Source of the DNA: an uncultured Planctomycetia bacterium
GTDB taxonomy: Bacteria; Omnitrophota; Gorgyraeia; 1-14-0-20-64-10
DNA: 63,145 nucleotides
NCBI GenBank assembly: GCA_964373715.1
Contig: CAYJVR010000007.1
Coordinates: 26,787-89,931, forward strand
Direction of reading: 5' to 3'
Part shown: in pieces, positions 1-63,145 of the stretch
Layout: each line of letters starts with the position of its first letter
Numbering within the stretch: the stretch's first letter is position 1
Notes under the pieces: model-generated
Databases searched by the model: none
What the model was told of the DNA's origin: nothing
The model's input: only the letters and a program-made list of their open reading frames with translations
Position numbers and translations under genes: made by a program

Positions 1-2
1 TG

Positions 3-629
3 AAAGCGCGAAAAGCAAAAATTAAGCGGGAGACAAGAGAGGTCCGGATCCAAGGGGAGATCAGCCTGGACGGGTCGGGGAAATCGTCCGTCTCGACCGG
101 CATCCGGTTCCTCGACCACATGCTGGAGCTGTTCGCCAAGCACGGCCTGTTCGACCTGAAGCTTCAGGCGAAGGGGGACGTGGACATTGATCTGCACCAC
201 ACGAACGAGGATATCGGGCTCGCGCTGGGGGAGGCCCTGAAGGCCGCGCTCGGTGATAAAAAAGGGATCCGTCGGATGGGTTCCTCGTTTGTGCCGATGG
301 ATGAGACTCTCGCGCAGGTGCGTTGCGTGCTGGATGTGAGCAGCCGGCCTTACTTTGCTTTTGATTGGACCGCCCGTCAGAGTTCGAAAAATTTCCGCAA
401 TGGGGCGTCCCGCAGGCCGATCCCGTACGACCTGCAGGACGCGAAGCATTTCCTCGATTCATTCGTGCAGAAGGCGGGGCTCACCGTCCACGTGGATGTG
501 CTGAAGGCCGGCGGGGATGTGCACCACTTGCTCGAGTCGGTCTTCAAAGCGTTCGGCCGGGCTCTGCGCCAGGCCGTCGAGCGGGATTCCCGCGTCAAAG
601 GGGTCCCGTCCACAAAAGGCACACTCTAA
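3..629 (+). CDS. hisB: imidazoleglycerol-phosphate dehydratase, 5' end cut by window edge
   Basis: Reading frame 3 from base 3 gives KAKIKRETREVRIQGEISLDGSGKSSVSTGIRFLDHMLELFAKHG, continuous with the listed ORF 120..629. DHMLE, HHTNEDIG and PMDE motifs are typical of IGPD. No start codon lies inside the window. Confidence 0.9.
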   Translation, partial: KARKAKIKRETREVRIQGEISLDGSGKSSVSTGIRFLDHMLELFAKHGLFDLKLQAKGDVDIDLHHTNEDIGLALGEALKAALGDKKGIRRMGSSFVPMDETLAQVRCVLDVSSRPYFAFDWTARQSSKNFRNGASRRPIPYDLQDAKHFLDSFVQKAGLTVHVDVLKAGGDVHHLLESVFKAFGRALRQAVERDSRVKGVPSTKGTL

Positions 630-654
630 TTAATAAAAACAGGGTAACGCCGGG

Positions 655-880
655 TCTGGTCTGGGTGTGAGGAACACCCAACCACTTCCTCCGGCCAGTT
701 CCTGGCCGCTCGACGGTCGCTGTCAAATTAAGTGACCGGCAGGGGTGTCGGCCAGCGCACCGTCGTGAGGCGAGCGGGCATGGTGTCCGCCAACGGCGGA
801 CGAGCGAGCCAAGCGTCGGAACGAGAAGTCCTCGCCGGGGACGACGAGTGATGCATCGGCCGATACCCCTGATGGGAGCT
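655..880. repeat. GC-rich imperfect-palindromic intergenic element, copy R1
   Basis: The arms ggggtgtcggccagcgcaccgtcgt (742..) and acgacgagtgatgcatcggccgatacccc (..870) are near reverse complements. It shares motifs (caccgtc[ga][tc]gaggcg.agcgggca.ggtgtcc, tccgccaacg..ggcggacgagcg) with the copies at 8611, 18752 and 46826. Confidence 0.7.
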
Positions 881-891
881 CAAACTTCATT

Positions 892-1548
892 ATGATTGCA
901 ATAATCGATTATGGGATGGGGAACCTCGCCTCCGTTGAGAAAGCGGTTAAATTTCTCGGCGGCAAGGTGCGGGTGACCTCTGACCCGAGAAAGATCACGC
1001 GTGCTTCGGGGATCATTCTGCCCGGCGTGGGCGCCTTCGGCGCGGCTATGCGTGAGATGAAGAAGCGCCGCCTCATCGGGCCGGTTTCCGCCGCCGCGCG
1101 GGAGGGCAAACCTTTCCTTGGCCTCTGCCTCGGCCTCCAGTTGTTGTTCGAGTCGAGTGAAGAGTCTCCCGGCGTGAAGGGTCTCGGCCTGCTCAAAGGG
1201 AAGGTCCGCCTGCTCCCCAAAAGGCCGGGGCTGAAGATTCCGCACATGGGGTGGAACAACATTAAACCAGTCGTGGAGCGGGGGGCGCGGGGCGGGGGAA
1301 ATCCAAACCGGCAGACACGCAATCCACTTTTAATCGGAATTCCGGACGGGGCGTTCGTCTATTTCGTTCACTCTTATTACGCCGATCCGAAAGAAAAATC
1401 GGTTGTCGCCGCGGTGACCGAATATGGTGTAAAGTTTCCGTCGGTTGTTTGGAACGGTGAGAAACTCTGGGCGACCCAGTTTCATCCGGAGAAGAGCCAG
1501 AAGGTTGGATTGAAAATCCTCGATAACTTCCTGAGGCAGGCGTGCTGA
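892..1548 (+). CDS. hisH: imidazole glycerol phosphate synthase, glutamine amidotransferase subunit
   Basis: Class I GATase motifs: ILPGVGAFG, LGLCLGLQLL, HMGWN, FHPEKS. Position is between hisB and hisA. Carries an extra Gly/Arg loop (VVERGARGGGNPNRQTRN). Confidence 0.9.
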   Translation: MIAIIDYGMGNLASVEKAVKFLGGKVRVTSDPRKITRASGIILPGVGAFGAAMREMKKRRLIGPVSAAAREGKPFLGLCLGLQLLFESSEESPGVKGLGLLKGKVRLLPKRPGLKIPHMGWNNIKPVVERGARGGGNPNRQTRNPLLIGIPDGAFVYFVHSYYADPKEKSVVAAVTEYGVKFPSVVWNGEKLWATQFHPEKSQKVGLKILDNFLRQAC

Positions 1549-2267
1549 TCGTTCCGGCCATCGACCTGCGGGGAGGCAAGGTGGTGCGCCTGCTCAAGGG
1601 GGATTTTTCCCAGGAGACTGTTTTCGGAGAAGATCCGCTTGATTTTGCGAGGCGTTGGGTTTCTCTCGGCGCGAAGCGCTTGCACCTGGTGGATCTGGAC
1701 GGGGCCAAGACCGGAGTTCCTCGCCACATGGAGATTGTTTCCCGGATCGCCCGGGAGGTTGTCATCCCGGTTGAGATCGGGGGAGGCATCCGGACGATGG
1801 CGGCGATCGACCGGTACCTCACTGCCGGCGTTGCCTATGTCATTTTGGGGACCAAGGCCTGCTTCGACGAAGAGTTCTTGACCGGCGCACTAAAAACCTA
1901 CGGCGAAAAGATTTCGGCCGGCGTGGATGTTAAGGATGGGAAGGTTGCCACCGAGGGATGGCTCGCGACCGCGGGTGGAGACCCGGCAGTCTTGGTGGAG
2001 CGGTTGGCCGGTCTCGGGGTGAAGACGATTATTTATACCGATGTGGCTCGGGACGGCGCGATGACCGGTCCCGCGGTCGAGACCTACAAGAAACTGCTCC
2101 CCTACACGAAAGGGAAATCGGCGCTGTTTGCTTCAGGCGGCGTCAGCTCGATGGAGGACCTGCTGAAGCTCAAAGAGCTGGAGAGGGATGGACTGACCGG
2201 CGCCATCGTGGGGCGCGCCCTCTACGAGGGGACACTCGACTTGAAAGAGGCGGTTGCCCGGTGCTAG
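1542..2267 (+). CDS. hisA: ProFAR isomerase (phosphoribosylformimino-5-aminoimidazole carboxamide ribotide isomerase)
   Basis: GTG start overlaps the hisH stop. Motifs [27 protein letters not shown] and IVGRALYEG. Confidence 0.9.
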
Positions 2268-3064
2268 CCAAAAGGATCATCCCCTGTCTCGATGTGAAAA
2301 ATGGCCGGGTCGTCAAAGGGACCCGGTTCGTAAACCTGAAGGACGCGGGGGACCCGGTCGAGGTGGCGCGGCGGTACGAGAAGGAAGGGGCTGATGAGAT
2401 GGTTTTCCTTGATATCACCGCCTCCCACGAGGGGCGGGACACGCGGGCCGATCTGGCCGCGCGCGTTGCCCGGGTGATTTTCATCCCGTTCACGGTTGGC
2501 GGCGGCATCAAGACGATCGGGGAGATCCGGAAAATTTTGCTGGCCGGCGCCGATAAGATTTCAGTCAACACCGCGGCGGTCAAGAACCCGAAGCTGATTA
2601 CCGAGGGTGCGAAGCGGTTCGGTTCCCAGTGCATCGTGGTAGCGATTGATGCCAAAAGAACAAGGGGCAGGAGACAGGGGGCACGGGGCAAAGGGCGAGG
2701 GGCGGGGGGCGGGGGAAAATGGGAGGTGTACCTGCATGGCGGACGGATCCCGACAGGTATCGACGCGGTGGCCTGGGCGAAGAGGGCGGTAAAGCTCGGC
2801 GCCGGGGAAATCCTGCTGACCTCGATGGATTGCGACGGCACGAGAAAGGGATACGACCTGGAACTCACCCGGTCGGTGGCGCAGGCGGTGCCGGTGCCGG
2901 TGATCGCCTCCGGCGGAGCGGGTAATTTACAGCATTTGGTTGCCGGTCTGACCAAGGGTATGGCTGATGCTGTCTTAGCCGCTTCGATTTTCCACTACAG
3001 GCAGTATACTGTTCCACAAGCCAAGCGCTACCTGAAGCGGCATGGCATTTCCGTGAGATTGTAA
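2261..3064 (+). CDS. hisF: imidazole glycerol phosphate synthase, cyclase subunit
   Basis: In-frame GTG at 2261 overlaps the hisA stop, so the listed ORF 1958..3064 is a 5' over-extension. Motifs [40 protein letters not shown] and ASGGAG. Carries a Gly/Arg insertion ([21 protein letters not shown]). Confidence 0.9.
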
Positions 3065-3074
3065 GAGGGGAACG

Positions 3075-3464
3075 ATGGCACATTCATGGATTAATGGGAT
3101 CAAGTTCGATTCGAATGGGCTGGTGCCCGCTATTATCGAGGATGCCGGCACGCATGAGGTTCTGATGGTGGCCTACATGAACAAGGAGGCGGTCGAGAAG
3201 ACCCTCTCCACGAAAAGGGCTCACTTTTATTCACGCTCCCGCCGGAAAATGTGGCTCAAAGGGGAGACCTCAGGCCATATCCAGAAGGTGAAGGGTCTGG
3301 CGATTGACTGCGACGGGGACGCGCTGTTGGTCAGCGTCGAGCAGGTGGGCGGGGCCTGCCATACCGGTTTTCGCACCTGTTTTTACCGGAAGCTCTCCGG
3401 CACAACTTGGAAAGAGACCGGCAAAAAACTATTTGATCCGGATAAGGTTTATGCCAAAAAATAG
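3075..3464 (+). CDS. hisI: phosphoribosyl-AMP cyclohydrolase (monofunctional, no HisE part)
   Basis: [44 protein letters not shown] and CHTGFRTCF. Only 129 aa. Confidence 0.85.
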
Positions 3465-4971
3465 TTCAGGGATAAGACCGACTGCGGAGGAGTTCCTCCG
3501 CCTTGCGAAGAGGGGGAACGTGATCCCGGTCTACCGGGAGATCCTCGCCGATTTTGAGACGCCGTTGTCCGCCTACCTGAAGCTGGAGGGAAGGGGGCCG
3601 GCCTACCTTCTGGAATCGGTGGAAGGGGGCGAAAGGCTGGGGCGCTATTCTTTTCTGGGGGCCGAGCCCTCTTTGATCATGGAATCCCGGGCCAAACAGA
3701 TCTGGCTTAAGGGCCCGCATGAGAACAGGGTATGGGTGACCTTGACCGATCCTCTGACCGAGCTGCAGCAGTTGATGTCCCATTACAAGAGCGTTGAGGT
3801 GCCGGGACTTCCCCGTTTTTGCGGCGGGTTTGTCGGGTATGCCGGCTACGACATCGTCCGGTTCCTGGAACCGGTCGGCGACAGCAAGCCAGACGCTCTC
3901 AATGTGCCCGACAGCGTCTGGTTTCTGAGCGATTCCCTCGTGATTTTCGACCATTTGGAGCACCGGATGAAGGTGGTGGCCAACGCAATTATTGAAGAGG
4001 GCCCGCGGGCCGGGTTCGAGAAGCGGGCGAAGGCCGCTTATGCCAGATCGGTCCGGAGAATTGAGGGGATCATCAAGAAACTGCGCCAGCCCCTCTGGTA
4101 CTCTCCTCCCGCCGGGAAACGCTCGCTTAAGGCCCCGGAGGTCCGTTCGAACATGACAAAGGGGGCTTTTACCGGCTCGGTGCGCAAGGCCAAAGCGGCG
4201 ATCAGCCAGGGGGAAACGATCCAGATTGTCCTGTCGCAGAGATTTCGAGTGCCGGTGGCCTGCTCCCCTTTTGAGATTTACCGAAGCTTAAGGTCTTTGA
4301 ACCCTTCCCCCTACATGTTCTACATCAACCAGGGGTCCTTCGCGCTGGCCGGTTCTTCGCCGGAGATTCTCGTCCGGTGCGAGGACGGCAAGGTAGAGGT
4401 TCGGCCGATCGCCGGGACCCGGCGCCGCGGGAAGACGCCGGCCGCCGACCAGCAGATCGAAGAGGGGCTGAGGCGGGACCCGAAAGAGAGGGCGGAGCAT
4501 CTGATGTTGGCCGACCTCGGCCGCAATGATATCGGAAGGGTTTGCGAGTACGGCTCGGTCAAGGTAAACGAGCTAATGACCGTTGAGCGGTATTCACACG
4601 TGATGCACCTGGTCAGCGATGTGGAAGGAAAACTCCGCAAGGGGATGAACAGTTTTGATGTGCTGCGGGCCTCTTTCCCGGCCGGCACGGTGAGTGGTGC
4701 CCCGAAGGTGCGGGCGATGCAGATCATCAACGAGCTCGAACCGGACGCGCGGGGCCCCTATGCGGGGGCGGTCGGGTACATCAGCTTCAACGGGAATCTC
4801 GATACCTGCATTACGATCCGGACGATCTTAGTCAAAGGGAACCAGGCGTATGTCCAGGCGGGGGCGGGCATCGTGGCCGATTCCAAGCCCGAAAAAGAGT
4901 ATCAGGAAACGCGGAACAAGGCAGCCGGTATGATTGAGGCCATCCATCTGGCGGAACAAGGGCTCGTTTGA
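3451..4971 (+). CDS. trpE: anthranilate synthase component I
   Basis: ATG 3451 ([15 protein letters not shown]) is in frame with the listed ORF 3304..4971 and overlaps the hisI end by 14 nt. Motifs [42 protein letters not shown] and [10 protein letters not shown]. Confidence 0.9.
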
Positions 4972-4990
4972 TGAAAATGACGGAGGGACG

Positions 4991-5608
4991 ATGGGCGCAA
5001 CAATGCTGATTGCGGAGATCCTCATCAGTGGAATTCAGACCGGTGTGGCGATTTTGCTCTGGGCGATTGCCCTGCTGGGCTACGGAGTTCTTCATAAGCC
5101 GTTGTTCCTTTTCGACATGCACGGCGGTTCCTGGAGGTGGGTTCCTATTTTCGGGATCATCATGCTGGCCGTCTGCTACACGCTGGGGATACTGGTAGAC
5201 CGGGTCTCTATGTCGGTCTTTTTCTGGTTTGACCGGCTTGTTCTGCGCGCGGCTTGCCCGGAGAGGAGCAAGGTCCGGCAGATGGTCCGGCGGGCGATCG
5301 ATGAGGAAAAGGTGTTTGTCAGGATGCTCAGCGAAGAGAGCAAGCTCTCGGAGCACATGCAGGATTTCCGGTCCCGGCAGAGGATTGCCCGGGCGACGGT
5401 CTTTAATTTGATCCTGATCAGCGCGGCCTTCTGCTGGCCCGGTTCGCACTTGGAAGCTCTGCTGCCGAAGTCTCCCCGATCCCTTCTTTTTGTGCAGATA
5501 CTGGGAACAATTCTTATTGGCCTGGTCAGCCTGGCGTGGGTGATCCTCCACCTGACCTACGAAGAAAAATTAAAGCAGGTGCAGGAGATCCGTTCCGGCA
5601 GGAAGTAA
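4991..5608 (+). CDS. hypothetical integral membrane protein inserted between trpE and trpG
   Basis: ATG 4991 is preceded by ggaggga. Several hydrophobic helices ([67 protein letters not shown]). No family recognised. Confidence 0.55.
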
Positions 5609-5612
5609 AAAG

Positions 5613-6188
5613 ATGAAGAAACAGAAGATCCTGATGATAGACAATTATGACTCCTTCACCTACAACCTCGTCCAGTACCTGGGAGAGCTGGGACAGGAGC
5701 TGATTGTCTACCGGAATGACAAGGTGACGCTCGATGAGGTCAGGCGGCTTAAGCCGGACCGGATTGTGATCTCCCCCGGGCCCGGCTCCCCGAAAGACGC
5801 CGGAGTTTCGAATGAGATCATCCGGGAGATGGGGCCGAAGGTCCCTCTCCTGGGGGTCTGCCTGGGGCACCAGTGTATCGGCGCTGTTTTCGGAGGGACG
5901 GTGATGCGCAATTGGAGGTTGATGCACGGCAAGACATCCCCGATCCATCACGACAACAGCGGAGTTTTTCAGGGTCTGCCGAACCCGTTCGAAGCGACCC
6001 GCTATCATTCACTGGTCGTCCGGCGTGAGGATTTCCCGAAAGAGCTGAAGGTGACGGCCGAGACGAAGGAGCATGAGATCATGGGCTTAAGGCATAAGAG
6101 TTACCCCATCTATGGGGTGCAGTTCCATCCGGAGTCTATTCTGACAACGGCGGGTAAACAACTCCTCAAAAATTTCCTGAAAGTTTAA
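5613..6188 (+). CDS. trpG: anthranilate synthase component II (glutamine amidotransferase)
   Basis: [34 protein letters not shown] and GVQFHPES. Confidence 0.9.
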
Positions 6189-6193
6189 CGTCC

Positions 6194-7213
6194 TTGATCG
6201 AAACATTTCTCGAAAAAGTCCAGCGGGGCGCCGACCTGACCGAGGAGGAGTCGCGCGAAGCGATCCTGCATATCATGCAGGGAAAGTTTTCTGCCGATCA
6301 GGTGAAAACGTTCCTCCTGGCTCTCAGAGAGAAGGGGGAAGCCCTTTCCGAGGTAATCGGCGCGGCCCGGGCGATGCGGGAGCAGGCGGTCCCTTTGAAG
6401 CTCAGCCGTCCGGCGGTGGATACCTGCGGCACCGGCGGAGACGGCCTGAAGACGCTGAACATCTCGACGGTTACCGCGCTGGTGGTGGCCGGGGCGGGTG
6501 TTGCCGTCGCCAAGCACGGCAACCGCTCGGTGACCTCTGCCTGCGGTTCCGCCGATCTTCTGGAGGCGCTCGGAGTGAAGGTGGATGTCGAACCGGCCGT
6601 GGTCGAGCGCTGCATCCAGGATGCCGGGTTCGGGTTCCTGTTCGCTCCCCGGTTCCATCCGGCGATGAGGGCGGTGGCCTCCATCCGCAGGGAATTGGGG
6701 GTCCCGACCATCTTCAACCTGCTGGGTCCGTTGACCAATCCGGCCGGCGTTCGGCGTCAGCTGGTCGGTGTAGCCGACGCCGCGAAACTGGATCTTTACG
6801 CGCAGGCGCTTGAGGCGTTGGGCGCGGAGAAAGGGCTGGTGGTGCGGGGCGAGGACGGCCAGGATGAGCTTTCAGTCACCGGCCCTACGGAGGTCAGGGA
6901 GCTGGGGGTTGTCGGGGTCCAGAGCAGGATTCTTCCTTATCAGGTGACGCCGGAGCAGTTCGGCCTGCCAAGGGCCTCTCTTCAGGATCTTGTGGGCGGG
7001 TCGGTGGAGGAAAACACCCGTTTAGCGCGAAGGGTTCTCACCGGCGACCGGGGGCCGATCCGGGACGCGGTTTTGCTGAACGCGGCGGCGGTCCTTTACG
7101 TGGCGGGTGAAGCCGGAGGGATCCGCAACGGGCTGATTCTCGCGGCCGACGCGATTGATTCCGGCACAGCCGCCGCTGTTTTGGAGAAGGTGGCGAAGAT
7201 GACCCATGACTAA
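6194..7213 (+). CDS. trpD: anthranilate phosphoribosyltransferase
   Basis: TTG start. DTCGTGGDG, KHGNRSVTSACGSADLLEALG and NLLGPLTNPA. Confidence 0.9.
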   Translation: MIETFLEKVQRGADLTEEESREAILHIMQGKFSADQVKTFLLALREKGEALSEVIGAARAMREQAVPLKLSRPAVDTCGTGGDGLKTLNISTVTALVVAGAGVAVAKHGNRSVTSACGSADLLEALGVKVDVEPAVVERCIQDAGFGFLFAPRFHPAMRAVASIRRELGVPTIFNLLGPLTNPAGVRRQLVGVADAAKLDLYAQALEALGAEKGLVVRGEDGQDELSVTGPTEVRELGVVGVQSRILPYQVTPEQFGLPRASLQDLVGGSVEENTRLARRVLTGDRGPIRDAVLLNAAAVLYVAGEAGGIRNGLILAADAIDSGTAAAVLEKVAKMTHD

Positions 7214-7985
7214 ACTTGACGAGATTGTCGCTTATAAGAGGGAAGAGGTTGCTCAGGCCAAAAAGAACCGGCCTCTCTCTATCGTTGAAAAGGGATTAAA
7301 GGGACGTCCCCCTGTCCGGGATTTCCGGGAGGCGATTTCCCAGCCCGGCAGGGTAAGCCTCATTGCCGAGGTGAAAAGAGCTTCCCCCTCTGCCGGAACG
7401 ATCCGGCCGGGGGCGGATGCCGTTTCGGTCGGAAAGATCTACGACAGCGCCGGCGCGCAGGCGATTTCGGTCCTGACCGATTCCAAATTCTTTTCGGGCG
7501 GATTGGAAGACCTGATCGCGGTCCGCGCGGCGGTTTCCGTCCCTGTGCTGAGGAAAGATTTCCTTCTGGAAGAGTACCAGGTTATTGAGGCGGCCGCCTC
7601 GGGCGCCGACGCGGTGCTGCTCATCGCCGCGATTTTAGAAGGGCCGGTTTTGAAGCGGCTGATCAGGATGGCGAGGGATCTTCACCTCCACGCGCTGGTG
7701 GAGGTTCATACGGAGAAAGAGATGGAACAAGCGGTCCAGGCGGAGGCCCAGATTATCGGCATCAACAACAGGGATTTGGCCACCTTCCGCGTGGATTTAA
7801 AAACAACTGAACAGCTGATCCGGAGGATTCCCGGGGGCAAAACGGTGGTCAGCGAAAGCGGCATCCGTTCCCGTGCCGATGTCGAGTTTCTCGGACGGCT
7901 TGGGGCGTCGGCGGTGCTGGTGGGCGAGGAGCTGATGCGCTCGGAGGATATCGCCGCCCGGGTCAAGGAGCTGATGGGATGGTGA
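7206..7985 (+). CDS. trpC: indole-3-glycerol phosphate synthase
   Basis: LIAEVKRASPSAG, ISVLTD..FF.G, LRKDF and GINNRDL. Overlaps the trpD end. Confidence 0.9.
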   Translation: MTKLDEIVAYKREEVAQAKKNRPLSIVEKGLKGRPPVRDFREAISQPGRVSLIAEVKRASPSAGTIRPGADAVSVGKIYDSAGAQAISVLTDSKFFSGGLEDLIAVRAAVSVPVLRKDFLLEEYQVIEAAASGADAVLLIAAILEGPVLKRLIRMARDLHLHALVEVHTEKEMEQAVQAEAQIIGINNRDLATFRVDLKTTEQLIRRIPGGKTVVSESGIRSRADVEFLGRLGASAVLVGEELMRSEDIAARVKELMGW

Positions 7986-8614
7986 CACAGAAGACGTGGG
8001 TGAAGATCTGCGGCACGACGAATCTTGAAGATGCTTTGGCGGCGGTTCAGGCGGGAGCCGACGCGGTCGGCTTCATCTTCGCTCCGACCAGCCCGAGGGA
8101 GATCACCCGGGAGGATGCGGCCAAGATCCTCCCCCAGATTCCCCCCTCCATCCTTTCGATCGGCGTGGTGGTGAACGAAAACACCGATTATTTGAAAGGT
8201 CTTCTGAGGGTGTGCCCCCTTCAGGGGTTCCAGTTTCACGGGGACGAGCCGCCGGAGGAGGTTTTGGCGCTCCGGGATGAGGTAAAGTTTTTAATCAAGG
8301 CGGTTCGGGTGAAGAATGCCGCCTCATTGGAGCAGATCCCCTTTTATAAGGGGGTGAACGCTGTTTTGCTGGACACCTACCGGTCCGATAAAAGAGGGGG
8401 CACCGGCGTTCCATTTGAGTGGGGTCTTGTTTCGAAAGCAAAAGAGTACGGTATCCCGGTGATCGTGGCGGGCGGGCTGACGCCTGCTACTGTGGGTGAC
8501 CTTGTCCGTCAGAGGACTCCCTTTGGGGTGGATGTGGTCAGCGGGGTCGAAAAATCTCCGGGACAGAAAGACCCGCACCTTGTCCGGGAATTCCTCCTTC
8601 GGGCCAAAGGGTAG
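7979..8614 (+). CDS. trpF: phosphoribosylanthranilate isomerase
   Basis: VKICGTTNLEDA, ADAVGFIFAPTSPR, LLDTY..GGTG and GGL.P.TV. The stop codon TAG (8612..8614) lies inside the left terminal repeat of element R2. Confidence 0.85.
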   Translation: MVTQKTWVKICGTTNLEDALAAVQAGADAVGFIFAPTSPREITREDAAKILPQIPPSILSIGVVVNENTDYLKGLLRVCPLQGFQFHGDEPPEEVLALRDEVKFLIKAVRVKNAASLEQIPFYKGVNAVLLDTYRSDKRGGTGVPFEWGLVSKAKEYGIPVIVAGGLTPATVGDLVRQRTPFGVDVVSGVEKSPGQKDPHLVREFLLRAKG

Positions 8615-8928
8615 CGGCCTAGTTTAACAGCCCCACGAAGGGAATTCCGGCAGAGCACCGTCACGAGGCGCAGCGGGCAAGGTGTCCCCCGCCGGGAGAG
8701 CCTGTCTTCGGGCCGCTTGTTCGGCCCGGCGTGCCGGACTGCGCTCGACGGACTCGCTCGCTCTCCCTGAAGGGAACCGTGCCCGCTCGCGTCGTCCGAC
8801 GTCCCTGCAGACAAACTCTCCCGACGGGGGACGAGCCAGCCGAGTGTCGGAGCGAGGAACGGCTCGCCGGGACGTTCCGAACGGTGCATCGCCGGAATTC
8901 CCCGAGGTGGAGCAAACTAGGCCGCTAC
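8611..8928. repeat. 318-bp MITE-like palindromic element, copy R2, with 15-16 bp terminal inverted repeats
   Basis: Left end gtagcggcctagttta (8611..) matches the reverse complement of the right end caaactaggccgctac (8913..8928). Internal arms also pair: ggaattccggcagagcaccg with cggtgcatcgccggaattcc, and agcgggcaaggtgtccc with gggaaccgtgcccgct. Confidence 0.8.
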
Positions 8929-8968
8929 CAAACCGCCGGTTTAGCTGGAGCCTCGTTGGGAAGTCTTG

Positions 8969-8974
8969 TATAAT
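8969..8974 (+). promoter_or_regulatory. candidate -10 box (tataat) upstream of htpX
   Basis: A tataat lies 27 nt upstream of ATG 9001, followed by the SD ggagga. No convincing -35 box seen. Confidence 0.25.
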
Positions 8975-9000
8975 GAAAAGAAGCGGAGGAGAATCCTAAG

Positions 9001-9867
9001 ATGAAAATATTCAAAACAGCATTCCTTTTAATCGTTCTCACTTTGATGTTTATCTTGATCGGCAGTGTATTGGGAGGCCGCAGCGGCATGATCATGGCCT
9101 TCGGGTTCGCGCTGGTCATGAACTTCGTCACTTATTGGTTTTCGGACAAGATTGTTCTGGCGATGTACCGGGCCAAGCCGGTGACCGAAGCCGATGCGCC
9201 GGAGTTGGTGGGGGCCGTCAGGCACTTGGCCCAGCTGGCCGACATGCCGATGCCTAAGGTCTACATCATCCCGTCCGAAGTCCCGAACGCTTTCGCCACC
9301 GGTCGTTCTCCCAAGCATGCCGCTGTGGCGGCAACTCAGGGGATATTGAGGATACTGAATCAGGAAGAGCTAATCGGTGTCCTGGCCCATGAGATTTCGC
9401 ATGTCAAAAACCGGGACATCCTAATCGGTACGATCGCTGCGGCTGTAGCGGGCGCTATCTACATGCTGGCCAACACGGCTCGGTGGGGGATGATGTGGGG
9501 GGGAATGGGCCGCGGCCGGGACAGGGGGAACGGGAACGGAGCGATCCAACTAGTCTTGATGCTCGTTGTCGCCATCGTCGCGCCGATCGCTGCGATGCTG
9601 GTTCAGATGGCAATCTCCCGTTCCAGGGAGTATCAGGCGGATGAATCGGGGGCTCGTCTCTGCCGTAAGCCGCTGGCTTTGGCCTCCGCGTTAAAGAAGA
9701 TCCATTCGGTTGCCGAAAAGCACCCGATGGAGGGGGCGAATCCAGCCACCGCTCATCTGTTCATCGTCAACCCTTTAAGCGGTCAAAGCTTGATGACTCT
9801 TTTCAGCACCCATCCGCCGATGGCAAAGAGGGTTGAGATCCTGGAGAATATTGCCCGCCAAATGTAG
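9001..9867 (+). CDS. htpX: M48-family zinc metalloprotease HtpX
   Basis: N-terminal TM helices, the [10 protein letters not shown] (HExxH) motif, and the C-terminal [10 protein letters not shown] motif typical of HtpX. Confidence 0.85.
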
Positions 9868-10061
9868 GCTCTTTAATCGAAAGGAGATGTCGGTAGCCTG
9901 CCTTTGCCTCTTTTAACGATAGTTATTTTTTCTGCTTAGATTTATGGACGTAACTCAATTTAATATATTGGGTTACGTTTATTTTGTTTAAGAGCGACTT
10001 TTTTTCAGTCTATAATTACTTCCAGAGGTATACTTTTGAATATCAGGTTTTTCTCTTAAAT

Positions 10062-10724
10062 ATGGAAGAAAAATGGGGTTTAGAGGATTATTCATTAAGT
10101 AGAGAGCCCGGTAAAGGCCCATCCGCCGCCCCGGAATCGGATCACGAGCTGATCCGCCAAGCGCAAGAGGGGGATCAGCAGGCGATGAGTGCCCTTTACA
10201 TAAGGTATCGCCGGAGGATACTGAATTACCTCTATCGCTTCACCGGTAACAGAGCAGTTGCCGAGGATTTAACACAGGAGACGTTTGTATTGGTCATCAA
10301 GAATATTCCGCGGTACCGCCCGATCGGCAGCGCGGCGGGCTGGATTTACCGGATTGCCGGAAACCTCGCCCGGCGCCATGCCGCGCAGAAACGCCGGGTG
10401 TTGGGAAAAGAGATCTTTCTGGATGAGCCGGTAGAGTTAGAGGAGGGTACGGTGGATAAGAAAGACATGATTCCCGGATCCGGGCCTCAGCCTGATGAGG
10501 TTGTTTTGAAAGCTGAGCGGGAAGCGATTGTTCAGCTCTCCCTTCTGAAAGTGTCACCCCGTTACCGGCAGGTGCTGATCATGTGTGATATTGAGGGGTT
10601 GGCCTACCGGGATGTCGCGGACCTTCTGAAATGTTCGATCAATACGGTCGCTTCACGATTAGCCAGAGGCAGGGTGCAGTTGGCTAAGTTCCTGGGATAC
10701 CTCAAAGAGGAGAAACTGTTTTGA
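10062..10724 (+). CDS. ECF-type RNA polymerase sigma factor
   Basis: Region 2 (LIRQAQEGDQQAMSALYIRYRRRILNYLYRFTGNRAVAEDLTQETF) and a region 4 HTH (LAYRDVADLLKCSINTVASRLARGR). ATG 10062 is preferred over the listed start at 9984. Confidence 0.8.
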   Translation: MEEKWGLEDYSLSREPGKGPSAAPESDHELIRQAQEGDQQAMSALYIRYRRRILNYLYRFTGNRAVAEDLTQETFVLVIKNIPRYRPIGSAAGWIYRIAGNLARRHAAQKRRVLGKEIFLDEPVELEEGTVDKKDMIPGSGPQPDEVVLKAEREAIVQLSLLKVSPRYRQVLIMCDIEGLAYRDVADLLKCSINTVASRLARGRVQLAKFLGYLKEEKLF

Positions 10725-12079
10725 TGGTCTTCGGGCACCCGACGATAGACCGCTTATCCCGGCTGGTGGACGGAATGCTCCGGACCTCGGAAGAGGAGGC
10801 GCTGAATAAGCACCTTGAAGCGTGCTCCCAGTGCTATGCGAAGGAACAGGCGCTCATCCGGGTCAGGATGATTTTGCAGACCCTTCCGGCAATCGAAGAA
10901 GGCCTGGTCATGAAGGAGCCGCCGGTTCCGATGCCGGTTATCATCGGCCGGCTGGTTTTTGAGCGGGGGCTGGCTATCGGCCTTCTCGTCGGGATTATCT
11001 TGATCGGTGCGATGGCTCTCTGGATACCTCAGCCGGCGTTGAAAGTCATCTCCGGCAATTCCCCAACGAATTTTGTCGGTCCGCAGAGGATTTCGGAAAA
11101 TCAACAGGTGCAGACGGGAGAGGCTCTGCGCACTCTCCCCTCGGGGCATGTGGATTTGGAAATTCCGGACCGGGTTTTTCTCAGACTCAAGCCCGGAACG
11201 ACGATTACTTGGCAGCAGCTGGACAGGCCGTTCTTTTTTCGGAAGCCTTTAATTATAGTCAACCTGATGCGGGGCGAGCTTTTAGGCCGGACGAAAGACG
11301 CTTTCTGGGGATCCAACATGATTATCCGGACGCCAACGGCCAACGCCTTCATTAAGGGGACTGCTTTCGGCGTCAAGGTGGACTCGAAGCAGGATGCGAC
11401 GACGTTGAAGGTCATTGCCGGGTCGGTTTTCTTTTCCCCGTACATGAATAACATCGGTGTTCACGTGAATCCCGGCGAGACGAGCCGGATTCAGGAAGAG
11501 AAAATGCCGGAGCGCCCCGCTCAGATCAGCGTTGATGATTGGGAACAGATGTTTGAAACGTTCCAGATCGGCGACCAGTCGGGCAGCCAGCCGGTGGCTC
11601 TCATGATCGGGATCGGGCCGACACGCGTTGAAGAGCTTCTTCGTCCGGCCTTTTTGTACGTGAGTAATTGGGAGCACCCGCAGCTACAGCCCTTTCTAAG
11701 AAAGGTGTTGAAGGAATTGAACGCCGCCCTCCTGAGGGGGGACCCGATGAGCCAGAACAATAACCTGAAGATTCTCGAGGTGGCCGCCGCCAATACGGCC
11801 GACGAGGATATTTCCGTCGTCTTACAGCTTTTTGCCGGCGCCTATTCCCTCCGATTGGATAATCCCTGGAGGGCCCACTATCATTTCCGCCTGATTGTGG
11901 AGAAATATCCGTGGCATCCTCTGGCGAGCTTGAGCCTGGCTGCCCTGGCTTTAAGCGCCGACAGGCGGGGTGATCGTGTAAATGCCGAAGAGAATTTCCG
12001 GGCCATCCTTTCGAAATACCCGAAATCTCAGGAAGCTGTTTACGCGACCAAATACCTCCAGGAACACGGCTACAAATAA
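10724..12079 (+). CDS. anti-sigma factor (zf-HC2, one TM helix, FecR-like domain, TPR-like tail)
   Basis: Start overlaps the sigma stop (ttgATGg). HLEACSQCYAKE zinc-finger motif, TM helix LAIGLLVGIILIGAMALWI, FecR-like RTPTANAFIKGTAFGV, and C-terminal helical repeats. Confidence 0.7.
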   Translation: MVFGHPTIDRLSRLVDGMLRTSEEEALNKHLEACSQCYAKEQALIRVRMILQTLPAIEEGLVMKEPPVPMPVIIGRLVFERGLAIGLLVGIILIGAMALWIPQPALKVISGNSPTNFVGPQRISENQQVQTGEALRTLPSGHVDLEIPDRVFLRLKPGTTITWQQLDRPFFFRKPLIIVNLMRGELLGRTKDAFWGSNMIIRTPTANAFIKGTAFGVKVDSKQDATTLKVIAGSVFFSPYMNNIGVHVNPGETSRIQEEKMPERPAQISVDDWEQMFETFQIGDQSGSQPVALMIGIGPTRVEELLRPAFLYVSNWEHPQLQPFLRKVLKELNAALLRGDPMSQNNNLKILEVAAANTADEDISVVLQLFAGAYSLRLDNPWRAHYHFRLIVEKYPWHPLASLSLAALALSADRRGDRVNAEENFRAILSKYPKSQEAVYATKYLQEHGYK

Positions 12080-12096
12080 TCTCCTGATTGTTTCTT

Positions 12097-12131
12097 ATTG
12101 CGAGCCCTTACGAGGGTAAGCGCTATTCCTT
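12097..12131. repeat. 35-nt REP-like palindromic unit, copy 1
   Basis: attgcgagcccttacgagggtaagcgctattcctt resembles cattgcgagccctcgcaagggcgaagcaattcctta at 53099..53134. The central stem is gagccct/agggc. Confidence 0.6.
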
Positions 12132-12181
12132 CTTTTGCGATGCTTCTCCTCTCCCGAAGGGTGTGATAAACTGGCTCTTCT

Positions 12182-13387
12182 ATGTCGAGAAAACTCCCCA
12201 ATTCCCACGGCCGTTTCGGTCCCTTTGGCGGGCAGTTTGTGCCTGAAACCCTTATGGCGGCTCTGTCGGATTTGGAGTCCGCCTATGGCCGGCTTCGCCG
12301 GGATAAAAAATTTCGAGCCGAGCTTAAGGGTTACCTTCGGGAATATGCCGGCAGGCCGACCCCCCTTTACCACGCGCGGAGGTTAAGCGCCAAACTGGGC
12401 CGGGGCATCCGGGTTTTTTTAAAAAGAGAAGACCTTCTCCATACAGGGGCTCACAAGATCAACAACACCTTGGGGCAGGGTCTGCTGGCCAGGCATCTGA
12501 AGAAAGAGCGTGTCATCGCCGAGACCGGAGCTGGCCAGCACGGGGTTGCCTCGGCAACGGTGGCCGCCCTTCTGGGGCTTCAGTGCGAGGTCTACATGGG
12601 GGAGACGGATGTTGCCCGGCAGAGGCTCAACGTTTTCCGGATGAAACTGCTGGGGTCGAAGGTCAACCCGGTGACAAGCGGTTCGAAGACCCTCAAGGAT
12701 GCCTGCAACGAGGCGATCCGGGATTGGGTGACCAATGTCCGGACGACCCATTACATTTTGGGGTCCGTGGTCGGCCCGCACCCCTACCCAATGATGGTCA
12801 GGGATTTCCAGTCGGTTATTGGGCGGGAGGTAAGGAGGCAGATTTTGAAAACGGCCGGGCGCCTGCCGGATCTGGTGTTGGCCTGCGTTGGAGGAGGCTC
12901 GAACGCCATAGGCATCTTCCATCCGTTTTACGCGGACCGGAATGTTCGTTTGATCGGCGTCGAGGCGGCCGGGAAAGGTCTAGGTTCCGGGTTCCATTCC
13001 GCCACGCTGAATAAAGGGACGCCGGGTGTTCTCCACGGGGCGAAATCGTATCTTCTGCAGGATTCCCAAGGGCAGGTGGCTGATGCCCACTCGGTAGCTC
13101 CCGGGCTTGATTATCCCGGGGTGGGGCCGGAACACGCTTATTACAAACTGACCGGCCGGGCCGACTACGCGGCGGTGACCGACGTCGAGGCTCTGGAAGG
13201 TTTCCAGCTTTTGGCCCGGACGGAGGGTATCCTGCCGGCGTTGGAACCGTCTCACGCGGTTGCTTACCTGAGAAAGGTTGCGCCCGGTTTGAAGCAGGGC
13301 GCGGTCGTGGTTTTGTGCCTTTCCGGCCGCGGCGACAAGGATGTGGAATCGATCGCCGGCATTCTCGGCGACAAGCTGAAGGTTTAA
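12182..13387 (+). CDS. trpB: tryptophan synthase beta chain
   Basis: [39 protein letters not shown] and SGRGDKD. Confidence 0.92.
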
Positions 13388-13388
13388 A

Positions 13389-14180
13389 ATGAACCGGATA
13401 GATTCTTTATTCAGCCGTTTGCGCCGAAAGAAAAGAAAGGCGCTGATCGCCTATGTCACTGCGGGTTTTCCGTCGTTGAAGATCCTTCCGCGGTTGGTGG
13501 CCGCGCTGGCGGAAGAAGGGGCGGATTTAGTCGAAATCGGGATTCCGTTCTCGGACCCTCTGGCGGATGGGCCAACGATCCAGGCTGCTTCTTCGGAGGC
13601 CTTGCGCCGCGGCGTCACGGTGGACCAGGTTTTTGAGCAGGTCAGGCGGATCCGGAAGAGGGCAAACGGTTTGCCGGTCGTTTTCATGACCTATTACAAC
13701 CCTGTTTTCCATTACGGGATCCGAGCGTTTTGCCGGAAGGCCGCTTTGTGCGGGGTGGACGGCCTGATTGTTCCGGATCTGCCACCCGAGGAGTCTCAGG
13801 ATTTGAGCCGTGAAGCCAGAAAGGCCGGTATCGCGCTGATTTTCTTGGCCTCTCCGACGAGCAGTCCGGGCCGGTTAAGGAAAATAGCACAGGTTTCCCG
13901 AGGGTTCATCTACTGCGTCAGCTTAACCGGCGTTACCGGCGCGAGGGATTCCTTAACGGTCAACTTTAAGATTGTTGAGCAGCTCAAAAGGATAACGAAG
14001 ATGCCGATCTGCGTTGGGTTCGGCATCTCCACGGCCGGCCAGGCGGCCGGCTACGCGCGCAGGGCCGATGGTGTTATTATCGGTTCGGCGCTGATCAACG
14101 CGATGCGCCGGTTTTCGGGCGACCCTGTCCGGGGGGCTGCGGCATTTATCCGGAAGGTGAAGTTGGGTTGGCATTCGTGA
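13389..14180 (+). CDS. trpA: tryptophan synthase alpha chain
   Basis: LIAYVTAGFP, EIGIPFSDPLADGPTIQ, MTYYNP, GLIVPDLP and GFGIS. Confidence 0.9.
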   Translation: MNRIDSLFSRLRRKKRKALIAYVTAGFPSLKILPRLVAALAEEGADLVEIGIPFSDPLADGPTIQAASSEALRRGVTVDQVFEQVRRIRKRANGLPVVFMTYYNPVFHYGIRAFCRKAALCGVDGLIVPDLPPEESQDLSREARKAGIALIFLASPTSSPGRLRKIAQVSRGFIYCVSLTGVTGARDSLTVNFKIVEQLKRITKMPICVGFGISTAGQAAGYARRADGVIIGSALINAMRRFSGDPVRGAAAFIRKVKLGWHS

Positions 14181-14204
14181 TTGTCCTACCATGGAGCGTG
14201 TGTG

Positions 14205-15290
14205 ATGAGTGAAAATAAGCACCTCTGGGTTTTGATTATGGCCGGTGGCAGCGGCGAGCGGTTGTGGCCGCTGTCACGGCGCACCCATCCGAAACAGACT
14301 CTTCGTCTGGGCGCGAAACGCTCTTTGCTGCAGGTGACTGCCGACCGGCTCAAAGGGATTGTTCCCGCCCGGCGGACGGTCGTTGTGACGACCAAGCTCC
14401 AGGCCGGCATTGTTCGCAAGCAGCTGCCCGGGATCGCGCGGCACCATTTCCTTGTGGAGCCGGCTTCCCGGAACACGGCGGCCGCGGTCGGTTTGGGCAC
14501 GGTGGCGATCCTCAAGGAGGATCCGAACGCCGTGGTTCTGGTGGTTCCGGCCGATCATGTAATCCGGCCCGCGGAAAAGTTCCACCGGACGGTCCGGCGG
14601 GCGGCCGATCTGGCCATCAAGAAGGAGGGGCTTGTCTGTCTCGGCATCAAGCCGACCTATCCGGCCACCGGGTACGGCTATATCGAGCCGATTGGATCGC
14701 TGACCTCGCTGGGCGGCTACCGGGTGAGCCGTTTCATCGAAAAACCGGATCTGAAGGCGGCTGAAAAACTGATTCGGCGGACCGGCATAGTGTGGAACGC
14801 CGGTATCTTTTGCTGGCGAGGAAGGGTGGTCATGGCGGCGATCCGCCAATGGTTGCCCCGGCTTTATTCTGGGCTCACGGCGATTCAAACAGGCTGGGGC
14901 ACGCCGGAGGGAGACCGCCGGCTCGGAGATCTGTACCGGCAGCTGCCGAGCATATCGATAGACATCGGTGTTCTTGAACGGGCGAGAAATGTGTGGATGG
15001 TGCCCACCGATTTCCAGTGGGATGACGTCGGTTCCTGGAACAGTTTGGGTTTCCTTCACAACGCTGACGTCCAGGGGAACATTGTTTTGGGCAATCACGT
15101 CGGGGTGGAGACAACCGGCTCCATCATTGTTTCGGACGGGAAACACCTGGTCGCCACGATCGGAGCGAAAGATCTTGTGGTAGTGCAGACCGGAGATGCC
15201 ACCCTTGTCTGCCATAAGAGTCAGTCGCAGGCGGTGCGCAAGATTGTCTCGATGCTTGCGGCTTCTCCCCGGATGAGGCGTCACCTGTAA
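14205..15290 (+). CDS. mannose-1-phosphate guanylyltransferase (no PMI domain)
   Basis: ATG 14205 gives MSENKHLWVLIMAGGSGERLWPLSR, a nucleotidyltransferase N-terminus. Also VVPADH, GYGYIE, FIEKPD and WNAGIF. Confidence 0.8.
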   Translation: MSENKHLWVLIMAGGSGERLWPLSRRTHPKQTLRLGAKRSLLQVTADRLKGIVPARRTVVVTTKLQAGIVRKQLPGIARHHFLVEPASRNTAAAVGLGTVAILKEDPNAVVLVVPADHVIRPAEKFHRTVRRAADLAIKKEGLVCLGIKPTYPATGYGYIEPIGSLTSLGGYRVSRFIEKPDLKAAEKLIRRTGIVWNAGIFCWRGRVVMAAIRQWLPRLYSGLTAIQTGWGTPEGDRRLGDLYRQLPSISIDIGVLERARNVWMVPTDFQWDDVGSWNSLGFLHNADVQGNIVLGNHVGVETTGSIIVSDGKHLVATIGAKDLVVVQTGDATLVCHKSQSQAVRKIVSMLAASPRMRRHL

Positions 15291-15298
15291 GGATCGAC

Positions 15299-16603
15299 AT
15301 GGCACCCGCGTTGTCCTATCCTGTTCAGAGGCAGAGGTACCACAAAACCATTCTGCCCAACGGCCTGAGGATCGTCAGCGCTCCCAGGCGCGATGCCGAG
15401 TCGGTGGCGGTTGGGTTTTGGATTAACGCCGGCGGCCGGTATGAAAACGCCCGGGTCAACGGCATCTCTCATTTCCTCGAACATCTGCTTTTCAAGGGGA
15501 CTCAGGAGAGGACGTCGCGGGACATCAAGGAGACGGTCGAAGGTTCAGGCGGGATGCTCAACGCTTTCACCGATGAAGAGTACACCTGCCTTCTGGCCAA
15601 GGTCCAGCCGAAAGATCTCAGCTTGACGGTGAATGTTTTGGCCGATATGGTGCTTCACTCAACGTTTAACGCCAAAGAGATGGAGAGGGAGCGGCAGGTG
15701 ATCTTGGAAGAGATCCGTATGTACAAGGACCTGCCGATGCAGTACGTTAACGACCTGCTGAGTAACCTGCTGTGGCCCAACCATCCTCTAGGAATGGAGC
15801 TGGCAGGAACGGAAAAATCGGTCGGGAGGCTTAAGAGATCCGACATCATCTCTTATCACCGCCGGTTTTACACCCCGAGAAATATTGTGATTACCGCCTG
15901 CGGGCGGCTGAGCCACCGGGACCTGGTAAATGCTGTTGAGGCATTATGGCGGGGTGTCAGGCCGGGCATACTGCAGACCAGCCGAAAGCCGGTACAGCGC
16001 CAGCAGCGGCCCCGCTTGAAGGTGGATGAAAAAAAGACGGAGCAGACCCACTTTTCGCTCGGATTTCATGCGTTCCCGCGCAACCATCCGCAGGTGCACG
16101 CGCTGAATCTGCTCAACGTGATCTTGGGAGGCAATATGTCCTCCCGGCTTTTCCAGAAGGTGAGGGAAGAGCGGGGGTTGGCTTATGAAATAGGCTCGCA
16201 GATCAAGCGTTTCCGGGACACCGGCTATTTCTCCGTCAGCGCTGGGGTGGAGCATAAGCACCTGTTCAAGTCCCTGCGGGTCATTTTAAAGGAAATCAAG
16301 CGTGTTCGGAAAGAACCGGTTACGCCGAAGGAGTTCGCGCAGTCCCGGGAATATCTGACCGGCCAGCTCCTTTTCTCCATGGAGGACACGGTGGAACACA
16401 TGTGCTGGATCGGGGAATGCGAGATGACGCTGGGGGAGGTGCAGCCTGTGGAGAAAATCCTCGATCAGATCAATAAGGTCCGCAAACAGGATATCACCAG
16501 AGTCTCCCGGGCCATTTTCCGCCCGGAAAGGCTGAATTTAGCAGTGATTGGGCCGATCAAACAAGAAAGCAGAAGCCGGATTTCAAGGATTTTGGAGGAG
16601 TAA
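15299..16603 (+). CDS. M16 (pitrilysin/insulinase) family zinc peptidase
   Basis: HFLEHLLFKGT (inverted HxxEH zinc motif), NAFTDEEYT and EEI. Confidence 0.8.
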   Translation: MAPALSYPVQRQRYHKTILPNGLRIVSAPRRDAESVAVGFWINAGGRYENARVNGISHFLEHLLFKGTQERTSRDIKETVEGSGGMLNAFTDEEYTCLLAKVQPKDLSLTVNVLADMVLHSTFNAKEMERERQVILEEIRMYKDLPMQYVNDLLSNLLWPNHPLGMELAGTEKSVGRLKRSDIISYHRRFYTPRNIVITACGRLSHRDLVNAVEALWRGVRPGILQTSRKPVQRQQRPRLKVDEKKTEQTHFSLGFHAFPRNHPQVHALNLLNVILGGNMSSRLFQKVREERGLAYEIGSQIKRFRDTGYFSVSAGVEHKHLFKSLRVILKEIKRVRKEPVTPKEFAQSREYLTGQLLFSMEDTVEHMCWIGECEMTLGEVQPVEKILDQINKVRKQDITRVSRAIFRPERLNLAVIGPIKQESRSRISRILEE

Positions 16604-16608
16604 AAAGG

Positions 16609-17304
16609 ATGGCCGGGTTAAAAATACTCGTGGCTCCTTCGATCTTGTCGGCGGATTTCGGCCGTTTGGCCGAAGAGACGATCCTGATGGAAAAATCGGG
16701 GGCCGACTGGGTCCATCTGGATGTGATGGACGGTCATTTTGTTCCGAACCTGACCATCGGGCCTCAGGTGGTGTCGGCTATAAAGCCGGTGACGAAGCTG
16801 CCTTTGGATGTCCACCTGATGATCGAGCGCCCGGAAAATTACGTCGGAATTTTCGCCGAGGCGGGCGCCGACCGGATCACGGTTCATGCGGAGGCTTGCG
16901 GAGACCTGAAAAAAGTTGTGCGGCAGATCCGGGGGTTGGGTGTTAAGGTGGGTGTCGCCTTAAGGCCGCAGACTGGGATTGACCTGTTGATATCCTGCCT
17001 GGATGTAATTGATCTGGCCCTTCTCATGACGGTAAACCCGGGTTTCGGCGGTCAGGCTTTTATGCCGGAAGTTCTGCCGAAAATAGAGGCCCTCCGGAAG
17101 ATCTACGACCGGCATATCCAGGTGGACGGAGGGATTAACTACGACACCGCCCGTTCCACCCAGTCCGCGGGAGCGGATGTGATGGTGGCCGGAACGTATA
17201 TCTTCAAGGCGGCAGATCCGAAGCAAGCGATCGCCGTGCTCAAAGGGGAGGTGTCCCCGTCCCGGATGAAGCCATCAACCAAGGAAAAAGGAAATGAGTG
17301 CTGA
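16609..17304 (+). CDS. rpe: ribulose-phosphate 3-epimerase
   Basis: APSILSADF, HLDVMDGHFVPNLT, DVHLM, VNPGFGGQ and VDGGI. Confidence 0.9.
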   Translation: MAGLKILVAPSILSADFGRLAEETILMEKSGADWVHLDVMDGHFVPNLTIGPQVVSAIKPVTKLPLDVHLMIERPENYVGIFAEAGADRITVHAEACGDLKKVVRQIRGLGVKVGVALRPQTGIDLLISCLDVIDLALLMTVNPGFGGQAFMPEVLPKIEALRKIYDRHIQVDGGINYDTARSTQSAGADVMVAGTYIFKAADPKQAIAVLKGEVSPSRMKPSTKEKGNEC

Positions 17305-18748
17305 AAACAAAACACCGATCAAATTTGGAACCGACGGCTGGCGATCGCTGGTCGCGGAAGACTTCACATTTCCGAATGTTCGGCTTGTCACCCAGTCAAT
17401 CGCCGCTTACTTAAAGAGTCATCCGGCGGAAGGCCGGCCGCTGAAAGTGATTGTCGGCTATGACACCCGCCCGCTCGGCGACCGGTTCGCAGAGGCGGTG
17501 GCCGAGGTCTTCGCGGGCAACGGTTTCGAGGTCCTGCTGACCGACAGCCCGATGCCGACACCGGCGATCAGCTTCTCGATCCGGGAGTTCAATCTTTGCG
17601 GAGGTGTTGCGGTGACGGCGAGCCACAACCCGTTCACCTACAACGGCATCAAGTTCAAACCGTATTATGCCGGTCCGTCGGAGCCGGAGATGACGGGTTG
17701 GGTCGAAAACGATCTGCGGAAGGAACCGGTCAAGAAGATGCCTCTGGCCGATGGGCTGAAAAGCGGAAAGATCAAGAAGATCGATCTGGTTCCGAAGTAT
17801 CTCTCGTTCGTTCGGTCGTACGTCAATTGGTCCCTTGTCAAGAAGGCGAGGTTCAAGGTGGCCTACGACAATATGCACGGCGCAGGGCAGAAGCTGCTGC
17901 AGCGCCTTCTCGAAGGCAGCTCGATCAGGGTGATCGATGCCAACGAGGACCCCTGGCCGATGAAGGCCAACCATCGCCCTGAGCCGGTCGGAGAACATTT
18001 GAACCGTTTGGGTGTTGTGGTCAAGAAAAACAAATGTCACGCCGGCCTCGCGAACGACGGCGACGCCGACAGGCTCGGTCTCGTTGGCCCCGACGGGAAG
18101 TTCGTCAGCTCGCAGGAGACGATGGCGCTGTTGCTCTGGCACTTGCTTGAGGACCGGCGGTGGAAGGGGCTGGTGGTGACAACCATCTCCGGCACGAAGC
18201 TTGTCGACGTGATGGCGGCCCACTACGGCGTTCCGTTGAAGCGGACGCCGGTCGGCTTCAAGCACATTGCCGCCTACATGCGGACAGAGGATGTCCTCTT
18301 CGGCGGAGAGGAGTCCGGTGGGTTCGGTTTCCGGGGTTGCGTGCCCGAGAGGGACGGCCTTCTGGCAGGTCTGTTGATTCTGGAGATGATGGCGATGCGC
18401 AAGCAGAGCCTCGCTCAAATCCTTCAGCAGATGCGTAAAGAATTCGGCCGCTGGATCTTCAAGCGGGAAGACCTGATCCTTTCCCGGCCGGTTTCCGCTC
18501 AGGAGATGAAAGACTGGGCCGCAAAGCACACCGGCAATGGTTTTTCCATCTCCTCCAGTGTGAAGGTGAAGGAGATCAAGACGGAGGATGGGGTTCAGGT
18601 TGTGCTCGAGGACAACAGCTGGCTCCTCTTAAGGCCCTCCGGGACCGAGCCTCTGCTGAGGATCTATTCCGAAGGAAAATCGGAATCGCAGGTAAAGAAA
18701 TTGATCGAGAGAGGCAGGAAGATCGGGCTTCAAATCATCGGAAAATGA
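17294..18748 (+). CDS. alpha-D-phosphohexomutase family (phosphoglucomutase/phosphomannomutase)
   Basis: FGTDGWR, TASHNPFTYNGIKF (active-site Ser), NDGDADR, GGEESGG and RPSGTEP. Confidence 0.85.
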   Translation: MSAENKTPIKFGTDGWRSLVAEDFTFPNVRLVTQSIAAYLKSHPAEGRPLKVIVGYDTRPLGDRFAEAVAEVFAGNGFEVLLTDSPMPTPAISFSIREFNLCGGVAVTASHNPFTYNGIKFKPYYAGPSEPEMTGWVENDLRKEPVKKMPLADGLKSGKIKKIDLVPKYLSFVRSYVNWSLVKKARFKVAYDNMHGAGQKLLQRLLEGSSIRVIDANEDPWPMKANHRPEPVGEHLNRLGVVVKKNKCHAGLANDGDADRLGLVGPDGKFVSSQETMALLLWHLLEDRRWKGLVVTTISGTKLVDVMAAHYGVPLKRTPVGFKHIAAYMRTEDVLFGGEESGGFGFRGCVPERDGLLAGLLILEMMAMRKQSLAQILQQMRKEFGRWIFKREDLILSRPVSAQEMKDWAAKHTGNGFSISSSVKVKEIKTEDGVQVVLEDNSWLLLRPSGTEPLLRIYSEGKSESQVKKLIERGRKIGLQIIGK

Positions 18749-18751
18749 AGC

Positions 18752-18985
18752 GGGTTCTGTCGTGGCCGGGCGGGCATCCGGCATCGGGGCTCGGGGCCTA
18801 GAAGGCCGGTCGCCCCTGCTGGCGGATGCCCGCCCGCTCCACGCCACCCGCTTCAGCATGGGTGACGCCGAGGAGATGCCCGGTCCAGCCGCGCGCAGTT
18901 CCGCAGCCCGAAGGGCGAGGACTGTTCCGCCAACGATCTCTGGCGGACGAGCGGGCGCTCCGAAGGCGGCAGGACCCATGCCAAA
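18752..18985. repeat. GC-rich palindromic element, copy R3 (two hairpin modules)
   Basis: Module A pairs ccgggcgggcatccgg with ggcggatgcccgcccgc. Module B (18857..18980) is bounded by catgggt/acccatg and is homologous to R5, including an exact 23-mer at 18884..18906 that matches the reverse complement of 36310..36332. Confidence 0.8.
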
Positions 18986-19007
18986 CATGTTGTTATAGAA
19001 AGAGTTT

Positions 19008-20798
<1,791 letters not shown>

Positions 20799-20806
20799 GA
20801 GAAAAA

Positions 20807-21394
20807 ATGAGTGCGGAGCAGAAGTCTCAGAAGTCCGTTTCCAGGGAATACGTGGAATCAATTATCATCGCGGTCATCCTGGCGCTTGTGGTGAGGGCCT
20901 TTTTCGTGCAGGCTTTTAAAATCCCGACCGGCTCCATGCGGCCGACGCTGATAGAGGGGGACCGGATACTCGTTAATAAGGTGCTCTACGGGATCAAGAT
21001 TCCGTTTACGTCGTGGCGCCTGCCGGAGGTTCGATCTCCCCGGAGAGGGGACCTGGTGGTCTTTCGCGCCATGGAGGATAAGCAGAAGGATTTCATCAAG
21101 AGGCTTGTTGCCTTAGGTAACGATACGGTGGAGATCAGAGATCTCCATCTGTGGGTCAACGGCCGTCCTTTGATTGAACCTTCGATCTTCAGGCAGATCA
21201 ACTATTACAACCGGGGCGATTACGGCCAGGCCGGTAAACCGGCTCAGGTCCCTGCCGACCACTTTTTTTTTCTTGGGGACAATTCGGCCTCTTCCAGAGA
21301 CTCCCGTTACTGGGGGTTCCTGCCCGAAGACCGAGTGATCGGGAAAGCTTTTTTGATTTATTGGCCGCCAAGACGGATTCGGTGGCTGGATTGA
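20807..21394 (+). CDS. lepB: signal peptidase I
   Basis: ATG 20807 (MSAEQKS), so the listed ORF 20669.. is a 5' over-extension. TM helix, then IPTGSMRPTL (catalytic Ser), GDRILVNK, KRLVALGNDTV and GDNSASSRDSRYWGF. Confidence 0.9.
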   Translation: MSAEQKSQKSVSREYVESIIIAVILALVVRAFFVQAFKIPTGSMRPTLIEGDRILVNKVLYGIKIPFTSWRLPEVRSPRRGDLVVFRAMEDKQKDFIKRLVALGNDTVEIRDLHLWVNGRPLIEPSIFRQINYYNRGDYGQAGKPAQVPADHFFFLGDNSASSRDSRYWGFLPEDRVIGKAFLIYWPPRRIRWLD

Positions 21395-21456
21395 CGGGTT
21401 GATTTGAGGTGTGGGCTGAGGTATCCTGAACGATAAGATAGTGGAGGAGAAAGAAT

Positions 21457-21906
21457 ATGCGTAAATATTTGGTTCTTGTTTCGGTTTCTGTTTTAGCCTT
21501 GGGTTGCGCGTCGGCGACGCCGACCCAGAAGGGGGCGCTCGGAGGTTCCGCTATTGGAGCCGGTTTGGGAGCTATTATCGGCCACCAGTCCGGCCGTACG
21601 GCGGAAGGGGCTTTGATCGGAGCGGCTGCCGGCGGTATAGGAGGCGCTCTTGTCGGAGACGCGGCGGCGACGCAGTTCTGTCCGACCTGCGGCCGGGATT
21701 ATTTTGCCGACCAGACTCACTGCCAGATGGATGGGACGCCTCTGCGCCATAAGGGGGCTCCCGCCCAGACGTCGTCTGCACAATCGCAGCAGGAGGCGAC
21801 TCAGGAGAGTATGCCGAAGTTTTGTTCTTCCTGCGGCAGAAGCTATCCTGCCAGCACTACCTATTGCTCTGAAGACGGGTCTGCGCTTAAAACAAGGCAA
21901 CAGTAA
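21457..21906 (+). CDS. lipoprotein with a glycine-zipper segment and two CxxC zinc-ribbon-like motifs
   Basis: Lipobox VLALGC. Gly-zipper GALGGSAIGAGLGAIIGHQSG..GALIGAAAGGIGGALVG. Then FCPTCGRDYFADQTHCQMDGTPL and FCSSCGRSYPASTTYCSEDGSAL. Confidence 0.6.
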   Translation: MRKYLVLVSVSVLALGCASATPTQKGALGGSAIGAGLGAIIGHQSGRTAEGALIGAAAGGIGGALVGDAAATQFCPTCGRDYFADQTHCQMDGTPLRHKGAPAQTSSAQSQQEATQESMPKFCSSCGRSYPASTTYCSEDGSALKTRQQ

Positions 21907-21966
21907 CGTTTTTCACCCCGCACCTATGTTGTTTAACGCGGCGGAGAGAAGGGGCATAGGTGCGGG

Positions 21967-22533
21967 GTGAGTCTTGCCAACAAACTTTCCCTTTTCCGCA
22001 TCCTGCTTGTTCCGGCGTTTGTCCTCTGTCTGCTTTATTACAAACCGGGTGAGTCGGAATGGTTGCGGTACCTGGCGTTGGCGCTGTTTTCCGTGGCGGT
22101 GGTTACCGATGCCGTGGACGGCTACATCGCGCGTGTAGGGAAACAGGCGACCCGCCTGGGGGCGATACTGGACCCTTTGGCCGACAAGCTTCTTCTGGTG
22201 TCGGCGTTTTTATGCCTGAGCATGGTTTCCACCCTGCCTCCTCTGTACCGGTTGCCTGCGTGGGTCCCGATTTTGGTGTTGAGCCGCGACGCATTGATTG
22301 TGTTCGGCTGGCTGGTGATTGTCCTGTTGACCGGCGATTTTCAGACGCAGCCCCGGCCTTCCCGGATCGGTAAAGCTACCACCTTTTTCCAAATGGCGAC
22401 GATTGTCAGCGTCCTTCTGGGCTGGGTTTTTTCAACAGGGATTCTGTGGATCGCGATGGTGTTGACGGTTCTCTCCGGAATATCTTATGTCAGGGAAGGC
22501 AACCGCCTGCTCAATTTCAGCAGTACCCGTTGA
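21967..22533 (+). CDS. pgsA: CDP-diacylglycerol--glycerol-3-phosphate 3-phosphatidyltransferase
   Basis: GTG start. CDP-alcohol phosphatidyltransferase motif DAVDGYIAR...GAILDPLADK. Multi-pass membrane protein. Confidence 0.8.
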   Translation: MSLANKLSLFRILLVPAFVLCLLYYKPGESEWLRYLALALFSVAVVTDAVDGYIARVGKQATRLGAILDPLADKLLLVSAFLCLSMVSTLPPLYRLPAWVPILVLSRDALIVFGWLVIVLLTGDFQTQPRPSRIGKATTFFQMATIVSVLLGWVFSTGILWIAMVLTVLSGISYVREGNRLLNFSSTR

Positions 22534-22548
22534 TTTTCATGAAAACCC

Positions 22549-23880
22549 ATGTCGAATAACACTGTTCCTGTTATCGCTATTGTCGGCCGGCCGAATGTCG
22601 GCAAGTCGGCCCTTTTTAACCGTCTTGTGAAGAAACGCCAGTCCCTCGTGGATGCCACCCCCGGCTTGACCCGGGACCGCCTCTACGGCGACGTGGCCTG
22701 GGGAGGAATCTCCTTTAAGGTGGTGGATACAGGAGGCCTCCAGTTCGACAAGAAAGACCGCATTTCCGGCGCGATCGCTCATCAGGTGGACAAGGCGATG
22801 CAGGAAGCGCGGGTCGCCCTTTTCGTCTGCGACGCCAGGGCGGGCGTTGTGCCTCTTGATAAAGAGGTCAGCGTTTGGCTGAGGCGATGGGGCAAGCCGG
22901 TTATTGTGGTGGTCAACAAAGTGGACTTGAACGAACAAGCCAATTCTATTTACGAGTTTGCCTCTCTTGGGCTGGGCTCCCCGATGCCGGTCTCGTCTCT
23001 CCACGGTTTGAGGGTGGGAGAACTGCTCGACGCTATCGTTGAGCAATTGAAGAAAGCCGGCGCACCGGATGTTTCCGCTGGAGACGGCCAGCCGGTGATC
23101 CGGGTCGCCATCGTCGGCCGCCCGAATGTCGGGAAATCATCTCTGATCAACCGGATCCTCAATGATGACCGCCTTTTGGTGGACGATCTGCCCGGCACGA
23201 CGCGCGATTCGGTGGAGATCTTCTTTTCTTACGGCGGGAAGGCCTATCATCTGATTGACACGGCGGGAGTCGTGTCACGGCGCCGGCTGAAGTCGAAGAT
23301 TGACGCGGTGATCCGACTCAAAGCGCTGGAAGTCATCCGGCGGTCCGACGTCTGTCTCGGGGTGTTGGACGCTTCCGCCGGGGTGGTGAAGGATGATTTC
23401 CGGTTGCTCGATGAAGTGGTGACTGCGGCACGGCCGCTATGCATCGCGGTCAATAAGTGGGACCTCGTTCCAAAGGGGGAGGACCTCAGGAGGGTGGCGT
23501 CAGACATCGCCCGCGCGATGCCTTTTGTCCGTTTCGCGCCGGTTCTCTGCATATCGGCGAAGACCGGCTTCAACGTGCTGAAAGTGCTGGATCGGATAAC
23601 GGCGGTGGTGGAAACTTCCCGCATGAAGATCCGGCCGACCGACGCGAAACGTTTGATGGATTTCCTCTGCACGGACTCCCGAGCACCGGTTGCGCTCCGC
23701 AACGCGCATCTGTTCCGTTTGATCCAGGTGGGGGTTTCTCCTCCGACCTTCCACCTTCTGGGCCGGATGAAGAGGGGGTTCCGTTCCTCAGACGTGGCTT
23801 ATATCGAAAATCTGTTCCGGCGGGAATTGGACCTGGAGGGGACCCCGATCCAGATACGGCTCTTGACGAATTCATCCTGA
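22549..23880 (+). CDS. der: ribosome-associated GTPase Der/EngA
   Basis: Two tandem GTPase domains (GRPNVGKSALFNRL and GRPNVGKSSLINRI; DTGG and DTAG; NKVD and NKWD) plus a KH-like C-terminus. Confidence 0.92.
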   Translation: MSNNTVPVIAIVGRPNVGKSALFNRLVKKRQSLVDATPGLTRDRLYGDVAWGGISFKVVDTGGLQFDKKDRISGAIAHQVDKAMQEARVALFVCDARAGVVPLDKEVSVWLRRWGKPVIVVVNKVDLNEQANSIYEFASLGLGSPMPVSSLHGLRVGELLDAIVEQLKKAGAPDVSAGDGQPVIRVAIVGRPNVGKSSLINRILNDDRLLVDDLPGTTRDSVEIFFSYGGKAYHLIDTAGVVSRRRLKSKIDAVIRLKALEVIRRSDVCLGVLDASAGVVKDDFRLLDEVVTAARPLCIAVNKWDLVPKGEDLRRVASDIARAMPFVRFAPVLCISAKTGFNVLKVLDRITAVVETSRMKIRPTDAKRLMDFLCTDSRAPVALRNAHLFRLIQVGVSPPTFHLLGRMKRGFRSSDVAYIENLFRRELDLEGTPIQIRLLTNSS

Positions 23881-23897
23881 TGGTAAAAACTATCTGA

Positions 23898-24512
23898 ATG
23901 ATCCTGATACCTATTCTTTGCGGATCTTACCTGTTGGGAGCAATTCCAACGGGTGTCATTATAGGCAGGCTGAGCGGGGTGGATGTGCGCCGGCATGGCA
24001 GCGGCAATGTTGGAGCCACCAATGTCTATCGTGTTGTCGGCAGGCTTCCCGGCTTGTTTGTTTTGGCGGTGGATATGCTTAAGGGGTGGTTTCCGGTGGC
24101 GGTTTTAGCCGCTTCAGCCGTCCGCTGGGATCCGGCCCTTGCCCCGGACTGGGCGGCGATTCTCTCCGGCGTGGCGGCGGTGGCGGGGCACATTTTCAAT
24201 CCATTTCTCCAGTTTCGGGGCGGCAAGGGAGTCGCCACCGCATTGGGGGTTTTACTGGCCCTCTCCCATCAGCTGGCCCTGAGCGCCGCGGCTGTCTGGA
24301 TTATCGTGGTTCTTGTGACCCATTATGTTTCCATTGCCTCTATCGCAGCCGCTCTGGCTTCCCCTTTTCTTATGTTCTTGCTTGGTTTGCCGACCCCGTG
24401 GGTTCTCGGTGGGGTTGTTGTTTCCATAGCGATCATTGCCCGCCACCGGGAGAATATCCTGCGTTTGATGCATGGAGAAGAAAACCGTTTCAGAAAAAAT
24501 CGGACCCCCTGA
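23898..24512 (+). CDS. plsY: acyl-phosphate:glycerol-3-phosphate acyltransferase
   Basis: GSGNVGATN, FRGGKGVAT and five or six TM helices. Confidence 0.88.
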   Translation: MILIPILCGSYLLGAIPTGVIIGRLSGVDVRRHGSGNVGATNVYRVVGRLPGLFVLAVDMLKGWFPVAVLAASAVRWDPALAPDWAAILSGVAAVAGHIFNPFLQFRGGKGVATALGVLLALSHQLALSAAAVWIIVVLVTHYVSIASIAAALASPFLMFLLGLPTPWVLGGVVVSIAIIARHRENILRLMHGEENRFRKNRTP

Positions 24513-24587
24513 ATTTTCAGGTTTTTCCTCCTAACCTCAAGTAATATTACTAGTTAGGTTGTTCGGTTGCATTCGGGGGCGCAGACT

Positions 24588-25814
24588 ATGCAGCGGTTCC
24601 GCTACAAAGCCCGTAATATTGACGGGCGGAATATGTCCGGTGAAGTGGTGGCTATCAGCCGCGAGGAGGTCGCCAGCCGCCTTCAAGAGGCCGGCGTCTA
24701 TGTCCTCTCTGTCAAGCCGATCCGGTGGTCGAGATCCTTCCTGCGTTTCGGGCGCGGTTACATTCCTCAAGAAGATCTCCTTGTTTTCCTTGAATCATGG
24801 GCCATGTTTCTGGAAGCAGGCATTTCGATGCAGTCCTCTTTGCTGCGCCTGCGCATGCGATCCAGAGTTCCCGCTCTAGCGGAAGGGATCGAGGACATGA
24901 TGTTTGCCATTGACAGCGGCGCCTCTGTCGGGGAGGCTCTGAAAGCCAGCCAACTGCTGCCTTCTGCCTGGGTTTCCGTCGTTGAAATGGGTGAAACCAG
25001 CGGCAATTATACCGAGCCGCTGAAAATGCTCTGCAGGGACTGTCTTGATTTCCAAAAGTTCAAAAGGGAAATCCTTTACCATCTGATCATGCCGTTTGTT
25101 CTGTTGGTTGTCATGGGGGTTTGGTTCTGGATTCTTTTTAAGAAGGTCATCCCGAGCCTTGTCATTTTAATGGAGTCGACCGGCGGGACGGTGAAGGTGC
25201 CGGTTTGGATGACGGCGTTCCTCTCATGGGTGATGTCTTCAGTCCAGTGGCTGGTCCCTGCGGCAGGGTGTGTTCTGCTTTTCTTCTGTCTGTGGGTCCG
25301 GCAGATCAGCCAGCAGGGAGGCCTTTCCCAGCTGTGGATTCCCCATTCAACGCCGGTCTTAGGCCCGCTTGTGAAACAGCTGCAGCTGATCATGGTGGCC
25401 AAAAACCTCCAAATGCAGTTGGAAGCAGGCATTCCGTTTGCCAACGCGATTGAATCCATGATCGAGGGAATCAGGAACGAGAGGGTCCGGAGGGATTTAA
25501 TACAGCTCTATCGGAAACTCCGAGAGGGTGTGCCGATTCCGGAGGCGGTTTCCGGTTTTCAGCTGTTCTCGCAAATGGGGCAATCGTTGCTTGTTGCCGG
25601 CCATGAAAGCGGCAAGATGCCCGAAATGCTGGGGTGTCTTGTCCGGGAAAGCGAATCCGTCCTGATCGAGAACATCAAGCGCCTGACGATCTTCATCCAA
25701 ATGACCGTCATTATCAGTTGCGGCATCACGGTCGGTGCTGTCGTTATCATGTTCTTCTCGATCTTCTTCAGCGCCATAGGGTCTTTCGCCAACTCCGGCG
25801 TCCTCAACCGCTGA
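24588..25814 (+). CDS. type II secretion / type IV pilus platform protein (GspF/PilC family), orphan
   Basis: ATG 24588 gives MQRFRYKARNIDGRNMSGEVVAISREEVASRLQEAGVYVLSVKP, a typical GspF/PilC N-terminus. Two T2SSF-like halves with three or four TM helices. No other T2SS or T4P genes in the window. Confidence 0.7.
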   Translation: MQRFRYKARNIDGRNMSGEVVAISREEVASRLQEAGVYVLSVKPIRWSRSFLRFGRGYIPQEDLLVFLESWAMFLEAGISMQSSLLRLRMRSRVPALAEGIEDMMFAIDSGASVGEALKASQLLPSAWVSVVEMGETSGNYTEPLKMLCRDCLDFQKFKREILYHLIMPFVLLVVMGVWFWILFKKVIPSLVILMESTGGTVKVPVWMTAFLSWVMSSVQWLVPAAGCVLLFFCLWVRQISQQGGLSQLWIPHSTPVLGPLVKQLQLIMVAKNLQMQLEAGIPFANAIESMIEGIRNERVRRDLIQLYRKLREGVPIPEAVSGFQLFSQMGQSLLVAGHESGKMPEMLGCLVRESESVLIENIKRLTIFIQMTVIISCGITVGAVVIMFFSIFFSAIGSFANSGVLNR

Positions 25815-25855
25815 GATTGACCCTCTCCGTTTTCGCGTGATAGACTGGCGGCACC

Positions 25856-26893
25856 ATGGCGAATAAAAGCCATCTCTCGAAAGCCCCCGCTCTCAAAAAG
25901 GAGGCCAAACGGATTACCGTTCTCGGCGCCGGCGGGTGGGGGACCTGCCTGACCGTGCTCCTGGCGAATCAGGGGTACCGTGTCACCCTGTGGGGGCATT
26001 CCCCGGAACACATGTCCCAGATCGTTCGGGCCGGACAAAACAAACGTTTTTTGCCGGGAATTCCTATTCCGGAATCGGTTCGCCTCACCTCGCAACTCTC
26101 CCATGCCTGGGACAATCCGGATGTTGTGGTCCTGGCCGTTCCTTCCCAGAATCTCCGGCAGGTGTTGGAGCAGGCGGCCGATTTTGATTGGGAGAATAGG
26201 CTGATTGTCAGCGCCTCCAAGGGGATCGAAGAGAAGACTTTGCTCAGGATGTCCGGTGTGATCCGTAGCGTCGCGCCGACCAGCCGAATCGTCGCTCTCT
26301 CCGGGCCGTCCATTTCGTATGAGGTGGCGCGCGGGGTCCCTACCACGGTTGTGGCGGCCTCCTCCAGCATCCGGTTTGCTCAGCAGGTGCAGGCGATCTT
26401 CTCCGGCGAGAGGTTCCGTGTGTACACCTCGACCGATATGATCGGTGTTGAACTCGGCGGATCGCTCAAGAACGTGATTGCGATCGCCTGCGGCATCGCC
26501 GACGGCCTGAAGTTCGGCACCAACACAAAAGCCGCGTTGGTGACCCGCGGGATTGTTGAGATAGCCCGCTTGGGGATCGCGATGGGGGCAAAGAGGGATA
26601 CTTTTTCCGGTCTAAGTGGTTTGGGAGATCTCGTGACGACCTGCTTCAGCCCGTACAGCCGCAACCGGGGGGTGGGGGAGAAACTGGGCAAAGGGATTCC
26701 TCTGCCAAAGATCACGAAGAAGATGGAGCAGGTGGCCGAGGGGGTTCCCACCACCAAGTCGGCCTTCCAGTTGAGCGAACAGTACCAGGTGGATATGCCG
26801 ATCACCTCGGCGGTCTACCGGGTCCTCTGCGAGCGGGAATCTCCGGTCGAAATGGTCCGTGAGCTGATGCTGCGCGAACCCAAACCGGAATAA
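25856..26893 (+). CDS. gpsA: NAD(P)H-dependent glycerol-3-phosphate dehydrogenase
   Basis: ITVLGAGGWGT, AVPSQ, GPS.A.EV, GSLKNVIAIA.G, SGLSGLGDL and S.NR. Confidence 0.92.
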   Translation: MANKSHLSKAPALKKEAKRITVLGAGGWGTCLTVLLANQGYRVTLWGHSPEHMSQIVRAGQNKRFLPGIPIPESVRLTSQLSHAWDNPDVVVLAVPSQNLRQVLEQAADFDWENRLIVSASKGIEEKTLLRMSGVIRSVAPTSRIVALSGPSISYEVARGVPTTVVAASSSIRFAQQVQAIFSGERFRVYTSTDMIGVELGGSLKNVIAIACGIADGLKFGTNTKAALVTRGIVEIARLGIAMGAKRDTFSGLSGLGDLVTTCFSPYSRNRGVGEKLGKGIPLPKITKKMEQVAEGVPTTKSAFQLSEQYQVDMPITSAVYRVLCERESPVEMVRELMLREPKPE

Positions 26894-27091
26894 AGCAGTT
26901 TCAAGTTTAAGAGTTTATCAGTCCTGAGATTAAGATGTAAGATCGAATAGCAATAATCTTCCTGCCTGCCAATCCTGTTTAATCGTAAATAGATCTAGAT
27001 ATAGCTGCGTATTTTTATAGATTTCCAGCTATACTATAACTACAAACAAATATTCCCTGGATTTAAATTTGATTTTCGATTAACTAATCTC
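26894..27091 (+). promoter_or_regulatory. AT-rich non-coding leader/promoter region of giant ORF 1
   Basis: 198 bp of markedly AT-rich DNA in an otherwise GC-rich window. Contains tatact/tataac-type hexamers. No GGAGG-type SD before ATG 27092. Confidence 0.35.
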
Positions 27092-30000
27092 ATGAAGATA
27101 AAACCGATTGTGGCACGTGTTATAGAAAGAGGAATCAGAGGAGGTACTCTTCTGGTTTTTCTTACATCTTACTCTGTTTCTGAGCCGTACTTACTAGGCC
27201 GGGATACTCTTCGTCCTGAGCCAATTCGAGAAGCAACCGGATCTGGCCTAAAAGAACTAAGAGAAAGAATCTCTGAGGATACTGTCGCATTCAGAGCCGG
27301 CTTGGAGGAGGGTAGCTCTTTGCAAGATTTGATTCGAAACGCTGAAACTCTGTTGGGAGATCCGGCGCAAGAGGCGGTGACTCCGGAGAAAGCTCAATTG
27401 CTGGAACAGTTGATTCCTTGGGTCGAAAAGAAGCTACGGGAGCAGGAGAAAGTTGGATTGCTGCGCCCCACTCTCCAACTGATTGAGAGCGCGCAGTCTT
27501 TTAAGGCTGGGAATACCGTGTTTTTGCCTTTCGAGGCTGCCGACGCCGTTTTTATCACCGATTTGCACGGTGATCGCATCTCGTTCCAACAGATTCTTAC
27601 ACAGGTAAGCTACGATCCGGAGGCGAACAAAAAAGCTCTCCGTAAAAAATATCTGATATTGGGCGGAGATTATGTGGATGGAGGGCCGCGGAGTTTGGAC
27701 GTGCTGCTCAAAACTCTCACTCTTTATCTGCAAGATTCGAAGCATGTTGTTCTCATGGGCGGCAACATCGACCGCTATCGGCTGAAAACCGTAGAACAAG
27801 ACAAGTATCGATTTTTTCTGCAATTGAAAGAGCGATTAGGAACGAACGGTGAAGCTCTTTATAAGAAATGGCAAGAATTTGCCCGCCAATTTTTAGTGGC
27901 GGATGTCATTACAAAAAATGGCTTTGCCTTTGTGCACGCAGCTCCTCCCACCGATAAAGTCCAAGGATATGACCTCGAACGAGGTTTGGAATGGCTCTCT
28001 TTCAGTGATGAAGCGAAGCACGAAATGGCGACGAATTCGTTGCGGCGTCCGGGTTTACCCAATCTTAGCGATGGTTCCGATCAAGAAAACGAACAATACA
28101 GCCGGGATCTTCAAAGGGATTATGAAGGCCACCCTTCCAGCCGGGTTACCGGAATAGAAAGCATCCGAAAATTCGGAGAATTAACAGGGGCATCGGTTAT
28201 TCTTCGGGGGCATGACAGCGGTTCACCCCACGATAAAGCGCTGGTTGTCCCGGTGGAAGGGGGTAAAAAAATTACTGTCCTTACGGTGCATGCTTCCGTA
28301 ATAGGAAGCCCGGAAAGCGAAAAAGTTTATCCGAAAACGCCGAGATGCTACGCGGTAGTGAAGTTGGACCACAATTACACCACGATTGACCCGACCAGTA
28401 CCGATCCGACCGAACAAATTGTCTATCCTGTTTTACCAGACGCCGGCTTGGAGGAGAGCGATGAGGGGCCGCCACCGTCTGCTTTCTGGCCTGAAGAACA
28501 TTTCGAAAGGCTGAGTCAGCGGATTGCCCCGTATGTGACGCAGACTGCAACGGTTCCATTTACCTCTTGGGATGAATTAAAGGCCTACCTGAAACTCCAT
28601 AAAGCGGAATTAGAGCAAAGAAATCACGAGGCCTTAATTGCTTCTGGACAGATAAAGTCGACAGATCCCGTCACTCGGTTCGCGTATCAGACGTTCGTCA
28701 ATGCCTTCTCAGAAGGCGGTTGGGCAACCGGAGTGGGTCAGAATTGGCAGCGGGCCGCGGGGGCATTGGATTTAAGCGAGCGAATCGCGCCGGTTATCCA
28801 GTTTCCGAACGGACAGGCTTTTCCAACCTGGGAGGAGGTGGGGAATTATTTAAGAGATCACAAAGCGGATTTGGAACAACGCAATCATGAGGTTTTGGTT
28901 GTCTCTGGTAAGAAGAAGGCGACGGGTCTAGCGACCCCGGTTTCGTATCAAACCTTCATGCAAGCTTTTTATGAAGCGGGTTGGGTTATAGAAACTGAGC
29001 GGCAATGGATGTATGGGGGAGCTTTTGACCTGGCGGATAGGATTGCCAGCGCCATTCAGCTGCCGGACGGCAAACCATTCGAGAATTGGAACGCCTTAAG
29101 AGAATATCTCAGGGCCAACAAAACTGTTTTTGAAAGAAAGAATTACGAAGCTCAAGTGGTTTCCGGCCAGATAGATCCACAGGAACAAAAGACTCCAACG
29201 TTGTTAGCCTATACGACTCTCGTTTCAGCTTTTCAAGGGGGCGGTTGGGCAAGCTTGTCTCAAGTTTTAAGACGATCTGCGGGGGCTTTGGATCTCGCCC
29301 AGCGTCTTTCTCCGGTGGTTAAGCTTCCAGATAACAAACCTTTCAGTACGTGGGAAGAGGTTAAAGCGTATTTTATGGCCGACAAATCGATTTTGGAAAA
29401 ACAAAATCGGGAAGTCTTGCTCGCTACCAGCCCACTCAAGCCGAAAGACCGTTCTGTGCTATTGGCCTATTCAACCCTTTTGGAAGCTTTCCGAGAGGGA
29501 GGATGGGTGGAAATCCCGGAAGAAGAATACATAAGATGGAAACGGTCCTCTTCTTCTCTCAGTTTAGGGGAGCGGTTGGCGCCGATTGTTCAGTTACCCG
29601 ATGGTCAGCCGTTTTCAAATTGGGAGGATCTAAGGTCCTATTTGAAAGCTCATAAAGCCGATCTGGAGCGCCGGAATTATGAGGTCTTAAGTGCCTCCGG
29701 TCAGGTAGAAGCAGAAGATGCCCCAGGTCCTTTGTCATATACCACGCTTGCGTATGCGTTCGGCGAAGCCGGATTATTTAAGGGCAGTGACGAGGCGTAT
29801 TGGGCCGCTGGCGCTCTTGAACTATCGGAACGGCTTGCCCCGATTGTTCAACTTCCCAACGGTCAGCCGATAGCGACTTGGGAGGATTTGAAAGCTTACC
29901 TGAAAGCGAATAAGGCCAAACTGGAAAGGCAGAATCACGAAATATTAGTTGCTTCCGGGAAGGTAAAGCCGGGTGTTCCTGTTCATCCGCTTTCGTACAA

Positions 30001-32941
30001 CACGCTTGTTAATGCATTTCGGGAAGCAGGTTGGACACCCGCATCAACGACCTATGTGAACTGGGTTGCGAGTGCCGTTGATTTGGCAGAGAGAATCGCG
30101 CCGGCTGTTCAGCTTCCCAATGGCCAGCCGTTCGAGAGCTGGGAAGCCCTCAAAGCTTATTTGAAAGCCAACAAGAGCCGATTGGAAGAACGGAATCACG
30201 AAGTTTTAGTGGCCGCGGGTCAGGTGAAACCGACCGATCCTGTCGGATCTCTTTCGTATCTAACCCTCGTCAGTGCTTTCCAAGAAGGAAGTTGGGCAGT
30301 CGGCGTTGATTATAGCTGGCAACGGAATGCAGGTGGGTTCGATCTCAGCGAGCGGCTCGCGGCGGTCGTTCAGCTTCCCAATGGGCAGCCATTTGGAAGC
30401 TGGAAAGATTTAAAAGAATATTTCACGGCCAATAAGGTTGTTTTGGAAAGGCGGAATCACGAAATGTTGGTTACTTCCGGCCAATCTAAACAGGAGGCCT
30501 CTCCTCGTTCGTTGGCCTATGGTTCTCTGCTGCTTGCATTTCGGGAAGCGGGTTGGACGGGTGAAGAAGTGAAAGGTTGGTTTTGGGATGCGGGCTCACT
30601 TGATTTAGCAGAACGATTGCGGCCTGCCATTCAGCTTCCAGGAGGACAACCGTTTCAGACATGGGAGAGCTTTAAAGCATACCTTTTGGCGCACAAAGCG
30701 GAATTAGAAGCCCACAACCAGAGAGTGTTAGCTGAATTCGATCCTTCGGAATTGCAAGAAGAGGTTTCGGGCAGGTTGTCTTTTGGAACTCTTGTGGGCG
30801 CCGCGATTGAGGCTGAGTTGGTTCTGGGTGACCAAAGCTGGCTTCGGGCGGCAGGAGCCCTTGATTTAAGCGAAAGGATCGCCACGGTCGTCCAGCTTCC
30901 GAGCGGGAAACCATTTAAAACGTGGGAAGATCTCAAGGATTATCTTGTCGCGCATAAACAGGAGTTGGATCGAAAGAACTGGGAAGCGCTGGTGGATTTG
31001 GGACAAATCAAGTCGATCAATCCGATCCAGCCCATTTCGTACGCCACTCTTTATCAAGCTTTTCGAGAAGCAGGGTGGGCGATTCAAGTCAGCCAAGATT
31101 GGTTGCGCGCATCCGCCGGGTTAGATTTAAGCCAGCGGTTGGCGCCGATTGTTCATCTTCCCGATGGACAGCCCTTTAGAACGTGGGGAGATTTAAAGGT
31201 TTATCTTAAACCCCTCAAATTTGCGTTGGAGCAACGGAATCGAGAGGCATTGATCGGGTCCGGCCAGATGAAAACAGACAGCCCCAATCAGGCGCTTTCT
31301 TATGCGACGCTTTTCCAGGCGTTCCGAGAAGCCGGATGGGCAGTGGACGTAGACCAGGGCTGGTTGAGAGATTCCAGCTCGTTGGACTTGGCCGACCGCC
31401 TTTCTCCGTTGGTATTGCAAGACGAAGATCAAGTTCCTTTTTCGACCTGGCCGGAACTCAAGGCCTATCTGATAGCCAAAAAAGCCGATTTGGAACGGCA
31501 AAATACGCAAGCTTTACAAACGTTTGAAGAACCGAACGAAACGACGGTTGCAGGCCGGCTGGCGTACGCGACGCTTGTTGCTGCGTTCCAAGAGATTGGA
31601 TGGACGGCGAGAGTGGATGTCAACTGGAACCGGGCCGCGGGGGCATTGGATTTAAACGAGAGGATCGAAGGTTTTCTCGCGCTCCATCCGTTGCCGGAAC
31701 AGCCGGATTGGCCCGATGTTCGTCAATGGTATCTTGAGAACAGAGAAGGGTTGGCGCAGGCCAACTGGCAAGCTTTGAATCCAGAGACACCCCGTCCGGC
31801 CGATTACTATTTAGCTCCTGCCACAATAGGTTTTGCTCTTGTCGAAGCCGGCCATTTGCCTGAGACTTTGCGAAACGGAATCCATGAAAACGGTATTGAA
31901 TTGAACTATGCTTTGAACCATCAGAGAACATTAATCAGTCAATTGGGAGCTGCTCTTGACCAGCTGAATCCTGTAAATTTTCCAGTTGGACAAGAAAAGG
32001 AATTCGTTACGGCCGTAAAGAATTGGATGCATCCGGAGCTGCTTCTTAAAGTGACAAGTGAGGTTGAACAACAGGACGTCAACAGCCTCGCCGCTGCTTT
32101 CCAGGCGGGGAATCAAACTCCAGCCGGTGCCGCACGGGTGGCCGGGTTGACTGCGGCAAGGGCTCGAAAGCTATGGGGGTATGTCACCGGTGCGAAAACA
32201 TTTGTTCCTGTAACTTACGCAAACAACAGAGCTTTCCCGAAGCTCGTTACAGAATTAGTGGCCGTTCCTTACGCTCAGCCGGTGATAGCCGAGTGGCGAA
32301 GTGGCTTGGAAGAGACCCGAATTTCTGTGCTGGAGCGGAGCGCCATCTCTCGTTTGACGGCAGAACGGGGAATTTTTGAATGGGCGCGATCGTGGGCAGA
32401 GGTTGTCCGTTCCTTGGGAGGCGAACTTTACGATGGAATCATCAACGTCACGAATCCTGATCAACCTGCTTTGTCGAAATCATTCGATTTAACTCGTTCG
32501 TTAGAGGCGGATGGTCATGCTTTAGTTGTTCCAACGCTACCGGCTCAGGAGATAAAGCTCGTTCAGTCAGCCACTTTGTGGGTGCAAAAGGGGGTCCTCG
32601 TGCCTGCTGCGTGGAGGGAGTTTTTCCAAATCAGGGAATTGGCCGCTGAAGAGCCTGAACAAGCCGGGGAAGCTTTGAGGGAAGCCCGAGTAGGGGACGT
32701 TGTTCTGTTGAACGATGAATTCGTTACGGAAACCACTCAAGAAAACTGGGTAAATATCCTGAATGAGCGGGAACTTCTCGGGCTTCGCGTTCCGGCAGGG
32801 ATGAATTTGGAAACATACTCTGAGAAGGATTTGGCCACGCTGCTCATCGTTCTCGAGCGTTCCGGCATCCATTTTTATGATCTTTCCTCTCTTCATGCCG
32901 CCGATATCGAAGGCCAGCGGCAGTTACTCCTCTATCTGTAA
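27092..32941 (+). CDS. giant protein 1 (1949 aa): degenerate PPP/metallophosphoesterase-like head, 12-13 tandem ~87-aa repeats, unknown C-terminal region
   Basis: Single uninterrupted ORF. Head motifs are ITDLHGD, LGGDYVDGG, GGNIDR (in place of GNHE), FVHAAP and LRGHD. The repeat array is described separately. Three [A/S]GLEE motifs at 27296, 28442 and 32300. Confidence 0.85.
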   Translation: MKIKPIVARVIERGIRGGTLLVFLTSYSVSEPYLLGRDTLRPEPIREATGSGLKELRERISEDTVAFRAGLEEGSSLQDLIRNAETLLGDPAQEAVTPEKAQLLEQLIPWVEKKLREQEKVGLLRPTLQLIESAQSFKAGNTVFLPFEAADAVFITDLHGDRISFQQILTQVSYDPEANKKALRKKYLILGGDYVDGGPRSLDVLLKTLTLYLQDSKHVVLMGGNIDRYRLKTVEQDKYRFFLQLKERLGTNGEALYKKWQEFARQFLVADVITKNGFAFVHAAPPTDKVQGYDLERGLEWLSFSDEAKHEMATNSLRRPGLPNLSDGSDQENEQYSRDLQRDYEGHPSSRVTGIESIRKFGELTGASVILRGHDSGSPHDKALVVPVEGGKKITVLTVHASVIGSPESEKVYPKTPRCYAVVKLDHNYTTIDPTSTDPTEQIVYPVLPDAGLEESDEGPPPSAFWPEEHFERLSQRIAPYVTQTATVPFTSWDELKAYLKLHKAELEQRNHEALIASGQIKSTDPVTRFAYQTFVNAFSEGGWATGVGQNWQRAAGALDLSERIAPVIQFPNGQAFPTWEEVGNYLRDHKADLEQRNHEVLVVSGKKKATGLATPVSYQTFMQAFYEAGWVIETERQWMYGGAFDLADRIASAIQLPDGKPFENWNALREYLRANKTVFERKNYEAQVVSGQIDPQEQKTPTLLAYTTLVSAFQGGGWASLSQVLRRSAGALDLAQRLSPVVKLPDNKPFSTWEEVKAYFMADKSILEKQNREVLLATSPLKPKDRSVLLAYSTLLEAFREGGWVEIPEEEYIRWKRSSSSLSLGERLAPIVQLPDGQPFSNWEDLRSYLKAHKADLERRNYEVLSASGQVEAEDAPGPLSYTTLAYAFGEAGLFKGSDEAYWAAGALELSERLAPIVQLPNGQPIATWEDLKAYLKANKAKLERQNHEILVASGKVKPGVPVHPLSYNTLVNAFREAGWTPASTTYVNWVASAVDLAERIAPAVQLPNGQPFESWEALKAYLKANKSRLEERNHEVLVAAGQVKPTDPVGSLSYLTLVSAFQEGSWAVGVDYSWQRNAGGFDLSERLAAVVQLPNGQPFGSWKDLKEYFTANKVVLERRNHEMLVTSGQSKQEASPRSLAYGSLLLAFREAGWTGEEVKGWFWDAGSLDLAERLRPAIQLPGGQPFQTWESFKAYLLAHKAELEAHNQRVLAEFDPSELQEEVSGRLSFGTLVGAAIEAELVLGDQSWLRAAGALDLSERIATVVQLPSGKPFKTWEDLKDYLVAHKQELDRKNWEALVDLGQIKSINPIQPISYATLYQAFREAGWAIQVSQDWLRASAGLDLSQRLAPIVHLPDGQPFRTWGDLKVYLKPLKFALEQRNREALIGSGQMKTDSPNQALSYATLFQAFREAGWAVDVDQGWLRDSSSLDLADRLSPLVLQDEDQVPFSTWPELKAYLIAKKADLERQNTQALQTFEEPNETTVAGRLAYATLVAAFQEIGWTARVDVNWNRAAGALDLNERIEGFLALHPLPEQPDWPDVRQWYLENREGLAQANWQALNPETPRPADYYLAPATIGFALVEAGHLPETLRNGIHENGIELNYALNHQRTLISQLGAALDQLNPVNFPVGQEKEFVTAVKNWMHPELLLKVTSEVEQQDVNSLAAAFQAGNQTPAGAARVAGLTAARARKLWGYVTGAKTFVPVTYANNRAFPKLVTELVAVPYAQPVIAEWRSGLEETRISVLERSAISRLTAERGIFEWARSWAEVVRSLGGELYDGIINVTNPDQPALSKSFDLTRSLEADGHALVVPTLPAQEIKLVQSATLWVQKGVLVPAAWREFFQIRELAAEEPEQAGEALREARVGDVVLLNDEFVTETTQENWVNILNERELLGLRVPAGMNLETYSEKDLATLLIVLERSGIHFYDLSSLHAADIEGQRQLLLYL
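28495..31890 (+). repeat. in-frame tandem array, 12 units of about 262 bp plus a degenerate 13th
   Basis: Unit consensus: ALDLSERIAPVVQLPNGQPF.TWEDLKAYLKANKA.LERRNHEVLVASGQVKP.DP...LSY.TLV.AF.EAGWA......W.RAAG. Unit starts near 28495, 28763, 29021, 29285 and on to 31378, with the degenerate unit from 31643. Confidence 0.9.
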
Positions 32942-33169
32942 ATCCCTTTTATGAAGCGTTCCCATTACCATACCCGCAATGACGGTATACAAACGGTCTT
33001 GATGCCACTATTTCCCGGTTCCTGTTCTTGTTTTTCCCTCCTTGTTTTGCTAGACTAGCCTGTTGTTCTGCCGGTTAGTCTCGGTAAACGTTTCTTTTGA
33101 GACAGCAACAACTTAGGGGAAATCTACCCTCTTTTTTTTCGAACGGAGGGTTAAAGAAGGATTGCCCAG

Positions 33170-33916
33170 ATGAGCCTGATGAGGACTGCAAACCCAGCGC
33201 TGAACGCGGACACCTTTGTCGGGTCTGCCGGGGTTTCGGAAACAGAGACGATGACCCTGCAGGGGGCGGTCAATAAGACCGGGATTCTCCTCGGCATATT
33301 GGTCCTCGCCAGTTCTTGGACCTGGAACCAAGCCCACATTGACGTGCCGGGGGTTCTCCGATGGACCTTAATCTGTGCGATTGCCGGTTTCGTGGTTGGG
33401 CTTGTCACGGTCTTCAAGAAATCGTGGTCCCCCGTCACTGCGCCGGTCTACGCGCTGCTGGAAGGCTTGGTGCTGGGGGGGATATCCGCTTTCTTTGAGC
33501 GTCAGTATCCCGGCATCGTAATTCAGGCGGTGGCGCTCACCTTCGGGACGCTGGCCGCCCTGCTGGCCGCTTACACCTCCCGGATTATCTCGGTCACGCA
33601 GAACTTCAAACTTGGTGTGGTGGCGGCGACCGGCGGCATCGCGATCCTGTACCTGATCAATATGGGGATGATGTTCTTCGGTCGGAGCATCCCGATGATC
33701 CATGAGAGCGGGCCTTTGGGGATCGGGTTCAGCGTTTTCGTGGTGATCATCGCGGCGCTGAACCTCGTGCTCGACTTCGACTTTATTGAAAACGGATCCA
33801 AAACCAACCAGCCGAAGTACATGGAGTGGTACGCCGGTTTCGGGCTGATCGTGACGCTGGTCTGGCTGTATTTGGAGATCCTCCGGCTGCTGGCAAAAAC
33901 CCGCCGCCGCCGGTAA
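33170..33916 (+). CDS. Bax inhibitor-1/YccA-like membrane protein (COG4760-type)
   Basis: N-terminus MRTANPALNADTF....MTLQGAVNKTGILLGIL followed by about seven TM helices, an architecture typical of this family. Confidence 0.6.
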   Translation: MSLMRTANPALNADTFVGSAGVSETETMTLQGAVNKTGILLGILVLASSWTWNQAHIDVPGVLRWTLICAIAGFVVGLVTVFKKSWSPVTAPVYALLEGLVLGGISAFFERQYPGIVIQAVALTFGTLAALLAAYTSRIISVTQNFKLGVVAATGGIAILYLINMGMMFFGRSIPMIHESGPLGIGFSVFVVIIAALNLVLDFDFIENGSKTNQPKYMEWYAGFGLIVTLVWLYLEILRLLAKTRRRR

Positions 33917-33995
33917 TCAATTGTTTGGAAAATAGAATTCTTCTCTGTAAGAGGAAAAGTTTTGAAGGGAACCCTTCCTCTCGAGAGTGGGGGTT

Positions 33996-34088
33996 TTGGG
34001 GAGAGTGTTGAACTCTCCCCAAAGAGTCCATTAGTTTTTGCTGGAGATGGGAATATTAAGGGAAGAACCGAGATATGGTTCTTCCCTT
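33996..34088. other. two perfect hairpins (10-bp and 12-bp stems)
   Basis: ttggggagag-tgttgaa-ctctccccaa (33996..34022) and aagggaagaacc-gagatat-ggttcttccctt (34058..34088). Neither has a T-run, so they are not canonical terminators. They sit just left of the tRNA-Pro half-copy. Confidence 0.7.
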
Positions 34089-34191
34089 AAAACGAGATCC
34101 GACGCTTGAGCGTCAGCCGCTGCCACAGTTTGTTTGCGGAAAGCGTTAGAAAGTCGTGAGCTCGTTTATTTGCAAAAGGCAGGAACTCGTT

Positions 34192-34232
34192 CGGGGCGTG
34201 GCTCAGCTTGGCTAGAGCGCTTGCATGGGGTG
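34192..34232 (+). repeat. 41-nt exact duplicate of the 5' half of tRNA-Pro(GGG) (att-like direct repeat)
   Basis: cggggcgtggctcagcttggctagagcgcttgcatggggtg is identical to 36131..36171. Identity ends at the 3' edge of the anticodon loop. Confidence 0.9.
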
Positions 34233-34360
34233 TTTAGTACTGTTTTTGAAACGCATTCATACATAATGAGATACAGGTTGACTGGTCGCCATAAGGTCGC
34301 CATTGTATACAGTCAATCGAGGGCTGACCGTTACACTTAACGCAGGAAGGAGTTGTCTAG

Positions 34361-34663
34361 GTGAGCGCGAGGATTGCGATTGATCGGGAGAAGATAGCGG
34401 ATTTCTGCCGGCGGCATCACATTCGACGGCTGGCGCTCTTCGGCTCTGTTCTGCGCGATGATTTCCGGCCTGATAGTGACGTGGATGTCCTCGTCGAATT
34501 CGAGCCGGGTGCTACCGTTGGATTTCTCCGGTTAGCCGCAATGGAACTCGAACTGTCGGGCATTCTTGGTCGAAAGGGAGATCTAAGAACACCTGCGGAG
34601 TTGAGCCGGTATTTCCGAGATGAAGTACTGAAGGAAGCCGAGGTCCAGTATGTCGCGGCGTAA
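34361..34663 (+). CDS. nucleotidyltransferase-domain antitoxin (MNT/MntA-like)
   Basis: GTG start after aggaaggag. LALFGSVLRDDFRPDSDVDVLVEF is the GS..R...D.D minimal nucleotidyltransferase signature. Overlaps the downstream HEPN gene by 14 nt. Confidence 0.8.
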   Translation: MSARIAIDREKIADFCRRHHIRRLALFGSVLRDDFRPDSDVDVLVEFEPGATVGFLRLAAMELELSGILGRKGDLRTPAELSRYFRDEVLKEAEVQYVAA

Positions 34664-34985
34664 CGATGCTAACTTCCTACGCGATATGATTGATGCCGCT
34701 AAGGAGGCTCTCTCTTTCGCCCAGGGCAAGAAACGCAGCGACTTAGATGAGGACCGGAAGCTTGTGCTCTCCATCGTTCACTTGGTCGAGATTATCGGCG
34801 AGGCCGCGGACCATGTGAGCAGAGAGTTTCAGGAAGCCCATCCAGAGATCCCTTGGCCGGTCATCATCGGTATGCGGAACCGTTTGGCCCACGCCTACTT
34901 TGAGGTAGATCTGGACCGGGTTTGGGATACCGTGAAGGACGATCTTCTTCCTTTGATCTCTCAGTTGGAAGGGATTGTTAAATGA
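34650..34985 (+). CDS. HEPN/DUF86 (HepT-like) toxin
   Basis: IGMRNRLAHAYFEVD contains the Rx4-6H HEPN motif. Size about 110 aa. Paired with the upstream MNT gene. Confidence 0.8.
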   Translation: MSRRNDANFLRDMIDAAKEALSFAQGKKRSDLDEDRKLVLSIVHLVEIIGEAADHVSREFQEAHPEIPWPVIIGMRNRLAHAYFEVDLDRVWDTVKDDLLPLISQLEGIVK

Positions 34986-35467
34986 CCCGGCGCTTTCGCA
35001 ACCCGACACCTGCAAGCCGTCAATGCGATCGGGTGTTGAAACGGTTTCTTTCGGTTTGCCTTGCCTTCCTTATGTTCTTGGTTGCAGCGAATTGTTTTGC
35101 AGTTGAGGTAGCTGTCGAATGGCAAAGGAATGACGGCGTTTTTGATGGATTCATAGGAAAGCTGGAAATTGACATACAAAGCAAAGCTATGGCAGCTTCC
35201 GTCTTTGCAAAATCGGCCCATGGAGGTGTACAGGTTTACTCGCACCATTTTGAGATACTTGAAATTCAAGAGACGCTGGAAGGGCATTATCGCATTGGTT
35301 GCAGGAATGAAATGGGAGCGATGTTTTCGGGCCACGTCGATTTGAGTGATTCAGCCAAACCCGCAGTGAAGTTGTACGGACCCAACAACGTAGTCATCAC
35401 GAACATTTCTCGGGGTGGTAAGTGGTTCAAATTCTGGAATATTCGAAACGTATATTTGGGTCGATAG
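34982..35467 (+). CDS. hypothetical secreted protein
   Basis: ORF has an N-terminal hydrophobic signal-like segment FLSVCLAFLMFLVAANCFAVEV. Start overlaps the HEPN stop (aaATGAcc). No family recognised. Confidence 0.45.
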   Translation: MTRRFRNPTPASRQCDRVLKRFLSVCLAFLMFLVAANCFAVEVAVEWQRNDGVFDGFIGKLEIDIQSKAMAASVFAKSAHGGVQVYSHHFEILEIQETLEGHYRIGCRNEMGAMFSGHVDLSDSAKPAVKLYGPNNVVITNISRGGKWFKFWNIRNVYLGR

Positions 35468-35555
35468 ATTCAAGTGAACTTGTTGAGTAGGTACGTACCT
35501 TGTAACGGCCTTGGGAAGCAGACTCATTTGTAACGAAAGAGATGGGAGTTAGAGC

Positions 35556-35912
35556 ATGCTGAATATAACTTTAATAGGTCTCATTATCTTAGGGGTAATC
35601 TCTGCCACTCTGCTTGCATGCTTGCACTTGAGGTTATTCTCATTTGATGCGTTGGCCTCTTCTTCTGTTGCAGAGTTTATAAGTAGAAGCTTTCTGCATT
35701 GTCTCGTTATGGCTGGAGCCATTGCTTTGGCTGTCTTTGTTTTGTTGCAGCTAAGGGATAGGGAGATACCTCGTGGAACTCATGCTGGCGAAGGAGCGGG
35801 AGGCGCTATTAACAGGCGGTTTATTACTCCTGAGTTCTTTCGGAACTTAGTAGCGGCACTTATTGCGGCGGGTTATTTGGGTCTCGTCGTTATGTTTCTG
35901 AACAGAGTTTAA
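35556..35912 (+). CDS. hypothetical membrane protein
   Basis: Three or four hydrophobic helices. Preceded by gggagttagagc. No family recognised. Confidence 0.45.
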   Translation: MLNITLIGLIILGVISATLLACLHLRLFSFDALASSSVAEFISRSFLHCLVMAGAIALAVFVLLQLRDREIPRGTHAGEGAGGAINRRFITPEFFRNLVAALIAAGYLGLVVMFLNRV

Positions 35913-36130
35913 TCAGCGGTAATGCCATAGAGTGGGAACACGATTGGTCTGACTGCCCGCTGGAGGTGGTTGAGTTGATATCAGCCATTCAGACTCTCGA
36001 TAGGTAGCCGGGATCGGTAACTATAAGGTCCCCATTTTGTGATGCTAGGCAACGCTTGGACAAGTTGGATTTAGCGGGGCAGTGTCGGAGTTCTCGTCGG
36101 TGGATGGATTTTCACAAGTCGTTGTGTTGA

Positions 36131-36208
36131 CGGGGCGTGGCTCAGCTTGGCTAGAGCGCTTGCATGGGGTGCAAGAGGTCCCGAGTTCAAATCTCGGCGC
36201 CCCGACCA
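36131..36208 (+). tRNA. tRNA-Pro (anticodon GGG), CCA encoded
   Basis: Cloverleaf read by hand: acceptor cggggcg/cgccccg, D arm gctc-agcttggcta-gagc, anticodon arm cttgc-atGGGgt-gcaag, variable loop aggtc, T arm ccgag-ttcaaat-ctcgg, discriminator a, then cca. Confidence 0.9.
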
Positions 36209-36223
36209 TTTTGACAATTAACG

Positions 36224-36362
36224 CATCACGGGTCCTGCTGCCGTCGGAGCGCCCCTTCGCCGTGCTCAGACAGTCCTCGACCCTTCTCTAGAAATAAAGT
36301 AAGAAGGGTCTGCGGAACTGCGCGCGGCTGGAAGGGGCATCTCCTCGGCATCACCCGTGATG
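36224..36362. repeat. GC-rich palindromic element, copy R5 (about 139-nt imperfect hairpin)
   Basis: Bounded by catcacggg/cccgtgatg, with central stem gacccttct..agaagggtc. Its reverse complement aligns with R3 module B: gggtga[ct]gccgaggagatgccc, tccagccgcgcgcagttccgcag, gaggactgt and gggcgctccga. Confidence 0.8.
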
Positions 36363-36390
36363 GAATTGTTTTCAGTTTGGAGTTTGGAAA

Positions 36391-37698
36391 ATGGCGGCTA
36401 TCGAAAAAATAAACATAGGATTGATCGGGTGCGGCACCGTCGGGTCCGGCGTGGCGAAGATGCTCCTGGACCGGAAGGAATTCCTTGCCCGCAGGGCCGG
36501 CGTGCAGCTGGTTTTAAAAAAGGTGGCCGTTCGCCACCGGAACAAAGCCCGGCTGCTGAGGCTTGATCCCCGGCTGGTGACCACCGATCCGATGTCGGTG
36601 GTGGAGGACCCGGAGATAGACCTCGTCGTCGAGCTGATCGGCGGCATCCACCCGGCCAAGGAGCTGGTCTTGAAGGCGATCCAGAACCGCAAACCGGTCG
36701 TGACCGCGAACAAGGCCCTACTCTCGCATGAGGGGACAGCGGTCTTCGGCGCGGCCGTCAAGGCGGGCATAGACCTTTATTTCGAGGCGAGCGTAGCCGG
36801 CGGGATACCGATCATCAAGTCTCTGCGGGAAGGCCTGATCGGCAACGACCTGGAGGTCCTCTACGGGATACTGAACGGGACCACCAATTTTATTTTGTCC
36901 GAGATGGCCCGCGGGGAGGGCCGTTCGTTCAGGGCCGCGCTCGAAGAGGCGCAGGAGCGCGGCTACGCGGAACGGAACCCGTCGCTGGACCTGAAAGGGG
37001 TTGATACCGCGCATAAGCTTTCTATCCTGACGCTGCTTGGTTTCGGGCGGATGATCCGGCCCGAGGATATCTACGTCGAGGGGATTCAGGACATCACCGC
37101 CAACGACGTCCGGTACGCGCATGATGTCGGCTATACGATCAAGCTCCTCGGCATCGCCAAAAGGGAGGGAGACCAACTGGAGGTGCGCGTGCACCCCACG
37201 CTGCTTCCGAACAACCATCTGCTTTCCAGCGTCAACGGCGTTTATAACGCTGTTTTTGTCGAAGGGGATTTGATCGGCGACCTGGTCCTGTACGGCCAAG
37301 GGGCGGGCCGCTTTCCGACCGCGAGCGCGGTCCTTTCCGACATTGTGGACGTGGCCCGGAACATCCGCTACAGCTCCCAACAAAGGGTTCCGCTGCCTCT
37401 GCCGACCTCGAGGATCCGGCGGGTGCGCCGCGTCGGGGAGATCGAGGGGCGCTACTATTTCCGGTTTTCCTGCATTGACAGGCCCGGCGTTCTGGCCAGG
37501 ATCGCCCGGGTGCTGGGCGCCCACCGGATTTCTATCGCCAGCGTGCTTCAGAAGGACCGCCGGCGGGAGCACATCGTTCCGGTGGTGATGCTGACCCATG
37601 ACGCAAAGGAAAGAAATGTTCAGGACGCCTTGTCTGAAATTGACAGGCTTTCATTGATCCGCCGTAAAACGGTTTGCATCCGGGTGGAGAGAGGATGA
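36391..37698 (+). CDS. hom: homoserine dehydrogenase
   Basis: [38 protein letters not shown] and a C-terminal ACT domain. Confidence 0.92.
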
Positions 37699-38855
37699 AA
37701 ACGGGGCGTGGGGCAGGGGGCGTAGACGAGGGGCGAGGGGCGAGGGGCGAGGGGAAAGCGAAAAAATCTTTCCGACCCGTGTCTCCTGCCCCTTGTCCCC
37801 CGTCTTGGCCCGGTGTCGTCCGACGGTACGCGGAGTTCCTGCCGGTGGGTCCGCAGACGCCGGTGGTCACCCTTTTGGAAGGGAATACCCCGCTGATCCC
37901 CTCCCGGGTTTTAAGCAGACGGTTGGGGAGGGATGTTCAGCTTTATTTCAAATACGAGGGGTTGAACCCTACAGGTTCTTTCAAAGACCGGGGAATGACG
38001 ATGGCGATGTCGAAGGCGAGTGAGCAGGGGTTCAAGACGGTGATCTGCGCCTCGACAGGGAACACCTCCGCCTCCGCGGCCGCTTACGCGGCGCAGGCCG
38101 GTTTGAAGTGCGTTGTCCTGATCCCGAAGGGGGCCATAGCGCTGGGCAAGCTGGCGCAGGCGCTGATCCACGGGGCGAAAGTTCTGGCGGTCAGCGGTTC
38201 TTTTGACGAGGCGCTTGAGATCGTCCGCCACGTGAGCCAGGATTATCCGATCGCTTTGGTCAACTCGGTCAACCCTTACCGGATCGAGGGGCAGAAAACC
38301 GGCGCCTTCGAAATCTGCGATGTTCTCGGGCGGCCGCCGGATTACCACGCGATCCCGGTCGGCAACGCTGGCAACATCACGGCTTATTGGAAAGGGTACA
38401 ACGAGTATTTCAAAGTAGGCAGGGTCAACACCTTTCCTAAAATGATCGGCTTTCAGGCGGCGGGGGCCGCGCCGATCGTTAAAGGACAGGTGATCAAGGA
38501 CCCGGAGACGATCGCCACGGCGATCAAGATCGGGAATCCGGCCAGCTGGGAAGGGGCGGTCGCGGCGCGCGACGCCTCCGGCGGCCTGATCGGCTCGGTC
38601 ACCGACAAGGAGATCCTGGCGGCCTACCAGCTTCTGGCCGAGGAGGAGGGGATTTTTGCGGAGCCGGCGAGTGTTGCTCCCATTGCCGGAATTTTGAAGC
38701 TGGGGAAGAAAGGGTACTTCCGGAAAGGCAGCACGGTGGTCAGCGTTCTGACCGGCCACGGTCTGAAGGACCCGGAACGGGCTGTTCAGACGGTGCGCCC
38801 GCCTAAGGTTGTTCCTCCGAAGATCGGCGCGATCCTGGATGAGATCGGATTCTGA
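37695..38855 (+). CDS. thrC: threonine synthase with a Gly/Arg-rich N-terminal extension
   Basis: ATG 37695 overlaps the hom stop (gg ATG A) and follows ggagagagg. The conserved core starts at [32 protein letters not shown] (PLP lysine). An alternative in-frame GTG at 37779 cannot be excluded. Confidence 0.85.
37703..37754 (+). other. G-quadruplex-type G-tract cluster (seven G4-5 runs) on the sense strand at the start of thrC
   Basis: ggggcgtggggcagggggcgtagacgaggggcgaggggcgaggggcgagggg. The last four runs (37730..37754) are GGGG separated by cga loops. Confidence 0.75.
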
Positions 38856-38924
38856 ACCCGGCACATCCGACCCGGCTGATATAATGAAAAACTTAATGAG
38901 AATGCTCCGAGGGCTGTTCCAAAG

Positions 38925-40133
38925 ATGAAGACAATTCTGCTGGTCTGCGACGGGATGGGGGACTTCCCGGTTGAAAAACTGGGCGGGAAGACCCCTCTTG
39001 AAGCGGCGAAAACCCCGTTCATGGACCGACTCGCCAAGGAGGGGAAAACCGGCTTGGCTCGCACAATCCCGAAAGGATTTGTTCCCGGCAGCGATGTCGG
39101 AAATATGGTGGTCATGGGTTATGACCCCCACCAATACTATTCGGGACGCGGCCCTCTGGAAGCGGCCAATATGGGATTGGAGCTGAAACCCGAGGACGTG
39201 GTGTTCCGCTGCAACCTGGTGACGGCCGACGGGGATACCTTGATGGATTACTCCGCCGGCCATATCAGCTCGGAAGAGGCGGGGCCGTTGATCCGGTTGC
39301 TGGATTCTGCGATTGGCTCCGCCTCTTTGAAGTTTTATTCGGGCGTCCGGTACAGGCATTTGGCGGTTTTCAGCGATCCGACGGTGACCGATGCGCTGAT
39401 GAAAACAACTTGTCAGCCGCCGCACGATTTTTCCGGTTGGAACATATCGGACCACCTGCCGAAAGGTCCCGAGGGCAAGCGCCTGGCGGGGCTCATGGAG
39501 GAATCCCGTAAGATTTTACAGAGCCATGAGGTGAATCAGGTCCGGGTGGATCTCAAGGAAAACCCGGCCAACATGATCTGGCTCTGGGGACAGGGGCAGG
39601 AGGTGAAGATTCCCACCTTTGGAAAAAGGTGGGGGATCACCGGTTCGGTGGTTTCCGCCGTGGATTTGGTCAAAGGGACCGGCCGGCTGGCCGGCCTGGA
39701 GGTGCTCGATGTGCCCGGCGCGACCGGCTATTACGACACAAATTATCTCGGGAAAGCAGAGTTTGCCTTAAAAAGCCTGAAGAAACACGATTTTGCCTTT
39801 GTGCATGTTGAAGCGGCCGATGAGGCGGGGCACAACGGGGATCTCCGGCAGAAGGTCGCCGCGATTGAGAATTTTGACAAGCTGATTGTCGGAACGATTT
39901 TAGAAGAGATGGAAGTCCGGAAGGATTTCCGCGTGCTCATCATACCTGACCATATGACGCCGGTCAGCACCCGGAGCCACACGGCGGACCCGGTTCCTTT
40001 TCTACTCTACGGGCAGGGGATTTCCCCTAACGGCGCGGAAGGTTTTGGGGAGACCCACGCCAAAGCCACAGGCTGGATGGTGGACAAGGCGTATGAATTG
40101 TTGCCCCGTTTAATAACAGAACAGACCATTTAA
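38925..40133 (+). CDS. cofactor-independent phosphoglycerate mutase family (ApgM-like); by context a candidate alternative homoserine kinase
   Basis: LLVCDGMGD, about 400 aa, metalloenzyme-superfamily ends (HVEAADEAGH, PDHMTP). Sits between thrC and lysC. No thrB in the window. Confidence 0.65.
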   Translation: MKTILLVCDGMGDFPVEKLGGKTPLEAAKTPFMDRLAKEGKTGLARTIPKGFVPGSDVGNMVVMGYDPHQYYSGRGPLEAANMGLELKPEDVVFRCNLVTADGDTLMDYSAGHISSEEAGPLIRLLDSAIGSASLKFYSGVRYRHLAVFSDPTVTDALMKTTCQPPHDFSGWNISDHLPKGPEGKRLAGLMEESRKILQSHEVNQVRVDLKENPANMIWLWGQGQEVKIPTFGKRWGITGSVVSAVDLVKGTGRLAGLEVLDVPGATGYYDTNYLGKAEFALKSLKKHDFAFVHVEAADEAGHNGDLRQKVAAIENFDKLIVGTILEEMEVRKDFRVLIIPDHMTPVSTRSHTADPVPFLLYGQGISPNGAEGFGETHAKATGWMVDKAYELLPRLITEQTI

Positions 40134-40150
40134 ATTTCCGGGTACTTGAG

Positions 40151-41461
40151 ATGGCTTTAATTGTTCAGAAATACGGCGGTTCATCCGTAGCCAACCCGGA
40201 GCGGATCAGGAAGGTGGCCGAGCGGATCGTGAGAACCCGCCGCGCGGGACACCAGGTGGCGGTGGTTGTTTCGGCGATGGGGGACTACACCGACGAATTG
40301 ATCGGCCTCGCTTCGAAGCTCACGAAGAACGCCCCCGACCGGGAGATGGACATGCTGCTGGCCACCGGCGAGCAGGTCGCCGCTTCCCTGATGGCGATGG
40401 CGGTCCACTCTTTGGGCCAGAAGGCGGTTTCCTACAACGGCGCCCAGGTGGGGATCGTTACCGACCGGACGCACACGAAAGCGAAAATACGGGACATCAG
40501 CGCGCAGAGGATCCAGAAGGCGCTGAGCAAGGGATATGTCGTCGTGGTGACCGGTTTCCAGGGGATCACGCCGGACGGCGAGATCACGACGCTGGGCCGC
40601 GGCGGTTCCGACCTGACCGCGGTCGCGGTCGCGCAGGCGCTGAAGGCGAAAATCTGTGAGATTTATACCGACGTGGAGGGGGTCTATACGGCCGACCCGA
40701 GGATCGTCGCGAATGCCCGGAAGCTTCCGGCGATCAGCTACGATGAAATGCTCGAGTTGGCGAGCCTGGGGACCCAGGTGATGCAGGCCCGCTCCATGGA
40801 AATGGCGAAAAAATACGAAGTTCCTCTTCACGTCCGGTCCAGTTTCTCCCGGCGCACGGGAACGATCATCTCGAAGGAGGTTAAGTCAATGGAAGAAGTT
40901 GTGGTCAGCGGCGTTAGCCTGCAGAAAGATGAGGCGAAGGTAACGATCTGCGACGTTCCGGACAAGCCGGGGATCGCCTCGACGATCTTCACCCGCATTT
41001 CCGACGCCAACGTCAACGTGGACATGATCGTGCAGAACGTCGGCCGTACCGGCATGACGGATGTCTCGTTCACCGTGCCCCGCACCGACCTTTCCCGGGT
41101 TCTCCGGGTTGCGCGCCGCGTGGCGGGCGAAGTCAAGGCGGGCCGCGTGATCCACAACGACGAGATCGCGAAGGTCTCGGTGGTGGGGCTCGGGATGCGG
41201 TCGCACTCCGGCATTGCCGCCAAGATGTTCCAGGCTCTGGCCAAGGAGACGATCAACATTGACATGATCTCCACGTCGGAGATCAAGATATCCTGCATCA
41301 TCCGCAAGGACCAGGCGGTGAAGGCGGTGAAGGCGCTCCACGACGTGTTCGAGCTGGACAAGCTCGGAGTGAAGCCTGTGGAGCAGAAATCCCACAAGGC
41401 AAAGCGGCTGCCGCCTAGAACAAAGGAAGCGGCACCACGCGCTTCGGCGCAGCGGCGGTAA
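40151..41461 (+). CDS. lysC: aspartate kinase (two ACT domains, basic C-terminal tail)
   Basis: VQKYGGSSV, VVVSAMGD.TD, LGRGGSD and tandem ACT regions. Confidence 0.9.
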   Translation: MALIVQKYGGSSVANPERIRKVAERIVRTRRAGHQVAVVVSAMGDYTDELIGLASKLTKNAPDREMDMLLATGEQVAASLMAMAVHSLGQKAVSYNGAQVGIVTDRTHTKAKIRDISAQRIQKALSKGYVVVVTGFQGITPDGEITTLGRGGSDLTAVAVAQALKAKICEIYTDVEGVYTADPRIVANARKLPAISYDEMLELASLGTQVMQARSMEMAKKYEVPLHVRSSFSRRTGTIISKEVKSMEEVVVSGVSLQKDEAKVTICDVPDKPGIASTIFTRISDANVNVDMIVQNVGRTGMTDVSFTVPRTDLSRVLRVARRVAGEVKAGRVIHNDEIAKVSVVGLGMRSHSGIAAKMFQALAKETINIDMISTSEIKISCIIRKDQAVKAVKALHDVFELDKLGVKPVEQKSHKAKRLPPRTKEAAPRASAQRR

Positions 41462-41467
41462 GGTCCG

Positions 41468-43045
41468 ATGAAAAAAGAAGTTTTTCTTTACGACACGACA
41501 ATGCGGGACGGGGCGCAGACAGAAGGGATTTCTCTGTCTGTCGAGGATAAACTGCGGATAACGGTTAAACTCGATGACCTGGGCGTCCCGTACATCGAAG
41601 GAGGGTGGCCGGTCGCCAGCCCCAAGGAGATGGAGTTCTTCCACCGGGTGAAGAAGGAACTGAAGCTCAAACATGCCGTCTTGACCTCTTTCGGTTCCAC
41701 GCGCAAGGCAGATACTCCGGTCAGCAAGGATTCCCAGGTGGCCTCGCTTCTGGAATCCGGCACCAAGGTGGTGACGATCTTCGGCAAGAGCTGGGACCTG
41801 CACGTGAAAGAGGTTTTCCGCGTGCCGCTGGAAGAGAATCTCAGGATGATTGCCGATACGGTCGCCTACCTCAAGAAGCACGGGGTAGAGGTGATGTACG
41901 ATGCGGAGCATTTCTTTGACGGGTTCCGGGCCAACCCGGATTACGCACTGAAAACTCTGGAAGTGGCCGCGGAGAGCGGGGCGGGGACGATCATCCTCTG
42001 CGACACCAACGGCGGGTCTCTGCCGAGCTTTGTCCACAAGGTGGTGGATGAAGTGAAGCGGCGTGTCTCCGTTCCTCTGGGGATCCACAGCCACAACGAT
42101 TCCGAGCTGGCGGTGGCCAATGCGCTGGCGGCGGTCGAGGCCGGTGTTGCCCAAGTGCAAGGGTGCATCAACGGCTACGGCGAGCGGTGCGGCAATGCGA
42201 ACCTCTCCTCGCTGATCCCGATCCTTCAGCTGAAGATGGGGTATTCGGGCATTCCCGTTGACAGGATGAAGACTCTCACCGAGACCTCCCATTATGTGGC
42301 TGAGGTCTGCAACATGAGGCCGGACGACCATCAGCCGTTTGTGGGGAACTCCGCGTTCGCCCACAAGGGGGGCGTGCACATCAACGCGGTGATGAAGAAT
42401 TCCGCGACGTACGAACATATCGAGCCGGCCGCGGTCGGGAACCGGCAGAGGATTCTCGTGTCGGAGCTTGGGGGCAAGGCGACGATCCAGGAGAGCGCCA
42501 AGGTCTTCAAATTCGAGATGGATCCAGACCAGACGAAAGAGTTTTACAAGTCGGTGCAGGCCAAAGAGGCCGCCGGCTTCCAGTACGAGATGGCGCCCGG
42601 TTCCTACGAGGTGCTGATGCGCCGAGCTTATAAGAAATACAAAGCCTTCTTTACCCTGGAGAGATTCAGCGTGCTGGTCGAGAAGTCCCCCGATGGGGCG
42701 CTGACCTCGCAGGCGACGATCAAGGTCAAGGTGGACGGCACCTCCGAACATACCGTGGCGGAAGGGGATGGCCCGGTGAATGCACTGGATAAAGCGGTGC
42801 GCAAAGCTCTGTCGGAGTTCTATCCGGCGCTGGCGAAAATGCACCTTGTAGATTTCAAAGTCAGGGTGTTGGAGAGCCAGGCCGGCACTGCCGCGCGGGT
42901 GCGTGTGCTGATCCAATCGCAGGATGAGAAAGACAGCTGGTGGACGATGGGGGTCAGCGAAAACATCATCGAAGCCAGCTGGCAGGCTTTGGTGGATTCG
43001 ATCGAGTACAAGCTTTTAAAAGACCGAAATAGTCGTGGGTCTTGA
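41468..43045 (+). CDS. cimA: citramalate synthase / 2-isopropylmalate synthase family (CimA-like)
   Basis: LYDTTMRDGAQTEGISLSVEDKL, HSHNDSELAVANALAAV, GERCGNA and a LeuA-type C-terminal regulatory domain. The 525-aa length fits the citramalate synthase clade, but substrate assignment is inference. Confidence 0.65.
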   Translation: MKKEVFLYDTTMRDGAQTEGISLSVEDKLRITVKLDDLGVPYIEGGWPVASPKEMEFFHRVKKELKLKHAVLTSFGSTRKADTPVSKDSQVASLLESGTKVVTIFGKSWDLHVKEVFRVPLEENLRMIADTVAYLKKHGVEVMYDAEHFFDGFRANPDYALKTLEVAAESGAGTIILCDTNGGSLPSFVHKVVDEVKRRVSVPLGIHSHNDSELAVANALAAVEAGVAQVQGCINGYGERCGNANLSSLIPILQLKMGYSGIPVDRMKTLTETSHYVAEVCNMRPDDHQPFVGNSAFAHKGGVHINAVMKNSATYEHIEPAAVGNRQRILVSELGGKATIQESAKVFKFEMDPDQTKEFYKSVQAKEAAGFQYEMAPGSYEVLMRRAYKKYKAFFTLERFSVLVEKSPDGALTSQATIKVKVDGTSEHTVAEGDGPVNALDKAVRKALSEFYPALAKMHLVDFKVRVLESQAGTAARVRVLIQSQDEKDSWWTMGVSENIIEASWQALVDSIEYKLLKDRNSRGS

Positions 43046-43100
43046 GTCGTGGGTCTTGAGTAAAATCAGGTTTCAAGACTCACCCCTCACGGCTCACGAC
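43031..43100 (+). other. 14-bp tandem duplication plus a long imperfect hairpin spanning the cimA stop
   Basis: agtcgtgggtcttg occurs twice (43031..43058). The right arm tcaagactcacccctcacggctcacgac (43073..43100) pairs with it, allowing G-U pairs. Loop is agtaaaatcaggtt. Confidence 0.6.
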
Positions 43101-43117
43101 AATGTTACTGGTTGGTC

Positions 43118-45859
43118 ATGACTCGTCCATCCGTTTATTCTCCTTCTGAATCGGAAAACCGCTGGTACCCCGAGTGGGAAGAGAAGGGGTATTTCCGTCC
43201 CGATCTCAACGCTCCTCAAGGGCCCTTCACGATCGTGATCCCTCCGCCCAACGTGACCGGGATCCTCCACATGGGGCATGCGCTGAACAACACCCTCCAG
43301 GACATTCTCATCCGCTGGAAAAGGATGCAGGGGTACTCCACTCTCTGGGTGCCCGGCACCGATCATGCCGGCATCGCGACACAGAACGTGGTCGAGCGCC
43401 AGCTCGCGAAGGATCACCTGACGCGCCACCAACTGGGCCGCGAAGCGTTCGTTAAAAAGGTGTGGGACTGGCGGCAGCAGTACGGTTCGACGATCGTGCG
43501 CCAGCTCAGGCGTCTCGGCTCCTCCTGCGATTGGTCGCGCGAGCGGTTCACGATGGACGAAGGGCTCTCTAAAGCGGTCCAGACCGCGTTCCTGGAGCTC
43601 CACAGCGCCGGCCTTATTTACCGGGGCTATTACCTCGTTAACTGGTGCCCCCGCTGCCAGACGGCGCTCTCCGATGAAGAGGTTTTGCACGAAGAGATCA
43701 AAAGCCATTTCTGGCACATCCGTTACCCGGAAGCGGGGCAAGGGACGGGGGGCGGAGGGCAGGGGGTGGTGGTGGCCACGACGCGGCCCGAGACGCTTCT
43801 CGGCGATGTGGCGGTGGCTGTGCACCCGGAGGACGGGCGGTACCGCTCTCTGGCGGGCAAGACGCTTCAGCTTCCGATTGTCGGCCGCCCCGTCAAGGTG
43901 ATCCAGGATTCCAGCGTGGACAGGGAGTTCGGCACCGGCGCGGTCAAAGTGACTCCGGCGCACGATCCGGCCGATTTCCTGCTCGGGCAGAAGCACGGCC
44001 TCGAGGCGATCCGCGTCATGCAGCCGGACGGCCGGATGAACGAACAGGCAGGCCCCTATGCCGGTATGGACCGGTTTGAGTGCCGCAAGAAGATCGTCGC
44101 CGATCTGGAATCGGCGGGCCTTCTCATCAAGGTGGAAGACCATACCGCCTCGGTCGGCCACTGCTACCGATGCAAGACGGTGATTGAGCCGACTCTCTCT
44201 CCCCAGTGGTTTGTGAAAATGGGACCGCTGGCGAAACTCGGAATCGAAGCGGTGGAGAAGGACGGGATGAGGTTTTACCCGGAGAGATGGACCAAGTTTT
44301 ATCTCGATTGGCTCCGTAACATACGGGACTGGTGCATCTCGCGCCAGATTTGGTGGGGGCACCGGATCCCCGCCTGGTACTGTAAAAAGTGCTATCCGGC
44401 CTACACCGAAAAACAGCAGAGGGGCACCCTCTCAGGCACTCTCGTGATGAACGAGGAGAAGGCCGGTATCTACGTGGGCCACAGTTGCCCGAAAAGCTGC
44501 CGCGCCTGCGGCGGAACCGAATTCGTCCAGGATGAAGATGTGCTCGACACATGGTTCTCCTCCTGGCTGTGGCCCTTCTCGACGCTCGGTTGGCCGGAGA
44601 AGACGAAGGACCTTGCCGCTTTCTACCCCACCTCTGTTCTCGTGACCGCGCAGGACATCATCTTTTTCTGGGTCGCCCGGATGGTGATGGCCGGCAAATT
44701 TTTCCTCAATAAGATCCCGTTTAAAGACGTTTATATCCACGGGATCATCCGGGTGGAAGGGGGCAAAAAGATGTCGAAATCCCTCGGCAATAGCATTGAC
44801 CCCCTCGAGGTCATTGACAAAATGGGCACGGATGCTCTGCGCTTCAGCATCGCCCACATGGCCTCCGAGGGGCAGGATCTGTATCTGTCGGACGCCAAAT
44901 TTCTTTTGGGCCGGAATTTCGCCAATAAGCTCTGGAACGCGGCCCGGCTGATCCTCGATAAGGCGGGGGATGATCTGGAGCGTCCGATACCGTTCAATCC
45001 CCGGTTTCTTACGGTCCCGGACCGGTGGATCTTAAGCCGTCTCCAACGGACGGTGGATTTGGTGACGGACGCTCTCGGGGAATACAAGTTCAACGAAGCA
45101 GCCAGGCTGCTCTACGGCTTTGTCTGGCATGAATTTTGCGACTGGTATCTGGAGATCGCAAAGCTCCAGAGAGAAAGCGGGGACTCAGCACAGGCCAGCG
45201 ACACGGATGAAGTCCTGCTGACGGTGCTGGAGACGGTCTTAAGGCTGCTCCACCCGTTCATGCCGTTTATCACCGAAGAGTTGTGGCACCGGATGGGGCA
45301 GGTGACGCCGGCGAATTCAACGATCATGAAAGCCCCCTGGCCGAAACCCGAAACCGCCTGGCTCGATCCGGCGGCCGAGGAGGCTTTCGGCAGGCTCGAG
45401 GCGGTGATTACAGAGGCGAGGAACATCCGCGCCACCTTCCGGGTGCCGGTCAAACAGCAGGTGAGCCTTTTTATCCGGGGACGGAAAGGGACGGAACTGC
45501 TGTCGCGTCATGAAGCGGTCATTAAACGGCTCGCGTCGGTCGGTGACATGGCTGTGGATCAGAAGACGGCACGCCCGCAGGGCTCTGTGGCGGCCCATCT
45601 GCCGGAGTCGGCGGATTTCGACGCCTGGGACCTGATCGTTCCGCTCGCGGGCCTTGTGGACCTGAACGTCGAGAGGCAGCGGATCGAAAAAGAGATGGAG
45701 GGGATACAGTCCCGGGCCGAGGCGAAGAAGGCGCGTCTTAACGACGGGGTGTTCCGTTCCAATGCTCCGGCCGAGGTGGTGGAGGAGATGGAAAATTCGC
45801 TCAAGGAACTGGAGTCGGAATTAGTCAAATGGACCGAAAGCCTGAAACAGCTTCAATGA
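43118..45859 (+). CDS. valS: valine--tRNA ligase
   Basis: PPPNVTGILHMGHAL (HIGH), KMSKSLGN (KMSKS), CP1 editing region and a C-terminal coiled coil. Confidence 0.95.
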   Translation: MTRPSVYSPSESENRWYPEWEEKGYFRPDLNAPQGPFTIVIPPPNVTGILHMGHALNNTLQDILIRWKRMQGYSTLWVPGTDHAGIATQNVVERQLAKDHLTRHQLGREAFVKKVWDWRQQYGSTIVRQLRRLGSSCDWSRERFTMDEGLSKAVQTAFLELHSAGLIYRGYYLVNWCPRCQTALSDEEVLHEEIKSHFWHIRYPEAGQGTGGGGQGVVVATTRPETLLGDVAVAVHPEDGRYRSLAGKTLQLPIVGRPVKVIQDSSVDREFGTGAVKVTPAHDPADFLLGQKHGLEAIRVMQPDGRMNEQAGPYAGMDRFECRKKIVADLESAGLLIKVEDHTASVGHCYRCKTVIEPTLSPQWFVKMGPLAKLGIEAVEKDGMRFYPERWTKFYLDWLRNIRDWCISRQIWWGHRIPAWYCKKCYPAYTEKQQRGTLSGTLVMNEEKAGIYVGHSCPKSCRACGGTEFVQDEDVLDTWFSSWLWPFSTLGWPEKTKDLAAFYPTSVLVTAQDIIFFWVARMVMAGKFFLNKIPFKDVYIHGIIRVEGGKKMSKSLGNSIDPLEVIDKMGTDALRFSIAHMASEGQDLYLSDAKFLLGRNFANKLWNAARLILDKAGDDLERPIPFNPRFLTVPDRWILSRLQRTVDLVTDALGEYKFNEAARLLYGFVWHEFCDWYLEIAKLQRESGDSAQASDTDEVLLTVLETVLRLLHPFMPFITEELWHRMGQVTPANSTIMKAPWPKPETAWLDPAAEEAFGRLEAVITEARNIRATFRVPVKQQVSLFIRGRKGTELLSRHEAVIKRLASVGDMAVDQKTARPQGSVAAHLPESADFDAWDLIVPLAGLVDLNVERQRIEKEMEGIQSRAEAKKARLNDGVFRSNAPAEVVEEMENSLKELESELVKWTESLKQLQ

Positions 45860-45871
45860 AAGCGGCATCCC

Positions 45872-46825
45872 ATGCCGGAAATTTCCCCTTTCTCGGCTAA
45901 GCTTCAGAAGGAAGCGCTCCTGCCGCTGATCGCGGCGGCTTTGAAGGAGGATGTCGGGGCGCGCGATGTCACCAGCTCCGTCCTTATTCCGAAAGACCAG
46001 TGGGCCAAAGGGGATCTCGTTGTCCGGCAGGAAGGGGTGGCCGCCGGCATCCAGGTCATGGAGTGGACATTCGGCCAGGCCGATCCCCGGATCCGGTTCA
46101 AGCCGAATTTAAGGGACGGAGGCCTCGTCCATCCAGGGAAGGTCGTCGCCTACGTCGAGGGGCCGGCCCGCGGGATGTTGGCCGCCGAACGGACGGCGCT
46201 TAACTTCTTCGGCCGTCTTTCGGGGATTGCCTCTTATACCCGCCAGTTCGTGGACCGGGTCAAAAAGTACAAGGTACAGATCATGGATACCCGAAAGACC
46301 ACCCCGACTCTGCGCTTCCTTGAAAAATATGCGGTGGCGATGGGGGGCGGCACGCTCCATCGAAAGGGGCTCTTTGACCAGGTCCTGATTAAGGACAACC
46401 ATCTTCATCTCATTGCCAGCCGGCTCCACTCGGAATCGGGAGGGTTTCCCTCGACGCCGGGTATCCCGCACCACCGTCTTTCCGCGGTCGAGGCGGCGGT
46501 CCGGGAGGTCCGGCGGAAATTTCTCGCGAAAGCGCTAATCGAGGTGGAGGTGAAGACCTTGCAGGAATTCCGGTTGGCTTTAAGCGCCGAGGCTAACATC
46601 ATCCTGCTCGACAATATGCCGGCCGCCGACATCCAGGAGGCGGTCCGGCTCAGGAACGCGGTGGTTCGGTCAAAAAAGGACCGCAAAATTCTTTTGGAGG
46701 TCTCCGGCGGGGTGCGGCTGGAGAACGTCGAGGCGATCGCCGCGGCCGGCGTGGACCGGATATCAATCGGCGCCTTGACCCACTCGGCGCCGGCGCTCGA
46801 CGTCGCGCTGGACCTGATCGGCTGA
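45872..46825 (+). CDS. nadC: nicotinate-nucleotide pyrophosphorylase (quinolinate phosphoribosyltransferase)
   Basis: AAERTALNF, TRKT.P, KDNH, IEVEV, DNM and SGG. Contains an extra segment of about 20 aa (SRLHSESGGFPSTPGIPHHRL). Confidence 0.85.
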   Translation: MPEISPFSAKLQKEALLPLIAAALKEDVGARDVTSSVLIPKDQWAKGDLVVRQEGVAAGIQVMEWTFGQADPRIRFKPNLRDGGLVHPGKVVAYVEGPARGMLAAERTALNFFGRLSGIASYTRQFVDRVKKYKVQIMDTRKTTPTLRFLEKYAVAMGGGTLHRKGLFDQVLIKDNHLHLIASRLHSESGGFPSTPGIPHHRLSAVEAAVREVRRKFLAKALIEVEVKTLQEFRLALSAEANIILLDNMPAADIQEAVRLRNAVVRSKKDRKILLEVSGGVRLENVEAIAAAGVDRISIGALTHSAPALDVALDLIG

Positions 46826-47150
46826 TGGCCGCGGCCGCCGCCCCGGCAGATCCGTTGTAGCATCGCTCGACGCGTCCCGGCGAGGCGCGTCTCGCTCGCG
46901 CATCCGGCCGCGCTCGTCCCGCTTGTCGCGGGACACCGTGCCCGCGCGGCCTTCTGAGCATGCTTTGCCGGACCTGCCGGAGCAGTGGCTGCCCTGAGCG
47001 GGTGTGGTTCGAAGGCCATCGGAGGTCCGAACGGGCATGGCTCCCCGAAGGGGAGAGTGAGGGCCGACGTTGAGCGCAGCCGGACTCGCAGGGGCCGGCA
47101 AGCGGGCCTGAGAAGCGTACCCGCTCAAGGCATACTTTCTGAGAAAGGAA
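46826..47150. repeat. GC-rich intergenic element, copy R4
   Basis: Contains gggacaccgtgcccgcgc, the reverse complement of the gcgggca.ggtgtcc core of R1 and R2. Also has gtcccggcgag, gctcgacg and ccgaacgggcatgg, which are shared with R2. Confidence 0.65.
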
Positions 47151-47157
47151 GGGGTGG

Positions 47158-49200
47158 ATGGCGGAATTCAAGCTGGTCAGCGAGATGAAGCCGTGCGGCG
47201 ACCAGCCGCAGGCGATCGATAAGCTCAGCCTCGGCCTCGAGAAAGGAAAGCGGTTCCAGACGCTACTTGGCGTGACCGGTTCCGGCAAGACCTTCACGAT
47301 GGCCAACGTCATCGCCAAGATTCCCCGGCCCACTCTCGTCATCTCCCACAATAAAACGCTGGCGGCCCAGCTCTACAGCGAGCTCAAGAGTTTCTTCCCG
47401 GAAACCGCGGTCGAATATTTCGTCAGCTATTACGACTATTACCAGCCGGAGGCGTACATCCCGCAGACCGACACGTACATCGAGAAGGACGCCTCGATTA
47501 ATGACCGGCTGGACCGGCTGAGGCTTTCCGCAACGACGAGCCTGTTGTCCCGCCAGGACGTCATCATCGTCGCCTCCGTCTCCTGCATCTACAACCTCGG
47601 TTCCCCCGACGATTACAAGCAGATGCTCCTCTTCTTTGAGGTGGGCCAGGAGATCCCGAGGCGGGAGCTGCTGACGCGCCTCGTGGGGCTGCTCTACGAG
47701 CGCAACGACATCGATTTTACCCGCGGGCGTTTCCGGGTGCGCGGCGAAACGGTGGAGATTTTCCCGGCGTATGAAGAGACGGCAGTCCGCCTGGAGACCT
47801 TCGGCGATCGGATCGAGAAGATGTCGATCGTCAATCCGCTGACCGGCGAGGTTCTGCAGAAACTGGAAAAGTGGGCCCTTTATCCGGCGAAGCATTTCAT
47901 CACCACCTCCGAACGGGTCGAGCAGGGGTTGAAAGAGATTGAGGCCGAGCTGGAACGTCGTCTGAAGGAGATGAGGGACAGGGGAAAGCTTCTCGAGGCG
48001 CAGAGGCTGGAATCCCGCACCCATTACGATATGGAAATGTTAAGGGAGATGGGGTTCTGCAACGGGATAGAGAATTACTCCCGCGCTCTTTCCGGCCGCC
48101 CTCCAGGCTCGAGGCCGTACTGCCTTTTGGATTATTTCCCGAAAGATTTCCTGACGGTCATTGACGAGTCGCACGTGACGCTCCCGCAGCTGCGGGGCAT
48201 GTTTGAAGGGGACCGGGCCCGAAAGCAGGTTCTGGTGGATTTCGGGTTCAGGTTGCCCTCCTGCTTGGATAACCGCCCCCTTAAGTTTGATGAACTGGAG
48301 AGCCTCGTTGGGCAGGCGGTATTCGTATCGGCCACGCCGGGCCCTTACGAGGCGAAGAATTCGCTTGGAGAGATAGTCGAGCAGGTGATTCGTCCCACCG
48401 GCCTGGTGGATCCTGAGATTGAGGTCCGGTCGATTACGGGACAGGTGGACGATCTGGTCCATGAGGTGAAGAAACGGGCTGAAGAGGGGGAAAGGGTTTT
48501 GATCACGACTTTAACGAAACGGATGGCCGAGGACCTCTCGGCCCATTTGAAGGAGATGAAGATTAGAGTCACCTACATCCATTCCGACCTCGATGCTTTT
48601 GAGCGGGTGGAGGTTTTGAAAAATCTGCGTAAAGGGAACTTCGACTGCGTTGTCGGGGTCAACCTGCTTCGTGAAGGGCTTGACCTGCCGGAGGTATCGC
48701 TGGTCTGCGTGCTCGATGCCGACAAAGAGGGCTTTTTGCGCTCATCCACCTCTTTGGTCCAGGTGTCCGGCCGCGCCGCTCGGCACCTGCATGGGCGCGT
48801 GATCTTTTACGGAGAGAAGATAACCGACGCGATGAGTTATGCGATTCGAGAAACCAAACGGCGCCGGAAGATCCAGCTTGCGTATAATGAAAAACACAAA
48901 ATTACCCCCCGTTCGGTCGAGAAGGCAATCCGTGACGGGATCGAGACGTCGGCGAAAGAGGAGGCGCAGGATCTTGTGCGGAGCGCGGCCGGTTTCAGCG
49001 ATGACCAGTTTGATTTGCAGGAGGTGATCGCGGATCTGGAGAGAGAAATGGAGTTGGCGGCGAGGAACCTGCAGTTTGAGCGGGCCGCCGGTTTCCGCGA
49101 CCAGGTGGCTGTTCTGCGCGAAAAGGGGATGGCCGGCTTGACCTCGTTTGAAAAAAAGATCGCATCGGGAGGAAAATCCCGGCGGTGGAAGAGGCGGTAA
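47158..49200 (+). CDS. uvrB: excinuclease ABC subunit B
   Basis: GVTGSGKT, DESH, helicase motifs and a C-terminal UVR domain (LQFERAAGFRD). Confidence 0.95.
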   Translation: MAEFKLVSEMKPCGDQPQAIDKLSLGLEKGKRFQTLLGVTGSGKTFTMANVIAKIPRPTLVISHNKTLAAQLYSELKSFFPETAVEYFVSYYDYYQPEAYIPQTDTYIEKDASINDRLDRLRLSATTSLLSRQDVIIVASVSCIYNLGSPDDYKQMLLFFEVGQEIPRRELLTRLVGLLYERNDIDFTRGRFRVRGETVEIFPAYEETAVRLETFGDRIEKMSIVNPLTGEVLQKLEKWALYPAKHFITTSERVEQGLKEIEAELERRLKEMRDRGKLLEAQRLESRTHYDMEMLREMGFCNGIENYSRALSGRPPGSRPYCLLDYFPKDFLTVIDESHVTLPQLRGMFEGDRARKQVLVDFGFRLPSCLDNRPLKFDELESLVGQAVFVSATPGPYEAKNSLGEIVEQVIRPTGLVDPEIEVRSITGQVDDLVHEVKKRAEEGERVLITTLTKRMAEDLSAHLKEMKIRVTYIHSDLDAFERVEVLKNLRKGNFDCVVGVNLLREGLDLPEVSLVCVLDADKEGFLRSSTSLVQVSGRAARHLHGRVIFYGEKITDAMSYAIRETKRRRKIQLAYNEKHKITPRSVEKAIRDGIETSAKEEAQDLVRSAAGFSDDQFDLQEVIADLEREMELAARNLQFERAAGFRDQVAVLREKGMAGLTSFEKKIASGGKSRRWKRR

Positions 49201-49209
49201 AGCAGAGAA

Positions 49210-50172
49210 ATGACGGACGAGGCGATACTCAACATTTTGAGGAACCGGTCGGGGAGCTACGTCTCCGGTGAAGAGTTGAGCCGGATTGTCGGTGTGTCGC
49301 GCGCCGCGATTTGGAAAGAGATCCAGAAAATGAGGGCGGGGGGGTACAAGGTTCTTGCCCAGCCGCACACCGGTTACCAGCTGGTAGGCGTTCCCGACAA
49401 ACTTATCCCCCAGGAGCTGATGTGGAACCTTCCGGTCAAGAAGGTGGGGCGAAGGGTTTACGCCTATGAATCGACCGAATCCACAATGGATGTCGCCCAC
49501 CGGCTTGCCTCCGGCGGGGAGCCGGAAGGTTCCGTGGTTGTCGCCGAATTCCAGGAGAAAGGGCGCGGCCGGCTCGGCCGGACCTGGATCTCGCCGAAAG
49601 GCAAGGGGATTTACCTCTCCGTGATACTGCGGCCTTCGCTGCATCTTTCGGAGGTGTCGTTGATCACGCTCATGGCGGCGGCGGCTGTGGCCTCGGCGGT
49701 GCGGAACCGGACAGGCTTGAATCCGGAGATCAAATGGCCGAACGATATTCTGATCGGCGGCAAGAAGGTTGCCGGCATCTTGACGGAATTGAACGCCGAG
49801 CTTAACCGGGTGAATTACGTTATTATCGGGATCGGGATGAACGTCAACACGCCGGTGTCGAGCCTCCCAAGCCACGCCACCTCTTTGGCCGAAGCGGCAG
49901 GTGCTAAAGTGGAAAGGATAGCGTTAGCCAGAGCGCTGTTCTTGGAACTCGACCGGTTTTATGAAGCCTTCTCTGTGCGGCAATTTGACTTCATTCTGGA
50001 ATCGTGGCGTAAGTTCGCCGGTTTTCTGGGCAGGCGCGTCCGGGTGGTGGCGGAGGGCCGGACGGTGGACGGCCAAGCGCTGGACCTGGATTCCAACGGG
50101 GCGCTGCTCGTCCGGACGGACACGGGCTTTATCGAATCGTTGCCCGCCGGCGAAGTTTTGGTGGTACGTTAA
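49210..50172 (+). CDS. birA: bifunctional biotin--[acetyl-CoA-carboxylase] ligase / transcriptional repressor
   Basis: N-terminal winged HTH (SGEELSRIVGVSRAAIWKEIQKM), GRGRLGRTW and KWPND. Confidence 0.88.
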   Translation: MTDEAILNILRNRSGSYVSGEELSRIVGVSRAAIWKEIQKMRAGGYKVLAQPHTGYQLVGVPDKLIPQELMWNLPVKKVGRRVYAYESTESTMDVAHRLASGGEPEGSVVVAEFQEKGRGRLGRTWISPKGKGIYLSVILRPSLHLSEVSLITLMAAAAVASAVRNRTGLNPEIKWPNDILIGGKKVAGILTELNAELNRVNYVIIGIGMNVNTPVSSLPSHATSLAEAAGAKVERIALARALFLELDRFYEAFSVRQFDFILESWRKFAGFLGRRVRVVAEGRTVDGQALDLDSNGALLVRTDTGFIESLPAGEVLVVR

Positions 50173-50196
50173 TAGCGATGAGATAAAAGGACTTTC

Positions 50197-51537
50197 ATGT
50201 CGAACAGAAAATCCATCTGGGTCTTTTTCGCGGGTATTACGGTTCTTTCCTTCCTCGCACCTCGCATAGCCCCGGCTGAACAGCAGGGGCAGGTCTTTTT
50301 GCTTGAGGTCAAGGGGACGATTGATTTGGCCGTCGCCCGTTATATCACCCGGGGTTTGGAGGAAGCCCGAAAAGCCCAAGCTTCCGCCGTGGTGATTCAG
50401 CTGGATACACCCGGCGGAATGGATGGTTCCATGAGGAAAATCGTCCAGGAGATACTTAATTCTCCCACGCCGGTGATCGTTTATGTTTCTCCACAGGGGG
50501 CGAGGGCCGCTTCCGCCGGCGCTTTTATCACGCTGGCGGCGCATGTCTCTGCTATGGCGCCCGGGACCAACATCGGGGCCGCCCACCCGGTCCATATCGG
50601 CCCCGGAGAATCGGTTTTCGGCCGGAAAGAGGGAGAGAAACCCTCCGTTATGGATGAGAAGATGACCAATGACGCTGTCGCTCACATCCAGTCGATAGCC
50701 GACATCCGGGGCAGAGACCTGGTTTTGTCCGAAGAGATGGTGCGCGAGAGCCGTTCTTCAACCGCTGATGAAGCCAAGAAGCGAAAGATGGTGGATCTGG
50801 TCGCAAATGATATGGACGACCTCTTCGCGCAGACGGAAGGACTCCAGTTGAAGACCGTTTTCGGCATGGCAACACTGTCGCTGAAAGGGCTGCCTCAAAA
50901 AACCGTTCGGATGTCGGCAGTGGAAAAGGGGCTTCACCAGATTGCCCATCCGAACATCGCCTATATCCTCCTGCTGTTGGGAATTTACAGCATGATTTTT
51001 GAGCTCTCGACGCCCGGCGCTGTTTTTCCGGGGGTTCTCGGGGCGATCCTGCTGGTTCTGGGGTTCGTCGCTTTGGAGATGTTGGAGGTCAACTGGGCAG
51101 GGATCTCGCTGATTTTCCTCGCGCTGCTGTTTTTTATCGCCGATATCAAATTGCCCGGTTACGGGGCGTTGACCGTGGGGGGCATTGTTGCTTTTCTCTT
51201 GGGTTCCGCCTTCTTGTTTCCGGGAGCCCGTTTGCCGCACTTGAAATTGGCTTGGAAGACTATCGGTGTCGCCACGGCGATGACCGCCGGCTTCTTCATA
51301 TTTATCGTTGGGGCGGGGATCCGGGTTTTGGGAAAGAGGGTGACCAGCGGACTTCAGGGGCTGATCGGCGCTGAGGGAACGGCGAAAACCGATTTGAAGC
51401 CGGAAGGGCTCGTGCATGTCCAGGGGGAAGAATGGATGGCTCGTGCGCACCAGGCACTCAGAAAGGGGACTCGGGTAAGGGTCGTTAAGCTGGATGGGTT
51501 AACTGTCCATGTGGAAGCTGTGGAGGAGGGTTCCTGA
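50197..51537 (+). CDS. nfeD: membrane-bound ClpP-class serine protease NfeD
   Basis: Signal peptide, ClpP-like domain (DTPGG, GARAASAGAFI), multi-TM middle section and a C-terminal OB-fold NfeD domain (VHVQGEEWMA). Confidence 0.85.
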   Translation: MSNRKSIWVFFAGITVLSFLAPRIAPAEQQGQVFLLEVKGTIDLAVARYITRGLEEARKAQASAVVIQLDTPGGMDGSMRKIVQEILNSPTPVIVYVSPQGARAASAGAFITLAAHVSAMAPGTNIGAAHPVHIGPGESVFGRKEGEKPSVMDEKMTNDAVAHIQSIADIRGRDLVLSEEMVRESRSSTADEAKKRKMVDLVANDMDDLFAQTEGLQLKTVFGMATLSLKGLPQKTVRMSAVEKGLHQIAHPNIAYILLLLGIYSMIFELSTPGAVFPGVLGAILLVLGFVALEMLEVNWAGISLIFLALLFFIADIKLPGYGALTVGGIVAFLLGSAFLFPGARLPHLKLAWKTIGVATAMTAGFFIFIVGAGIRVLGKRVTSGLQGLIGAEGTAKTDLKPEGLVHVQGEEWMARAHQALRKGTRVRVVKLDGLTVHVEAVEEGS

Positions 51538-51674
51538 TGCAGTATGTTCTGTTGTTCGTCGTTGTTTTCGCCGTTCTGCTTCTGGTGAGCATGCTTCGAA
51601 TCGTTCCGGAATACCCCGGCTGGTGGTTTACCGATGGAGTATCGCGAAAGCGACAAGCAGGATTCCGGCAATGA
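51537..51674 (+). pseudogene. remnant (45 codons) of an SPFH/stomatin-family gene
   Basis: ATG overlaps the nfeD stop (tgATG) after ggaggagg. MQYVLLFVVVFAVLLLVSMLRIVPEY matches the TM plus IVPEY(ERG) start of SPFH proteins. It then diverges and stops after 19 more codons. Confidence 0.6.
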
Positions 51675-52092
51675 CTAGCACCGCCACCAAAGCGCCGACC
51701 ACCAGATGGGCGGTCGTGTCCGGTTTTCCGGCCGGTTCCGAAGGGGGTGGGTTCTTTTGTCTTTGCTCGTCGTAGATCGTTTGGAGTTCACCCCGTTCCA
51801 GCCAAAGCCCGCGGCACCGCGTGCAGCGGTCCACCAGAAGGGTCACCCCTTCGTTATAAGGCAGTTCTTCCATCAACTGCTGGCAGCGGGGGCAGGTGAC
51901 GCGCTCGTTCGAGGCTTTCTTTCTCGTCTCCTTCGCGGGCGGCGGCAGATCGGGCATGTCCGCGTTGGTTTGGGCCAGCCGGGTCAGTTCTCCGGCATCC
52001 AGCCAGATGCCGTCGGAGAGCTCGCACCAATCCAAAGAGATCCCTTTGTCTTCAATAGGTCGCATGGCGGCCTGGTCCGCGGGACATTTCAT
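51628..52092 (-). CDS. membrane-anchored protein with two zf-TFIIB-like zinc ribbons
   Basis: ATG at 52092 is preceded by ggaggggg. MKCPADQAAM..ISLDWCELSDGIWLDAGEL and CPRCQQLM..LLVDRCTRCRGLWLERGEL (C..C..C..C plus the WLD/WLE.GEL signature). C-terminal TM helix LVVGALVAVLVIAGILLVAFAIL. Confidence 0.65.
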   Translation of the reverse strand: MKCPADQAAMRPIEDKGISLDWCELSDGIWLDAGELTRLAQTNADMPDLPPPAKETRKKASNERVTCPRCQQLMEELPYNEGVTLLVDRCTRCRGLWLERGELQTIYDEQRQKNPPPSEPAGKPDTTAHLVVGALVAVLVIAGILLVAFAILHR

Positions 52093-52172
52093 CGGTTTAC
52101 CCCCTCCGGGTGGGTTATTCGAAGCATACCGCAACGATGTTTTTCCGTCAATTCTTTGTGGAGGTCCCGGCG

Positions 52173-52646
52173 ATGATTCTTCCGGCGGCGGTGGTTGTGG
52201 CTGCGGCTTTGTGGGTGGGAGGCCAGCTGTTTTTCGCCGCGGTGGTCACCCCGGCTGTTTTCCGTTCGCTCCAGAAAGAGGAAGCTTCAAAATTTTTGGG
52301 CACTTTGTTCCAGATTGCCAACCAGTGGTTCTTTTTCTGGGGTTTAGTCATGGTCGTTTCCCTTCTTTTGTTCTTCTGGGAGCACCATTTTGAATTCCCC
52401 GCTCTTATTCTCGAGATTCCGGCCGGTTTGGCTTTTCTACTGACCTGCCACTCCGTTTTCATTATCCATCCCCAGATCCGTGAGTTGAAGAGGAAGATGT
52501 CACTGCCTGATTTTCACGGGTCCGTCCACCTGCAGGTCATGGAGTTTTCGTTCGGCCGCCTGCACCGCTATTCCGTGACCCTTCATCTTTTGGTCTTAGG
52601 TTTAGGGTTGGCGATTTTGGTTTCGATCCCTTCTTCCCTCAAGTAA
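52173..52646 (+). CDS. hypothetical 4-TM membrane protein (DUF4149-like)
   Basis: ATG 52173 follows ggagg. MILPAAVVVAAALWVGGQLFFAAVVTPAVFRSL.. has a pattern reminiscent of DUF4149. Assignment is weak. Confidence 0.45.
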   Translation: MILPAAVVVAAALWVGGQLFFAAVVTPAVFRSLQKEEASKFLGTLFQIANQWFFFWGLVMVVSLLLFFWEHHFEFPALILEIPAGLAFLLTCHSVFIIHPQIRELKRKMSLPDFHGSVHLQVMEFSFGRLHRYSVTLHLLVLGLGLAILVSIPSSLK

Positions 52647-53087
52647 ATGGATAAAAAGAAGTTGTCCGCTTTCTGGCAGGACCTGCGCCTCCGGCTGAAG
52701 GAATGGGGCCGTGAGCTGATTGATTTCAAGGGGACTCCTCACCAGTTGGGGGTTGCCTTTGGGCTGGGGATCCTGATCGGCGTCATTCCGGGCACCGGCC
52801 TTGTTGCGGCGGCGGCGGCGGCCGCGATCCTCCGGTTAAACTTGCCGGTTACGGTGGCTGGCGCTTGCCTGACCAACCCTCTGACCATGCCGTTTATCTA
52901 TGGGGCCGGGTATGCGCTGGGTCTCCGCCTCTTGGGGGATTGGCTGCCTCTTCACCAGGCCGCCCGGGTCCTTGTCAGCACGGTTGCCGGAACGCTCATA
53001 CTCAGCTTGATTGCCGGCGCTGCCGGCTATCTCGTCGCTTTCCTTGTCATTCTGATTATCCGGCTTCTTAAACCTTCGTCATCGTAG
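52647..53087 (+). CDS. DUF2062-family membrane protein
   Basis: TPHQLGVAFGLGILIGVIPGTGL...LTNPLTMPFIYGAGYALG matches the DUF2062 core as I remember it. Confidence 0.55.
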   Translation: MDKKKLSAFWQDLRLRLKEWGRELIDFKGTPHQLGVAFGLGILIGVIPGTGLVAAAAAAAILRLNLPVTVAGACLTNPLTMPFIYGAGYALGLRLLGDWLPLHQAARVLVSTVAGTLILSLIAGAAGYLVAFLVILIIRLLKPSSS

Positions 53088-53098
53088 CCAGCACCCGT

Positions 53099-53134
53099 CA
53101 TTGCGAGCCCTCGCAAGGGCGAAGCAATTCCTTA
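53099..53134. repeat. 35-nt REP-like palindromic unit, copy 2
   Basis: cattgcgagccctcgcaagggcgaagcaattcctta; see the copy at 12097..12131. Confidence 0.6.
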
Positions 53135-53228
53135 CAAGGTGATAGTTTGTAGTTAATAGTAAATATAGTTAATAATTTCTATTGAAAGACTCTGGTCTTT
53201 AAAGGTATACTTCCTATATATCCCGACC
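53135..53228 (+). promoter_or_regulatory. AT-rich leader/promoter region of giant ORF 2
   Basis: caaggtgatagtttgtagttaatagtaaatatagttaataatttctattgaaag.. is AT-rich, has no GGAGG before ATG 53229, and shares the 11-mer gtttgtagtta (inverted) with the giant ORF 1 leader. Confidence 0.35.
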
Positions 53229-56200
53229 ATGAAAACTGGACGATTTTTGCCAAGATTTATAGCGCTTTTACTAGCATTCTCGCTGAGTGTGCCGTCACCC
53301 TCCTTTGCTCTGCGTCCTCAACAGGCGCCGGAGAGCAGCGAAGGGCGGCGGCTCGCCATGCTTTTGCTTTCAGGCAGGTCTTCCGCCGGATTAGAAGAGG
53401 GGAGTTATGGATTTGGTTTGACCGAGCGGGAATGGGCCGGCCTCAAGTACCTGATGAAGGATCAGCTGCCGGATCCGAACGAACCCGGTGCCTTGAACGA
53501 TGTGCGGGGATATCTTGCCCAGCTCGTCCGTGAAGGCTATGGCCCCGAAGAACCCCTTTCCGTCGGAGATCGCCAGCTTGCCGAAAATCTTTCCCGCAGA
53601 TTAGGAGAGATCTCCCTCCAGCGGGCGAGAGAGGCTCCCGTGATGCGTCCTCAGCCGACGGCGACTCAAGCATCTGCCGGCACTCCAGGAACGGTTATTC
53701 CTCCCGGTGTCTATGATCCCTCTCAGCAGGGTCCCGCTCAGGGGATGGTGAAGATTGGGGAGGGTTATTTCAATAAGAAGACCGTTGTTCTAGGGGTTTT
53801 GGCCGTTGCCCTTCTGGGTATTGCGGGATATTTAGCTTTCGGTCCTTTCTGGAAAAAGGGGCCCGAGGATGTTAAAGAGCCGAAGCCCGGCATTGAGAAA
53901 AAAGATGCTCCTCAGAAGAAGCCGCTGAATAAAAGGGACGGCGGCTTAGAGGAAAAGGTCGGGGAACTCAATAAGCTGAGCCTTGAGGTTGTCAGGGGAT
54001 GGACACAGCTGGGCCGGCGGGCGCAGATTCTCGATATGAGGGGATTAGCGAACGCGGTTGGGGTTACAGAGCAGAAGATCCAGGTCCCGATCGTCCTTCC
54101 ACGGGAGGCCGAGAGGATTCTCACGGAGAACCGGACGGTTGTTCTTCAGGCGCTTCAGCCTCCGGCCGCCGGGCAATCCGATGTTCTCATTCTGCAGGAG
54201 ATCGCGTTAAACCCGGAAGACGAAAACGTCACGCAGGAAACGCTGTCTTCACAGCGTTCTTTCCTGAACAGACAGCTTGAAAGCATCGCCGCCTCCCGGT
54301 CGGGGGGGCAGGTCCGCCTCTCTTCATCCGCCAGAACCTTCGAGCAGATACGCCTCTTCTTAACACTGCATGATCCATGGGCGGTCATCGTTTCCATGCC
54401 GGGCGGTCAGCCGGCATGGACCTACCTGGATGCGCATATGGACGCGGACGGGAAGTTTGTGAAGATCGCGAACGATCTTCTCCCCGGCAAGCCAGGCGAC
54501 TACGATTACGACCTCACCCTATTGGACGGCGTCCTTTCTTTTGACATGGATATAGGAGGCGGTATTTACTCCCGTGTGGATGTTCCGCCGGGAAGACTCC
54601 AGGCGGTCATTATTGCCCGCCCCAAAAATAAATTCGGCGGGTTGGAAGAGAATGCCGTTTGGACCAAAAGGATTGATCAAGGGTTCGACGGAAAACGCCT
54701 TCTGCTGTTCGGTTGGAGCGGATTTGTGGGGGGGCGGTTGCTCCAGGATCTTTCACAGCGTGTGGGCAGCCGTGTTTCCCATATCACGGCGGTAAGCCGG
54801 ACTGCCGGCCCGGTTCCCGGCCCCGGTTCTCCTCTTTCGGGCAAGTTCACTCCGCGGGCGGGCGACCTGCTCCAGATCAGCTTCATCCGGCAGATCGTCA
54901 ATCCGTCCGGCAGATTCGATGTCCGGCCGGACAAGATCTTTATGCCCGCAGGACTCGCTTGGCAGCATCCGCCCTCTTTGGGGCGCCAGCCTACAGAAGC
55001 CGATCTGCAGGCGATTCTCGAAGAAGAACTTTTATTCAACGGTATGACCGTTTTAATGTTGAGCGCTGTGATGTCTGACCGGCAGCAGCTCATCGTGACC
55101 TCTTCCAACGCGATTGACGTTATGGTGAGTCAATTGCCGGAGGCTCAGCGGCCGGCGCTGCAACAGCAGGCAGTCGAGATGGCGCGCCGCTATCTGGCCG
55201 CTTGGGTGCCGGCCATTGAGAAGCAGCAGAACCCGACAGCGGACGAGTTGAGATCTTTTGTCCGCAAGGATCTCGAGCAATTTCCTCCCGCGGATCCGGC
55301 GTTTGTCCGCCGACTCAGCTATCCCTATTCGATGTTGCTGCGGGAAGAGATTTTGAAGTTGGCTGCCGAGAGATCGGGTAAAGAGATCCGTGTGCTGCGG
55401 ATCTCCGATGTCTACGGGCCGGGTCAGCCGCTTGGCCGGGCCGTCTTGAATCCGGACCGCTCGGCGCGCCGGCCACAGCGGTTTTTAGCGGCATTGCTCG
55501 AGAGTTCGACCGGCTGGACGGAGTGGATCAGCCAATACGGTTCCCGCGCTCATGGTTTTCAGATCGACGGACAGGGGCATCTGACCGTCGCCATTCGTAA
55601 CGACTGGGTCGCTCCCACTTATGTCGGAGATGTGACCCAGATGTTGATTCGCGCGGCGGTGGCTGACATTCCGAAAGAGCAGGTTGTTCTTGAAGTCAGC
55701 GCCCCTTGGATCTCCAACAGGCAGATGGTGGAAACGATCCGTGACGTTGTCAGCGAAACCGTCGGCCAGGCGGATGTCGTTATACAGACGCAGGGCGCTC
55801 GGCAAGAAAAGCCGGCGGCCCGAAGCCGGGATCTGCGGCGATTAGGATTGACGTCAGTATCGCTCACGCCGCTGGACCAAGGGCTGCGGAATTGGCTTAG
55901 CCTCGGCGCCGCTGGACTGGAAGAAGGGCTGAAGTTCGGCGATCCGATGGTGTGGAAAGACGAGCGCGAGAGGACGGAGAAGATCGTCCAGGGCGCAATC
56001 GATTTCCTCCGGCAGAGAGCGGAGGTCTACGGAGTGGCTTATCCGGCGCTTTTCTCCGCTGCGGTTGTTGATCCGAGAATCGAGCACCTGAACCGGATGT
56101 GGGAAGGCATCCAGGCCGACATGGCCGGCCAGCCGGTTGTCGTGAGCGTGAAGGATCTTTACGCCGTGAAGCCGGAGGTCCAGATCAAACGGTTCGGCCA

Positions 56201-59200
56201 GGTGATTTGGGGCGAGAGTCTAACCGCCCTTTCCTGGAAAGAGATTCCTTACAACATCGCCCAGTCCCTGCTTTTCAGCGAAGTGGCATGGGCCACCGGT
56301 TTCCTGGACGCTCCCGGCAATCCGCTCACCGATTTCTACAAGAAGACCCGTGACAAGCAGCAGGAAGATTCCCTGATCACCGCGCAGGGGGTCCCCACGC
56401 TTCCGGCGTACGTCCGGTTCGTGCTCGGCGGGTATTCCTTTGAACGGCTGCGCTCTCTTCCAAACCAGCAGAAACAGGACGTGCTCAAGCGGGCGCTGCT
56501 GCTGGTGCTCAAGGGCAACGCTTTGGACCCGAACGTGCTCGACAAGCTGAAAGTTAACGCGGATTTGTTGAGCCAGCAGCTCGCCGATCAAAGCAGTCTG
56601 ATTCTCAACGACACCGATGCGCTTGTGAATGCGCTGACTGATCCGTCGGTTCGGGAAACGGTTTTATTCCCGGACAATACCGGCGTCGAGATGATCGGCG
56701 CGACGCTGTTGACCGCAGTCTACCTCAGGATGTATCCGGCAAGGAAGGTGACATGGGGCGTGAAGGAAGCTCCCTATCTGAAGGTGGACGTGGCCCGGCG
56801 GGACTTGACCGGATGGGACACGGTTGTGGACCAGGTTGACGGCCGAAGCTGGCTGGCCCGTTTCCGGGACGGCAAGTACAATCCCGGCCAGGATCCCCAG
56901 GTTCAGCAGCTCTTCGATTTTATGGCTGGTGCGGTCGGTGAGCCGGGTCGCTTTGAGGTCATGAGCCATTCGTGGCTCGAGAGTGGTCTTTCGGGGAAGC
57001 AGATTCCGGCCGATTTAGCCGCCCGTGTCGGCGGACGAAGCCGGATTCTGATCGCCGATGGCGAATGGCTAAACGAGCGGTTTGCCAACGGCGTTCCTTA
57101 TCCGCAGGGGACCTCGTACGAGATGGCGTGGGGGTATCTCGGCGAGAAAGGGATCCAGCAGTTCGGCCTTCTGCGGATGATCAAGGACAAATTCATCGTC
57201 GTTATTCCTCCGGGGCGTGTTCCGGACGATTTCGAGGTGCTCGAAGGGGGAGTCCAGGGTCTTGTGAGCTTTGCCCGGTTTGAGGCCGGGTTGGAGGAGC
57301 CGACGCAGGAGCAGATCTCAGAACGGATTCGGGTCATGGGCGATGTTTCCTACGATCTTGCCACTGAAATATTCGAGATGAGCGAGAGACAGAATCGTCC
57401 TATTGCGGAGCTTCTGCAAAGTCAGCCGATTTTGGAGATGGTACTGCCCCTGTTTGACGCCGATAAACAACTTCGGAAATCCTTGAGGCGAGGCGGCCTT
57501 ACTGTTTCGGAAGTCGAGGAGTCGATTCAGCGGCTGATTGAAGGCCCGCAGCCGGAGACCCGGCTGCTGCTGGCGGAAACCGTTCTCAACGTCCTGGCGA
57601 TAAGACGTCAACACGGCGCCTCTTTGGACTATCCGGACATCCTAGCTGATTTCCGGACCTTAGCGAAAGGTGAAATCGCTGCGAATCAGGCGAGATACAG
57701 ACAGGTAGAACCATTAGTAGACATCTCCGCGCTGGCATTGATCGAATGGGCGAAAGTCAGCGTCGGACTTTTCCCCGCCGGGCTGGAGGAGCCGACGCAG
57801 GACCAGGTTCGGGCCGCGGCGCTGCAGATACTTCAGTCCCCGGAGACTCGCGGGGGGCGGTGGGTCTTGTTCATTCCTCAGTTGGACGCGTCGGTCCGTG
57901 ATGCGCTGATTGACGACACCCGCGCGGCGATTAACGCCAACCAGGCGGGGTGGATCTCTGGAGGATTGCTGACGAAAAAAGAGTTGAACCATCTGCGTGG
58001 CGACGTCAACACGGCGATCCAGAAAGCCAATTCTCAACTTGCAAGAGAGAGCAAAGAGAAGGCCAAAGTGAAAACCGAAGCGTCCCCCACGAGCCCGACG
58101 GCTTCTGCTCAGCCTCAAGTCCGTCAGCCGCCGGCCGCGCCGGTTGTTTCTTCGCCCGCCGTTTCAGTCCCTGCTCGTCCGGTGACCGGCTGGAACGCGG
58201 AGGTCGAGCGGGTGGTTGAGGCCGTCAGACAGGGCCGCCGGGGGTCCATCTTGCGGCTCCAGGACCACGACGTGGTCAACAGCCAGGAATTCCTCGATTT
58301 TGTTGATGAAATTATACGGCGCGGTGTTCCGGCGAACCGGATCGTTGTTTTGACCGAAGTCGGCAAACCCTCGACCCAGGCCCTGATCGAAAGCATGGGC
58401 AGGATGGGGATCCGGGACCAGGTCCTCCAGATTTTCCAATCCGGCGCGGCCTACCCGCTCATGCAGACCTACTTCGCCCGGGGCGGCCAGGTGCCGATCA
58501 ACCTGAGGGCCGTTTTTCCCGATCGACAAAGGCTCGACCTGATCCACGGGATGCACCGGCAGTTGTACCCCTTGTGGGAGAATTTGCTTGCCCGTGCCCG
58601 GCAGGGGGGCGTGACGAGCCCGTCTTCGGTCAACCAGATATCCAGAGGTCTTGCCGACAGGGGCGTCGGCCAAATTTGGGAGCGGTCCTCTCCGGCTTAC
58701 TGGTTTCTGGGTTTCTTTTCCGCTGTTTATGGGAATGCGATGGCGGACATTTATGTCCGGGGGGATGAGACGAGGGCCATTGCCGGCACTCAGGTTGATT
58801 TGGATACGAGGGAGTGGAGCACGAATGAGAGGGATGCGACCATCGCTGCCCAGTGGAATCAGATCATGGGCGACCTCCGGTCCGAAGGGTTTTTGATCCT
58901 GGGTGAGTTCGGCGGCATGCATGATTCCATCGTGGGCCGGCTTCAACCGGGAGAGATTCCTTTCGCGGTCAGCCGCAGCGAGGTTGCCTCTGGTATCGAC
59001 AACGATCCGTTCCTTGATCTTGCGCGGCGGCGGAACGAACAAGGGCGTTTGGGCCAGCCCTTCGACGTGGCCGATTTGCCTCTGGTCCAAAAGTTCCCGA
59101 TCTACAGCCGTCTGAAAGAACTCTGGGTCAGTCTCCCGAGGAGGGGTTTCCTCGGTGAGACTCGGGCTGCTCTCTCCGGCATCAAGGAAATACTTTCCGG

Positions 59201-62200
59201 CCTTCAGGGCCAGCAGGTGGCGGAGCTGAACAGGAAGATATTCGAGGTTACCTCGCAAGGACGGTGGCCCGCCGGAGTAATCCAGTCCCCGGCGGATGTC
59301 GATTTGGCGCAGGCCTACCTCATCTATGCGTGGTTGAACGATCCTTCGCGAAATCTCGTGACGCCCGAGTTTAAGCAGGTACTTCCGGCGGATGTCACCG
59401 GCATGACGGAACAGAACTGGTTCCGGGTGTTTGCCGACCGCGTGACGGCAGCCGGCCGAGAAAAGTGGGAAAACGCGATTGCGCAGGTGCTTTCCCAAGG
59501 GTATGGAATTCCCGAGCCACAGCTGAGATCTCGTCTGCAAAAATACGATTTCAATGTGTTTCGGGTGACATGGGGAGCCTCTGTCGAATCCTTGGTGGAT
59601 TTCTACGCGCGTGTTCTCGGCGTTTCTCTGCAGCCGGAAGAGAGGGCTGCTATGGCGAGCAGGCTCTCTTTGTTAGCCCAGCCCCAGTCGGTGTCTCTGC
59701 CGGCAGAGATTGAGCAGGCCTACGAAAGGCTTTTAAGGGCGGGGCCGATGGATTTCATGGCGCGGTTTGAGGAGCTCGAAGAAGTGGTCGGCCGGTTTCT
59801 CGCTCTTCACCCGGGAGAGATCCAGAATGACGCTTTGAGGCGGTGGATGGATGCCACCGCTTATACGCCGGAGGAGACGGCGATTATTAAAAGAACTGCG
59901 GAACGAATTGTCGCAGCGTTCAATCCGGGCAATCCGCGGTCGGCGGTTTTTGTGAATGAGATCGTCCGGTGGTCTAGGCCGATGTCGTTGAGGGCAACGA
60001 ATAGTTTGTGGCTGGATGCCGGGATTTCGGTTTATACGCCGGGTTTCCTGAAGCTGTTTCACGACGATGCGATGCAGTCGCTGACGTCGGACAGTTATTT
60101 CGCCGTTTCTCCCAAGCAGGGTTTCCCCTCCAGCTGGCGTGTTCCAACGGCGGCTTTTTTGGGTTCCAAAACCAGGTTTGCCGGCAAGTCAGCTCATGAA
60201 ATCACCCATGCGGAATTGTTCCGGAACGCGCCGGATTGGTGGCACACGCAGGGTCAGGGGGCGGTTGCTCCTGCCGATAGGATTACCCGCGCGGTGCAGA
60301 CCCTGATCGAAGACAGCGCAGCCCGAGAAATAAGGGAGGCTCGCCGGCCTTCGTTGCCGCCGTTTACGTCTTCTCCGAATGCCGGGCCTGCGGCGATTCA
60401 GTATCTCTACGAGGAAGGCCAGCGGATTTCCGGAAACCCTGAAGCATGGGATAGTTTCTTCCAATCGGTCGGTTTTATGCCGTTTACCGGTATCCATTAC
60501 GCGCAAGGGCCGATTTTGGCCGGTATCGCTTACGGGATCGGCCGCGAGATTGCCGTGCAGAAGTCTCAGACAGATCCGTATGAGAGAGCTTTACGGTTCG
60601 TCGCGTTCTACGCCCGTTCCGCCAAAGACTTGAGTACTCAGGAATTGATCCGTGCAGCCGCGGAATTCCGGAACCTGCCGGAGAACCAGGCCGGCCTGGA
60701 GGAGCCGAGTCAAGAAGAGATTCGCAAGGAGGCGGTTGAACTTCTGAAGATCCACACCGGACGCGATGCGATCCGCAACGGTAAATGGGCTCCGCTGATA
60801 CAGTTTCTCGAACAGAGTGCTTTGGAGACTTTGCAAGCACTCCTTGACAACCCAAGACAGACGGTTCCACCCAATGAGCAAGTTTGGAAACAACAAGGGT
60901 TGCTCAAAGGGGGTGGCGTTGCAAAGCTACTCGTTGGTGATATTGGAGAGGCCAAGCGCCGGGCTCAAGAACGCCTCAAGAGGAAAGTGGATGAGGCCGC
61001 GGGAGAGAAGGTTCGGGAGGAAGGAAAACAAAAAGCTGCTGAAGCTGAGCGTCTCATGCGTCCGGCGAAATGGGCCCACCAAGAGATGCTACCGGCTCTC
61101 AGGCGATTGGCCGAATCCCATCTGAACGATTTCTCGAGATTGCGCCAAGCTGGAGAGGCGCTTCCCGACCAGAAACAAGCGTGGCAATCGGTAGTAGATC
61201 AGCTTGAGCAAGCGACCCAGCAGTGGCGGCAGGAGGGACCGACTGCAGTTTCGGAACTTCAGTTCTTTACGCAGCTTGTTCACCGATTAAATCAACAGTG
61301 GTTTCTTGACCGTCAAGAACTACTTGCCATCGCTTCTGGGACAGCCATAGAAGGAGCCGTCGACGTTGCGGACTCTCTGGCCGTCGCCCGCGTCGTCAGA
61401 AGCAGGCGATACGAGTTGGAAGGACGGTTGGTTCCTGTCTATTTTATAGAGGAACTTTTCCCGCCACGCCGCGGCGAGCTGTTAGTCGGATGGACTCCAG
61501 TAGGGATTATTCTGATGCCTTTGAAGAATTTAGCCGAGATAGCGCAGTTTCCTTGGGGGGTTCCAAAGAGGTCGGAGACTTGGCTACGGAAGGGATTTAG
61601 CCCAAGCTTTGTTGCCGCCGTTTCAGAGCTGTATGGGGAGAGAACTCGTCGGCGATACAAAGAGACCGAACGATATCTTCCCGTCCTGTCGGAGGAAGTC
61701 CTTTTTGAAGAGATTCGGCACGCTCTCGACCATACCCGCGTGCAGGCCGCCACAGGGAAGACCTTCTTTACCGCCGGCGATGAATTTTTTGCGCAGTTCG
61801 TAGAAACGCAGCTTCGGCCAAACGGACTTTTGCGGGACATCCTCTGGGAGCATCCTGTCCTGGAAGGCGTTGAGTTCGAGAAACTGGAAGCCCCTCAGAT
61901 GGCTGCATTAAAACGGGCTTTTGCCCAGAGTTTATTTGAGTTCTCCGGAGGGATGACCTTCGCCGCTGCAGAGTCAGATCCAACCCGGAGTGTGGGAGAC
62001 TGGCTTTACTTTCAGGTGAGATGGGCCCTGAGTCAGAGTGCAGAATCTTCCTATTCCAACATGCTTTATGCAAATGTCGGAAAACTGGGAATTCTCTTGC
62101 TTGCCGAAGAGTTTGGGATAGCGCAGATTCCGTGGAGGACGGGTGCTTGGATAAACATCAAGAAGGACCAGCTGGCCTCGATGGCCCTGGCCATCGCCGA

Positions 62201-63145
62201 ACATCCCCCAGAAAAAATTCGGCTGGCGATGAAAGCGATTTACGCGCGCGAGTTCATCCATCCCATTGACGAACCTCCATTCCCAGAGATTGGCCCCGAT
62301 GGAAACCTTGTCCCGCGACCTGGCGCCGGATTGGAGGAGGGGTCGGCGGAAACCCCTGCGGCGCCTCAGCTAAATCTTATCGTCCGCGGAATGCTTGAGC
62401 ATGATTACGGTATGCCGGGTCAAGAGAGCCAGGTGCTGGAGATTCAAAGCAGGAACCCGCGGCCGCAGGGAGATTGGCACAGGGAGCTTTTCCACGGGTA
62501 CGCGCAGGCGGAGCGGGCGATCGTGGCGCAGGATCAGGGCAGCTGGTGGAGTCCCGATACGCTCAGGTTGGCGGGTTTTCTTGCTTTTGAGATCAAAGGG
62601 GGCGACGAGGATGCTCCGATTCCGGAGCGGGAGAAGATCGAGATTGTCCATCTGGCGGTCCATTCGGATTATTGGGAATCCGGACAGGTGGAGAAAGAGA
62701 TGGTGGCTTTGCTGCGCGGCGACTACCCGGAACTGCCCATTGTGATGACCGTGCACGAGGAGGACCGCAGCACACTGGAGTTTTTGAAAAGGCTCGGTTC
62801 CACCTCCGTTCGGCTCCCCCACCGGTTCGGTGATCGCGATGGTTTTGAGTTTCTGCTGTCGGAAGCGGATCGGGAAGGTGCCCTTGGTGTTGTTCCGGAA
62901 CAGGATTTCAACTTCAAGGTTCTTCAAATTAGAAATTGGGTTGCAGAGGGACAGATGTCCGTTGAGACAGCGGCTTTAGAAGTGGTGCGGGTGCTGGAGC
63001 AGGTGAAGGAAAGGTCCGCTTTCAATAGCTGGGGCTATGTTCGTGACATTTTGGATTTGGCTGAGAATGAGGTGGGGCTGGGTGGTGCCGTGTTTCTGCG
63101 GCTTTTCGCGGAGCAGGCGGTGAGGATGGCGCGCGGGGGACAGGA
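53229..63145 (+). CDS. giant protein 2, 3' end beyond the window (at least 3305 codons): signal peptide, TM helix, extended-SDR-like, DUF89/ARMT1-like, HExxH-containing and GNAT-like modules
   Basis: Hand translation of the frame with codon starts divisible by 3 gives no stop from ATG 53229 to base 63145. The supplied track lists no + strand ORF in this frame in the region. Starts MKTGRFLPRFIALLLAFSLSVPSPSFA. Eight [A/G]GLEE motifs, all in this frame. Confidence 0.85.
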   Translation, partial: MKTGRFLPRFIALLLAFSLSVPSPSFALRPQQAPESSEGRRLAMLLLSGRSSAGLEEGSYGFGLTEREWAGLKYLMKDQLPDPNEPGALNDVRGYLAQLVREGYGPEEPLSVGDRQLAENLSRRLGEISLQRAREAPVMRPQPTATQASAGTPGTVIPPGVYDPSQQGPAQGMVKIGEGYFNKKTVVLGVLAVALLGIAGYLAFGPFWKKGPEDVKEPKPGIEKKDAPQKKPLNKRDGGLEEKVGELNKLSLEVVRGWTQLGRRAQILDMRGLANAVGVTEQKIQVPIVLPREAERILTENRTVVLQALQPPAAGQSDVLILQEIALNPEDENVTQETLSSQRSFLNRQLESIAASRSGGQVRLSSSARTFEQIRLFLTLHDPWAVIVSMPGGQPAWTYLDAHMDADGKFVKIANDLLPGKPGDYDYDLTLLDGVLSFDMDIGGGIYSRVDVPPGRLQAVIIARPKNKFGGLEENAVWTKRIDQGFDGKRLLLFGWSGFVGGRLLQDLSQRVGSRVSHITAVSRTAGPVPGPGSPLSGKFTPRAGDLLQISFIRQIVNPSGRFDVRPDKIFMPAGLAWQHPPSLGRQPTEADLQAILEEELLFNGMTVLMLSAVMSDRQQLIVTSSNAIDVMVSQLPEAQRPALQQQAVEMARRYLAAWVPAIEKQQNPTADELRSFVRKDLEQFPPADPAFVRRLSYPYSMLLREEILKLAAERSGKEIRVLRISDVYGPGQPLGRAVLNPDRSARRPQRFLAALLESSTGWTEWISQYGSRAHGFQIDGQGHLTVAIRNDWVAPTYVGDVTQMLIRAAVADIPKEQVVLEVSAPWISNRQMVETIRDVVSETVGQADVVIQTQGARQEKPAARSRDLRRLGLTSVSLTPLDQGLRNWLSLGAAGLEEGLKFGDPMVWKDERERTEKIVQGAIDFLRQRAEVYGVAYPALFSAAVVDPRIEHLNRMWEGIQADMAGQPVVVSVKDLYAVKPEVQIKRFGQVIWGESLTALSWKEIPYNIAQSLLFSEVAWATGFLDAPGNPLTDFYKKTRDKQQEDSLITAQGVPTLPAYVRFVLGGYSFERLRSLPNQQKQDVLKRALLLVLKGNALDPNVLDKLKVNADLLSQQLADQSSLILNDTDALVNALTDPSVRETVLFPDNTGVEMIGATLLTAVYLRMYPARKVTWGVKEAPYLKVDVARRDLTGWDTVVDQVDGRSWLARFRDGKYNPGQDPQVQQLFDFMAGAVGEPGRFEVMSHSWLESGLSGKQIPADLAARVGGRSRILIADGEWLNERFANGVPYPQGTSYEMAWGYLGEKGIQQFGLLRMIKDKFIVVIPPGRVPDDFEVLEGGVQGLVSFARFEAGLEEPTQEQISERIRVMGDVSYDLATEIFEMSERQNRPIAELLQSQPILEMVLPLFDADKQLRKSLRRGGLTVSEVEESIQRLIEGPQPETRLLLAETVLNVLAIRRQHGASLDYPDILADFRTLAKGEIAANQARYRQVEPLVDISALALIEWAKVSVGLFPAGLEEPTQDQVRAAALQILQSPETRGGRWVLFIPQLDASVRDALIDDTRAAINANQAGWISGGLLTKKELNHLRGDVNTAIQKANSQLARESKEKAKVKTEASPTSPTASAQPQVRQPPAAPVVSSPAVSVPARPVTGWNAEVERVVEAVRQGRRGSILRLQDHDVVNSQEFLDFVDEIIRRGVPANRIVVLTEVGKPSTQALIESMGRMGIRDQVLQIFQSGAAYPLMQTYFARGGQVPINLRAVFPDRQRLDLIHGMHRQLYPLWENLLARARQGGVTSPSSVNQISRGLADRGVGQIWERSSPAYWFLGFFSAVYGNAMADIYVRGDETRAIAGTQVDLDTREWSTNERDATIAAQWNQIMGDLRSEGFLILGEFGGMHDSIVGRLQPGEIPFAVSRSEVASGIDNDPFLDLARRRNEQGRLGQPFDVADLPLVQKFPIYSRLKELWVSLPRRGFLGETRAALSGIKEILSGLQGQQVAELNRKIFEVTSQGRWPAGVIQSPADVDLAQAYLIYAWLNDPSRNLVTPEFKQVLPADVTGMTEQNWFRVFADRVTAAGREKWENAIAQVLSQGYGIPEPQLRSRLQKYDFNVFRVTWGASVESLVDFYARVLGVSLQPEERAAMASRLSLLAQPQSVSLPAEIEQAYERLLRAGPMDFMARFEELEEVVGRFLALHPGEIQNDALRRWMDATAYTPEETAIIKRTAERIVAAFNPGNPRSAVFVNEIVRWSRPMSLRATNSLWLDAGISVYTPGFLKLFHDDAMQSLTSDSYFAVSPKQGFPSSWRVPTAAFLGSKTRFAGKSAHEITHAELFRNAPDWWHTQGQGAVAPADRITRAVQTLIEDSAAREIREARRPSLPPFTSSPNAGPAAIQYLYEEGQRISGNPEAWDSFFQSVGFMPFTGIHYAQGPILAGIAYGIGREIAVQKSQTDPYERALRFVAFYARSAKDLSTQELIRAAAEFRNLPENQAGLEEPSQEEIRKEAVELLKIHTGRDAIRNGKWAPLIQFLEQSALETLQALLDNPRQTVPPNEQVWKQQGLLKGGGVAKLLVGDIGEAKRRAQERLKRKVDEAAGEKVREEGKQKAAEAERLMRPAKWAHQEMLPALRRLAESHLNDFSRLRQAGEALPDQKQAWQSVVDQLEQATQQWRQEGPTAVSELQFFTQLVHRLNQQWFLDRQELLAIASGTAIEGAVDVADSLAVARVVRSRRYELEGRLVPVYFIEELFPPRRGELLVGWTPVGIILMPLKNLAEIAQFPWGVPKRSETWLRKGFSPSFVAAVSELYGERTRRRYKETERYLPVLSEEVLFEEIRHALDHTRVQAATGKTFFTAGDEFFAQFVETQLRPNGLLRDILWEHPVLEGVEFEKLEAPQMAALKRAFAQSLFEFSGGMTFAAAESDPTRSVGDWLYFQVRWALSQSAESSYSNMLYANVGKLGILLLAEEFGIAQIPWRTGAWINIKKDQLASMALAIAEHPPEKIRLAMKAIYAREFIHPIDEPPFPEIGPDGNLVPRPGAGLEEGSAETPAAPQLNLIVRGMLEHDYGMPGQESQVLEIQSRNPRPQGDWHRELFHGYAQAERAIVAQDQGSWWSPDTLRLAGFLAFEIKGGDEDAPIPEREKIEIVHLAVHSDYWESGQVEKEMVALLRGDYPELPIVMTVHEEDRSTLEFLKRLGSTSVRLPHRFGDRDGFEFLLSEADREGALGVVPEQDFNFKVLQIRNWVAEGQMSVETAALEVVRVLEQVKERSAFNSWGYVRDILDLAENEVGLGGAVFLRLFAEQAVRMARGGQ

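Follow-up and report, generated by a model that had tools for sequence, protein, structure and literature searches.

Rickettsia palindromic elements are palindromic repeats of ~100-150 bp that form several families, lie in spacers and also in frame within unrelated housekeeping genes, where they add a peptide segment, and have no known transposase (PMC10969869). Correia/NEMIS, ERIC, Coxiella QMITE and the pneumococcal BOX, RUP and SPRITE elements are short non-autonomous repeats that form hairpins once transcribed and occupy operon spacers and sometimes genes, and the pneumococcal elements cluster and insert into each other (PMC10969869, PMC5896051). REP, BIME and REPIN sequences with RAYT transposases are GC-rich imperfect palindromes, arranged in mosaics and probably acting as DNA-hairpin substrates (PMC3337134, PMC3733652). 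We examined five GC-rich spacers in a 63,145-nt stretch of Omnitrophota DNA, referred to here as the window. They are probably insertions of selfish, non-autonomous, non-coding hairpin DNA modules of the Rickettsia kind, a structured-RNA role being much less likely. Like the Rickettsia elements, the modules are found both in spacers and in frame in unrelated genes (QueA, CobB and DUF819 with module c or b; DHFR and MutS with module a). They differ in belonging to another phylum, in being nested, and in having a core that is a branched three-way junction with near-invariant loops. Also, the Omnitrophota copies occur in several frames and both orientations, whereas the Rickettsia ones encode one conserved peptide. 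The likeness is one of kind, and homology to the Rickettsia families is unlikely because the spread of module c is restricted to its phylum.

Omnitrophota are widespread, uncultured, small-genome bacteria. Each of the five loci lies between co-oriented housekeeping genes: hisB and hisH (locus 1), trpF and an M48 peptidase gene (locus 2), phosphoglucomutase and lepA (locus 3), tRNA-Pro and homoserine dehydrogenase (locus 4), and nadC and uvrB (locus 5). A sequence-only reading had claimed that these spacers are much richer in GC than others, that each folds back on itself and that none encodes anything, and all of this held. The GC contents of loci 1 to 5 were 0.655, 0.682, 0.726, 0.619 and 0.702 (62-73%), compared to a window mean of 0.572 and 0.31-0.48 in ordinary spacers (9868-9983, 24513-24566, 26894-27091 and 53088-53228). 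All five folded better than mononucleotide shuffles, with z-scores of -5.9, -6.9, -5.0, -7.8 and -3.4, and no module contained a plausible ORF of its own. Neither intrinsic terminators (a hairpin and T run) nor promoters (-35/-10 hexamers) were predicted within any of the five loci, and a terminator or promoter reading was dropped on that ground. An exact 23-mer reported at 18884-18906, against the reverse complement of 36310-36332, was verified inside a 56-nt match of 89%, and the second and third of three reported sequence blocks were found in their places. The first block is common to 759-789 and 8656-8687, but the regular expression given for it fits only the second because a 1-nt indel separates them. 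The earlier labels R4 and R5 were swapped relative to coordinate order.

When the loci were compared with the whole 1.96 Mb genome by blastn, as had been proposed, many more copies were recovered (E = 1e-14 to 1e-140), and the presence of dispersed repeat elements in the five loci is confirmed. What did not survive was the idea of one family in five copies. The loci are mosaics, built from seven or more modules (a, b, c, d, e, f and m) that are nested or adjacent and differ in combination from locus to locus. Of these, b/c and e/f form two superfamilies at the least, with a, d and m in addition. With blastn and nhmmer, we counted 14 copies of a, ~9 of b, 15-16 of c, 3-4 of d, 3 of e and 7-8 of f. 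The mini-palindrome m (TCCGCC-N-GGCGGA) has 48 genomic copies, compared to 2-7 in shuffles. Self-BLAST joined 117 regions, 19.3 kb or ~1% of the genome, into a single linked component. Chance resemblance among GC-rich spacers, which the high GC content and nothing else would favor, is refuted by E-values down to 1e-140 in a 2 Mb genome, by covariance-model matches down to 1e-30, and by a score for compensatory change in module c that 0 of 500 shuffles reached.

Locus 1 begins with module a (653..723, plus strand; covariance model R2, 86 bits), which is unrelated to the rest of the locus. The module measures 62-71 nt, here as a 62-nt unit, and consists of two hairpins, its conserved single-stranded parts being TTTCCTC and CCTCGNCGGTCA. 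Compensatory change was seen in 11 of its 16 pairs. Of the 19 other genomes in the family, 10 carry the module, and a search of the 101 remaining relatives gave no match. Beside it lies an uninterrupted, divergent member of the c superfamily, module b (736..870, minus strand). Its tip hairpin, GTCCGCC-AAC-GGCGGAC, is a copy of m (786..800, no strand assigned). With filters off, the c model reached this b copy on the minus strand at 44.5 bits (E = 2e-9). At locus 5, a second b copy detected by nhmmer (46846..46982, plus strand) has the opposite orientation and was reached by the c model at 29.4 bits (E = 1e-5). Judged by these two matches, b and c form one superfamily. The locus 5 copy is followed by a c core of subfamily c2 (46992..47125, minus strand; covariance model R1, 121 bits, E = 2.7e-28).

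At locus 2, c is nested in b and b in d (8611-8928). The left terminal inverted repeat of d (GGTAGCGGCCTAGTTT...; 8611..8637, plus strand) contains the trpF stop codon TAG (8612-8614) and forms a 16-bp inverted repeat with 8913-8928. The left arm of b (8638..8693, plus strand; nhmmer b model positions 3-68) matches C1:396678-396729 and is cut by the c core (8694..8826, plus strand; covariance model R1, 129 bits, E = 2.5e-30), a three-way junction inside the tip of b. The right arm of b (8827..8877, plus strand; nhmmer b model positions 52-135) and the right terminal inverted repeat of d (8878..8928, plus strand) complete the structure. The latter also occurs alone at C2:11143-11193 (90%), and b is unbroken at C1:396676-396812 as it is at 736-870. 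The 318-bp composite exists in three copies at 93-95%, the others being C4:137070-137387 (95%) and C3:20528-20779 (93%), and is bounded by the perfect 16-bp terminal inverted repeat GGTAGYGGCCTAGTTT.

Modules e and f, which have termini in common, occupy loci 3 and 4. Module e (18752..18850, plus strand) is a ~100-nt hairpin with termini GCGGGTYCTGYCG...CACCCGC, three copies and an alifold energy of -66 kcal/mol. It is followed by a copy of f (18854..18983, minus strand; covariance model R3, 101 bits), which provides the 56-nt match to 36307-36362 and holds m in its inner arm (18926-18947). The f module of locus 4 (36224..36362, plus strand; 152.7 bits with R3) is a long hairpin, 128-139 nt in different copies, flanked by CATCAC and GTGATG. 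Strong f matches were found in three other genomes of the family (G011, G006 and G012; 59-97 bits). Eight further relatives gave weak ones (36-48 bits), which may be long hairpins of a generic sort. The modules stack like Russian dolls, one occupying another's tip or arm (c in b, m in the b tip and f arm) or lying beside it (a+b, e+f and b+c). Such nesting is reportedly also a feature of the very small (~20-30 nt) palindromic repeats of heterocyst-forming cyanobacteria described by Elhai and colleagues in 2008, which sit in other repeats with hairpin structure preserved. The likeness is in nesting; the phylum and sequence are different, and the size is comparable only to m. In one relative (G005), the c core lies within a shell homologous to module e, and this composite of ~470 nt has long terminal inverted repeats (~35 bp) and many similar copies.

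These composites raise the possibility that the shells, with the terminal inverted repeats of d or of the G005 composite, are classical MITEs that a related insertion sequence cuts and pastes with its DDE transposase, the cores being passengers. The modules are like MITEs in being short (60-320 nt), non-coding and dispersed, with 3-16 copies each (~48 for m). However, no direct target-site duplication was found next to any of the three d[b[c]] composites or at the copies in G005, and no pair of module termini encloses a transposase gene in the element's own 96%-complete genome, which revealed no parent insertion sequence. The genes lying between paired copies are ordinary, such as a pseudopilin gene. 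In addition, conservation peaks in the inner core rather than in the termini and extends across the phylum, not just a genus. We therefore consider the MITE explanation unlikely. The element flanks tend to be inverted, as with CATCAC and GTGATG at 36224-36362.

The c core is a ~135-nt three-way junction composed of an outer stem, a 5' side hairpin (CGCTTG-stem-CCCAGCGWG-stem-CTGCGCT) and a main arm (CTCGCTC-variable tip-ACCRTGCCCGCTCG), and its loop motifs are near-invariant. Across 33 copies drawn from 30 genomes, 92.5% of cells were paired, compared to 34-50% with slid partners, and 25 of 28 pairs showed compensatory change. The outer stems vary between copies yet stay complementary. Mutual information across 100 distinct copies recovered the same helices and no pseudoknot or tertiary covariation beyond them. 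The core is carried by 60 of 121 related genomes and 54 of 104 genera, with a maximum of at least 25 copies; copy numbers in relatives are lower bounds, 27 candidates having been scored per genome. Named matches that passed the model (57 of 80 loci, 61 matches) were mostly Candidatus Omnitrophota MAGs, and the others were MAGs labeled Planctomycetales or Planctomycetia, three labeled as candidate phyla radiation and two unclassified. Five pattern matches in IMG/VR all failed the c covariance model, and a viral origin of c was dropped. The c core is an old repeat family common across Candidatus Omnitrophota. Its covariance model allows the repeats to be masked across the phylum, which avoids spurious ORFs and false gene fusions, and the core is usable as a strain-typing marker. 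With Rfam 15, the window had no match at gathering score, and 20 loci covering all modules had none at E <= 1, consistent with the earlier statement that the elements belong to no named family, and our literature search found no paper connecting Omnitrophota with such repeats.

Another possible explanation is that the modules, above all c, are structured RNAs, serving in cis as processing, stabilizing or translation-coupling elements of operon transcripts or acting as small RNAs, with copies arising from function. The sequence-only reading had named this alternative, and the very strong covariation, the branched fold with loop motifs near-invariant across the phylum, and the tetraloop-like tips CTTCGG and CGAAGG speak for it. 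So do the positions of all five window loci between genes that look co-transcribed and a mild sense bias, 24 copies sense to 13 antisense between co-directional genes. Against it, G-U pairs (72 of 2800 pair cells) were enriched no more than A-C mismatches (46), there was no Rfam match, and no terminator-like or promoter-like site was predicted at the loci. Both orientations are seen even within the window (c is on the plus strand at 8694 and the minus strand at 46992; f is plus at 36224 and minus at 18854). In-frame copies in either orientation in queA, cobB, folA, mutS and the DUF819 gene, and the lack of the elements at orthologous junctions of relatives, also count against it. On balance, a structured-RNA origin of the copies is quite improbable. 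The excess of sense copies and the small one of G-U pairs may be weak traces of RNA function, and the conservation of loop nucleotides across the phylum is also compatible with a functional RNA or with a site bound by a host protein.

The orthologous junctions, whose comparison had been suggested along with the original claim, are mostly short and element-free. Between hisB and hisH, 9 of 16 relatives have 0-6 nt and five others have different hairpins. The phosphoglucomutase-lepA junction measures 0-22 nt in 13 of 13 relatives. Between nadC and uvrB, three relatives have 0 nt, most others have a small gene, and in G005 the 78-nt junction contains another kind of hairpin repeat. The five spacers are insertions specific to the lineage and not conserved regulators. 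Contigs of this strain come up in groundwater samples (ERR3478687 and ERR4904393). An exact-protein look-up for strain-level empty sites gave identical contigs only, and in a metagenome scan the closest LepA (82% identity) had a lepA junction without the element.

Within genes, c interrupts QueA, a CobB linker and a DUF819 gene in frame, module a is in frame in DHFR (folA) and MutS (mutS), and another copy of a bridges hemD and hemE. The DUF819 loop carries c or b, in the sense orientation in G000 and G005 and antisense in G009 and G001, holds other hairpins in four more genomes and is empty in five; it has been struck independently in several genera. Intragenic copies were 4 sense and 6 antisense, with the genes around copies called by a crude ORF rule and a Pfam check made for part of the intragenic cases. 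These positions suggest that copies of the probably selfish modules settle where they are tolerated, namely in tight operon junctions, in-frame surface loops and protein linkers. Nested hairpin repeats, which make up ~1% of this genome, reshape operon junctions, supply stop codons, fuse adjacent reading frames and insert extra stretches into essential enzymes. The phylum-wide reach of the core and its copies within coding sequences were beyond view from the window alone.

The genome has one Y1_Tnp gene (IS200-type, RAYT-like; C10:2456-3058) with flanking inverted repeats, as in RAYT genes, and the modules are mosaic, GC-rich imperfect palindromes that are mostly extragenic, all of which would fit REP or REPIN elements moved by this transposase. 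However, the repeat beside the Y1 gene (GGTACCGGGTTCYNNGGGGACAC, ~10 copies) belongs to a distinct family. Among genomes with c, 80% have a Y1 gene, against 77% among those lacking c, and 12 genomes carry c without any Y1 gene, including G005 (at least 25 copies) and G009 and G003 (at least 14 each). Unlike REP sequences, which are 20-40 nt hairpins with a constant GTAG or CGTC tag, the modules are branched, 60-150 nt (3-5 times longer), without such a tag and partly intragenic. A REP/REPIN origin is thus largely refuted and very improbable. The first description of the elements as MITE- or REP-type holds for their being dispersed, hairpin-forming and non-coding, and is otherwise an analogy, given the missing target-site duplication and the unrelated repeat at the Y1 gene. 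IS110-type transposases (21 of 121 genomes; missing from G000, G005, G009 and G003) and reverse transcriptases (24 of 121; missing from G000, G005 and G003) were rejected as mobilizers. No mobilizing enzyme was found, and the distribution of c follows none of the three families examined.

For the putatively selfish modules, we propose that the structure works in the DNA itself, where it would form a hairpin, either single-stranded or cruciform. A trans-acting enzyme would then recognize the near-invariant loop motifs and insert copies at the tips of hairpins or the centers of palindromes. The c covariance model turns the search for a mobilizing or binding protein into a concrete comparative-genomics problem. 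A bolder and rather unlikely extension is that the c core represents a new type of structured nucleic acid, either mobile or used by the host, that is peculiar to Omnitrophota. Its loop motifs (CGCTTG, CCCAGCGWG, CTGCGCT, CTCGCTC and ACCRTGCCCGCTCG) would be read by a conserved protein, other than HUH/Y1, IS110-type or reverse transcriptase, that inserts at hairpin tips or palindrome centers, which could yield inverted rather than direct flanking repeats and, with them, nested shells; alternatively, the core would be an RNA with its own activity. Should the conserved junction prove to be acted on by a new enzyme, or to be active as RNA, the known mobile elements would gain a further kind. Conserved loops with variable outer stems are the reverse of a classical inverted-repeat transposon, which speaks against the selfish-DNA reading.

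No movement event has been documented. The best sign of recent activity is the 95% identity of the composite copies, together with three G005 copies that score nearly equally at 109-111 bits.

The five GC-rich spacers at 655..880, 8611..8928, 18752..18985, 36224..36362 and 46826..47150 (loci 1 to 5) are mosaics of modules and not five copies of one element, since different parts of one locus had different sets of relatives when each was searched by blastn against the whole genome (1.955 Mb, 24 contigs, 57% GC; the window is C7:26787-89931, contig CAYJVR010000007.1). The single five-copy family proposed by the sequence-only reading was, therefore, abandoned, while its descriptive claims were borne out. 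The loci lie between co-oriented housekeeping genes (hisB/hisH, trpF/M48 peptidase, phosphoglucomutase/lepA, tRNA-Pro/homoserine dehydrogenase and nadC/uvrB), are richer in GC than ordinary window spacers (62-73% vs 31-48%) and fold back on themselves, with folding energies 3.4 to 7.8 standard deviations under shuffles. The exact 23-mer was confirmed, as were the other blocks common to the loci, the first with one extra base between loci 1 and 2.

The modules were delimited by iterated nhmmer searches of the genome: a (62 nt, 14 copies), b (~140 nt, ~9 loci), c (~135 nt, 15-16 copies), d (the outer inverted repeat of locus 2, 3-4 copies), e (~100 nt, 3 copies) and f (~130 nt, 7 copies). A mini-palindrome, m (15-22 nt, TCCGCC-N-GGCGGA), was found 48 times in the genome vs 2-7 times in shuffles. 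Locus 1 is a plus b with m at the tip of b; in locus 2, c is nested within b and b within d; locus 3 is e plus f with m in an f arm; locus 4 is f; and locus 5 is b plus c, the two in reverse orientation compared with loci 1 and 2. A core is common to modules b and c, GCTCGCTCG - tip - ACC(G/A)TGCCCGCTCGC, and the covariance model of c matched the window copies of b with filters off (E = 2e-9 and 1e-5, values that are rough for this model). The termini GGGTCCTGYCG...CGYCACCC are common to modules e and f. Self-BLAST of the whole genome, a check the earlier reading had proposed, linked 117 repeated regions (19.3 kb, ~1% of the genome) in one connected component of the graph, which also includes an abundant family of 8-nt units. 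This family (~45 copies; C10, C1:1-14000, C21:1463-1826, C18:7531-7784 and others) has tandem (GCCGGTTT)n opposite (AAACCGGC)n, enclosed by stems GTCATTGCGAG...CTCGCAATGAC. Related GTCAT... repeats were seen at hisB-hisH and nadC-uvrB of other genera (L093, L099, L331, L337, L338).

The elements are insertions, because the orthologous junctions, a comparison that reading had also proposed, are short or otherwise filled in most relatives. Of the 16 family genomes compared at hisB-hisH, nine have 0-6 nt at this junction, five hold other, unrelated hairpin repeats and one holds what looks like a toxin-antitoxin pair; the source genome has 262 nt with a and b. Between phosphoglucomutase and lepA, 13/13 relatives have 0-22 nt vs 259 nt in the source genome, and metagenome contigs of up to 75% LepA identity have 0-26 nt. 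The closest metagenome contig (82% LepA identity) has no element near lepA, and its upstream gene differs. At nadC-uvrB, three relatives have 0 nt between the two genes, the relative G005 has 78 nt with another hairpin repeat, most of the rest carry a gene for a small membrane protein, and the source genome has 332 nt with b and c. Tight junctions with hairpin repeats in the source genome appear to be general landing sites. By eye, the pair at hisB-hisH of L107 (genome G018) is AbrB/RelE-like and a gene upstream of lepA in L416 is PIN-like, both of toxin-antitoxin type.

Copies were also found in frame inside genes, the gene calls around copies being crude. Module c is in frame in QueA (~47 residues added) and in the inter-domain linker of CobB (~44 residues added), and it splits a DUF819 membrane protein. 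The DUF819 loop holds b or c in sense in G000 and G005, c in antisense in G009 and G001, and other hairpins in G004, G003, G014 and G010; G015, G016, G017, G006 and G018 have a 66-78 nt linker without insert. Such variation among relatives points to a permissive site struck repeatedly and independently. In the source genome, module a adds 21 residues each to DHFR and MutS in antisense and extends MnmA and FolP. It also joins hemD and hemE in one uninterrupted 649-codon frame (C2:64313-66262), in which the linker lies between the HEM4 and URO-D Pfam domains, and two genes of glycosyltransferase type by eye in an uninterrupted 596-codon frame (C1:283098-284888). These joined frames could be genuine fusions or annotation artefacts caused by read-through. 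The stop codon of trpF is inside the left inverted repeat of d.

The folds of a and c are supported by compensatory change, in 11/16 pairs of a and 19/28 pairs of c within the source genome. The fold of c comprises an outer stem, a 5' side hairpin and a long main arm. Across 33 copies from 30 genomes, 25 of the 28 c pairs changed on both sides, and 92.5% of pair cells were standard pairs vs 34-50% with partners slid, values reached by none of 500 shuffles. Mutual information among 100 distinct copies recovered and extended the same helices and gave no clear tertiary pair. The near-invariant unpaired motifs are CGCTTG, CCCnGCGnG, CTgCgCT, cTCgCTC and CCnTGCCCGcTcg.

With the c model, full-length c was found in 60/121 related genomes (54/104 genera of the class), at up to at least 25 copies per genome, counts in relatives being lower bounds. 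When one genome per prokaryotic species was scanned by pattern, at least 119 stretches matched, 80 of which were taken as loci. Among the matches listed, 57 of these loci (61 matches) pass the c model, almost all in Candidatus Omnitrophota MAGs along with MAGs labelled Planctomycetales or Planctomycetia, and 19 matches in other phyla fail it, as chance would give. Three of the model-passing MAGs listed (L160, L213, L158) carry candidate-phyla-radiation labels, which like the binning may be wrong: Peregrinibacteria, Gracilibacteria and a Patescibacteria-group MAG, with full-length c at 54-67 bits. Either these are mis-binned Omnitrophota contigs or c was transferred among co-occurring groundwater lineages. 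No c copy was found in the viral contigs searched. Module a does not extend beyond the family (10/19 other family genomes, 0/101 other relatives). Outside the source genome, f has strong matches in just three genomes, all of the family; eight further relatives gave weak ones (36-48 bits), perhaps generic long hairpins.

Between co-directional genes, c lies in sense 24 times and in antisense 13 times, and inside genes 4 and 6 times, respectively. G-U occupies 72 of 2800 pair cells, barely above the A-C mismatches (46), and the five loci contain no promoter-like or terminator-like sites. These data speak for a structure of importance in DNA, or for one without a strand-specific role, although they are still compatible with c acting as RNA. 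A more novel possibility is that the conserved junction serves a new enzyme as substrate or is itself an active RNA.

The enzymes considered as movers did not fit. The single Y1 transposase gene of the genome (C10:2456-3058) has a different repeat family on its flanks; the share of genomes with Y1 genes is 80% among those with c vs 77% among those without, and G005, G009 and G003, with 14-25 c copies (lower bounds), have none. IS110-type genes (21/121 genomes) and reverse transcriptases (24/121) do not track c either. The Y1 gene itself is IS200-like (200 residues) and flanked by inverted GGTACCGGGTTCYNNGGGGACAC (together C10:2413-3085, L063), with ~10 copies of this repeat elsewhere (C3:149845, C20, C22, C23), and looks like a small REP/RAYT system apart from the hairpin modules.

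Just outside, the copies tend to be flanked by inverted repeats private to each, such as CATCAC/GTGATG at locus 4 and perfect 10-13 bp stems at C2:110137 and C2:125400. In G005, the c core lies within an e-like shell (~470 nt) whose inverted termini are 35 bp long, and the shell lies in turn within a further inverted pair. Insertion may occur at hairpin tips or palindrome centres, or the inverted flanks may be made by insertion. The modules are closest in behaviour to Rickettsia palindromic elements and clustered MITEs (PMC10969869). The MITE/REP-type reading held for behaviour, as a working analogy; REP/RAYT membership fails, and MITE membership is incomplete because no target-site duplication was seen at the copies and no parent element was found. 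No paper describing repeats of this kind in Omnitrophota was found.

Other repeats were seen in the window. ARAGORN called tRNA-Pro(GGG) at 36131-36208, and an Rfam search of the whole window at gathering scores gave zero matches, tRNA family included. The first 41 nt of this tRNA are exactly repeated at 34192-34232, ~1.9 kb upstream, with small ORFs between, one of which (from 34361) is nucleotidyltransferase-type antitoxin-like by eye. Together these look like a small cassette inserted beside the tRNA gene. Window 33966-34232 matches C12:1778-2036 at 86%. The hom-thrC spacer (37699-37800) contains a G-rich repeat, (GGGGCGA)n with the 21-nt arm ACAAGGGGCAGGAGACAGGGG, which recurs, inverted and in frame, within hisF (2655-2720), whose His_biosynth match takes 245 residues for 227 profile positions. 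Two giant reading frames are present, one of 1949 residues at 27092-32941 with 261-nt (87-residue) tandem repeats (family D1) and one of >3305 residues at 53229-63143.

Follow-up and report, generated by a model that had tools for sequence, protein, structure and literature searches.

Dispersed Seven-nucleotide Repeat Modules Residing in Frame in Conserved Enzyme Genes of an Uncultured Omnitrophota Bacterium

Results

The window, which is the whole 63,145-nucleotide stretch of DNA analyzed here, from an uncultured bacterium of the Omnitrophota, contains the genes hisH (892–1548), hisF (2261–3064), thrC (37695–38855), and valS (43112–45859), all on the + strand, and each of these carries a G-tract segment where a sequence-only reading had placed it. 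The starts given in that reading are correct, and the thrC tract is present at 37703–37754 as described, but the 56-nt hisF string ends at 2715, 9 nt before the reported end of 2724, and the 37-nt valS string occupies 43733–43769 rather than extending to 43775. The observation that the hisH, hisF, and thrC segments encode the peptide GARG and end in GGGG(G)AAA holds.

The hisH open reading frame encodes the glutamine amidotransferase subunit (Pfam GATase, residues 4–216). In an alignment with 13 relatives, the loop following HMGWN has from 0 to 25 extra residues; the insert in this genome (1270–1322, + strand) amounts to 39 nt, or 13 codons, when compared with the relative L049. The G-heptamer array proper, GGGGGGCGCGGGGCGGGGG, occupies 1280–1298 within this insert and adjoins a native G-run, GGGGGA, and the stretch AAATCCAAACCGGCAGACACGC just 3' of the array is also missing from the nearest relative. 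Positions 1278–1298 are gcggggggcgcggggcggggg, translated as ERGARGGGN.

The cyclase subunit gene, hisF (P0242, 267 aa; E = 2e-102 with PDB HisF chains), has a GTG start that overlaps the hisA stop. Its G-arm array at 2660–2719 (+ strand) reads ACAA GGGGCAG GAGACA GGGGGCAC GGGGCAA AGGGCGA GGGGCGG GGGGCGG GGGAAAA; the insert is 39 nt (13 codons) relative to L049, which is 86% identical, and appears as a 16-residue gap against solved HisF structures. In an AlphaFold (AF2) model with a mean pLDDT of 82.6, residues 133–152 are without secondary structure and residues 136–149 have pLDDT values below 50; the insert is thus predicted to be an unstructured loop beginning three residues past Asp130, in agreement with the surface-loop placement proposed earlier. 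HisF sequences of relatives form a graded length series with 0, 6 or 7, and 13 or 14 additional residues. The last step, GRGAGGG, represents 7 residues or 21 nt, exactly three units, and a shorter array is present in a relative of 90–92% identity.

The thrC ATG overlaps the stop of hom (ATGA), an overlap that is kept in the relatives G011 and G005 and in GCA_023248015.1, and 31 extra codons, compared with G011, lie between this conserved start and the motif SWPGV. The extension contains a G-arm at 37703–37757 (+ strand), GGGGCGT GGGGCAG GGGGCGTAGACGA (GGGGCGA)x3 GGGGAAA, for which TRF reports a period of 7, 4.0 copies, and a 100% match, followed in the predicted fold by an A-rich loop or spacer, GCGAAAAAATCTTTCCGACCC (37758–37778), and a C-arm beginning GTGTCTCCTGCCCCTTGTCCCCCG (37779–37808), which is read as VSPAPCPP. 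In the fold of 37690–37815 the G-arm pairs with the C-arm at −63.5 kcal/mol, versus −48.0 ± 3.6 kcal/mol for shuffled sequences; the folding energies of the hisF, hisH, and valS segments are equal to those of shuffles. A complete element is a hairpin in which a G-arm of 2–7 modules is joined through a short A-rich loop to a complementary C-arm; the thrC copy is such an element, and the hisF, hisH, and valS copies are solitary G-arms. Compared with a 96%-identical relative, the element in thrC differs by about 20 substitutions over about 105 nt and by two 6-nt indels, and its flanks are visibly better conserved.

The array in valS, a fragment of which was aligned with 13 relatives, lies at 43735–43766 (+ strand) and has a period of 7 (GGGGCAA GGGACGG GGGGCGG AGGGCAG GGGG). 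It adjoins a native GGG run. In the nearest relatives the loop is natively Gly-rich, with the sequence GGG-D/E-G, and the valS array lengthens it by only 5 residues, a marginal case. The orthologue alignments do support the proposal that the segments in HisH and HisF (surface loops) and in ThrC (N terminus) are lineage-specific additions in frame. The suggestion that the G-tracts can form quadruplexes is supported by an energy model for hisF (seven G-runs, −38 versus −9.9 kcal/mol), valS (five G-runs), and thrC (3 + 4 G-runs), but none is predicted for hisH, which has only three G-runs.

All four segments are members of a family that extends over 13 contigs of the genome and numbers about 30 arrays, each built of 7-nt units. 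What had been described as G-tracts is more accurately a vocabulary of modules, GGGGCNN together with a characteristic variant, GGGAGACA, whose full form pairs with a C-rich arm. The pattern GGGGCNNGGGGCNNGGGG has 31 matches in the genome versus 1 for the reversed control, and a looser scan for G-run clusters finds 50, compared with 9–16 in third-order Markov genomes. The arrays are 17–105 nt in length and modular, with a modal unit length of 7 (TRF also gives period 7 at hisH and hisF), and AAA occurs within 12 nt downstream of 15 of 30 arrays (16 if the AAAA tail of hisF itself is counted), versus a background of 0.14. Pairs of adjacent units are shared between different loci more often than in unit shuffles (27 versus 8.8, P = 0.001), but no three-unit block is common to more than one locus among the arrays compared, which argues against a long master copy.

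The exact 17-mer ACAAGGGGCAGGAGACA, reported as inverted between hisF and thrC, is confirmed at 2660–2676 (+ strand), within the hisF G-arm, and at 37780–37796 (− strand), with no other exact copy in the 1.96-Mb genome; with up to 3 mismatches, it is found at 21 further sites, many of them flanked by additional G-heptamers. It had been taken as a sign of common origin, which stands, but it is a "word" of the family and part of the thrC C-arm, and not a single transposed block. G-arms and C-arms lie no more than 250 nt apart in five cases (thrC, lnt, pyrK, a CBM protein, and C15), where about 0.15 such pairs would be expected at random by our own estimate from about 35 arms in 1.95 Mb. The two arms of the pyrK and lnt pairs are separated by native coding sequence. 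The build of G-arm, loop, and C-arm is also present in other genomes.

Of the 31 arrays, 13 are inside Pfam-supported proteins (the hosts include HisH, HisF, ValS, UvrC, RibD, PyrK, Lnt, WaaA, and Rhs), 11 are at N termini, 4 are in C-terminal tails, and the remaining 3 are intergenic; in-frame residence was checked against orthologue alignments as well as Pfam-supported ORFs. It should be noted that the N-terminal arrays other than that of thrC depend on predicted starts, and some may lie in 5' leaders rather than in protein. An array in the tail of DnaK adjoins a native G-run. Within ORFs, 17 arrays have the G strand and 11 the C strand as sense, the latter reading as Pro/Ala-rich peptides, which indicates that the Gly/Arg peptide is a by-product of the DNA and not the conserved entity. 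In all six solitary arrays inside housekeeping enzymes (hisH, hisF, valS, uvrC, ribD, and waaA), the G strand is the sense strand and the peptide is Gly/Arg. The G strand contains 2.4% T, and 1,093 nt of arrays hold 6 stop codons in all six frames, whereas random segments of the genome hold about 54 (minimum 36). The arrays are not an assembly artefact: database records from 6 contigs contain the identical HisF protein, and related arrays are present in independent assemblies.

The hisF and hisH segments are missing from relatives of 82–86% identity, and in a relative of 83% identity the PyrK site is occupied by a G-rich insert unlike the one here. Copies come and go between close relatives, and existing arrays lengthen or shorten in place. 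When occupied and empty sites of hisF and hisH were compared, neither a target-site duplication nor a clean empty-site boundary was seen, and the hisF, hisH, and valS arrays adjoin natively G-rich Gly/Lys/Arg codons; together with the stepwise growth of hisF, this abutment means that growth in place fits as well as insertion. In other genera, these loops of HisF, HisH, ThrC, and ValS contain heptamer or hairpin repeats unrelated to those here. The genome G019, for example, has a family based on ACCCTAC (39 matches versus 0 in the control) that is missing from its congener G011. Of 40 relatives with similar GC content, 38 lack the vocabulary of the present genome, but one genome of another family has it. 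Matches to it indicate a patchy distribution in a few distant Omnitrophota genomes: G034 has 33, in frame in lysS, valS, pheT, nadC, carB, and lnt, and has words of 19–29 nt in common with this genome. A search of 185,579 species genomes for a 24-nt word, GGGGCNNGGGGCGGGAGACAGGGG, gave 12 matches, of which three genomes with an Omnitrophota or Omnitrophica label account for 7.

Discussion

These results support a common origin of the four segments at the level of DNA, as opposed to independent drift, and we consider it probable that they are copies of one genome-specific dispersed repeat family of 7-nt modules, the full form of which is a hairpin. The earlier suggestion of a mobile origin agrees with the evidence as regards common origin, but arrays also grow in place, as in the 21-nt step of hisF, and a mobilizing enzyme was not found. 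Being almost without T in its G strand, the element is nearly stop-free in all six frames, so that in-frame copies would be tolerated inside genes; in-frame length changes must total multiples of 3 nt, and a copy whose net length is such a multiple would stay in the gene at a permissive surface loop or protein end. Such copies would simply be translated, as Gly/Arg/Ala-rich peptides when the G strand is sense and as Pro/Ala/Arg-rich peptides when the C strand is sense. The elements would then be selfish or neutral passengers as opposed to adaptive protein features, and their spread would involve copying between loci and, rarely, between genomes.

Growth in place could account for some of these features by itself if native G-rich Gly/Arg/Lys codons in flexible loops were expanded by replication slippage, possibly aided by stalling at quadruplexes or hairpins, with a vocabulary that reflects genome-specific mutational bias and no copying between loci. 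The stepwise series in HisF, with a last step of exactly three heptamers, the native G-runs next to the arrays of hisH, valS, and the DnaK tail, and the loci without common three-unit words are all in keeping with this, and polymerase slippage has been invoked to explain why heptamer repeats are in excess in bacteria (PMC4692102). However, slippage in a G-array makes no neighboring complementary C-arm, yet inverted pairs are far in excess of expectation, and a non-trivial unit, GGGAGACA, recurs with the build of G-arm, loop, and C-arm at unrelated loci and in distant genomes. The long words in common with G034, and the occurrence of the vocabulary in another family when nearly all relatives of similar GC content are without it, are also difficult to reconcile with growth in place only, which we regard as unlikely. 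Selection at the protein level, in which Gly/Arg-rich (RGG-like) loops are favored for a role in nucleic acid binding, solubility, or assembly, for instance, with the DNA repeat as a mere encoding, draws on the uniform G-strand reading of the six solitary arrays in housekeeping enzymes and on the recurrence of GARG; it is hardly credible when 11 arrays have the same DNA words in the Pro/Ala reading and some arrays are intergenic, when close relatives have no inserts or different ones and the peptides in these loops are unrelated in other genera, and when the HisF insert is predicted to be disordered.

A further possibility is that the elements are of the REP/REPIN type, mobilized in trans by a RAYT-like HUH Y1 transposase that recognizes the single-stranded hairpin. 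The genome has one Y1_Tnp gene (C10:2453–3058), the arms occur as inverted pairs like those of REPINs, and within the family Y1_Tnp accompanies HisF inserts of 12 residues or more in 8 of 8 genomes and is present in 1 of 5 genomes without an insert (Fisher, ~0.007, calculated by us post hoc and uncorrected for phylogeny); in the congener pairs G019/G011 and G017/G002, differences in repeat family and in Y1_Tnp go together. Across the whole class, however, Y1_Tnp is also found in 8 of 14 genomes without the insert, and the native coding sequence between the arms in pyrK and lnt is unlike a single transposing unit. What flanks the Y1_Tnp gene of this genome is not G-heptamers but another inverted repeat of 23 nt, GGTACCGGGTTCYACGGGGACAC (8 genome copies), and heptamer arrays are likewise missing from the flanks of the six Y1_Tnp genes inspected in G019, G034, G017, G004, and G008. 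A role of this enzyme as the spreader is therefore not supported, and we consider this explanation very improbable.

Extending the repeat-family interpretation, we tentatively raise the possibility, about which we are more doubtful than convinced, that Omnitrophota, and perhaps other uncultured phyla, host hitherto undescribed elements of ultra-small size and modular build, namely hairpins with arms made of tandem 7-nt modules, with a vocabulary particular to each genome that occasionally moves between distant lineages, and that these are written into or maintained at recurring "slots" in essential genes. Such slots may include one loop each in HisF (by Asp130) and HisH, the stretch of thrC immediately following its start codon, ValS, and the 5' ends of tyrA and proC, and the fact that this genome, G034, and a few other Omnitrophota have GGGGCNN and GGGAGACA in common may reflect vocabulary transfer. 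If correct, this would imply that an activity capable of copying or writing repeats tolerates coding DNA or is directed to it.

Among known systems, the elements resemble REP/REPIN sequences with RAYTs in being short GC-rich inverted pairs that form hairpins in a genome with a RAYT-like gene, but they differ in that their arm spacing is variable and their arms are modular tandem arrays as opposed to one fixed palindrome; the RAYT-like gene is flanked by another repeat, and a RAYT flanked by inverted copies of the dispersed repeat was found neither in this genome nor at the six Y1_Tnp genes of relatives. With respect to MITEs, inverted arms are present, target duplications are absent at hisF and hisH, and the "core" in pyrK is native coding sequence. 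The cyanobacterial STRR heptamers (Mazel et al. 1990) and the heptamers reportedly in excess among long prokaryotic simple sequence repeats (Mrazek et al. 2007, cited in PMC4692102) are similar in consisting of tandem heptanucleotide arrays with lineage-specific units spread round the chromosome. These heptamers are described as intergenic tandem arrays and are not known to show hairpin pairing or systematic in-frame residence in enzyme loops.

By analogy, the element may be classed as kin in type of the RPE-like in-frame repeats and the G-rich heptamer repeats. The Rickettsia palindromic elements, as tabulated in a later paper (Ogata et al. 2000, via Delihas 2011, PMC3184786), are dispersed hairpin-forming repeats of ~105–146 nt with conserved sequence that are fused in frame in genes, including housekeeping genes, and at 5' and 3' ends. 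The present elements are likewise a dispersed multicopy family inserted in frame without disruption, and a hairpin more stable than shuffles is found at thrC, with hisF, hisH, and valS indistinguishable from shuffles; unlike RPEs, they are composed of 7-nt modules, variable in length with no conserved consensus of ~105–146 nt, often one arm only, unrelated in sequence, from another phylum, and different in vocabulary from genome to genome. The Xanthomonas GGGAATC and Nostoc GGGGA(C/T)T heptamer repeats (Rehm et al. 2015, PMC4692102) are also dispersed tandem 7-nt G-tract units, typically about 4 in number, quadruplex-capable, and varying between close relatives. Those repeats are 89–93% and 68% intergenic, respectively, and under-represented in coding regions, whereas 28 of the 31 arrays here are in or at ORFs, 13 of them inside proteins, only 3 are clearly intergenic, and the unit, GGGGCNN, has a complementary C-arm partner.

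Module Vocabulary and Genomic Distribution

The four G-rich segments described in the sequence-only reading are all present at the places it named, two of its end coordinates overshooting; they lie on the + strand in hisH (1278-1298, translated as ERGARGGGN), in hisF (2660-2715, translated in frame) and, as checked in the sequence, at the hom/thrC junction (37703-37754) and in valS (43733-43769). The 17-mer ACAAGGGGCAGGAGACA, reported there as recurring inverted, indeed has exact copies at 2660-2676 (+) and 37780-37796 (-), with no further exact copy in the whole 1.96-Mb assembly, in which the window corresponds to C7:26787-89931; another 21 genomic sites differ from the 17-mer by at most three mismatches, many of them amid further heptamers. 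The search string GGGGCNNGGGGCNNGGGG has 31 matches in the genome against 1 for the reversed control, and a looser genome scan for G-run clusters returned 50, third-order Markov genomes giving 9-16, so that such clusters do occur elsewhere and chance is no explanation for the pattern. Assembly artefact is ruled out as a source, the arrays being found again in independent assemblies. The organisms named for homologous proteins assign the genome to Candidatus Omnitrophota. Two matches of the G-run scan, at C5 66279 (GxxGYRD) and C4 26951, were left out of the family because they resemble native protein sequence more than an array.

Listing all genomic G-clusters reveals a family composed of the 7-nt modules GGGGCGA, GGGGCAC, GGGGCGG, GGGGCAT, GGGGCAA, GGGGCAG, and GGGGCGT, with a characteristic variant, GGGAGACA/GGAGACA. 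The hisH, hisF, and thrC arrays have a period of 7 by TRF, and the modal unit length across arrays is also 7. The 17-mer consists of three such modules, (GGG)ACAA-GGGGCAG-GAGACA, and because it has 21 near-copies, its exact occurrence in hisF and thrC reflects a common vocabulary of module words rather than a single transposed block. Different loci have more neighboring module pairs in common (27) than unit shuffles do (8.8, P = 0.001), but no three-module word common to different loci was found among the arrays, which rules out a long master copy as their source. The unit is a heptamer-hairpin element and not the plain G-tract of the earlier description, whose G-rich segments nevertheless stand.

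A census of the genome gave 31 curated arrays. Thirteen are internal to proteins that have Pfam support on either side of the array (hisH, hisF, valS, uvrC, ribD, two in pyrK, two in lnt, waaA, and three in Rhs); 11 are N-terminal (two arms in thrC, nuoEF, a lolD-like ABC ATPase, tmk, cobA-hemD, a JAB protein, a PDZ protein, two in a CBM protein, and tyrA); four form C-terminal tails (dnaK, a PBP, an amino-acid permease, and yggS); and the remaining three are clearly intergenic and have no host. The arrays thus reside in frame at loops and termini. The G strand is the sense strand in 17 of them, giving Gly/Arg/Ala peptides such as GARG, and the C strand in 11, giving peptides like PAPRP or SPAPCP; since both strands are read, with different peptides, the conserved entity is the DNA, and the Gly/Arg peptide is incidental to the repeat. 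The strand of the G-rich arm matched local GC skew in 18 of the 31 arrays, which merely tracks gene orientation. Stop codons in all six frames number 6 in the 1,093 nt of arrays, whereas random segments of the genome contain ∼54 (minimum 36), and the T content of the G strand is 2.4%. This near-absence of stops is the simplest reason for the persistence of arrays in genes when their net length is divisible by three.

Inserts in Individual Proteins

Alignments with orthologues delimit insertions in HisF, HisH, and ThrC, as had been proposed, but in ValS the case is marginal. In the alignment of HisF with 18 relatives, the segment between AIDAKR and WEV is only 3-4 residues long in several genomes of the same family, and solved HisF structures have a 16-residue gap opposite the insert. 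At this site relatives of 82-85% identity have SGKGK or VPGKRGR and a 90-92% relative (P0243) has VRGTGRGARGKGK, so that the nearest relatives and this genome form a series of growing inserts. The last step, GRGAGGG, corresponds to 21 nt or exactly three heptamers, the smallest whole number of heptamers that keeps the frame; it should be noted that the comparisons with P0243 and with the PyrK of a relative (P0003) are at the protein level only. In an AlphaFold2 model of HisF (mean pLDDT 82.6, pTM 0.84), the insert, residues 133-152, lies between two strands and is without secondary structure, with pLDDT <50 for residues 136-149, and is thus predicted to be an unstructured loop where the sequence-only reading placed one. 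It starts three residues past Asp130, which belongs to the catalytic pair of aspartates in Thermotoga HisF.

The HisH insert adds 13 codons in the loop past HMGWN relative to the 86%-identical relative L049, and comparison with the empty sites of L049 revealed no visible target-site duplications at hisF or hisH. Two further adjoining pairs of hisH-like and hisF-like genes are located at C1:324513-327332, away from the histidine operon, and are 43-52% identical to the copies in the window. The start ATG of thrC overlaps the hom stop (ATGA) and is orthologous to that of the relative G011, whose protein begins MTVNSWPGV; here, 31 extra codons separate MKT from SWPGV. The element is also present in a 96%-identical relative (GCA_023248015.1), with ∼20 substitutions in ∼105 nt and two 6-nt indels, both frame-preserving, and conservation is visibly higher in the flanking DNA than in the element itself. 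The valS array has four to five period-7 units but lengthens the protein by only 5 residues net, and in relatives the loop concerned is Gly-rich already, reading GGG-D/E-G. Near valS, a 14-nt tandem repeat, AGTCGTGGGTCTTG (×2.2, 100% match, 43031-43061), lies at the short spacer that separates a gene end at 43045 from the valS start (43112).

Hairpin and Quadruplex Predictions

At thrC, the G-rich arm occupies 37703-37757 (+), and an A-rich spacer separates it from the C-rich arm (37779-37808, +), in which the inverted 17-mer lies. The two arms pair in a predicted fold of −63.5 kcal/mol, versus −48.0 ± 3.6 kcal/mol for shuffled sequences. Four further pairs of G- and C-rich arms less than 250 nt apart were found, in lnt, pyrK, the CBM protein, and at 31.3 kb of C15, where by our own estimate ∼0.15 such pairs would be expected by chance for ∼35 randomly placed arms. 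Other Omnitrophota genomes have elements of matching build, in which a G-rich arm ending ...GGGGCGGGAGACAGGGGGC..., an 8-12-nt loop, and a C-rich arm of CCCCGCG/CCCCACG units follow one another. The complete element is a hairpin with both arms. The copies in hisF, hisH, and valS are G-rich arms alone, hairpins at these sites being rejected on folding energies equal to those of shuffled sequence. Quadruplexes, the other structure considered for these segments, are predicted by ViennaRNA with its quadruplex option in hisF, valS, and thrC but not in hisH, which has only three G-runs.

Repeats in Other Genomes

In other genera, too, these loops vary, and repeat DNA again fills them. The HisF loop contains hairpins with GGGTGTA/ACCCTAC arms in G019 and G017, CTATCCG arrays in G008, CCGGTTAG arrays in G028, and palindromes in G021, G012, and G018; the HisH loop contains GGTTCAT/CCACGAA arms in G004, AGACAGA arrays in G008, and mini-hairpins in G001; and the ValS loop is 13 to 15 residues longer in G006 and G008. 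In G005 (L022 1380-1530), the ATG(A) start of thrC and WPGV are separated by an unrelated in-frame insert of ∼45 codons, within which CGGAGGGGGAAACC...GGTTTCCCCCTCCG forms a perfect hairpin. The G019 family is dispersed in its own genome (39 matches versus 0 for the control, many of them on very short contigs or near contig starts) and is absent from its congener G011.

Vocabularies are thus genome-specific, and one is common to lineages in a patchy manner. That of the present genome, with 0-2 matches, is absent from 38 of 40 relatives but abundant in G034, a member of another family of the same class (33 matches, control 8), where in-frame copies, often full hairpins, occur in lysS, valS, pheT, nadC, carB, lnt, and a pilin gene, and copies are also present at the 5′ ends of proC and tyrA. 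Words common to the two genomes are 19-29 nt long and include GGGGGCGGGAGACAGGGGG. The 24-nt word GGGGCNNGGGGCGGGAGACAGGGG has 12 matches across 185,579 species genomes: seven in three genomes labeled Omnitrophota or Omnitrophica, two in two MAGs labeled Planctomycetales (L194, CAYJTP010000017.1, is labeled "uncultured Planctomycetales"), and three single ones, on a Chloroflexi contig, a Cyclobacteriaceae contig, and a short contig labeled "Aquabacterium." This short contig, L196 (NZ_JBASTH010000041.1, 1.6 kb), has the same in-frame hairpin as G034, in an apparent pheT, and may be mis-binned.

Other repeats were also observed in the studied genome. A second, more abundant modular family has 8-nt units (GTTAGCGG / AACCGGCA), often in inverted arrays and near contig ends (C10:63-72 kb, C1:989-2400, C5, and C4). 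A third, small family, found in the genome repeat listing, comprises inverted pairs of GGGAGAGGGTAGGGTGAGGG-type sequence that form tight hairpins (C3:81257/81280, C3:104984/105012, C4:78317/78344, and C9:41220/41246). In the window itself, GC content is 0.49-0.53 at ∼26000-36000 and 0.58-0.60 in the remainder, and this low-GC segment may be foreign or differently constrained.

Discussion

The arrays have been gained recently, turn over rapidly, and grow stepwise in place. Growth by slippage clearly contributes, as indicated by the stepwise HisF series with its last step of three heptamers and by the several arrays that adjoin native G-runs, but slippage does not explain the complementary C-rich arms, the GGGAGACA word, or the sharing of a vocabulary across genomes. 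We infer that new copies arise through copying from locus to locus, are translated as disordered loops, and would be tolerated passengers that selection filters to permissive sites. The common, possibly mobile, origin suggested in the sequence-only reading is thus largely borne out at the DNA level, with growth in place demonstrated and mobility a proposal.

Mobilization by a RAYT-like HUH transposase (Y1_Tnp domain), as in the RAYT/REPIN model, would provide such copying, and Y1_Tnp genes and HisF inserts are associated at the family level (8/8 versus 1/5), in a post hoc comparison that is weak across the class. However, the only Y1_Tnp gene of this genome has another repeat on both sides, the inverted 23-nt GGTACCGGGTTCYACGGGGACAC, and six Y1_Tnp genes in five relatives have no heptamer arrays in their flanks; this model was not supported. 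The gene in question, at C10:2418-3082, has a 201-codon open frame with the motifs HIHLLL and GRYHS, and three of the eight genomic copies of GGTACCGGGTTCYACGGGGACAC adjoin Rhs-type genes, on C20, C22, and C23.

Essential and strongly conserved enzymes of a bacterium with a small genome accommodate repeat DNA that would be read through as disordered loops, one of them close to a catalytic aspartate of HisF, and the arrays chart in natural proteins where insertions are permitted. The inserts also inflate protein lengths and can mislead annotation, binning, and structure prediction. A literature search found no paper describing such repeats in Omnitrophota; the separate vocabulary of each genome, the reuse of the same loops across genera, and the patchy occurrence of one vocabulary in distant genomes point to a repeat biology in this phylum that the literature searched does not describe.

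Among known systems, the closest functional analogue is the Rickettsia palindromic element, described as a repeat fused in frame within genes (PMC3184786), as here; the present element is not an RPE because its size, modular build, and sequence differ. Structurally, the arrays are closest to the G-rich heptamer repeats of Xanthomonas and Nostoc, which form quadruplexes in vitro and are mainly intergenic and under-represented in genes (PMC4692102), whereas the present arrays are mostly in or at genes, only 3 of 31 being clearly intergenic. Heptamer arrays predicted to be quadruplex-prone are found here on the sense strand of housekeeping genes, a context in which the described G-heptamers are under-represented, so that natural genes offer a setting for testing any effect that quadruplexes may have on translation.

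Follow-up and report, generated by a model that had tools for sequence, protein, structure and literature searches.

A recurrent [AGS]GLEE peptide at the module boundaries of two giant proteins and their Omnitrophota relatives: a candidate recognition site

Results

The window (i.e., the whole stretch of 63,145 nucleotides that was analyzed) carries two very long genes on the forward strand, hereafter Giant 1 and Giant 2. From N- to C-terminus, Giant 1 consists of a weakly hydrophobic N-terminus, a TLRP element, a degenerate and a true copy of the motif described below, a PPP phosphatase module, a further motif copy, 13 tandem repeats of ~87 aa, another motif copy and a C-terminal module. Its features are as follows.

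27092..32941, + strand: Giant 1, 1949 aa, complete, 1 Cys
27242..27256, + strand: degenerate motif SGLKE, aa 51-55, aligning with AGLEE at aa 53 of the relative P0002
27296..27310, + strand: motif AGLEE, aa 69-73, upstream edge of the phosphatase module
27311..28441, + strand: PPP-family Ser/Thr phosphatase module, aa 74-450, between two motif copies
28442..28456, + strand: motif AGLEE, aa 451-455, downstream edge of the phosphatase module
28499..31906, + strand: tandem repeat array, ~13 repeats of ~87 aa, aa ~470-1605
32300..32314, + strand: motif SGLEE, aa 1737-1741, preceding the C-terminal module (aa 1742-1949)

A first, sequence-only reading had described part of Giant 1 as phosphatase-like and part of Giant 2 as DUF89-like, and significant Pfam matches now support both labels. 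In Giant 1, the Metallophos family matched aa 153-375, the AlphaFold2 (AF2) model had a pLDDT >90 over most of aa 80-440, and Foldseek related the module to PP5, calcineurin and PP1 (E ~1e-13). The repeats of the array each open with AG(A)LDL[SA]ER, and AGLEE is absent between them.

For Giant 2, a start at 53229 yields a leader, MKTGRF...SPSFA|LRP, that resembles that of the Omnitrophota protein P0007. The Logan gene call places the start at 53358 instead. The features of Giant 2 are as follows.

53229..63145, + strand: Giant 2, at least 3305 aa, continuing past the window end, 0 Cys
53229..53318, + strand: Sec-type leader, hydrophobic at aa 10-28 and ending ...SPSFA|LRP (from hydropathy only)
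53385..53399, + strand: motif AGLEE, aa 53, first copy past the leader
53769..53825, + strand: predicted transmembrane helix, aa 181-199, between motif copies 1 and 2 (from hydropathy only)
53940..53954, + strand: motif GGLEE, aa 238
54636..54650, + strand: motif GGLEE, aa 470
55911..55925, + strand: motif AGLEE, aa 895, upstream edge of the DUF89 module
55926..57284, + strand: DUF89/ARMT1-like module, aa 900-1352 (Pfam PF01937, E = 9e-12)
57285..57299, + strand: motif AGLEE, followed by PTQEQI, aa 1353, downstream edge of the DUF89 module
57777..57791, + strand: motif AGLEE, followed by PTQDQV, aa 1517
60195..60209, + strand: HEITH, an HEXXH zinc-protease-like signature, aa 2323, a lead only
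60690..60704, + strand: motif AGLEE, followed by PSQEEI, aa 2488
62325..62339, + strand: motif AGLEE, aa 3033, preceding the last visible segment

The DUF89 module fills its inter-motif segment exactly and matches a free-standing DUF89 protein in length. Residues 170-434 of PDB 3pt1 (471 aa) align with aa 1078-1329 of Giant 2, which places the extrapolated ends at ~908 and 1366. Giant 2 comprises at least seven segments in addition to DUF89. An SDR-like module assigned to it at first reading fared poorly, the Pfam Epimerase match having an E-value of 0.03 and Pfam and PDB sequence searches lending no support; a GxxGxxG-like stretch, GWSGFVGG, lies ~45 aa past the aa 470 motif. The same searches gave no support to the proposed GNAT-like tail, and the last visible segment (after aa 3033) had no significant family match in them. 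Neither the whole of Giant 2 nor its DUF89 segment found a match in a k-mer protein search, nor did phmmer match Giant 2 to any of 150 retrieved proteins, and Giant 2 appears to be without close relatives.

By a six-frame scan of the window, GLEE was found in frame at all 11 positions noted at first reading, each as [AGS]GLEE: three in Giant 1 (aa 69, 451 and 1737) and eight in Giant 2 (aa 53, 238, 470, 895, 1353, 1517, 2488 and 3033). Composition predicts 0.026 and 0.037 copies for the two giants, and 5000 shuffles of these proteins gave a mean count of 0.06 and a maximum of 2. The motif is therefore far beyond chance, with a Poisson estimate from observed and expected counts of P ~1e-21. GLEE is also the top 4-mer of the pooled giants (11 copies; runner-up GQPF, 6) and of Giant 2 by itself (8 copies; best unrelated 4-mer, 3), whereas in Giant 1 by itself the 4-mers of the repeat array outnumber it. 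As the sequence-only reading had stated, ordinary proteins of the window lack the motif: there was no [AGS]GLEE among 36 other window proteins, and the sole other in-frame GLEE in window genes is the RGLEE of NfeD (50353). One more GLEE lies in a non-coding, antisense frame. The flanks of the motif copies are non-homologous, except for the pair at aa 1517 and 2488 of Giant 2, where the ~100 aa past each motif are paralogous; those past aa 1517 also resemble the module past TGLEEPTEETV in P0002. Because only this one pair of flanks is homologous, simple domain duplication was rejected as the origin of the copies.

An exhaustive profile search with the phosphatase module of Giant 1 gave 353 matches. 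Long multi-module relatives amongst them share the motif as part of the wider pattern P-x-P-[AS]-[AS]-G-[LM]-E-E. P0002, P0004, P0006, P0007, P0008, P0010, P0013, P0015 and P0016 each contain 3-8 copies where 0.01-0.08 are expected, and an unbiased 5-mer scan of the family returned the motif as its top pattern. The variants AGMEE, AGAEE and AGSEE preserve the G..EE frame. P0004, P0007 and P0012 bear the name Candidatus Omnitrophota bacterium, and at three Omnitrophota loci the motif occurs solely in modular proteins, with none in ~50 housekeeping genes; this genomic background was sampled over ~137 kb from four genomes. The window has no orthologous housekeeping genes in common with the named loci. 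P0003, a close relative and a multi-module chain of 2934 aa, has no punctuation at all. The family leader is followed by A-x-A|LRP, with [AT]LR[P] as a conserved element, and the first motif copies always come after both leader and element. Motif doublets with a spacing of 19-41 aa also occur in the family, and the SGLKE (aa 51-55) and AGLEE (aa 69) of Giant 1 form such a doublet at its N-terminus. We suggest from these comparisons that a linear motif of ~9 residues, P-x-P-[AS]-[AS]-G-[LM]-E-E-[T/G/P], with [A/S]-G-[L/M]-E-E as its invariant core, would mark the N-terminal module edge in a family of multi-module proteins that is clade-specific and whose members have a leader and almost no Cys.

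DNA encoding the longer form AGLEEP[TS]Q[DE] had 19 matches in 185,579 GTDB genomes, in scattered taxa and mostly in non-coding frames. All 19 are chance matches, and this form is therefore private to the lineage of the window. A metagenome scan with the module alignment yielded at least four weak loci, and the matches listed were dominated by generic phosphatase patterns.

Other relatives carry other peptides. P0012 contains 17-18 copies of an AAR[ML]A-type peptide (the count varies with the pattern) against 0.23 expected, and P0043 has R[SA]ExR 13 times; these two peptides likewise flank the phosphatase module. Sister lineages thus use different punctuation peptides at the same kind of spacing.

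To relate the motif to module boundaries, we used the alignment of the phosphatase module, in which 11 proteins share 31-46% identity. Ten of the 11 have the motif at the N-edge and eight have it at the C-edge, P0002, P0013 and P0016 lacking it downstream of the phosphatase. At the position orthologous to aa 69 of Giant 1, P0002 has AGMEE and 10/11 aligned homologues have [AS]G[LMA]E[ED]. The modules neighboring the phosphatase differ among these proteins though the edge motifs persist. Aligning homologous giants, a check proposed at first reading, thus indicates that the motif is conserved at orthologous module boundaries while the neighboring modules change. By Pfam, the TPR, Metallophos, Fic, GATase, GNAT, PfkB, MTS, PrmA and HEAT domains each lie inside one inter-motif segment, and no Pfam domain is interrupted by the motif in the giants and relatives scanned. 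In addition, a motif is found no more than 10 aa away for 41-50% of homology-block ends, compared with 6.5% at random. These results bear out the initial proposal that both giants are punctuated by the peptide where modules meet; in the two giants and their Omnitrophota relatives, nearly all module starts are marked by it.

Some homology blocks start exactly at the motif (e.g., P0004/P0008 and P0007/P0010), and P0004, P0007 and P0010, positional orthologues that each lie between LeuRS and ComEA/ComEC, differ in their module sets. Both observations would be expected if the motif were a junction for in-frame cassette shuffling, either as a 15-nt microhomology or as a passenger of a mobile module, with the peptide itself incidental. 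A mild codon bias past amino-acid choice, with Ala encoded by GCC in 21/27 and the second Glu by GAG in 34/41 instances, points the same way. At the DNA level, however, the stereotypy claimed at first reading holds only in part. Synonymous codons vary amongst the window copies at Gly (GGC, GGA, GGG), Leu (TTG, TTA, CTG) and Glu (GAG, GAA), and 41 motif instances from five organisms use every Gly codon, six different Leu codons and either Glu codon, with GGAGG common to only 22 of them. Given this variation, selection acts on the peptide and not on the DNA. The peptide is also kept at orthologous sites across 31-46% identity, where a neutral pentapeptide would decay, and its variants retain the G..EE frame. 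The recombination scar, one of three readings offered initially, is weakened by the synonymous codon variation and by this retention, and we regard a shuffling junction as improbable.

The same codons bear on a signal in the RNA, whereby the GGAGG in ...TG GAG GAG would act as an internal Shine-Dalgarno-like site for pausing or initiation at module starts. GGAGG(AG) is present in 22/41 instances, with NTG Leu codons and GAG somewhat favored. Five of the 11 window copies, however, use GAA for at least one Glu and hence contain no GGAGG; start codons are not enriched 5-10 nt downstream of the motif, where positions +4 to +6 encode T/G/P/K/E; and the motifs of the other lineages share no RNA element. 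On the codon variation and the missing downstream start codons, internal translation starts and Shine-Dalgarno-like pausing were rejected, and an RNA-level signal of any such kind is extremely improbable.

We also considered the structural context of the motif. Its logo is Pro/Ser/Ala-rich and coil-like upstream and has a helix-like E/K/Q/R pattern downstream, and in most homologues the long helix at the N-terminus of the phosphatase module comes immediately after it. In the AF2 model of Giant 1, copy 69 lies inside a predicted helix (aa 51-88) and not in a disordered linker. Copy 451, directly past the last strand (aa 441-444), opens a low-confidence linker (aa 451-466, pLDDT <50), and what comes after this copy is a disordered Pro-rich stretch and not a helix. 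A single-sequence AlphaFold model of aa 1330-1700 of Giant 2, which at a pLDDT of 42.6 gives a hint of secondary structure at most, has both motif copies in coil directly before a helix. The expectation that the motif would fall outside folded domains is thus supported by the Pfam domains and by the linker at copy 451, whereas copy 69 speaks in part against it.

The logo and the helices at or next to the motif would fit uncleaved structural punctuation, in which a Pro-rich coil, a Gly N-cap and an acidic first helical turn would cap each module start and insulate the folding of adjacent modules, the giants remaining single multi-enzyme scaffolds. The negative protease search described below is consistent with such a cap. 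On the other hand, a generic helix cap needs no invariant pentapeptide, and sister lineages would not be expected to exchange it wholesale for AAR[ML]A or R[SA]ExR; copy 451 leads into disorder instead of a helix, and P0003 builds its long multi-module chain with no such cap. We consider this reading unlikely.

Alternatively, each module may bear the motif as a handle for a clade-specific partner that binds it and leaves it uncut, for instance a chaperone, a scaffold, a modifying enzyme or a factor for export or translocation. Recognition of this kind would suit a motif whose core is invariant, whose identity depends on the lineage and which is exposed at boundaries, and the position of the first copies past the leader and [AT]LRP suggests a link to export. 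However, the motif lies on either side of the membrane span predicted for Giant 2, and doublets 19-41 aa apart are easier to explain by excision of a spacer. An uncut handle therefore seems to us quite unlikely.

We favor a clade-specific recognition site at module starts that serves, most plausibly, an endoprotease which processes a polyprotein, although we give this reading, in which cleavage is inferred, slightly less than an even chance. The motif would be read by a clade-specific factor acting in trans, most likely an endoprotease that cuts an exported or membrane-anchored precursor into separate modules, including PPP phosphatase, DUF89, Fic, GNAT and methyltransferase modules. If an endoprotease separates the modules in this way, the giants would be bacterial polyproteins, and the short stretches between doublets might be released as spacers or pro-peptides. 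A search for the enzyme was negative: by Pfam, the two giants and seven relatives contain no S8, C39 or C80 domain, and no protease gene cognate to the motif was found in the window, the peptidases of which (M48, M16, S26 and NfeD) are housekeeping only. A metalloprotease in cis was rejected, given that HEXXH segments, present in Giant 2, P0002, P0013, P0018 and P0035 and absent from most motif-bearing relatives, are sporadic and mutually non-homologous. With a leader and a transmembrane helix at aa 181-199, copy 53 of Giant 2 would lie on the opposite side of the membrane from the copies at aa 238 and beyond, a predicted arrangement that is awkward for a single protease. Cleavage is likewise disfavored by the helix modeled around copy 69 of Giant 1, by the missing downstream copies in P0002, P0013 and P0016, and by P0003 with its unpunctuated chain. 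As to the other two readings offered initially, the evidence does not separate a processing site from a linker or docking signature.

More broadly, and with considerable doubt, we propose that long multi-enzyme proteins of the Omnitrophota type are polyproteins with a pentapeptide code of the clade's own (AGLEE, AAR[ML]A or R[SA]ExR) and a co-evolving protease. Eukaryote-like enzymes (PPP phosphatase, Fic, GNAT, methyltransferases) might thereby be freed from an exported, Cys-free precursor, possibly as effectors against a host or prey, with modules exchanged in frame between genes.

Discussion

Viral polyproteins are encoded by one ORF with a short consensus at every protein boundary, which is specific to the lineage's own protease and differs between lineages. 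In the giants a short conserved motif is likewise found at module boundaries, though some boundaries lack it; a cognate protease in cis or in trans was not found amongst the Pfam domains of the giants and the genes of the window. Unlike viral polyproteins, the giants are encoded on a cellular chromosome with housekeeping genes, and have no detected protease domain in cis.

MARTX toxins are huge, secreted single chains with several unrelated effector enzymes, which are separated by unstructured linkers with short cleavage sites adjoining Leu. Glycine-rich A/B/C repeats, type I secretion and a C80 cysteine protease domain within the chain are further features of these toxins. By Pfam, neither C80, glycine-rich repeats nor a T1SS signal was found here. 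Since the giants are (nearly) Cys-free, a cis cysteine protease of the MARTX kind is excluded.

In PatE cyanobactin precursors each cassette is flanked by recognition sequences of 4-5 residues, RSII and RSIII, and the subtilisin-like PatA cuts after G-L-E-A-S (PMC4282754; PMC4663559). The shared G-L-E is a lead and not a test. PatE, a precursor of ~70 aa, has cassettes of 6-8 residues and adjacent protease genes, whereas the cassettes of the giants would be modules of 150-1000 aa in chains of 1949 aa (Giant 1) and at least 3305 aa (Giant 2); neither a PatA/PatG-like gene nor an S8 protease was found in the window.

The closest parallel is offered by the giant proteins of Omnitrophota (West-Roberts et al., 2023; bioRxiv 10.1101/2023.11.21.568195), which include a "multi-enzyme metabolic cluster" class (bioRxiv 10.64898/2026.06.07.730766). 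Like the giants of the window, they are long chains with a leader or transmembrane segments, tiled with unrelated enzyme domains amongst which are GNAT, methyltransferases, Ser/Thr phosphatases and kinases. Many distinct modules also tile one chain in Giant 1 (PPP phosphatase, repeat array, C-terminal module) and in Giant 2, which in addition has the leader (aa 10-28) and the transmembrane-like helix (aa 181-199), both from hydropathy only. The two sets differ in size, "giant" in those papers meaning an ORF >20 kb, compared with 5.85 kb for Giant 1 and at least 9.9 kb, to the window end, for Giant 2, and in the C39 and S8 domains, which Pfam did not detect in the window giants and seven relatives, in contrast to Omnitrophota giants. 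For the latter, proteolytic processing has been hypothesized, with the cleavage points stated to be unknown, which blocked splitting the proteins for analysis (bioRxiv 10.1101/2023.11.21.568195). The Omnitrophota giant-protein literature that we searched reports no punctuation motif (bioRxiv 10.1101/2023.11.21.568195; 10.64898/2026.06.07.730766), and a search for an AGLEE or GLEE motif found nothing relevant, in agreement with the initial remark that no named motif has this sequence. The peptide would thus be the first concrete candidate for the cut sites of giant multi-enzyme proteins, and a rule by which they can be divided into functional units when structures are predicted or proteins annotated. 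The cognate protease might be found by profiling protease families against motif type. The motif also makes it directly testable whether the giants of Omnitrophota act as single chains or as many cut products; if their modules are separately released effectors, a polyprotein strategy would be added to bacterial cell biology.

The GLEE motif in two giant proteins

In a six-frame scan, each of the 11 GLEE copies located by an earlier sequence-only reading was confirmed in frame (11/11), within the two very long multi-module ORFs of the window, here called Giant 1 and Giant 2:

27092-32941, Giant 1, 1949 aa; three copies of the [AGS]GLEE motif, at aa 69, 451 and 1737
53229 to past the window end, Giant 2, open frame of at least 3305 aa; eight motif copies, at aa 53, 238, 470, 895, 1353, 1517, 2488 and 3033

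Amino-acid composition predicts ~0.06 copies and 5000 shuffles gave at most two, from which we estimate a Poisson probability of ~1e-21 for 11 copies. GLEE is the top 4-mer in both giants pooled and in Giant 2 alone; in Giant 1 alone it is outnumbered by 4-mers of a repeat array. The single GLEE elsewhere in window coding sequence is, as the same reading had noted, the RGLEE of an NfeD homologue, beyond which we found no evidence for a link between NfeD and the motif. The longest segment between motifs (971 aa, Giant 2) contains TGMTE (59397-59411, aa 2057), which may be a decayed copy dividing that segment.

The rest of the window is ordinary bacterial chromosome of 57% GC, carrying his and trp genes as well as genes for ValRS, UvrB, LepA/LepB and an ECF sigma factor, and the whole window has no Rfam matches. 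Its proteins were located on an 89.9-kb NCBI contig as well as in Logan assemblies. Directly upstream of Giant 2 (50197-52646) lie the NfeD1b-type membrane protease homologue, for which no stomatin partner was recognised, and small membrane proteins (DUF4149 and, per Logan gene calls, DUF2062). Between a BaxI-like gene and homoserine dehydrogenase, 2.5 kb (33917-36390) hold a single ORF of 161 aa (34982-35467) with no family match, and a tRNA gene:

36131-36208, tRNA-Pro(GGG)

Homologues and their loci

K-mer searches with Giant 1 matched only Giant 1 itself and the homologue P0002, which is 48% identical across the N-terminal 470 aa and carries AGLEE, AGMEE, TGLEEPTEETV and SGMEE, the AGMEE being orthologous to Giant 1 aa 69. 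Sequence searches detected no homologues of Giant 2, whose sequence ends with the window. When the shared N-terminal module served as query in an exhaustive HMMER search, 353 matches were obtained, the best of which were mostly long multi-module proteins with this module at varying internal positions. Eight homologues (P0004, P0006, P0007, P0008, P0010, P0013, P0015, P0016) each contain 3-8 copies of [AGST]G[LM]EE, against 0.01-0.08 expected, and in each the motif was the top recurrent 5-mer in an unbiased scan allowing one wildcard. Variants in relatives include AGAEE, AGSEE and AGMEE. P0004, P0007 and the differently punctuated P0012 (below) are named Candidatus Omnitrophota bacterium at NCBI.

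Background density was sampled over ~137 kb from four genomes, and the loci of P0010, P0004 and P0007 (L024, L030 and L031; 27.7, 28.3 and 17.7 kb, respectively) were examined. None of their ~50 housekeeping genes contains the motif. It is confined there to four kinds of site: the giants; the multi-module protein that comes next in the P0004 locus (three copies); a 405-aa L030 protein (three copies; leader, GNAT module, C-terminal module); and, in the P0010 locus, a single copy in open frame immediately 5' of the start called for the following large gene. As positional orthologues, all three giants sit between LeuRS on the upstream side and ComEA/ComEC on the downstream side (gene order DUF212, LysM-YkuD, AccA, CobA, LeuRS, giant, ComEA, ComEC). 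Their module content differs, so module gain and loss are rapid at this fixed position. In L024 and L030, UvrC and a small DNA_binding_1 gene are followed by a second multi-module protein; the L031 sequence ends with the giant.

The motif coincides with module boundaries

When the PPP-family Ser/Thr phosphatase module (Giant 1 aa 74-450) was aligned across 11 proteins (31-46% identity), the motif was in register at the N-terminal edge in ten and at the C-terminal edge in eight, and was kept though the adjoining modules differ. All Pfam domains in seven relatives lie wholly inside single inter-motif segments. Segments can also match whole proteins in size, i.e., Giant 2 aa 895-1352 (458 aa) resembles a complete free-standing DUF89 protein (PDB 3pt1, 471 aa; residues 170-434 align with Giant 2 aa 1078-1329), and Foldseek matched the Giant 1 model to PP5, calcineurin and PP1 across ~350-385 columns, approximately the inter-motif length. 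For Giant 1 aa 1-560, AlphaFold (mean pLDDT 78) gives a confident PPP-phosphatase fold through strand 441-444, after which AGLEE at aa 451 opens a linker (aa 451-466, pLDDT <50). The copy at aa 69 is an exception, as the model puts it within a helix (aa 51-88, pLDDT 68-87). The Giant 2 model was unreliable.

When 12 family members were compared all-against-all by BLAST, 50% of homology block starts and 41% of ends fell within 10 aa of a motif versus 6.5% at random, most blocks being the same phosphatase module and so not independent; several began exactly on the motif in both partners. In Giant 1, motif copies bracket a repeat array and are absent within it:

28499-31906, ~13 tandem repeats of ~87 aa, consensus LDLSERIAP..QLPNGQPF.TWE.LK.YL...K..LE.RN.E.L......LSY.TL..AF.EAGW

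These repeats match no Pfam family, and each opens with AG(A)LDL, which bears a faint resemblance to the motif. The motif might be a module-start cap that stays uncleaved, a reading we regard as unlikely.

A peptide rather than a DNA element

Comparison of 150 aa on each side of all 11 window copies found one related pair of flanks, those that follow the copies at aa 1517 and 2488 (score 108 versus a null maximum of 61), and self-BLAST found no internal repeats in Giant 2. The motif DNA had been described as stereotyped; this holds for mild preferences, while the window copies vary synonymously. Among 41 instances from five organisms (the window, L024, L030, L031 and a further locus, L022), all four Gly, all six Leu and both Glu codons are used, and selection therefore acts on the peptide. 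The Ala preceding the Gly is GCC in 21/27 and GCG once (GCG makes up 38% of window Ala codons), the second Glu is GAG in 34/41, and Leu is NTG in 29/39; these preferences could reflect codon-pair bias, recent copying or an RNA-level effect. A Shine-Dalgarno-like signal was rejected, as GGAGG is missing from five of the 11 copies in the window and downstream start codons are not enriched. Exact block starts and module turnover are what a junction for in-frame cassette shuffling would produce, but synonymous variation and long-term retention of the peptide make that role improbable.

Other peptides punctuate proteins of sister lineages. P0012 (5928 aa, Omnitrophota) contains 17-18 AAR[ML]A-type copies, depending on the pattern (0.23 expected), P0043 has 13 of R[SA]ExR, and P0035, P0053 and P0031 have 4-5 each of RSE[VLMI]R; the last four proteins all fit R[SA]E[VLIMA]R. 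These five proteins share the phosphatase module, which their peptides flank, and the same kind of spacing (150-600 aa, with doublets ~23-34 aa apart). No punctuation peptide was detectable in P0003, P0014, P0017 and further relatives.

Protein layout and candidate function

A logo from 60 instances reads P(-5) x P(-3) [AS] [AS] G [LM] E E [T/G/P/K], Pro/Ser/Thr-rich upstream and charged and helix-like downstream. Judged by hydropathy alone, as are the transmembrane calls, family members begin with a hydrophobic leader ending A-x-A|L-R-P, followed by 10-30 residues, often a motif doublet (copies 19-41 aa apart), and then modules with the motif ahead of each. An [AT]-L-R-[P/T] element directly follows the leader of both giants:

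27206-27217, TLRP, Giant 1
53307-53318, ALRP, Giant 2

The element recurs at the N-termini of P0004, P0007, P0009, P0010 and P0015 (A-H-A|L-R-P), lying 5-30 residues ahead of the first motif copy. This suggests a sorting element or pro-region at the N-terminus that is specific to the family. Logan contig gene calls start Giant 2 at 53358, losing the leader, versus 53229, from which the N-terminus resembles that of P0007 (MKTGFF...AHALRP). Several members end in a conserved C-terminal module; this module, ~140 aa long and ending LFA, is common to P0004, P0008, P0010 and the 405-aa protein. Among 43 large homologues, C-termini are Ala-Ala in eight, Phe-Ala in four and Ser-Ala in two (e.g., ...TLLAA, ...LQAA, ...DLFA), recalling ssrA-like or Tsp-recognised ends. 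Giant 1 has one Cys in 1949 aa and Giant 2 none in 3305, i.e., one in 5254 residues versus 46 expected from the other 36 window proteins (0.88% Cys; P ~3e-19), and P0002, P0009, P0010 and P0016 also have none. Gln and Trp are enriched in the giants, and Lys, Ile, Met and His depleted.

Taken together, an invariant peptide at module starts, protein-level selection, restriction to one leader-bearing modular class and, in sister lineages, the use of unrelated peptides instead point to recognition of the motif by a clade-specific factor. As the most likely mechanism we tentatively infer endoproteolytic processing, in which an endoprotease would recognise the motif and the polyprotein would thereby be processed. 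Such processing would account for the whole-protein-sized modules, the short doublet spacers and the lineage-specific code. No protease domain was detected in the giants, nor any protease gene conserved beside them, and HEXXH signatures occur sporadically and are mutually unrelated:

60195-60209, HEITH, the single such signature of Giant 2, ~165 aa ahead of AGLEEPSQ (aa 2488)

In P0002, HETAH stands ~136 aa ahead of the TGLEEPTE copy, without significant similarity to the HEITH segment. The topology predicted for Giant 2 from hydropathy would split its motif copies between the two sides of the membrane. Docking through the motif, for export or for modification, appears slightly less likely than a cap.

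Comparison with known systems

The window giants fall among the long multi-enzyme proteins reported from Omnitrophota, a group whose giant-protein cleavage points are stated to be unknown (bioRxiv 10.1101/2023.11.21.568195). The literature searched on these proteins mentions no punctuation motif. Functionally, MARTX multi-effector toxins and viral polyproteins come closest, by resemblance and not membership, the defining MARTX features having been sought in the window giants and not found. In sequence, the cyanobactin precursor comes nearest, again by resemblance and not membership; its cassettes are bordered by recognition sequences of 4-5 residues and PatA cuts after GLEAS (PMC4282754, PMC4663559).

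What the first reader, a model, noticed from the sequence alone, without database searches (positions are those of the whole stretch)
27092..32941. Giant ORF 1: degenerate PPP-like phosphatase head fused to 12-13 copies of an unrecognised ~87-aa repeat, in a lower-GC segment
The head keeps metallophosphoesterase motifs I, II and V (DLHGD, GDYVDGG, RGHD). However, motif II has GG instead of RG, and motif III reads GNID instead of GNHE, so catalysis is uncertain. It is followed by an in-frame array of units with a period of about 262 bp. The conserved core is LPNGQPF.TWEDLKAYLKANK..LERRNHE.L....G......LSY.TL..AF.EAGW, which I cannot assign to any known domain family. Sampled 60-nt lines inside the gene look clearly less GC-rich than the flanking gpsA and BI-1 genes. 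The gene is preceded by 198 bp of AT-rich DNA without an SD. This suggests a separately acquired or differently constrained locus.
Basis: partly seen in the sequence, partly recalled or inferred. Interest (0 to 1): 0.75.

Follow-up and report, generated by a model that had tools for sequence, protein, structure and literature searches.

The report
Phosphatase fused to novel helical repeats
An uncultivated Omnitrophota bacterium carries an inserted 1949-residue gene that joins an unusual phosphatase-like head to thirteen copies of an undescribed 87-residue helical repeat, which is probably a binding rod on an exported protein.

Summary
ORF 27092..32941 (+) encodes 1949 aa. It has a PPP-type metallophosphoesterase head (Pfam Metallophos, E 6.7e-9) with GDYVDGG and GNID in place of GDxVDRG and GNHE. 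Twelve clear 86-90-aa repeats and one degenerate repeat follow.

The repeat matches no Pfam or NCBIfam family. AlphaFold models it confidently (pLDDT 93) as a three-helix unit, and Foldseek finds no relative in PDB or BFVD. A profile search of 1.84 billion representative proteins returned 21 hits, about 18 of them real and none that I looked up carrying a functional name.

The gene's GC3 is 0.50, against 0.59-0.83 for its housekeeping neighbours. In the closest relatives with readable synteny, gpsA abuts BI-1 or a toxin-antitoxin pair. The gene is therefore a lineage-specific insertion.

New findings:
- The host is an Omnitrophota bacterium.
- The array always ends in a conserved 215-aa cap module.
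- The protein is punctuated by G[LM]EE, a motif shared with other accessory, signal-peptide-bearing proteins of this clade, including a second giant ORF in the window.
- In a relative with near-identical repeats, almost all differences are nonsynonymous and cluster on helix α2.

Best reading: an exported modular protein whose array is a unit-by-unit ligand-binding rod that positions a non-canonical phosphatase. The function is inferred, not shown.

The parts
26894..27091 (+). AT-rich intergenic region (198 bp, 31% GC) upstream of the ORF. It has no Shine-Dalgarno sequence and one weak sigma-70-like site at 26930-26957.
27092..32941 (+). The whole ORF: 1949 aa, GC3 0.50. It is a lineage-specific insertion between gpsA and BI-1.
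27092..27298 (+). Leader, aa 1-69: a basic N-terminus, a short hydrophobic stretch (GGTLLVFLTSYSV) and TLRPEP. It resembles the 'signal peptide, then A|LR(Q/P)' leader of the clade's G[LM]EE proteins, but the hydrophobic stretch is weak.
27299..27310 (+). G[LM]EE junction motif 1 (RAGLEEGSS, aa 70-73).
27311..28444 (+). Phosphatase module, aa 74-451. The Pfam Metallophos match covers aa 153-375 (nt 27548-28216). Motif positions: I DLHGD 27560-27574; II GDYVDGG 27665-27685; III GNID 27761-27772; IV VHAAPP within 27929-27949; V RGHD 28205-28216.
28445..28456 (+). G[LM]EE junction motif 2 (DAGLEESDE, aa 452-455).
28514..31657 (+). Twelve canonical repeat units of 86-90 aa (aa 475-1522). Unit starts in nt: 28514, 28778, 29036, 29300, 29570, 29828, 30089, 30350, 30611, 30872, 31133, 31394. 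Each unit has helices α1 (about 25 aa), α2 (about 11 aa) and α3 (about 19 aa); α3 runs across the unit border.
31658..32302 (+). Cap module, aa 1523-1737. It consists of degenerate unit 13 and a conserved all-helical domain that contains a helix-turn-helix-like pair (TPAGAARVAGLTAARARKLW, nt 32117-32176). It is conserved in P0006, P0004, P0003, P0012 and P0005.
32303..32314 (+). G[LM]EE junction motif 3 (RSGLEETRI, aa 1738-1741). AlphaFold confidence collapses here.
32315..32938 (+). C-terminal domain, aa 1742-1949. It is acidic (pI 4.6 for aa 1738-1949), has no detectable homologue and gives a low-confidence model.
33115..33142 (+). Terminator-like hairpin followed by a T-run, between the ORF and BI-1. 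This is a consensus match only.

Best explanation
The gene encodes an accessory, probably exported, modular protein of an Omnitrophota bacterium. Three copies of the clade-specific junction motif G[LM]EE divide it into a leader, a PPP-type metallophosphoesterase, a helical repeat array with its cap, and an orphan acidic C-terminal domain.

The 12+1 units of 87 aa stack into a continuous, rigid all-helical rod, because helix α3 of each unit runs into the next unit. The rod is closed by a conserved 215-aa cap. The exposed face of the short helix α2 carries residues that differ from unit to unit. I propose that the array acts as a unit-by-unit binding surface for an extended, non-uniform ligand outside the cytoplasm. 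That ligand would most likely be a surface polymer or protein of a host or prey cell, or of the cell's own envelope.

The array would hold the phosphatase-like head at that target. The head keeps all six metal ligands but lacks the PPP general-acid His and the phosphate-binding Arg. It is therefore either a phosphoesterase with altered chemistry or substrate, or a metal- and phosphate-binding pseudoenzyme.

Shown: the anatomy, the rarity, the lack of known relatives, the insertion, and the variability pattern on α2. Inferred: export, the identity of the ligand, catalysis, and any processing at G[LM]EE.
For: Anatomy.

Rigid helical array: a two-unit AlphaFold model has pLDDT 93.2 and pTM 0.86, and one helix crosses the unit border.

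Array and cap travel together: the cap is conserved with BLASTP E 8e-50 (P0006), 7e-32 (P0004), 2e-24 (P0003) and 9e-9 (P0012). It is modelled at pLDDT 83-94 up to the SGLEE motif.

Binding face on α2:
- In the window's units, the columns x of Y-x-T-L-x-x-A-F-x-E have 2.1-2.9 bits of entropy, between invariant or near-invariant neighbours.
- P0007 has repeats that are 93-98% identical in DNA. Nine columns vary in amino acid within columns 1-72. Six of them lie in α2, and only one column shows synonymous variation. Binomial P is 4e-4.

Export:
- Relatives of the module and of the motif class have canonical signal peptides: P0006, P0010, ORF2 and the ORFs in L091, L092, L094 and L095.
- The protein has one Cys in 1949 aa.
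- Published surveys report that 94% of long Omnitrophota proteins carry a signal peptide or a transmembrane segment (bioRxiv 10.64898/2026.06.07.730766).

Head variant is conserved in P0002.

Phosphoesterase domains recur with these modules: PP2C and PHP in P0012, and an ARMT1-like phosphatase in ORF2.

The host is an Omnitrophota bacterium.
Against: - The N-terminal hydrophobic stretch of this protein is weak (maximum Kyte-Doolittle 19-residue mean 1.22) and its cleavage site is not canonical. Export is argued by analogy.
- No ligand is identified, and no operon partner gives a clue. Homologues sit among housekeeping genes.
- Variability of exposed helix positions in the window's old, diverged units is also what neutral drift gives. 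The selection signal comes from a distant family member whose near-identical repeats could be imperfectly assembled.
- The AlphaFold alignment consisted only of paralogous units from the same protein.
- Loss of the general-acid His and of the Arg may mean there is no phosphatase activity at all.
Confidence: 0.45

Rival explanations
1. Polyprotein precursor. G[LM]EE marks sites where a protease, or self-cleavage, cuts the product into separate proteins: the phosphatase, the array with cap, and the C-terminal domain. These would then act independently, so the fusion says little about a joint function. This rival can coexist with the best explanation.
For: - G[LM]EE occurs 3 times here (0.12 expected, P 2e-4) and 8 times in ORF2 (0.18 expected, P 2e-11). 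It occurs once in 14,138 aa of the other genes.
- It falls at module borders, including the exact residue where AlphaFold confidence collapses.
- It recurs just after the signal peptide and between segments in accessory ORFs of four related genomes.
- A different lineage uses another punctuation motif, EGASPE[WF], six times between its PHP/GNAT, repeat and PP2C modules.
- West-Roberts et al. proposed post-translational cleavage of giant Omnitrophota proteins and stated that cleavage points were unknown (bioRxiv 10.1101/2023.11.21.568195).
Against: No cognate protease was identified in the window or in any locus examined. A conserved short motif at domain borders can equally be a structural linker, a modification site or a sorting signal. 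No proteomic evidence is available.
Confidence: 0.3
2. Passive spacer. The array is a stiff stalk, comparable in role to the three-helix rods of staphylococcal Ebh or of spectrin. It only sets the distance between the head and the C-terminal domain or the cell surface and has no ligand specificity of its own.
For: A continuous helix crosses unit borders and inter-unit confidence is high. The array is acidic and carries no obvious charged binding stripe. Copy number is fixed at 13 in three independent assemblies.
Against: Nonsynonymous changes concentrate on one helix face in P0007. The polar residues K30, E34 and N37 on α1 are invariant or nearly so. P0010, a small protein with a predicted signal peptide, consists of only two units; its record is partial. 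A spacer does not predict these features.
Confidence: 0.2
3. Modular nucleic-acid reader. Each unit would contact one or a few nucleotides through variable α2 residues, as PPR, PUF or TALE repeats do. The protein would be delivered into another cell.
For: - The wider-family profile aligns with the PPR helix-a motif: hhalign probability 93% over 20 columns.
- Designer PPRs top the PDB sequence search, and a PLS-PPR tops Foldseek.
- The aligned column at PPR position 5 is one of the most variable.
- The cap holds a helix-turn-helix-like pair, and weak MarR-type Foldseek matches were seen.
Against: - Each PPR stretch scores only about 6 bits (i-E about 100), and the summed E-value comes from identical designed repeats.
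- No Pfam PPR or TPR hit.
- Foldseek TM-score is 0.19 and E is 0.64.
- The unit is 87 aa with three helices, not 35 aa with two.
- The array is acidic: pI 5.4, net charge -21.
- Family members carry Sec-type signal peptides.
Confidence: 0.08
4. Not a working gene: an assembly chimera, or a decaying foreign remnant whose phosphatase is dead and whose repeats have no function.
For: Atypical GC3, no Shine-Dalgarno sequence, a deviant catalytic motif and an orphan C-terminus.
Against: - A 5.85-kb frame is open in a 51% GC sequence.
- The identical protein occurs in three assemblies.
- Synonymous sites between units are saturated while the helix core positions stay invariant. This indicates long purifying selection.
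- The head variant is conserved at 48-50% identity in P0002.
Confidence: 0.03

Closest known systems
PPP-family Ser/Thr phosphatases (PP1, BSU1, RdgC) within the calcineurin-like metallophosphoesterase superfamily, Pfam PF00149
   Same: The head matches PF00149 above the curated cut-off. It aligns with BSU1, RdgC and PP1 over motifs I-III. It keeps D and H of motif I, both D of motif II, N of motif III, and the His of motifs IV and V.
   Different: The Arg of GDxVDRG is Gly, and the general-acid His of GNHE is Ile (GNID). Both changes are conserved in the only homologue. From my own knowledge, not tested here: other metallophosphoesterases lack this His yet are active, for example the LpxH type with GNRD and the YfcE type with GNCD.
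Pentatricopeptide (PPR) and TPR-type helical hairpin repeats
   Same: Both are all-helical tandem repeats. The loop and α2 segment (..lSYxTLvxALxxaG..) aligns with PPR helix a at hhalign probability 93% over 20 columns. A TPR protein (P0015) was a weak hit to positions 45-85 of the profile. The variable residues lie on the short helix.
   Different: The unit is 87 aa with three helices of 25, 11 and 19 residues, against 34-35 aa with two. There is no Pfam PPR or TPR match. Foldseek TM-score is 0.19. Only one helix is similar, so common ancestry is not shown.
Three-helix rod repeats of giant surface or cytoskeletal proteins (staphylococcal Ebh FIVAR-GA modules, spectrin repeats). This comparison is from my own knowledge.
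   Same: Tandem three-helix units whose last helix continues into the next unit, giving a long stiff rod within a very large protein.
   Different: No sequence or Foldseek match to any such structure. Helix lengths and unit size differ. The host is an Omnitrophota bacterium, not a Firmicute.
Giant multi-domain proteins of Omnitrophota (West-Roberts et al., bioRxiv 10.1101/2023.11.21.568195; Nielsen and Lui, bioRxiv 10.64898/2026.06.07.730766)
   Same: Same phylum. Both are long accessory proteins that combine enzymatic domains, including Ser/Thr phosphatases, with large unannotated repetitive regions. They are mostly exported or membrane-bound, and cleavage into several products has been proposed.
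   Different: At 1949 aa this protein is far below those papers' size range. Term searches of the two papers found no mention of a junction motif, a polyprotein or helical repeats.
Phage Mu transposase Iγ DNA-binding subdomain (PDB 2ezh)
   Same: Best PDB sequence hit of the 13-unit profile (E 0.09). Pairwise hhalign probability is 71% over 46 columns.
   Different: With the 51-unit family profile the match collapses to probability 2%, and it disappears from the PDB search. Rejected as a relative.

Membership tests
Calcineurin-like metallophosphoesterase superfamily (Pfam PF00149) | Profile match above the curated gathering score | tested here: met
   36.9 bits against a 21.5-bit cut-off, E 6.7e-9, aa 153-375
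Calcineurin-like metallophosphoesterase superfamily (Pfam PF00149) | Metal-ligand set: D-x-H (I), G-D (II), G-N (III), H (IV), G-H (V) | tested here: met
   D157 and H159, D193, N225, H282 and H374 are present. Assignment of motif IV rests on position and on conservation in P0002.
PPP Ser/Thr phosphatases (PP1, PP2A, calcineurin type) | GDxVDRG with the phosphate-binding Arg | tested here: not met
   The motif reads GDYVDGG. P0002 has GDFVDGG.
PPP Ser/Thr phosphatases (PP1, PP2A, calcineurin type) | GNHE with the general-acid His | tested here: not met
   The motif reads GNID, aligned to GNHE of BSU1. It is conserved as GNIDR in P0002.
PPP Ser/Thr phosphatases (PP1, PP2A, calcineurin type) | Phosphomonoesterase activity on phosphoproteins | not testable with these tools
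   Needs an enzyme assay
PPR / TPR helical hairpin repeats | 34-35-aa two-helix unit recognised by the Pfam PPR or TPR models | tested here: not met
   No PPR or TPR family at E <= 1 for the protein, or at E <= 10 for single units. The unit is 87 aa with three helices.
PPR / TPR helical hairpin repeats | Structural superposition on a PPR or TPR solenoid | tested here: not met
   Best Foldseek hit is 5iww_D with E 0.64 and TM-score 0.19
TALE-like repeat-variable-residue arrays | 33-35-aa near-identical repeats with two hypervariable residues that contact DNA | tested here: not met
   Units are 87 aa and 45% identical, and the array is acidic. Only the concept of repeat-variable positions is shared, and that is seen in relative P0007.
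Mu transposase Iγ-type helix-turn-helix domain | Profile similarity that holds up when family diversity is added | tested here: not met
   Probability is 71% with A2 and 2% with A6
G[LM]EE-punctuated accessory proteins of this Omnitrophota clade (a class proposed here, not a curated family) | Significant excess of G[LM]EE, placed at module borders | tested here: met
   3 observed against 0.12 expected, P 2e-4. The motifs stand after the leader, after the phosphatase, and at the cap/CTD border where pLDDT collapses.
G[LM]EE-punctuated accessory proteins of this Omnitrophota clade (a class proposed here, not a curated family) | Canonical signal peptide followed by A|LR(Q/P)xGLEE | tested here: inconclusive
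   Relatives show it clearly. This protein has only a weak hydrophobic stretch, then TLRPEP, with AGLEE 27 residues after TLRPEP.
Giant Omnitrophota proteins (as in the cited preprints) | Length of about 10,000 aa or more | tested here: not met
   1949 aa

The most novel reading that the evidence does not exclude
The 71-90-aa unit is a new kind of 'coded' repeat. Each unit would read one element of a linear ligand through three or four repeat-variable residues on helix α2, as TALE, PPR and PUF repeats read nucleic acids, but with a new fold and possibly a non-nucleic-acid polymer. In addition, G[LM]EE, and EGASPE[WF] in another lineage, would be the processing or junction signal of modular and giant Omnitrophota proteins, whose cleavage points have been reported as unknown.
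Probability: 0.15. Interest if true: 0.85.

Novelty: new variant of a known kind. Interest (0 to 1): 0.6.

Why it matters
Omnitrophota are abundant, mostly uncultivated nanobacteria. Many appear to live on or prey upon other cells, and their long accessory proteins are thought to mediate that contact, yet these proteins are almost entirely unannotated.

This gene supplies three things:
- A cleanly delimited, confidently modelled new helical repeat with no sequence or structural relatives.
- A hint from diversifying selection about where the repeat binds its ligand.
- A short punctuation motif that separates modules in several proteins of the clade.

If the motif marks cleavage sites, it would give a rule for cutting very long Omnitrophota proteins into units that can be analysed. 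The published work says this information is missing. If the repeat reads a polymer unit by unit, it would be a new scaffold for engineered recognition.

The conserved loss of the general-acid His in a PPP-type head is also a tidy test case for non-canonical metallophosphoesterase chemistry.

Tried and rejected
1. Tandem Repeats Finder on the DNA found nothing. The copies are too diverged, so the repeats were delimited at the protein level.

2. The Pfam 'hits' of the whole protein to Peptidase_M29, MBD, LysC, Hormone_3 and PSD2 have no single stretch that passes. They are sums over repeats and were rejected.

3. The Mu transposase Iγ lead was rejected after the wider profile removed it.

4. The designer-PPR E-values of 1e-20 were rejected as evidence of homology. 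They are sums of about 6-bit matches to identical designed repeats. Only a one-helix similarity is retained.

5. P0008, P0015 (a TPR/NB-ARC protein) and P0022 from the representative search dropped out on local iteration. P0021 kept only one partial match.

6. Searches that added little or nothing:
- The search for homologous proteins with the whole protein gave only itself and P0002.
- The same tool with the C-terminal alignment gave only P0004, because the word index limits it.
- The GTDB species-representative scan with the protein found nothing.
- The JGI metagenome scan with the head alignment found only P0002's contig.
- The IMG/VR scan found nothing, so there is no sign of phage origin.

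7. LepA placed the organism only vaguely: 71% identity to a metagenome-assembled genome (MAG) labelled Planctomycetia. ValS gave the Omnitrophota assignment.

8. Gene neighbourhoods of homologues showed housekeeping or unknown genes and no recurrent partner.

9. The AlphaFold model of the last 210 aa was unusable, with pLDDT about 30-50. Foldseek of the cap found nothing significant.

10. Literature searches for the motif string and for processing of Omnitrophota proteins found no prior description.
Full report
**1. What is in the sequence**

Window 27092..32941 (+) is one ATG-started ORF of 1949 aa. It is the longest complete ORF in the window. A second, still longer frame (53169..63143) runs off the window's end.

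Pfam finds one genuine domain, the calcineurin-like metallophosphoesterase PF00149, at aa 153-375 (E 6.7e-9, 36.9 bits against a cut-off of 21.5). The other Pfam lines in that output have no single passing stretch and are sums over repeats.

- DLHGD, aa 157-161
- GDYVDGG, aa 192-198
- GNID, aa 224-227
- VHAAPP, aa 281-286
- RGHD, aa 372-375

Against PDB sequences the head aligns best with the PPP enzymes BSU1, RdgC and PP1 over motifs I-III. GDYVDGG lies opposite GDYVDRG, and GNID opposite GNHE.

**2. The repeats**

After aa 475 the protein consists of 13 in-frame units. They start at aa 475, 563, 649, 737, 827, 913, 1000, 1087, 1174, 1261, 1348, 1435 and 1523 and are 86-90 aa long.

- Units 1-12 are on average 45% identical in protein and 53% in DNA.
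- Where two units share an amino acid they use the same codon only 44% of the time, so synonymous sites are saturated.
- The copies are therefore old. They are not being homogenised, and neighbours are no more alike than distant units.
- This explains why Tandem Repeats Finder sees nothing.
- Two of the more divergent units still align with BLASTP E 1e-15.
- Unit 13 is degenerate, at 19-26% identity.
- A family HMM run over all six frames of the window finds the repeat only in this gene.

**3. Composition and acquisition**

The gene's GC is 0.507 and its GC3 is 0.50. Its GC1 and GC2 are ordinary. The larger surrounding genes have GC3 of 0.59-0.83 (gpsA 0.746, BI-1 0.787). The low GC3 is even across head, array, cap and C-terminus. 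The 198-bp upstream spacer is 31% GC and has no Shine-Dalgarno sequence.

The window is a housekeeping stretch of chromosome: trpE, lepA, der, plsY, gpsA, hom, cimA, valS, uvrB. ValS is 77%, 73% and 68% identical to proteins that NCBI names as Candidatus Omnitrophica/Omnitrophota. One repeat-family member is also an NCBI Omnitrophota protein. The organism is therefore an Omnitrophota bacterium, and GTDB's species representatives hold no copy of the gene.

Synteny with the closest relatives settles the question of acquisition:
- In L093 (ValS 74%), gpsA is followed 10 bp later by BI-1.
- In L091 (ValS 77%), gpsA is followed by the same MNT/HepT pair and small ORFs that lie downstream of BI-1 in the window.
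- Neither carries this gene.

The ORF is thus an insertion between gpsA and BI-1 in a stretch (gpsA to hom) that also varies in toxin-antitoxin and ankyrin genes.

One caution applies. GC3 lower than the housekeeping neighbours is shared by the corresponding accessory genes in every genome I could check except the very AT-rich L087. It marks the class and is not a timestamp of transfer.

The identical 1949-aa protein, in the same context, occurs in two further independent assemblies. This excludes an assembly artefact and shows a stable copy number of 13.

**4. How rare and how unrecognised the repeat is**

No Pfam or NCBIfam family matches the units.

A profile of the 13 units was searched with HMMER against 1.84 billion representative proteins and found 21 proteins at E <= 0.001. 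Local iteration kept 18 of them with full-length units and gave 112 units in all. P0008, P0015 (a TPR/NB-ARC protein) and P0022 dropped out, and P0021 kept only one partial match.

- Six proteins have the 87-aa form of the unit: P0003, P0004, P0005, P0006, P0010 and P0012.
- The rest form a wider family with 71-81-aa units and the same helix pattern.
- Of the ten I looked up, the two that carry a name are called 'hypothetical protein'.

**5. Structure**

AlphaFold2 on two adjacent units, using the twelve unit pairs as the alignment, gives pLDDT 93.2 and pTM 0.86. Each unit has a 25-residue helix α1, an 11-residue helix α2 and a 19-residue helix α3. Helix α3 crosses the unit border, which implies a continuous rod and not beads on a string. 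The alignment consists only of paralogous units, which is a caveat.

Foldseek finds nothing in PDB (best E 0.64, TM-score 0.19) or in BFVD.

Two sequence leads were followed.
- The 13-unit profile weakly hit the Mu transposase Iγ subdomain (E 0.09; hhalign probability 71%). With the 51-unit family profile this fell to 2%, and the hit vanished from the PDB search. I reject it.
- The family profile instead brought up designer PPR proteins with total E about 1e-20. Each stretch scores only about 6 bits, and the total is a sum over identical designed repeats. A direct hhalign gives 93% probability over 20 columns, covering the loop and α2 (..lSYxTLvxALxxaG..) against PPR helix a.

I take this as a one-helix resemblance to helical hairpin repeats. 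It is not membership: no Pfam PPR or TPR model matches, and the unit has three helices in 87 aa.

**6. The cap and the C-terminus**

Unit 13 and the next 130 aa or so (aa 1523-1737) form a module conserved wherever the 87-aa repeat occurs. BLASTP E-values are 8e-50 (P0006, which has two copies), 7e-32 (P0004), 2e-24 (P0003), 9e-9 (P0012) and 2.5e-5 (P0005).

AlphaFold models the cap at pLDDT 83-94 as all-helical, with a helix-turn-helix-like pair. Confidence collapses at residue 1738, which is the SGLEE motif. Foldseek gives only insignificant MarR-type matches.

The last 210 aa are acidic, have no homologue and could not be modelled.

**7. The punctuation motif**

G[LM]EE occurs at aa 70, 452 and 1738, which is after the leader, after the phosphatase and after the cap.

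| Sequence | Length | Observed | Expected | P |
|---|---|---|---|---|
| This ORF | 1949 aa | 3 | 0.12 | 2e-4 |
| Second giant ORF | 3306 aa | 8 | 0.18 | 2e-11 |
| Other genes of the window | 14,138 aa | 1 | 0.58 | 0.44 |

(All.)

P0002, P0004 and P0006 also carry the motif. In four related genomes, the accessory ORFs inserted among the same housekeeping genes carry a canonical signal peptide followed by G[LM]EE within about 60 residues. Three of them read '...A|LR(Q/P)TGLEES' directly after the signal peptide, and most carry further [AG]G[LM]EE motifs.

A more distant giant protein with the repeat, P0012, uses EGASPE[WF] six times. These sites separate its PHP/GNAT, repeat-plus-cap and PP2C modules.

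West-Roberts et al. proposed that giant Omnitrophota proteins are cleaved after translation and noted that cleavage points were unknown. Term searches in that preprint and in a 2026 survey found no mention of such a motif, and further library searches found none either. Whether the motif is a cleavage site, a linker or a sorting signal is not shown here.

**8. Where the array may bind**

Within the helices of the window's units, the most variable columns are the x positions of Y-x-T-L-x-x-A-F-x-E on α2 (2.1-2.9 bits). They lie between invariant or nearly invariant Y, T, L, A, F and E. In old repeats, drift could produce this.

P0007 gives a sharper test, because its five 79-aa units are 93-98% identical in DNA. 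Within columns 1-72, nine columns differ in amino acid. Six of them lie in α2, at the equivalent positions, and only one column shows any synonymous difference. Binomial P for the clustering is 4e-4. This is the signature of diversifying selection on one helix face, and it points to α2 as a ligand-contact surface tuned unit by unit.

The array is acidic (pI 5.4, net charge -21), and family members carry Sec signal peptides. Both facts argue against a nucleic-acid ligand and for an extracytoplasmic one.

**9. Most likely mechanism**

I read the gene as an accessory, probably exported, modular protein. A rigid helical array with its cap binds an extended target through α2. It thereby positions a PPP-derived metallophosphoesterase that keeps its metal site but lacks the usual general acid and phosphate-binding Arg.

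That head variant is conserved in P0002 at 48-50% identity, so it is maintained by selection. Phosphoesterase domains recur in this class: PP2C and PHP in P0012 and an ARMT1-like domain in ORF2.

- Shown: the anatomy, the insertion, the rarity, the absence of known relatives, and the variability pattern on α2.
- Inferred: export (this protein's own hydrophobic stretch is weak), the nature of the ligand, catalysis, and processing at G[LM]EE.

Confidence in this mechanism is about 0.45. The rivals are processing into independent proteins (compatible with the above, 0.3), a passive spacer (0.2), a PPR/TALE-like nucleic-acid reader (0.08) and a dead gene or artefact (0.03).

**10. Verdict**

The head is a new variant of a known enzyme family. 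The repeat with its cap is an undescribed helical repeat family confined, as far as can be seen, to a handful of uncultivated bacteria. The punctuation motif is a new lead on how modular Omnitrophota proteins are organised.

Interest is 0.6. The finding is clearly new and well delimited, but its function is still inferred.

Noticed in passing
window 53169..63143 (+), likely start ATG at 53226: A second giant ORF of more than 3300 aa runs off the end of the window. It has a canonical signal peptide (..PSFA|LRPQQ..) and eight G[LM]EE motifs between segments. Its only Pfam domain is an ARMT1-like damage-control phosphatase (aa 1076-1195). The same chromosomal slot, after a DUF2062 gene, holds a long unannotated ORF in relatives L091 and L095 and is empty in L093 and L094.
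   Followed up: partly
L094 853-3126 and 3803-5893; L095 19524-22589; L092 6543-10757; L091 20368-22727: Accessory ORFs inserted among housekeeping genes in related Omnitrophota genomes carry a canonical signal peptide followed by G[LM]EE within about 60 residues. Three of them read 'A|LR(Q/P)TGLEES' directly after the signal peptide. Most have further [AG]G[LM]EE motifs, and all have lower GC3 than their neighbours. This looks like a clade-wide class of exported proteins that share a leader and a junction signal.
   Followed up: partly
P0012 (locus L089 10001-18901): This 2966-aa protein has PHP, GNAT and PP2C domains plus two or three of the repeats and the cap. It is punctuated six times by a different motif, EGASPE[WF], at aa 383, 582, 1257, 1689, 1980 and 2549. 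This suggests that lineage-specific junction motifs are a general feature of these modular proteins.
   Followed up: partly
window 34361..35912 and 36131..36208: Downstream of BI-1 lie an MNT (nucleotidyltransferase) / HepT toxin-antitoxin pair (34361-34663, 34650-34985) and two small unknown ORFs with very low GC3 (0.49 and 0.42). They sit next to tRNA-Pro(GGG). The gpsA-to-hom interval is a variable hotspot, and relatives carry other TA genes or an ankyrin protein there.
   Followed up: partly
P0005 (4413 aa, JGI contig of 13.7 kb): This protein contains five super-repeats of about 475 aa, shown by motifs FCRTW, DPELS and IGVDS recurring every 474-476 residues. Each super-repeat includes two units of the helical repeat, so the unit can be embedded in a higher-order repeat.
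   Followed up: no
P0007, P0009, P0011, P0013, P0014, P0016-P0020: A wider family of proteins has 4-11 units of 71-81 aa, related to the window's repeat, and its own conserved N- and C-terminal regions. Those whose N-termini I read (P0007, P0009, P0013, P0014, P0020) show no obvious signal peptide. P0020 sits next to LPS-heptose and Lpt genes in an unidentified Gram-negative bacterium (L096). Function is unknown.
   Followed up: partly
window 24567..25814: A T2SS-F / PilC-type inner-membrane platform gene lies between plsY and gpsA. It is conserved at this position in relatives with and without the giant gene, so it is not specifically linked to it.
   Followed up: partly
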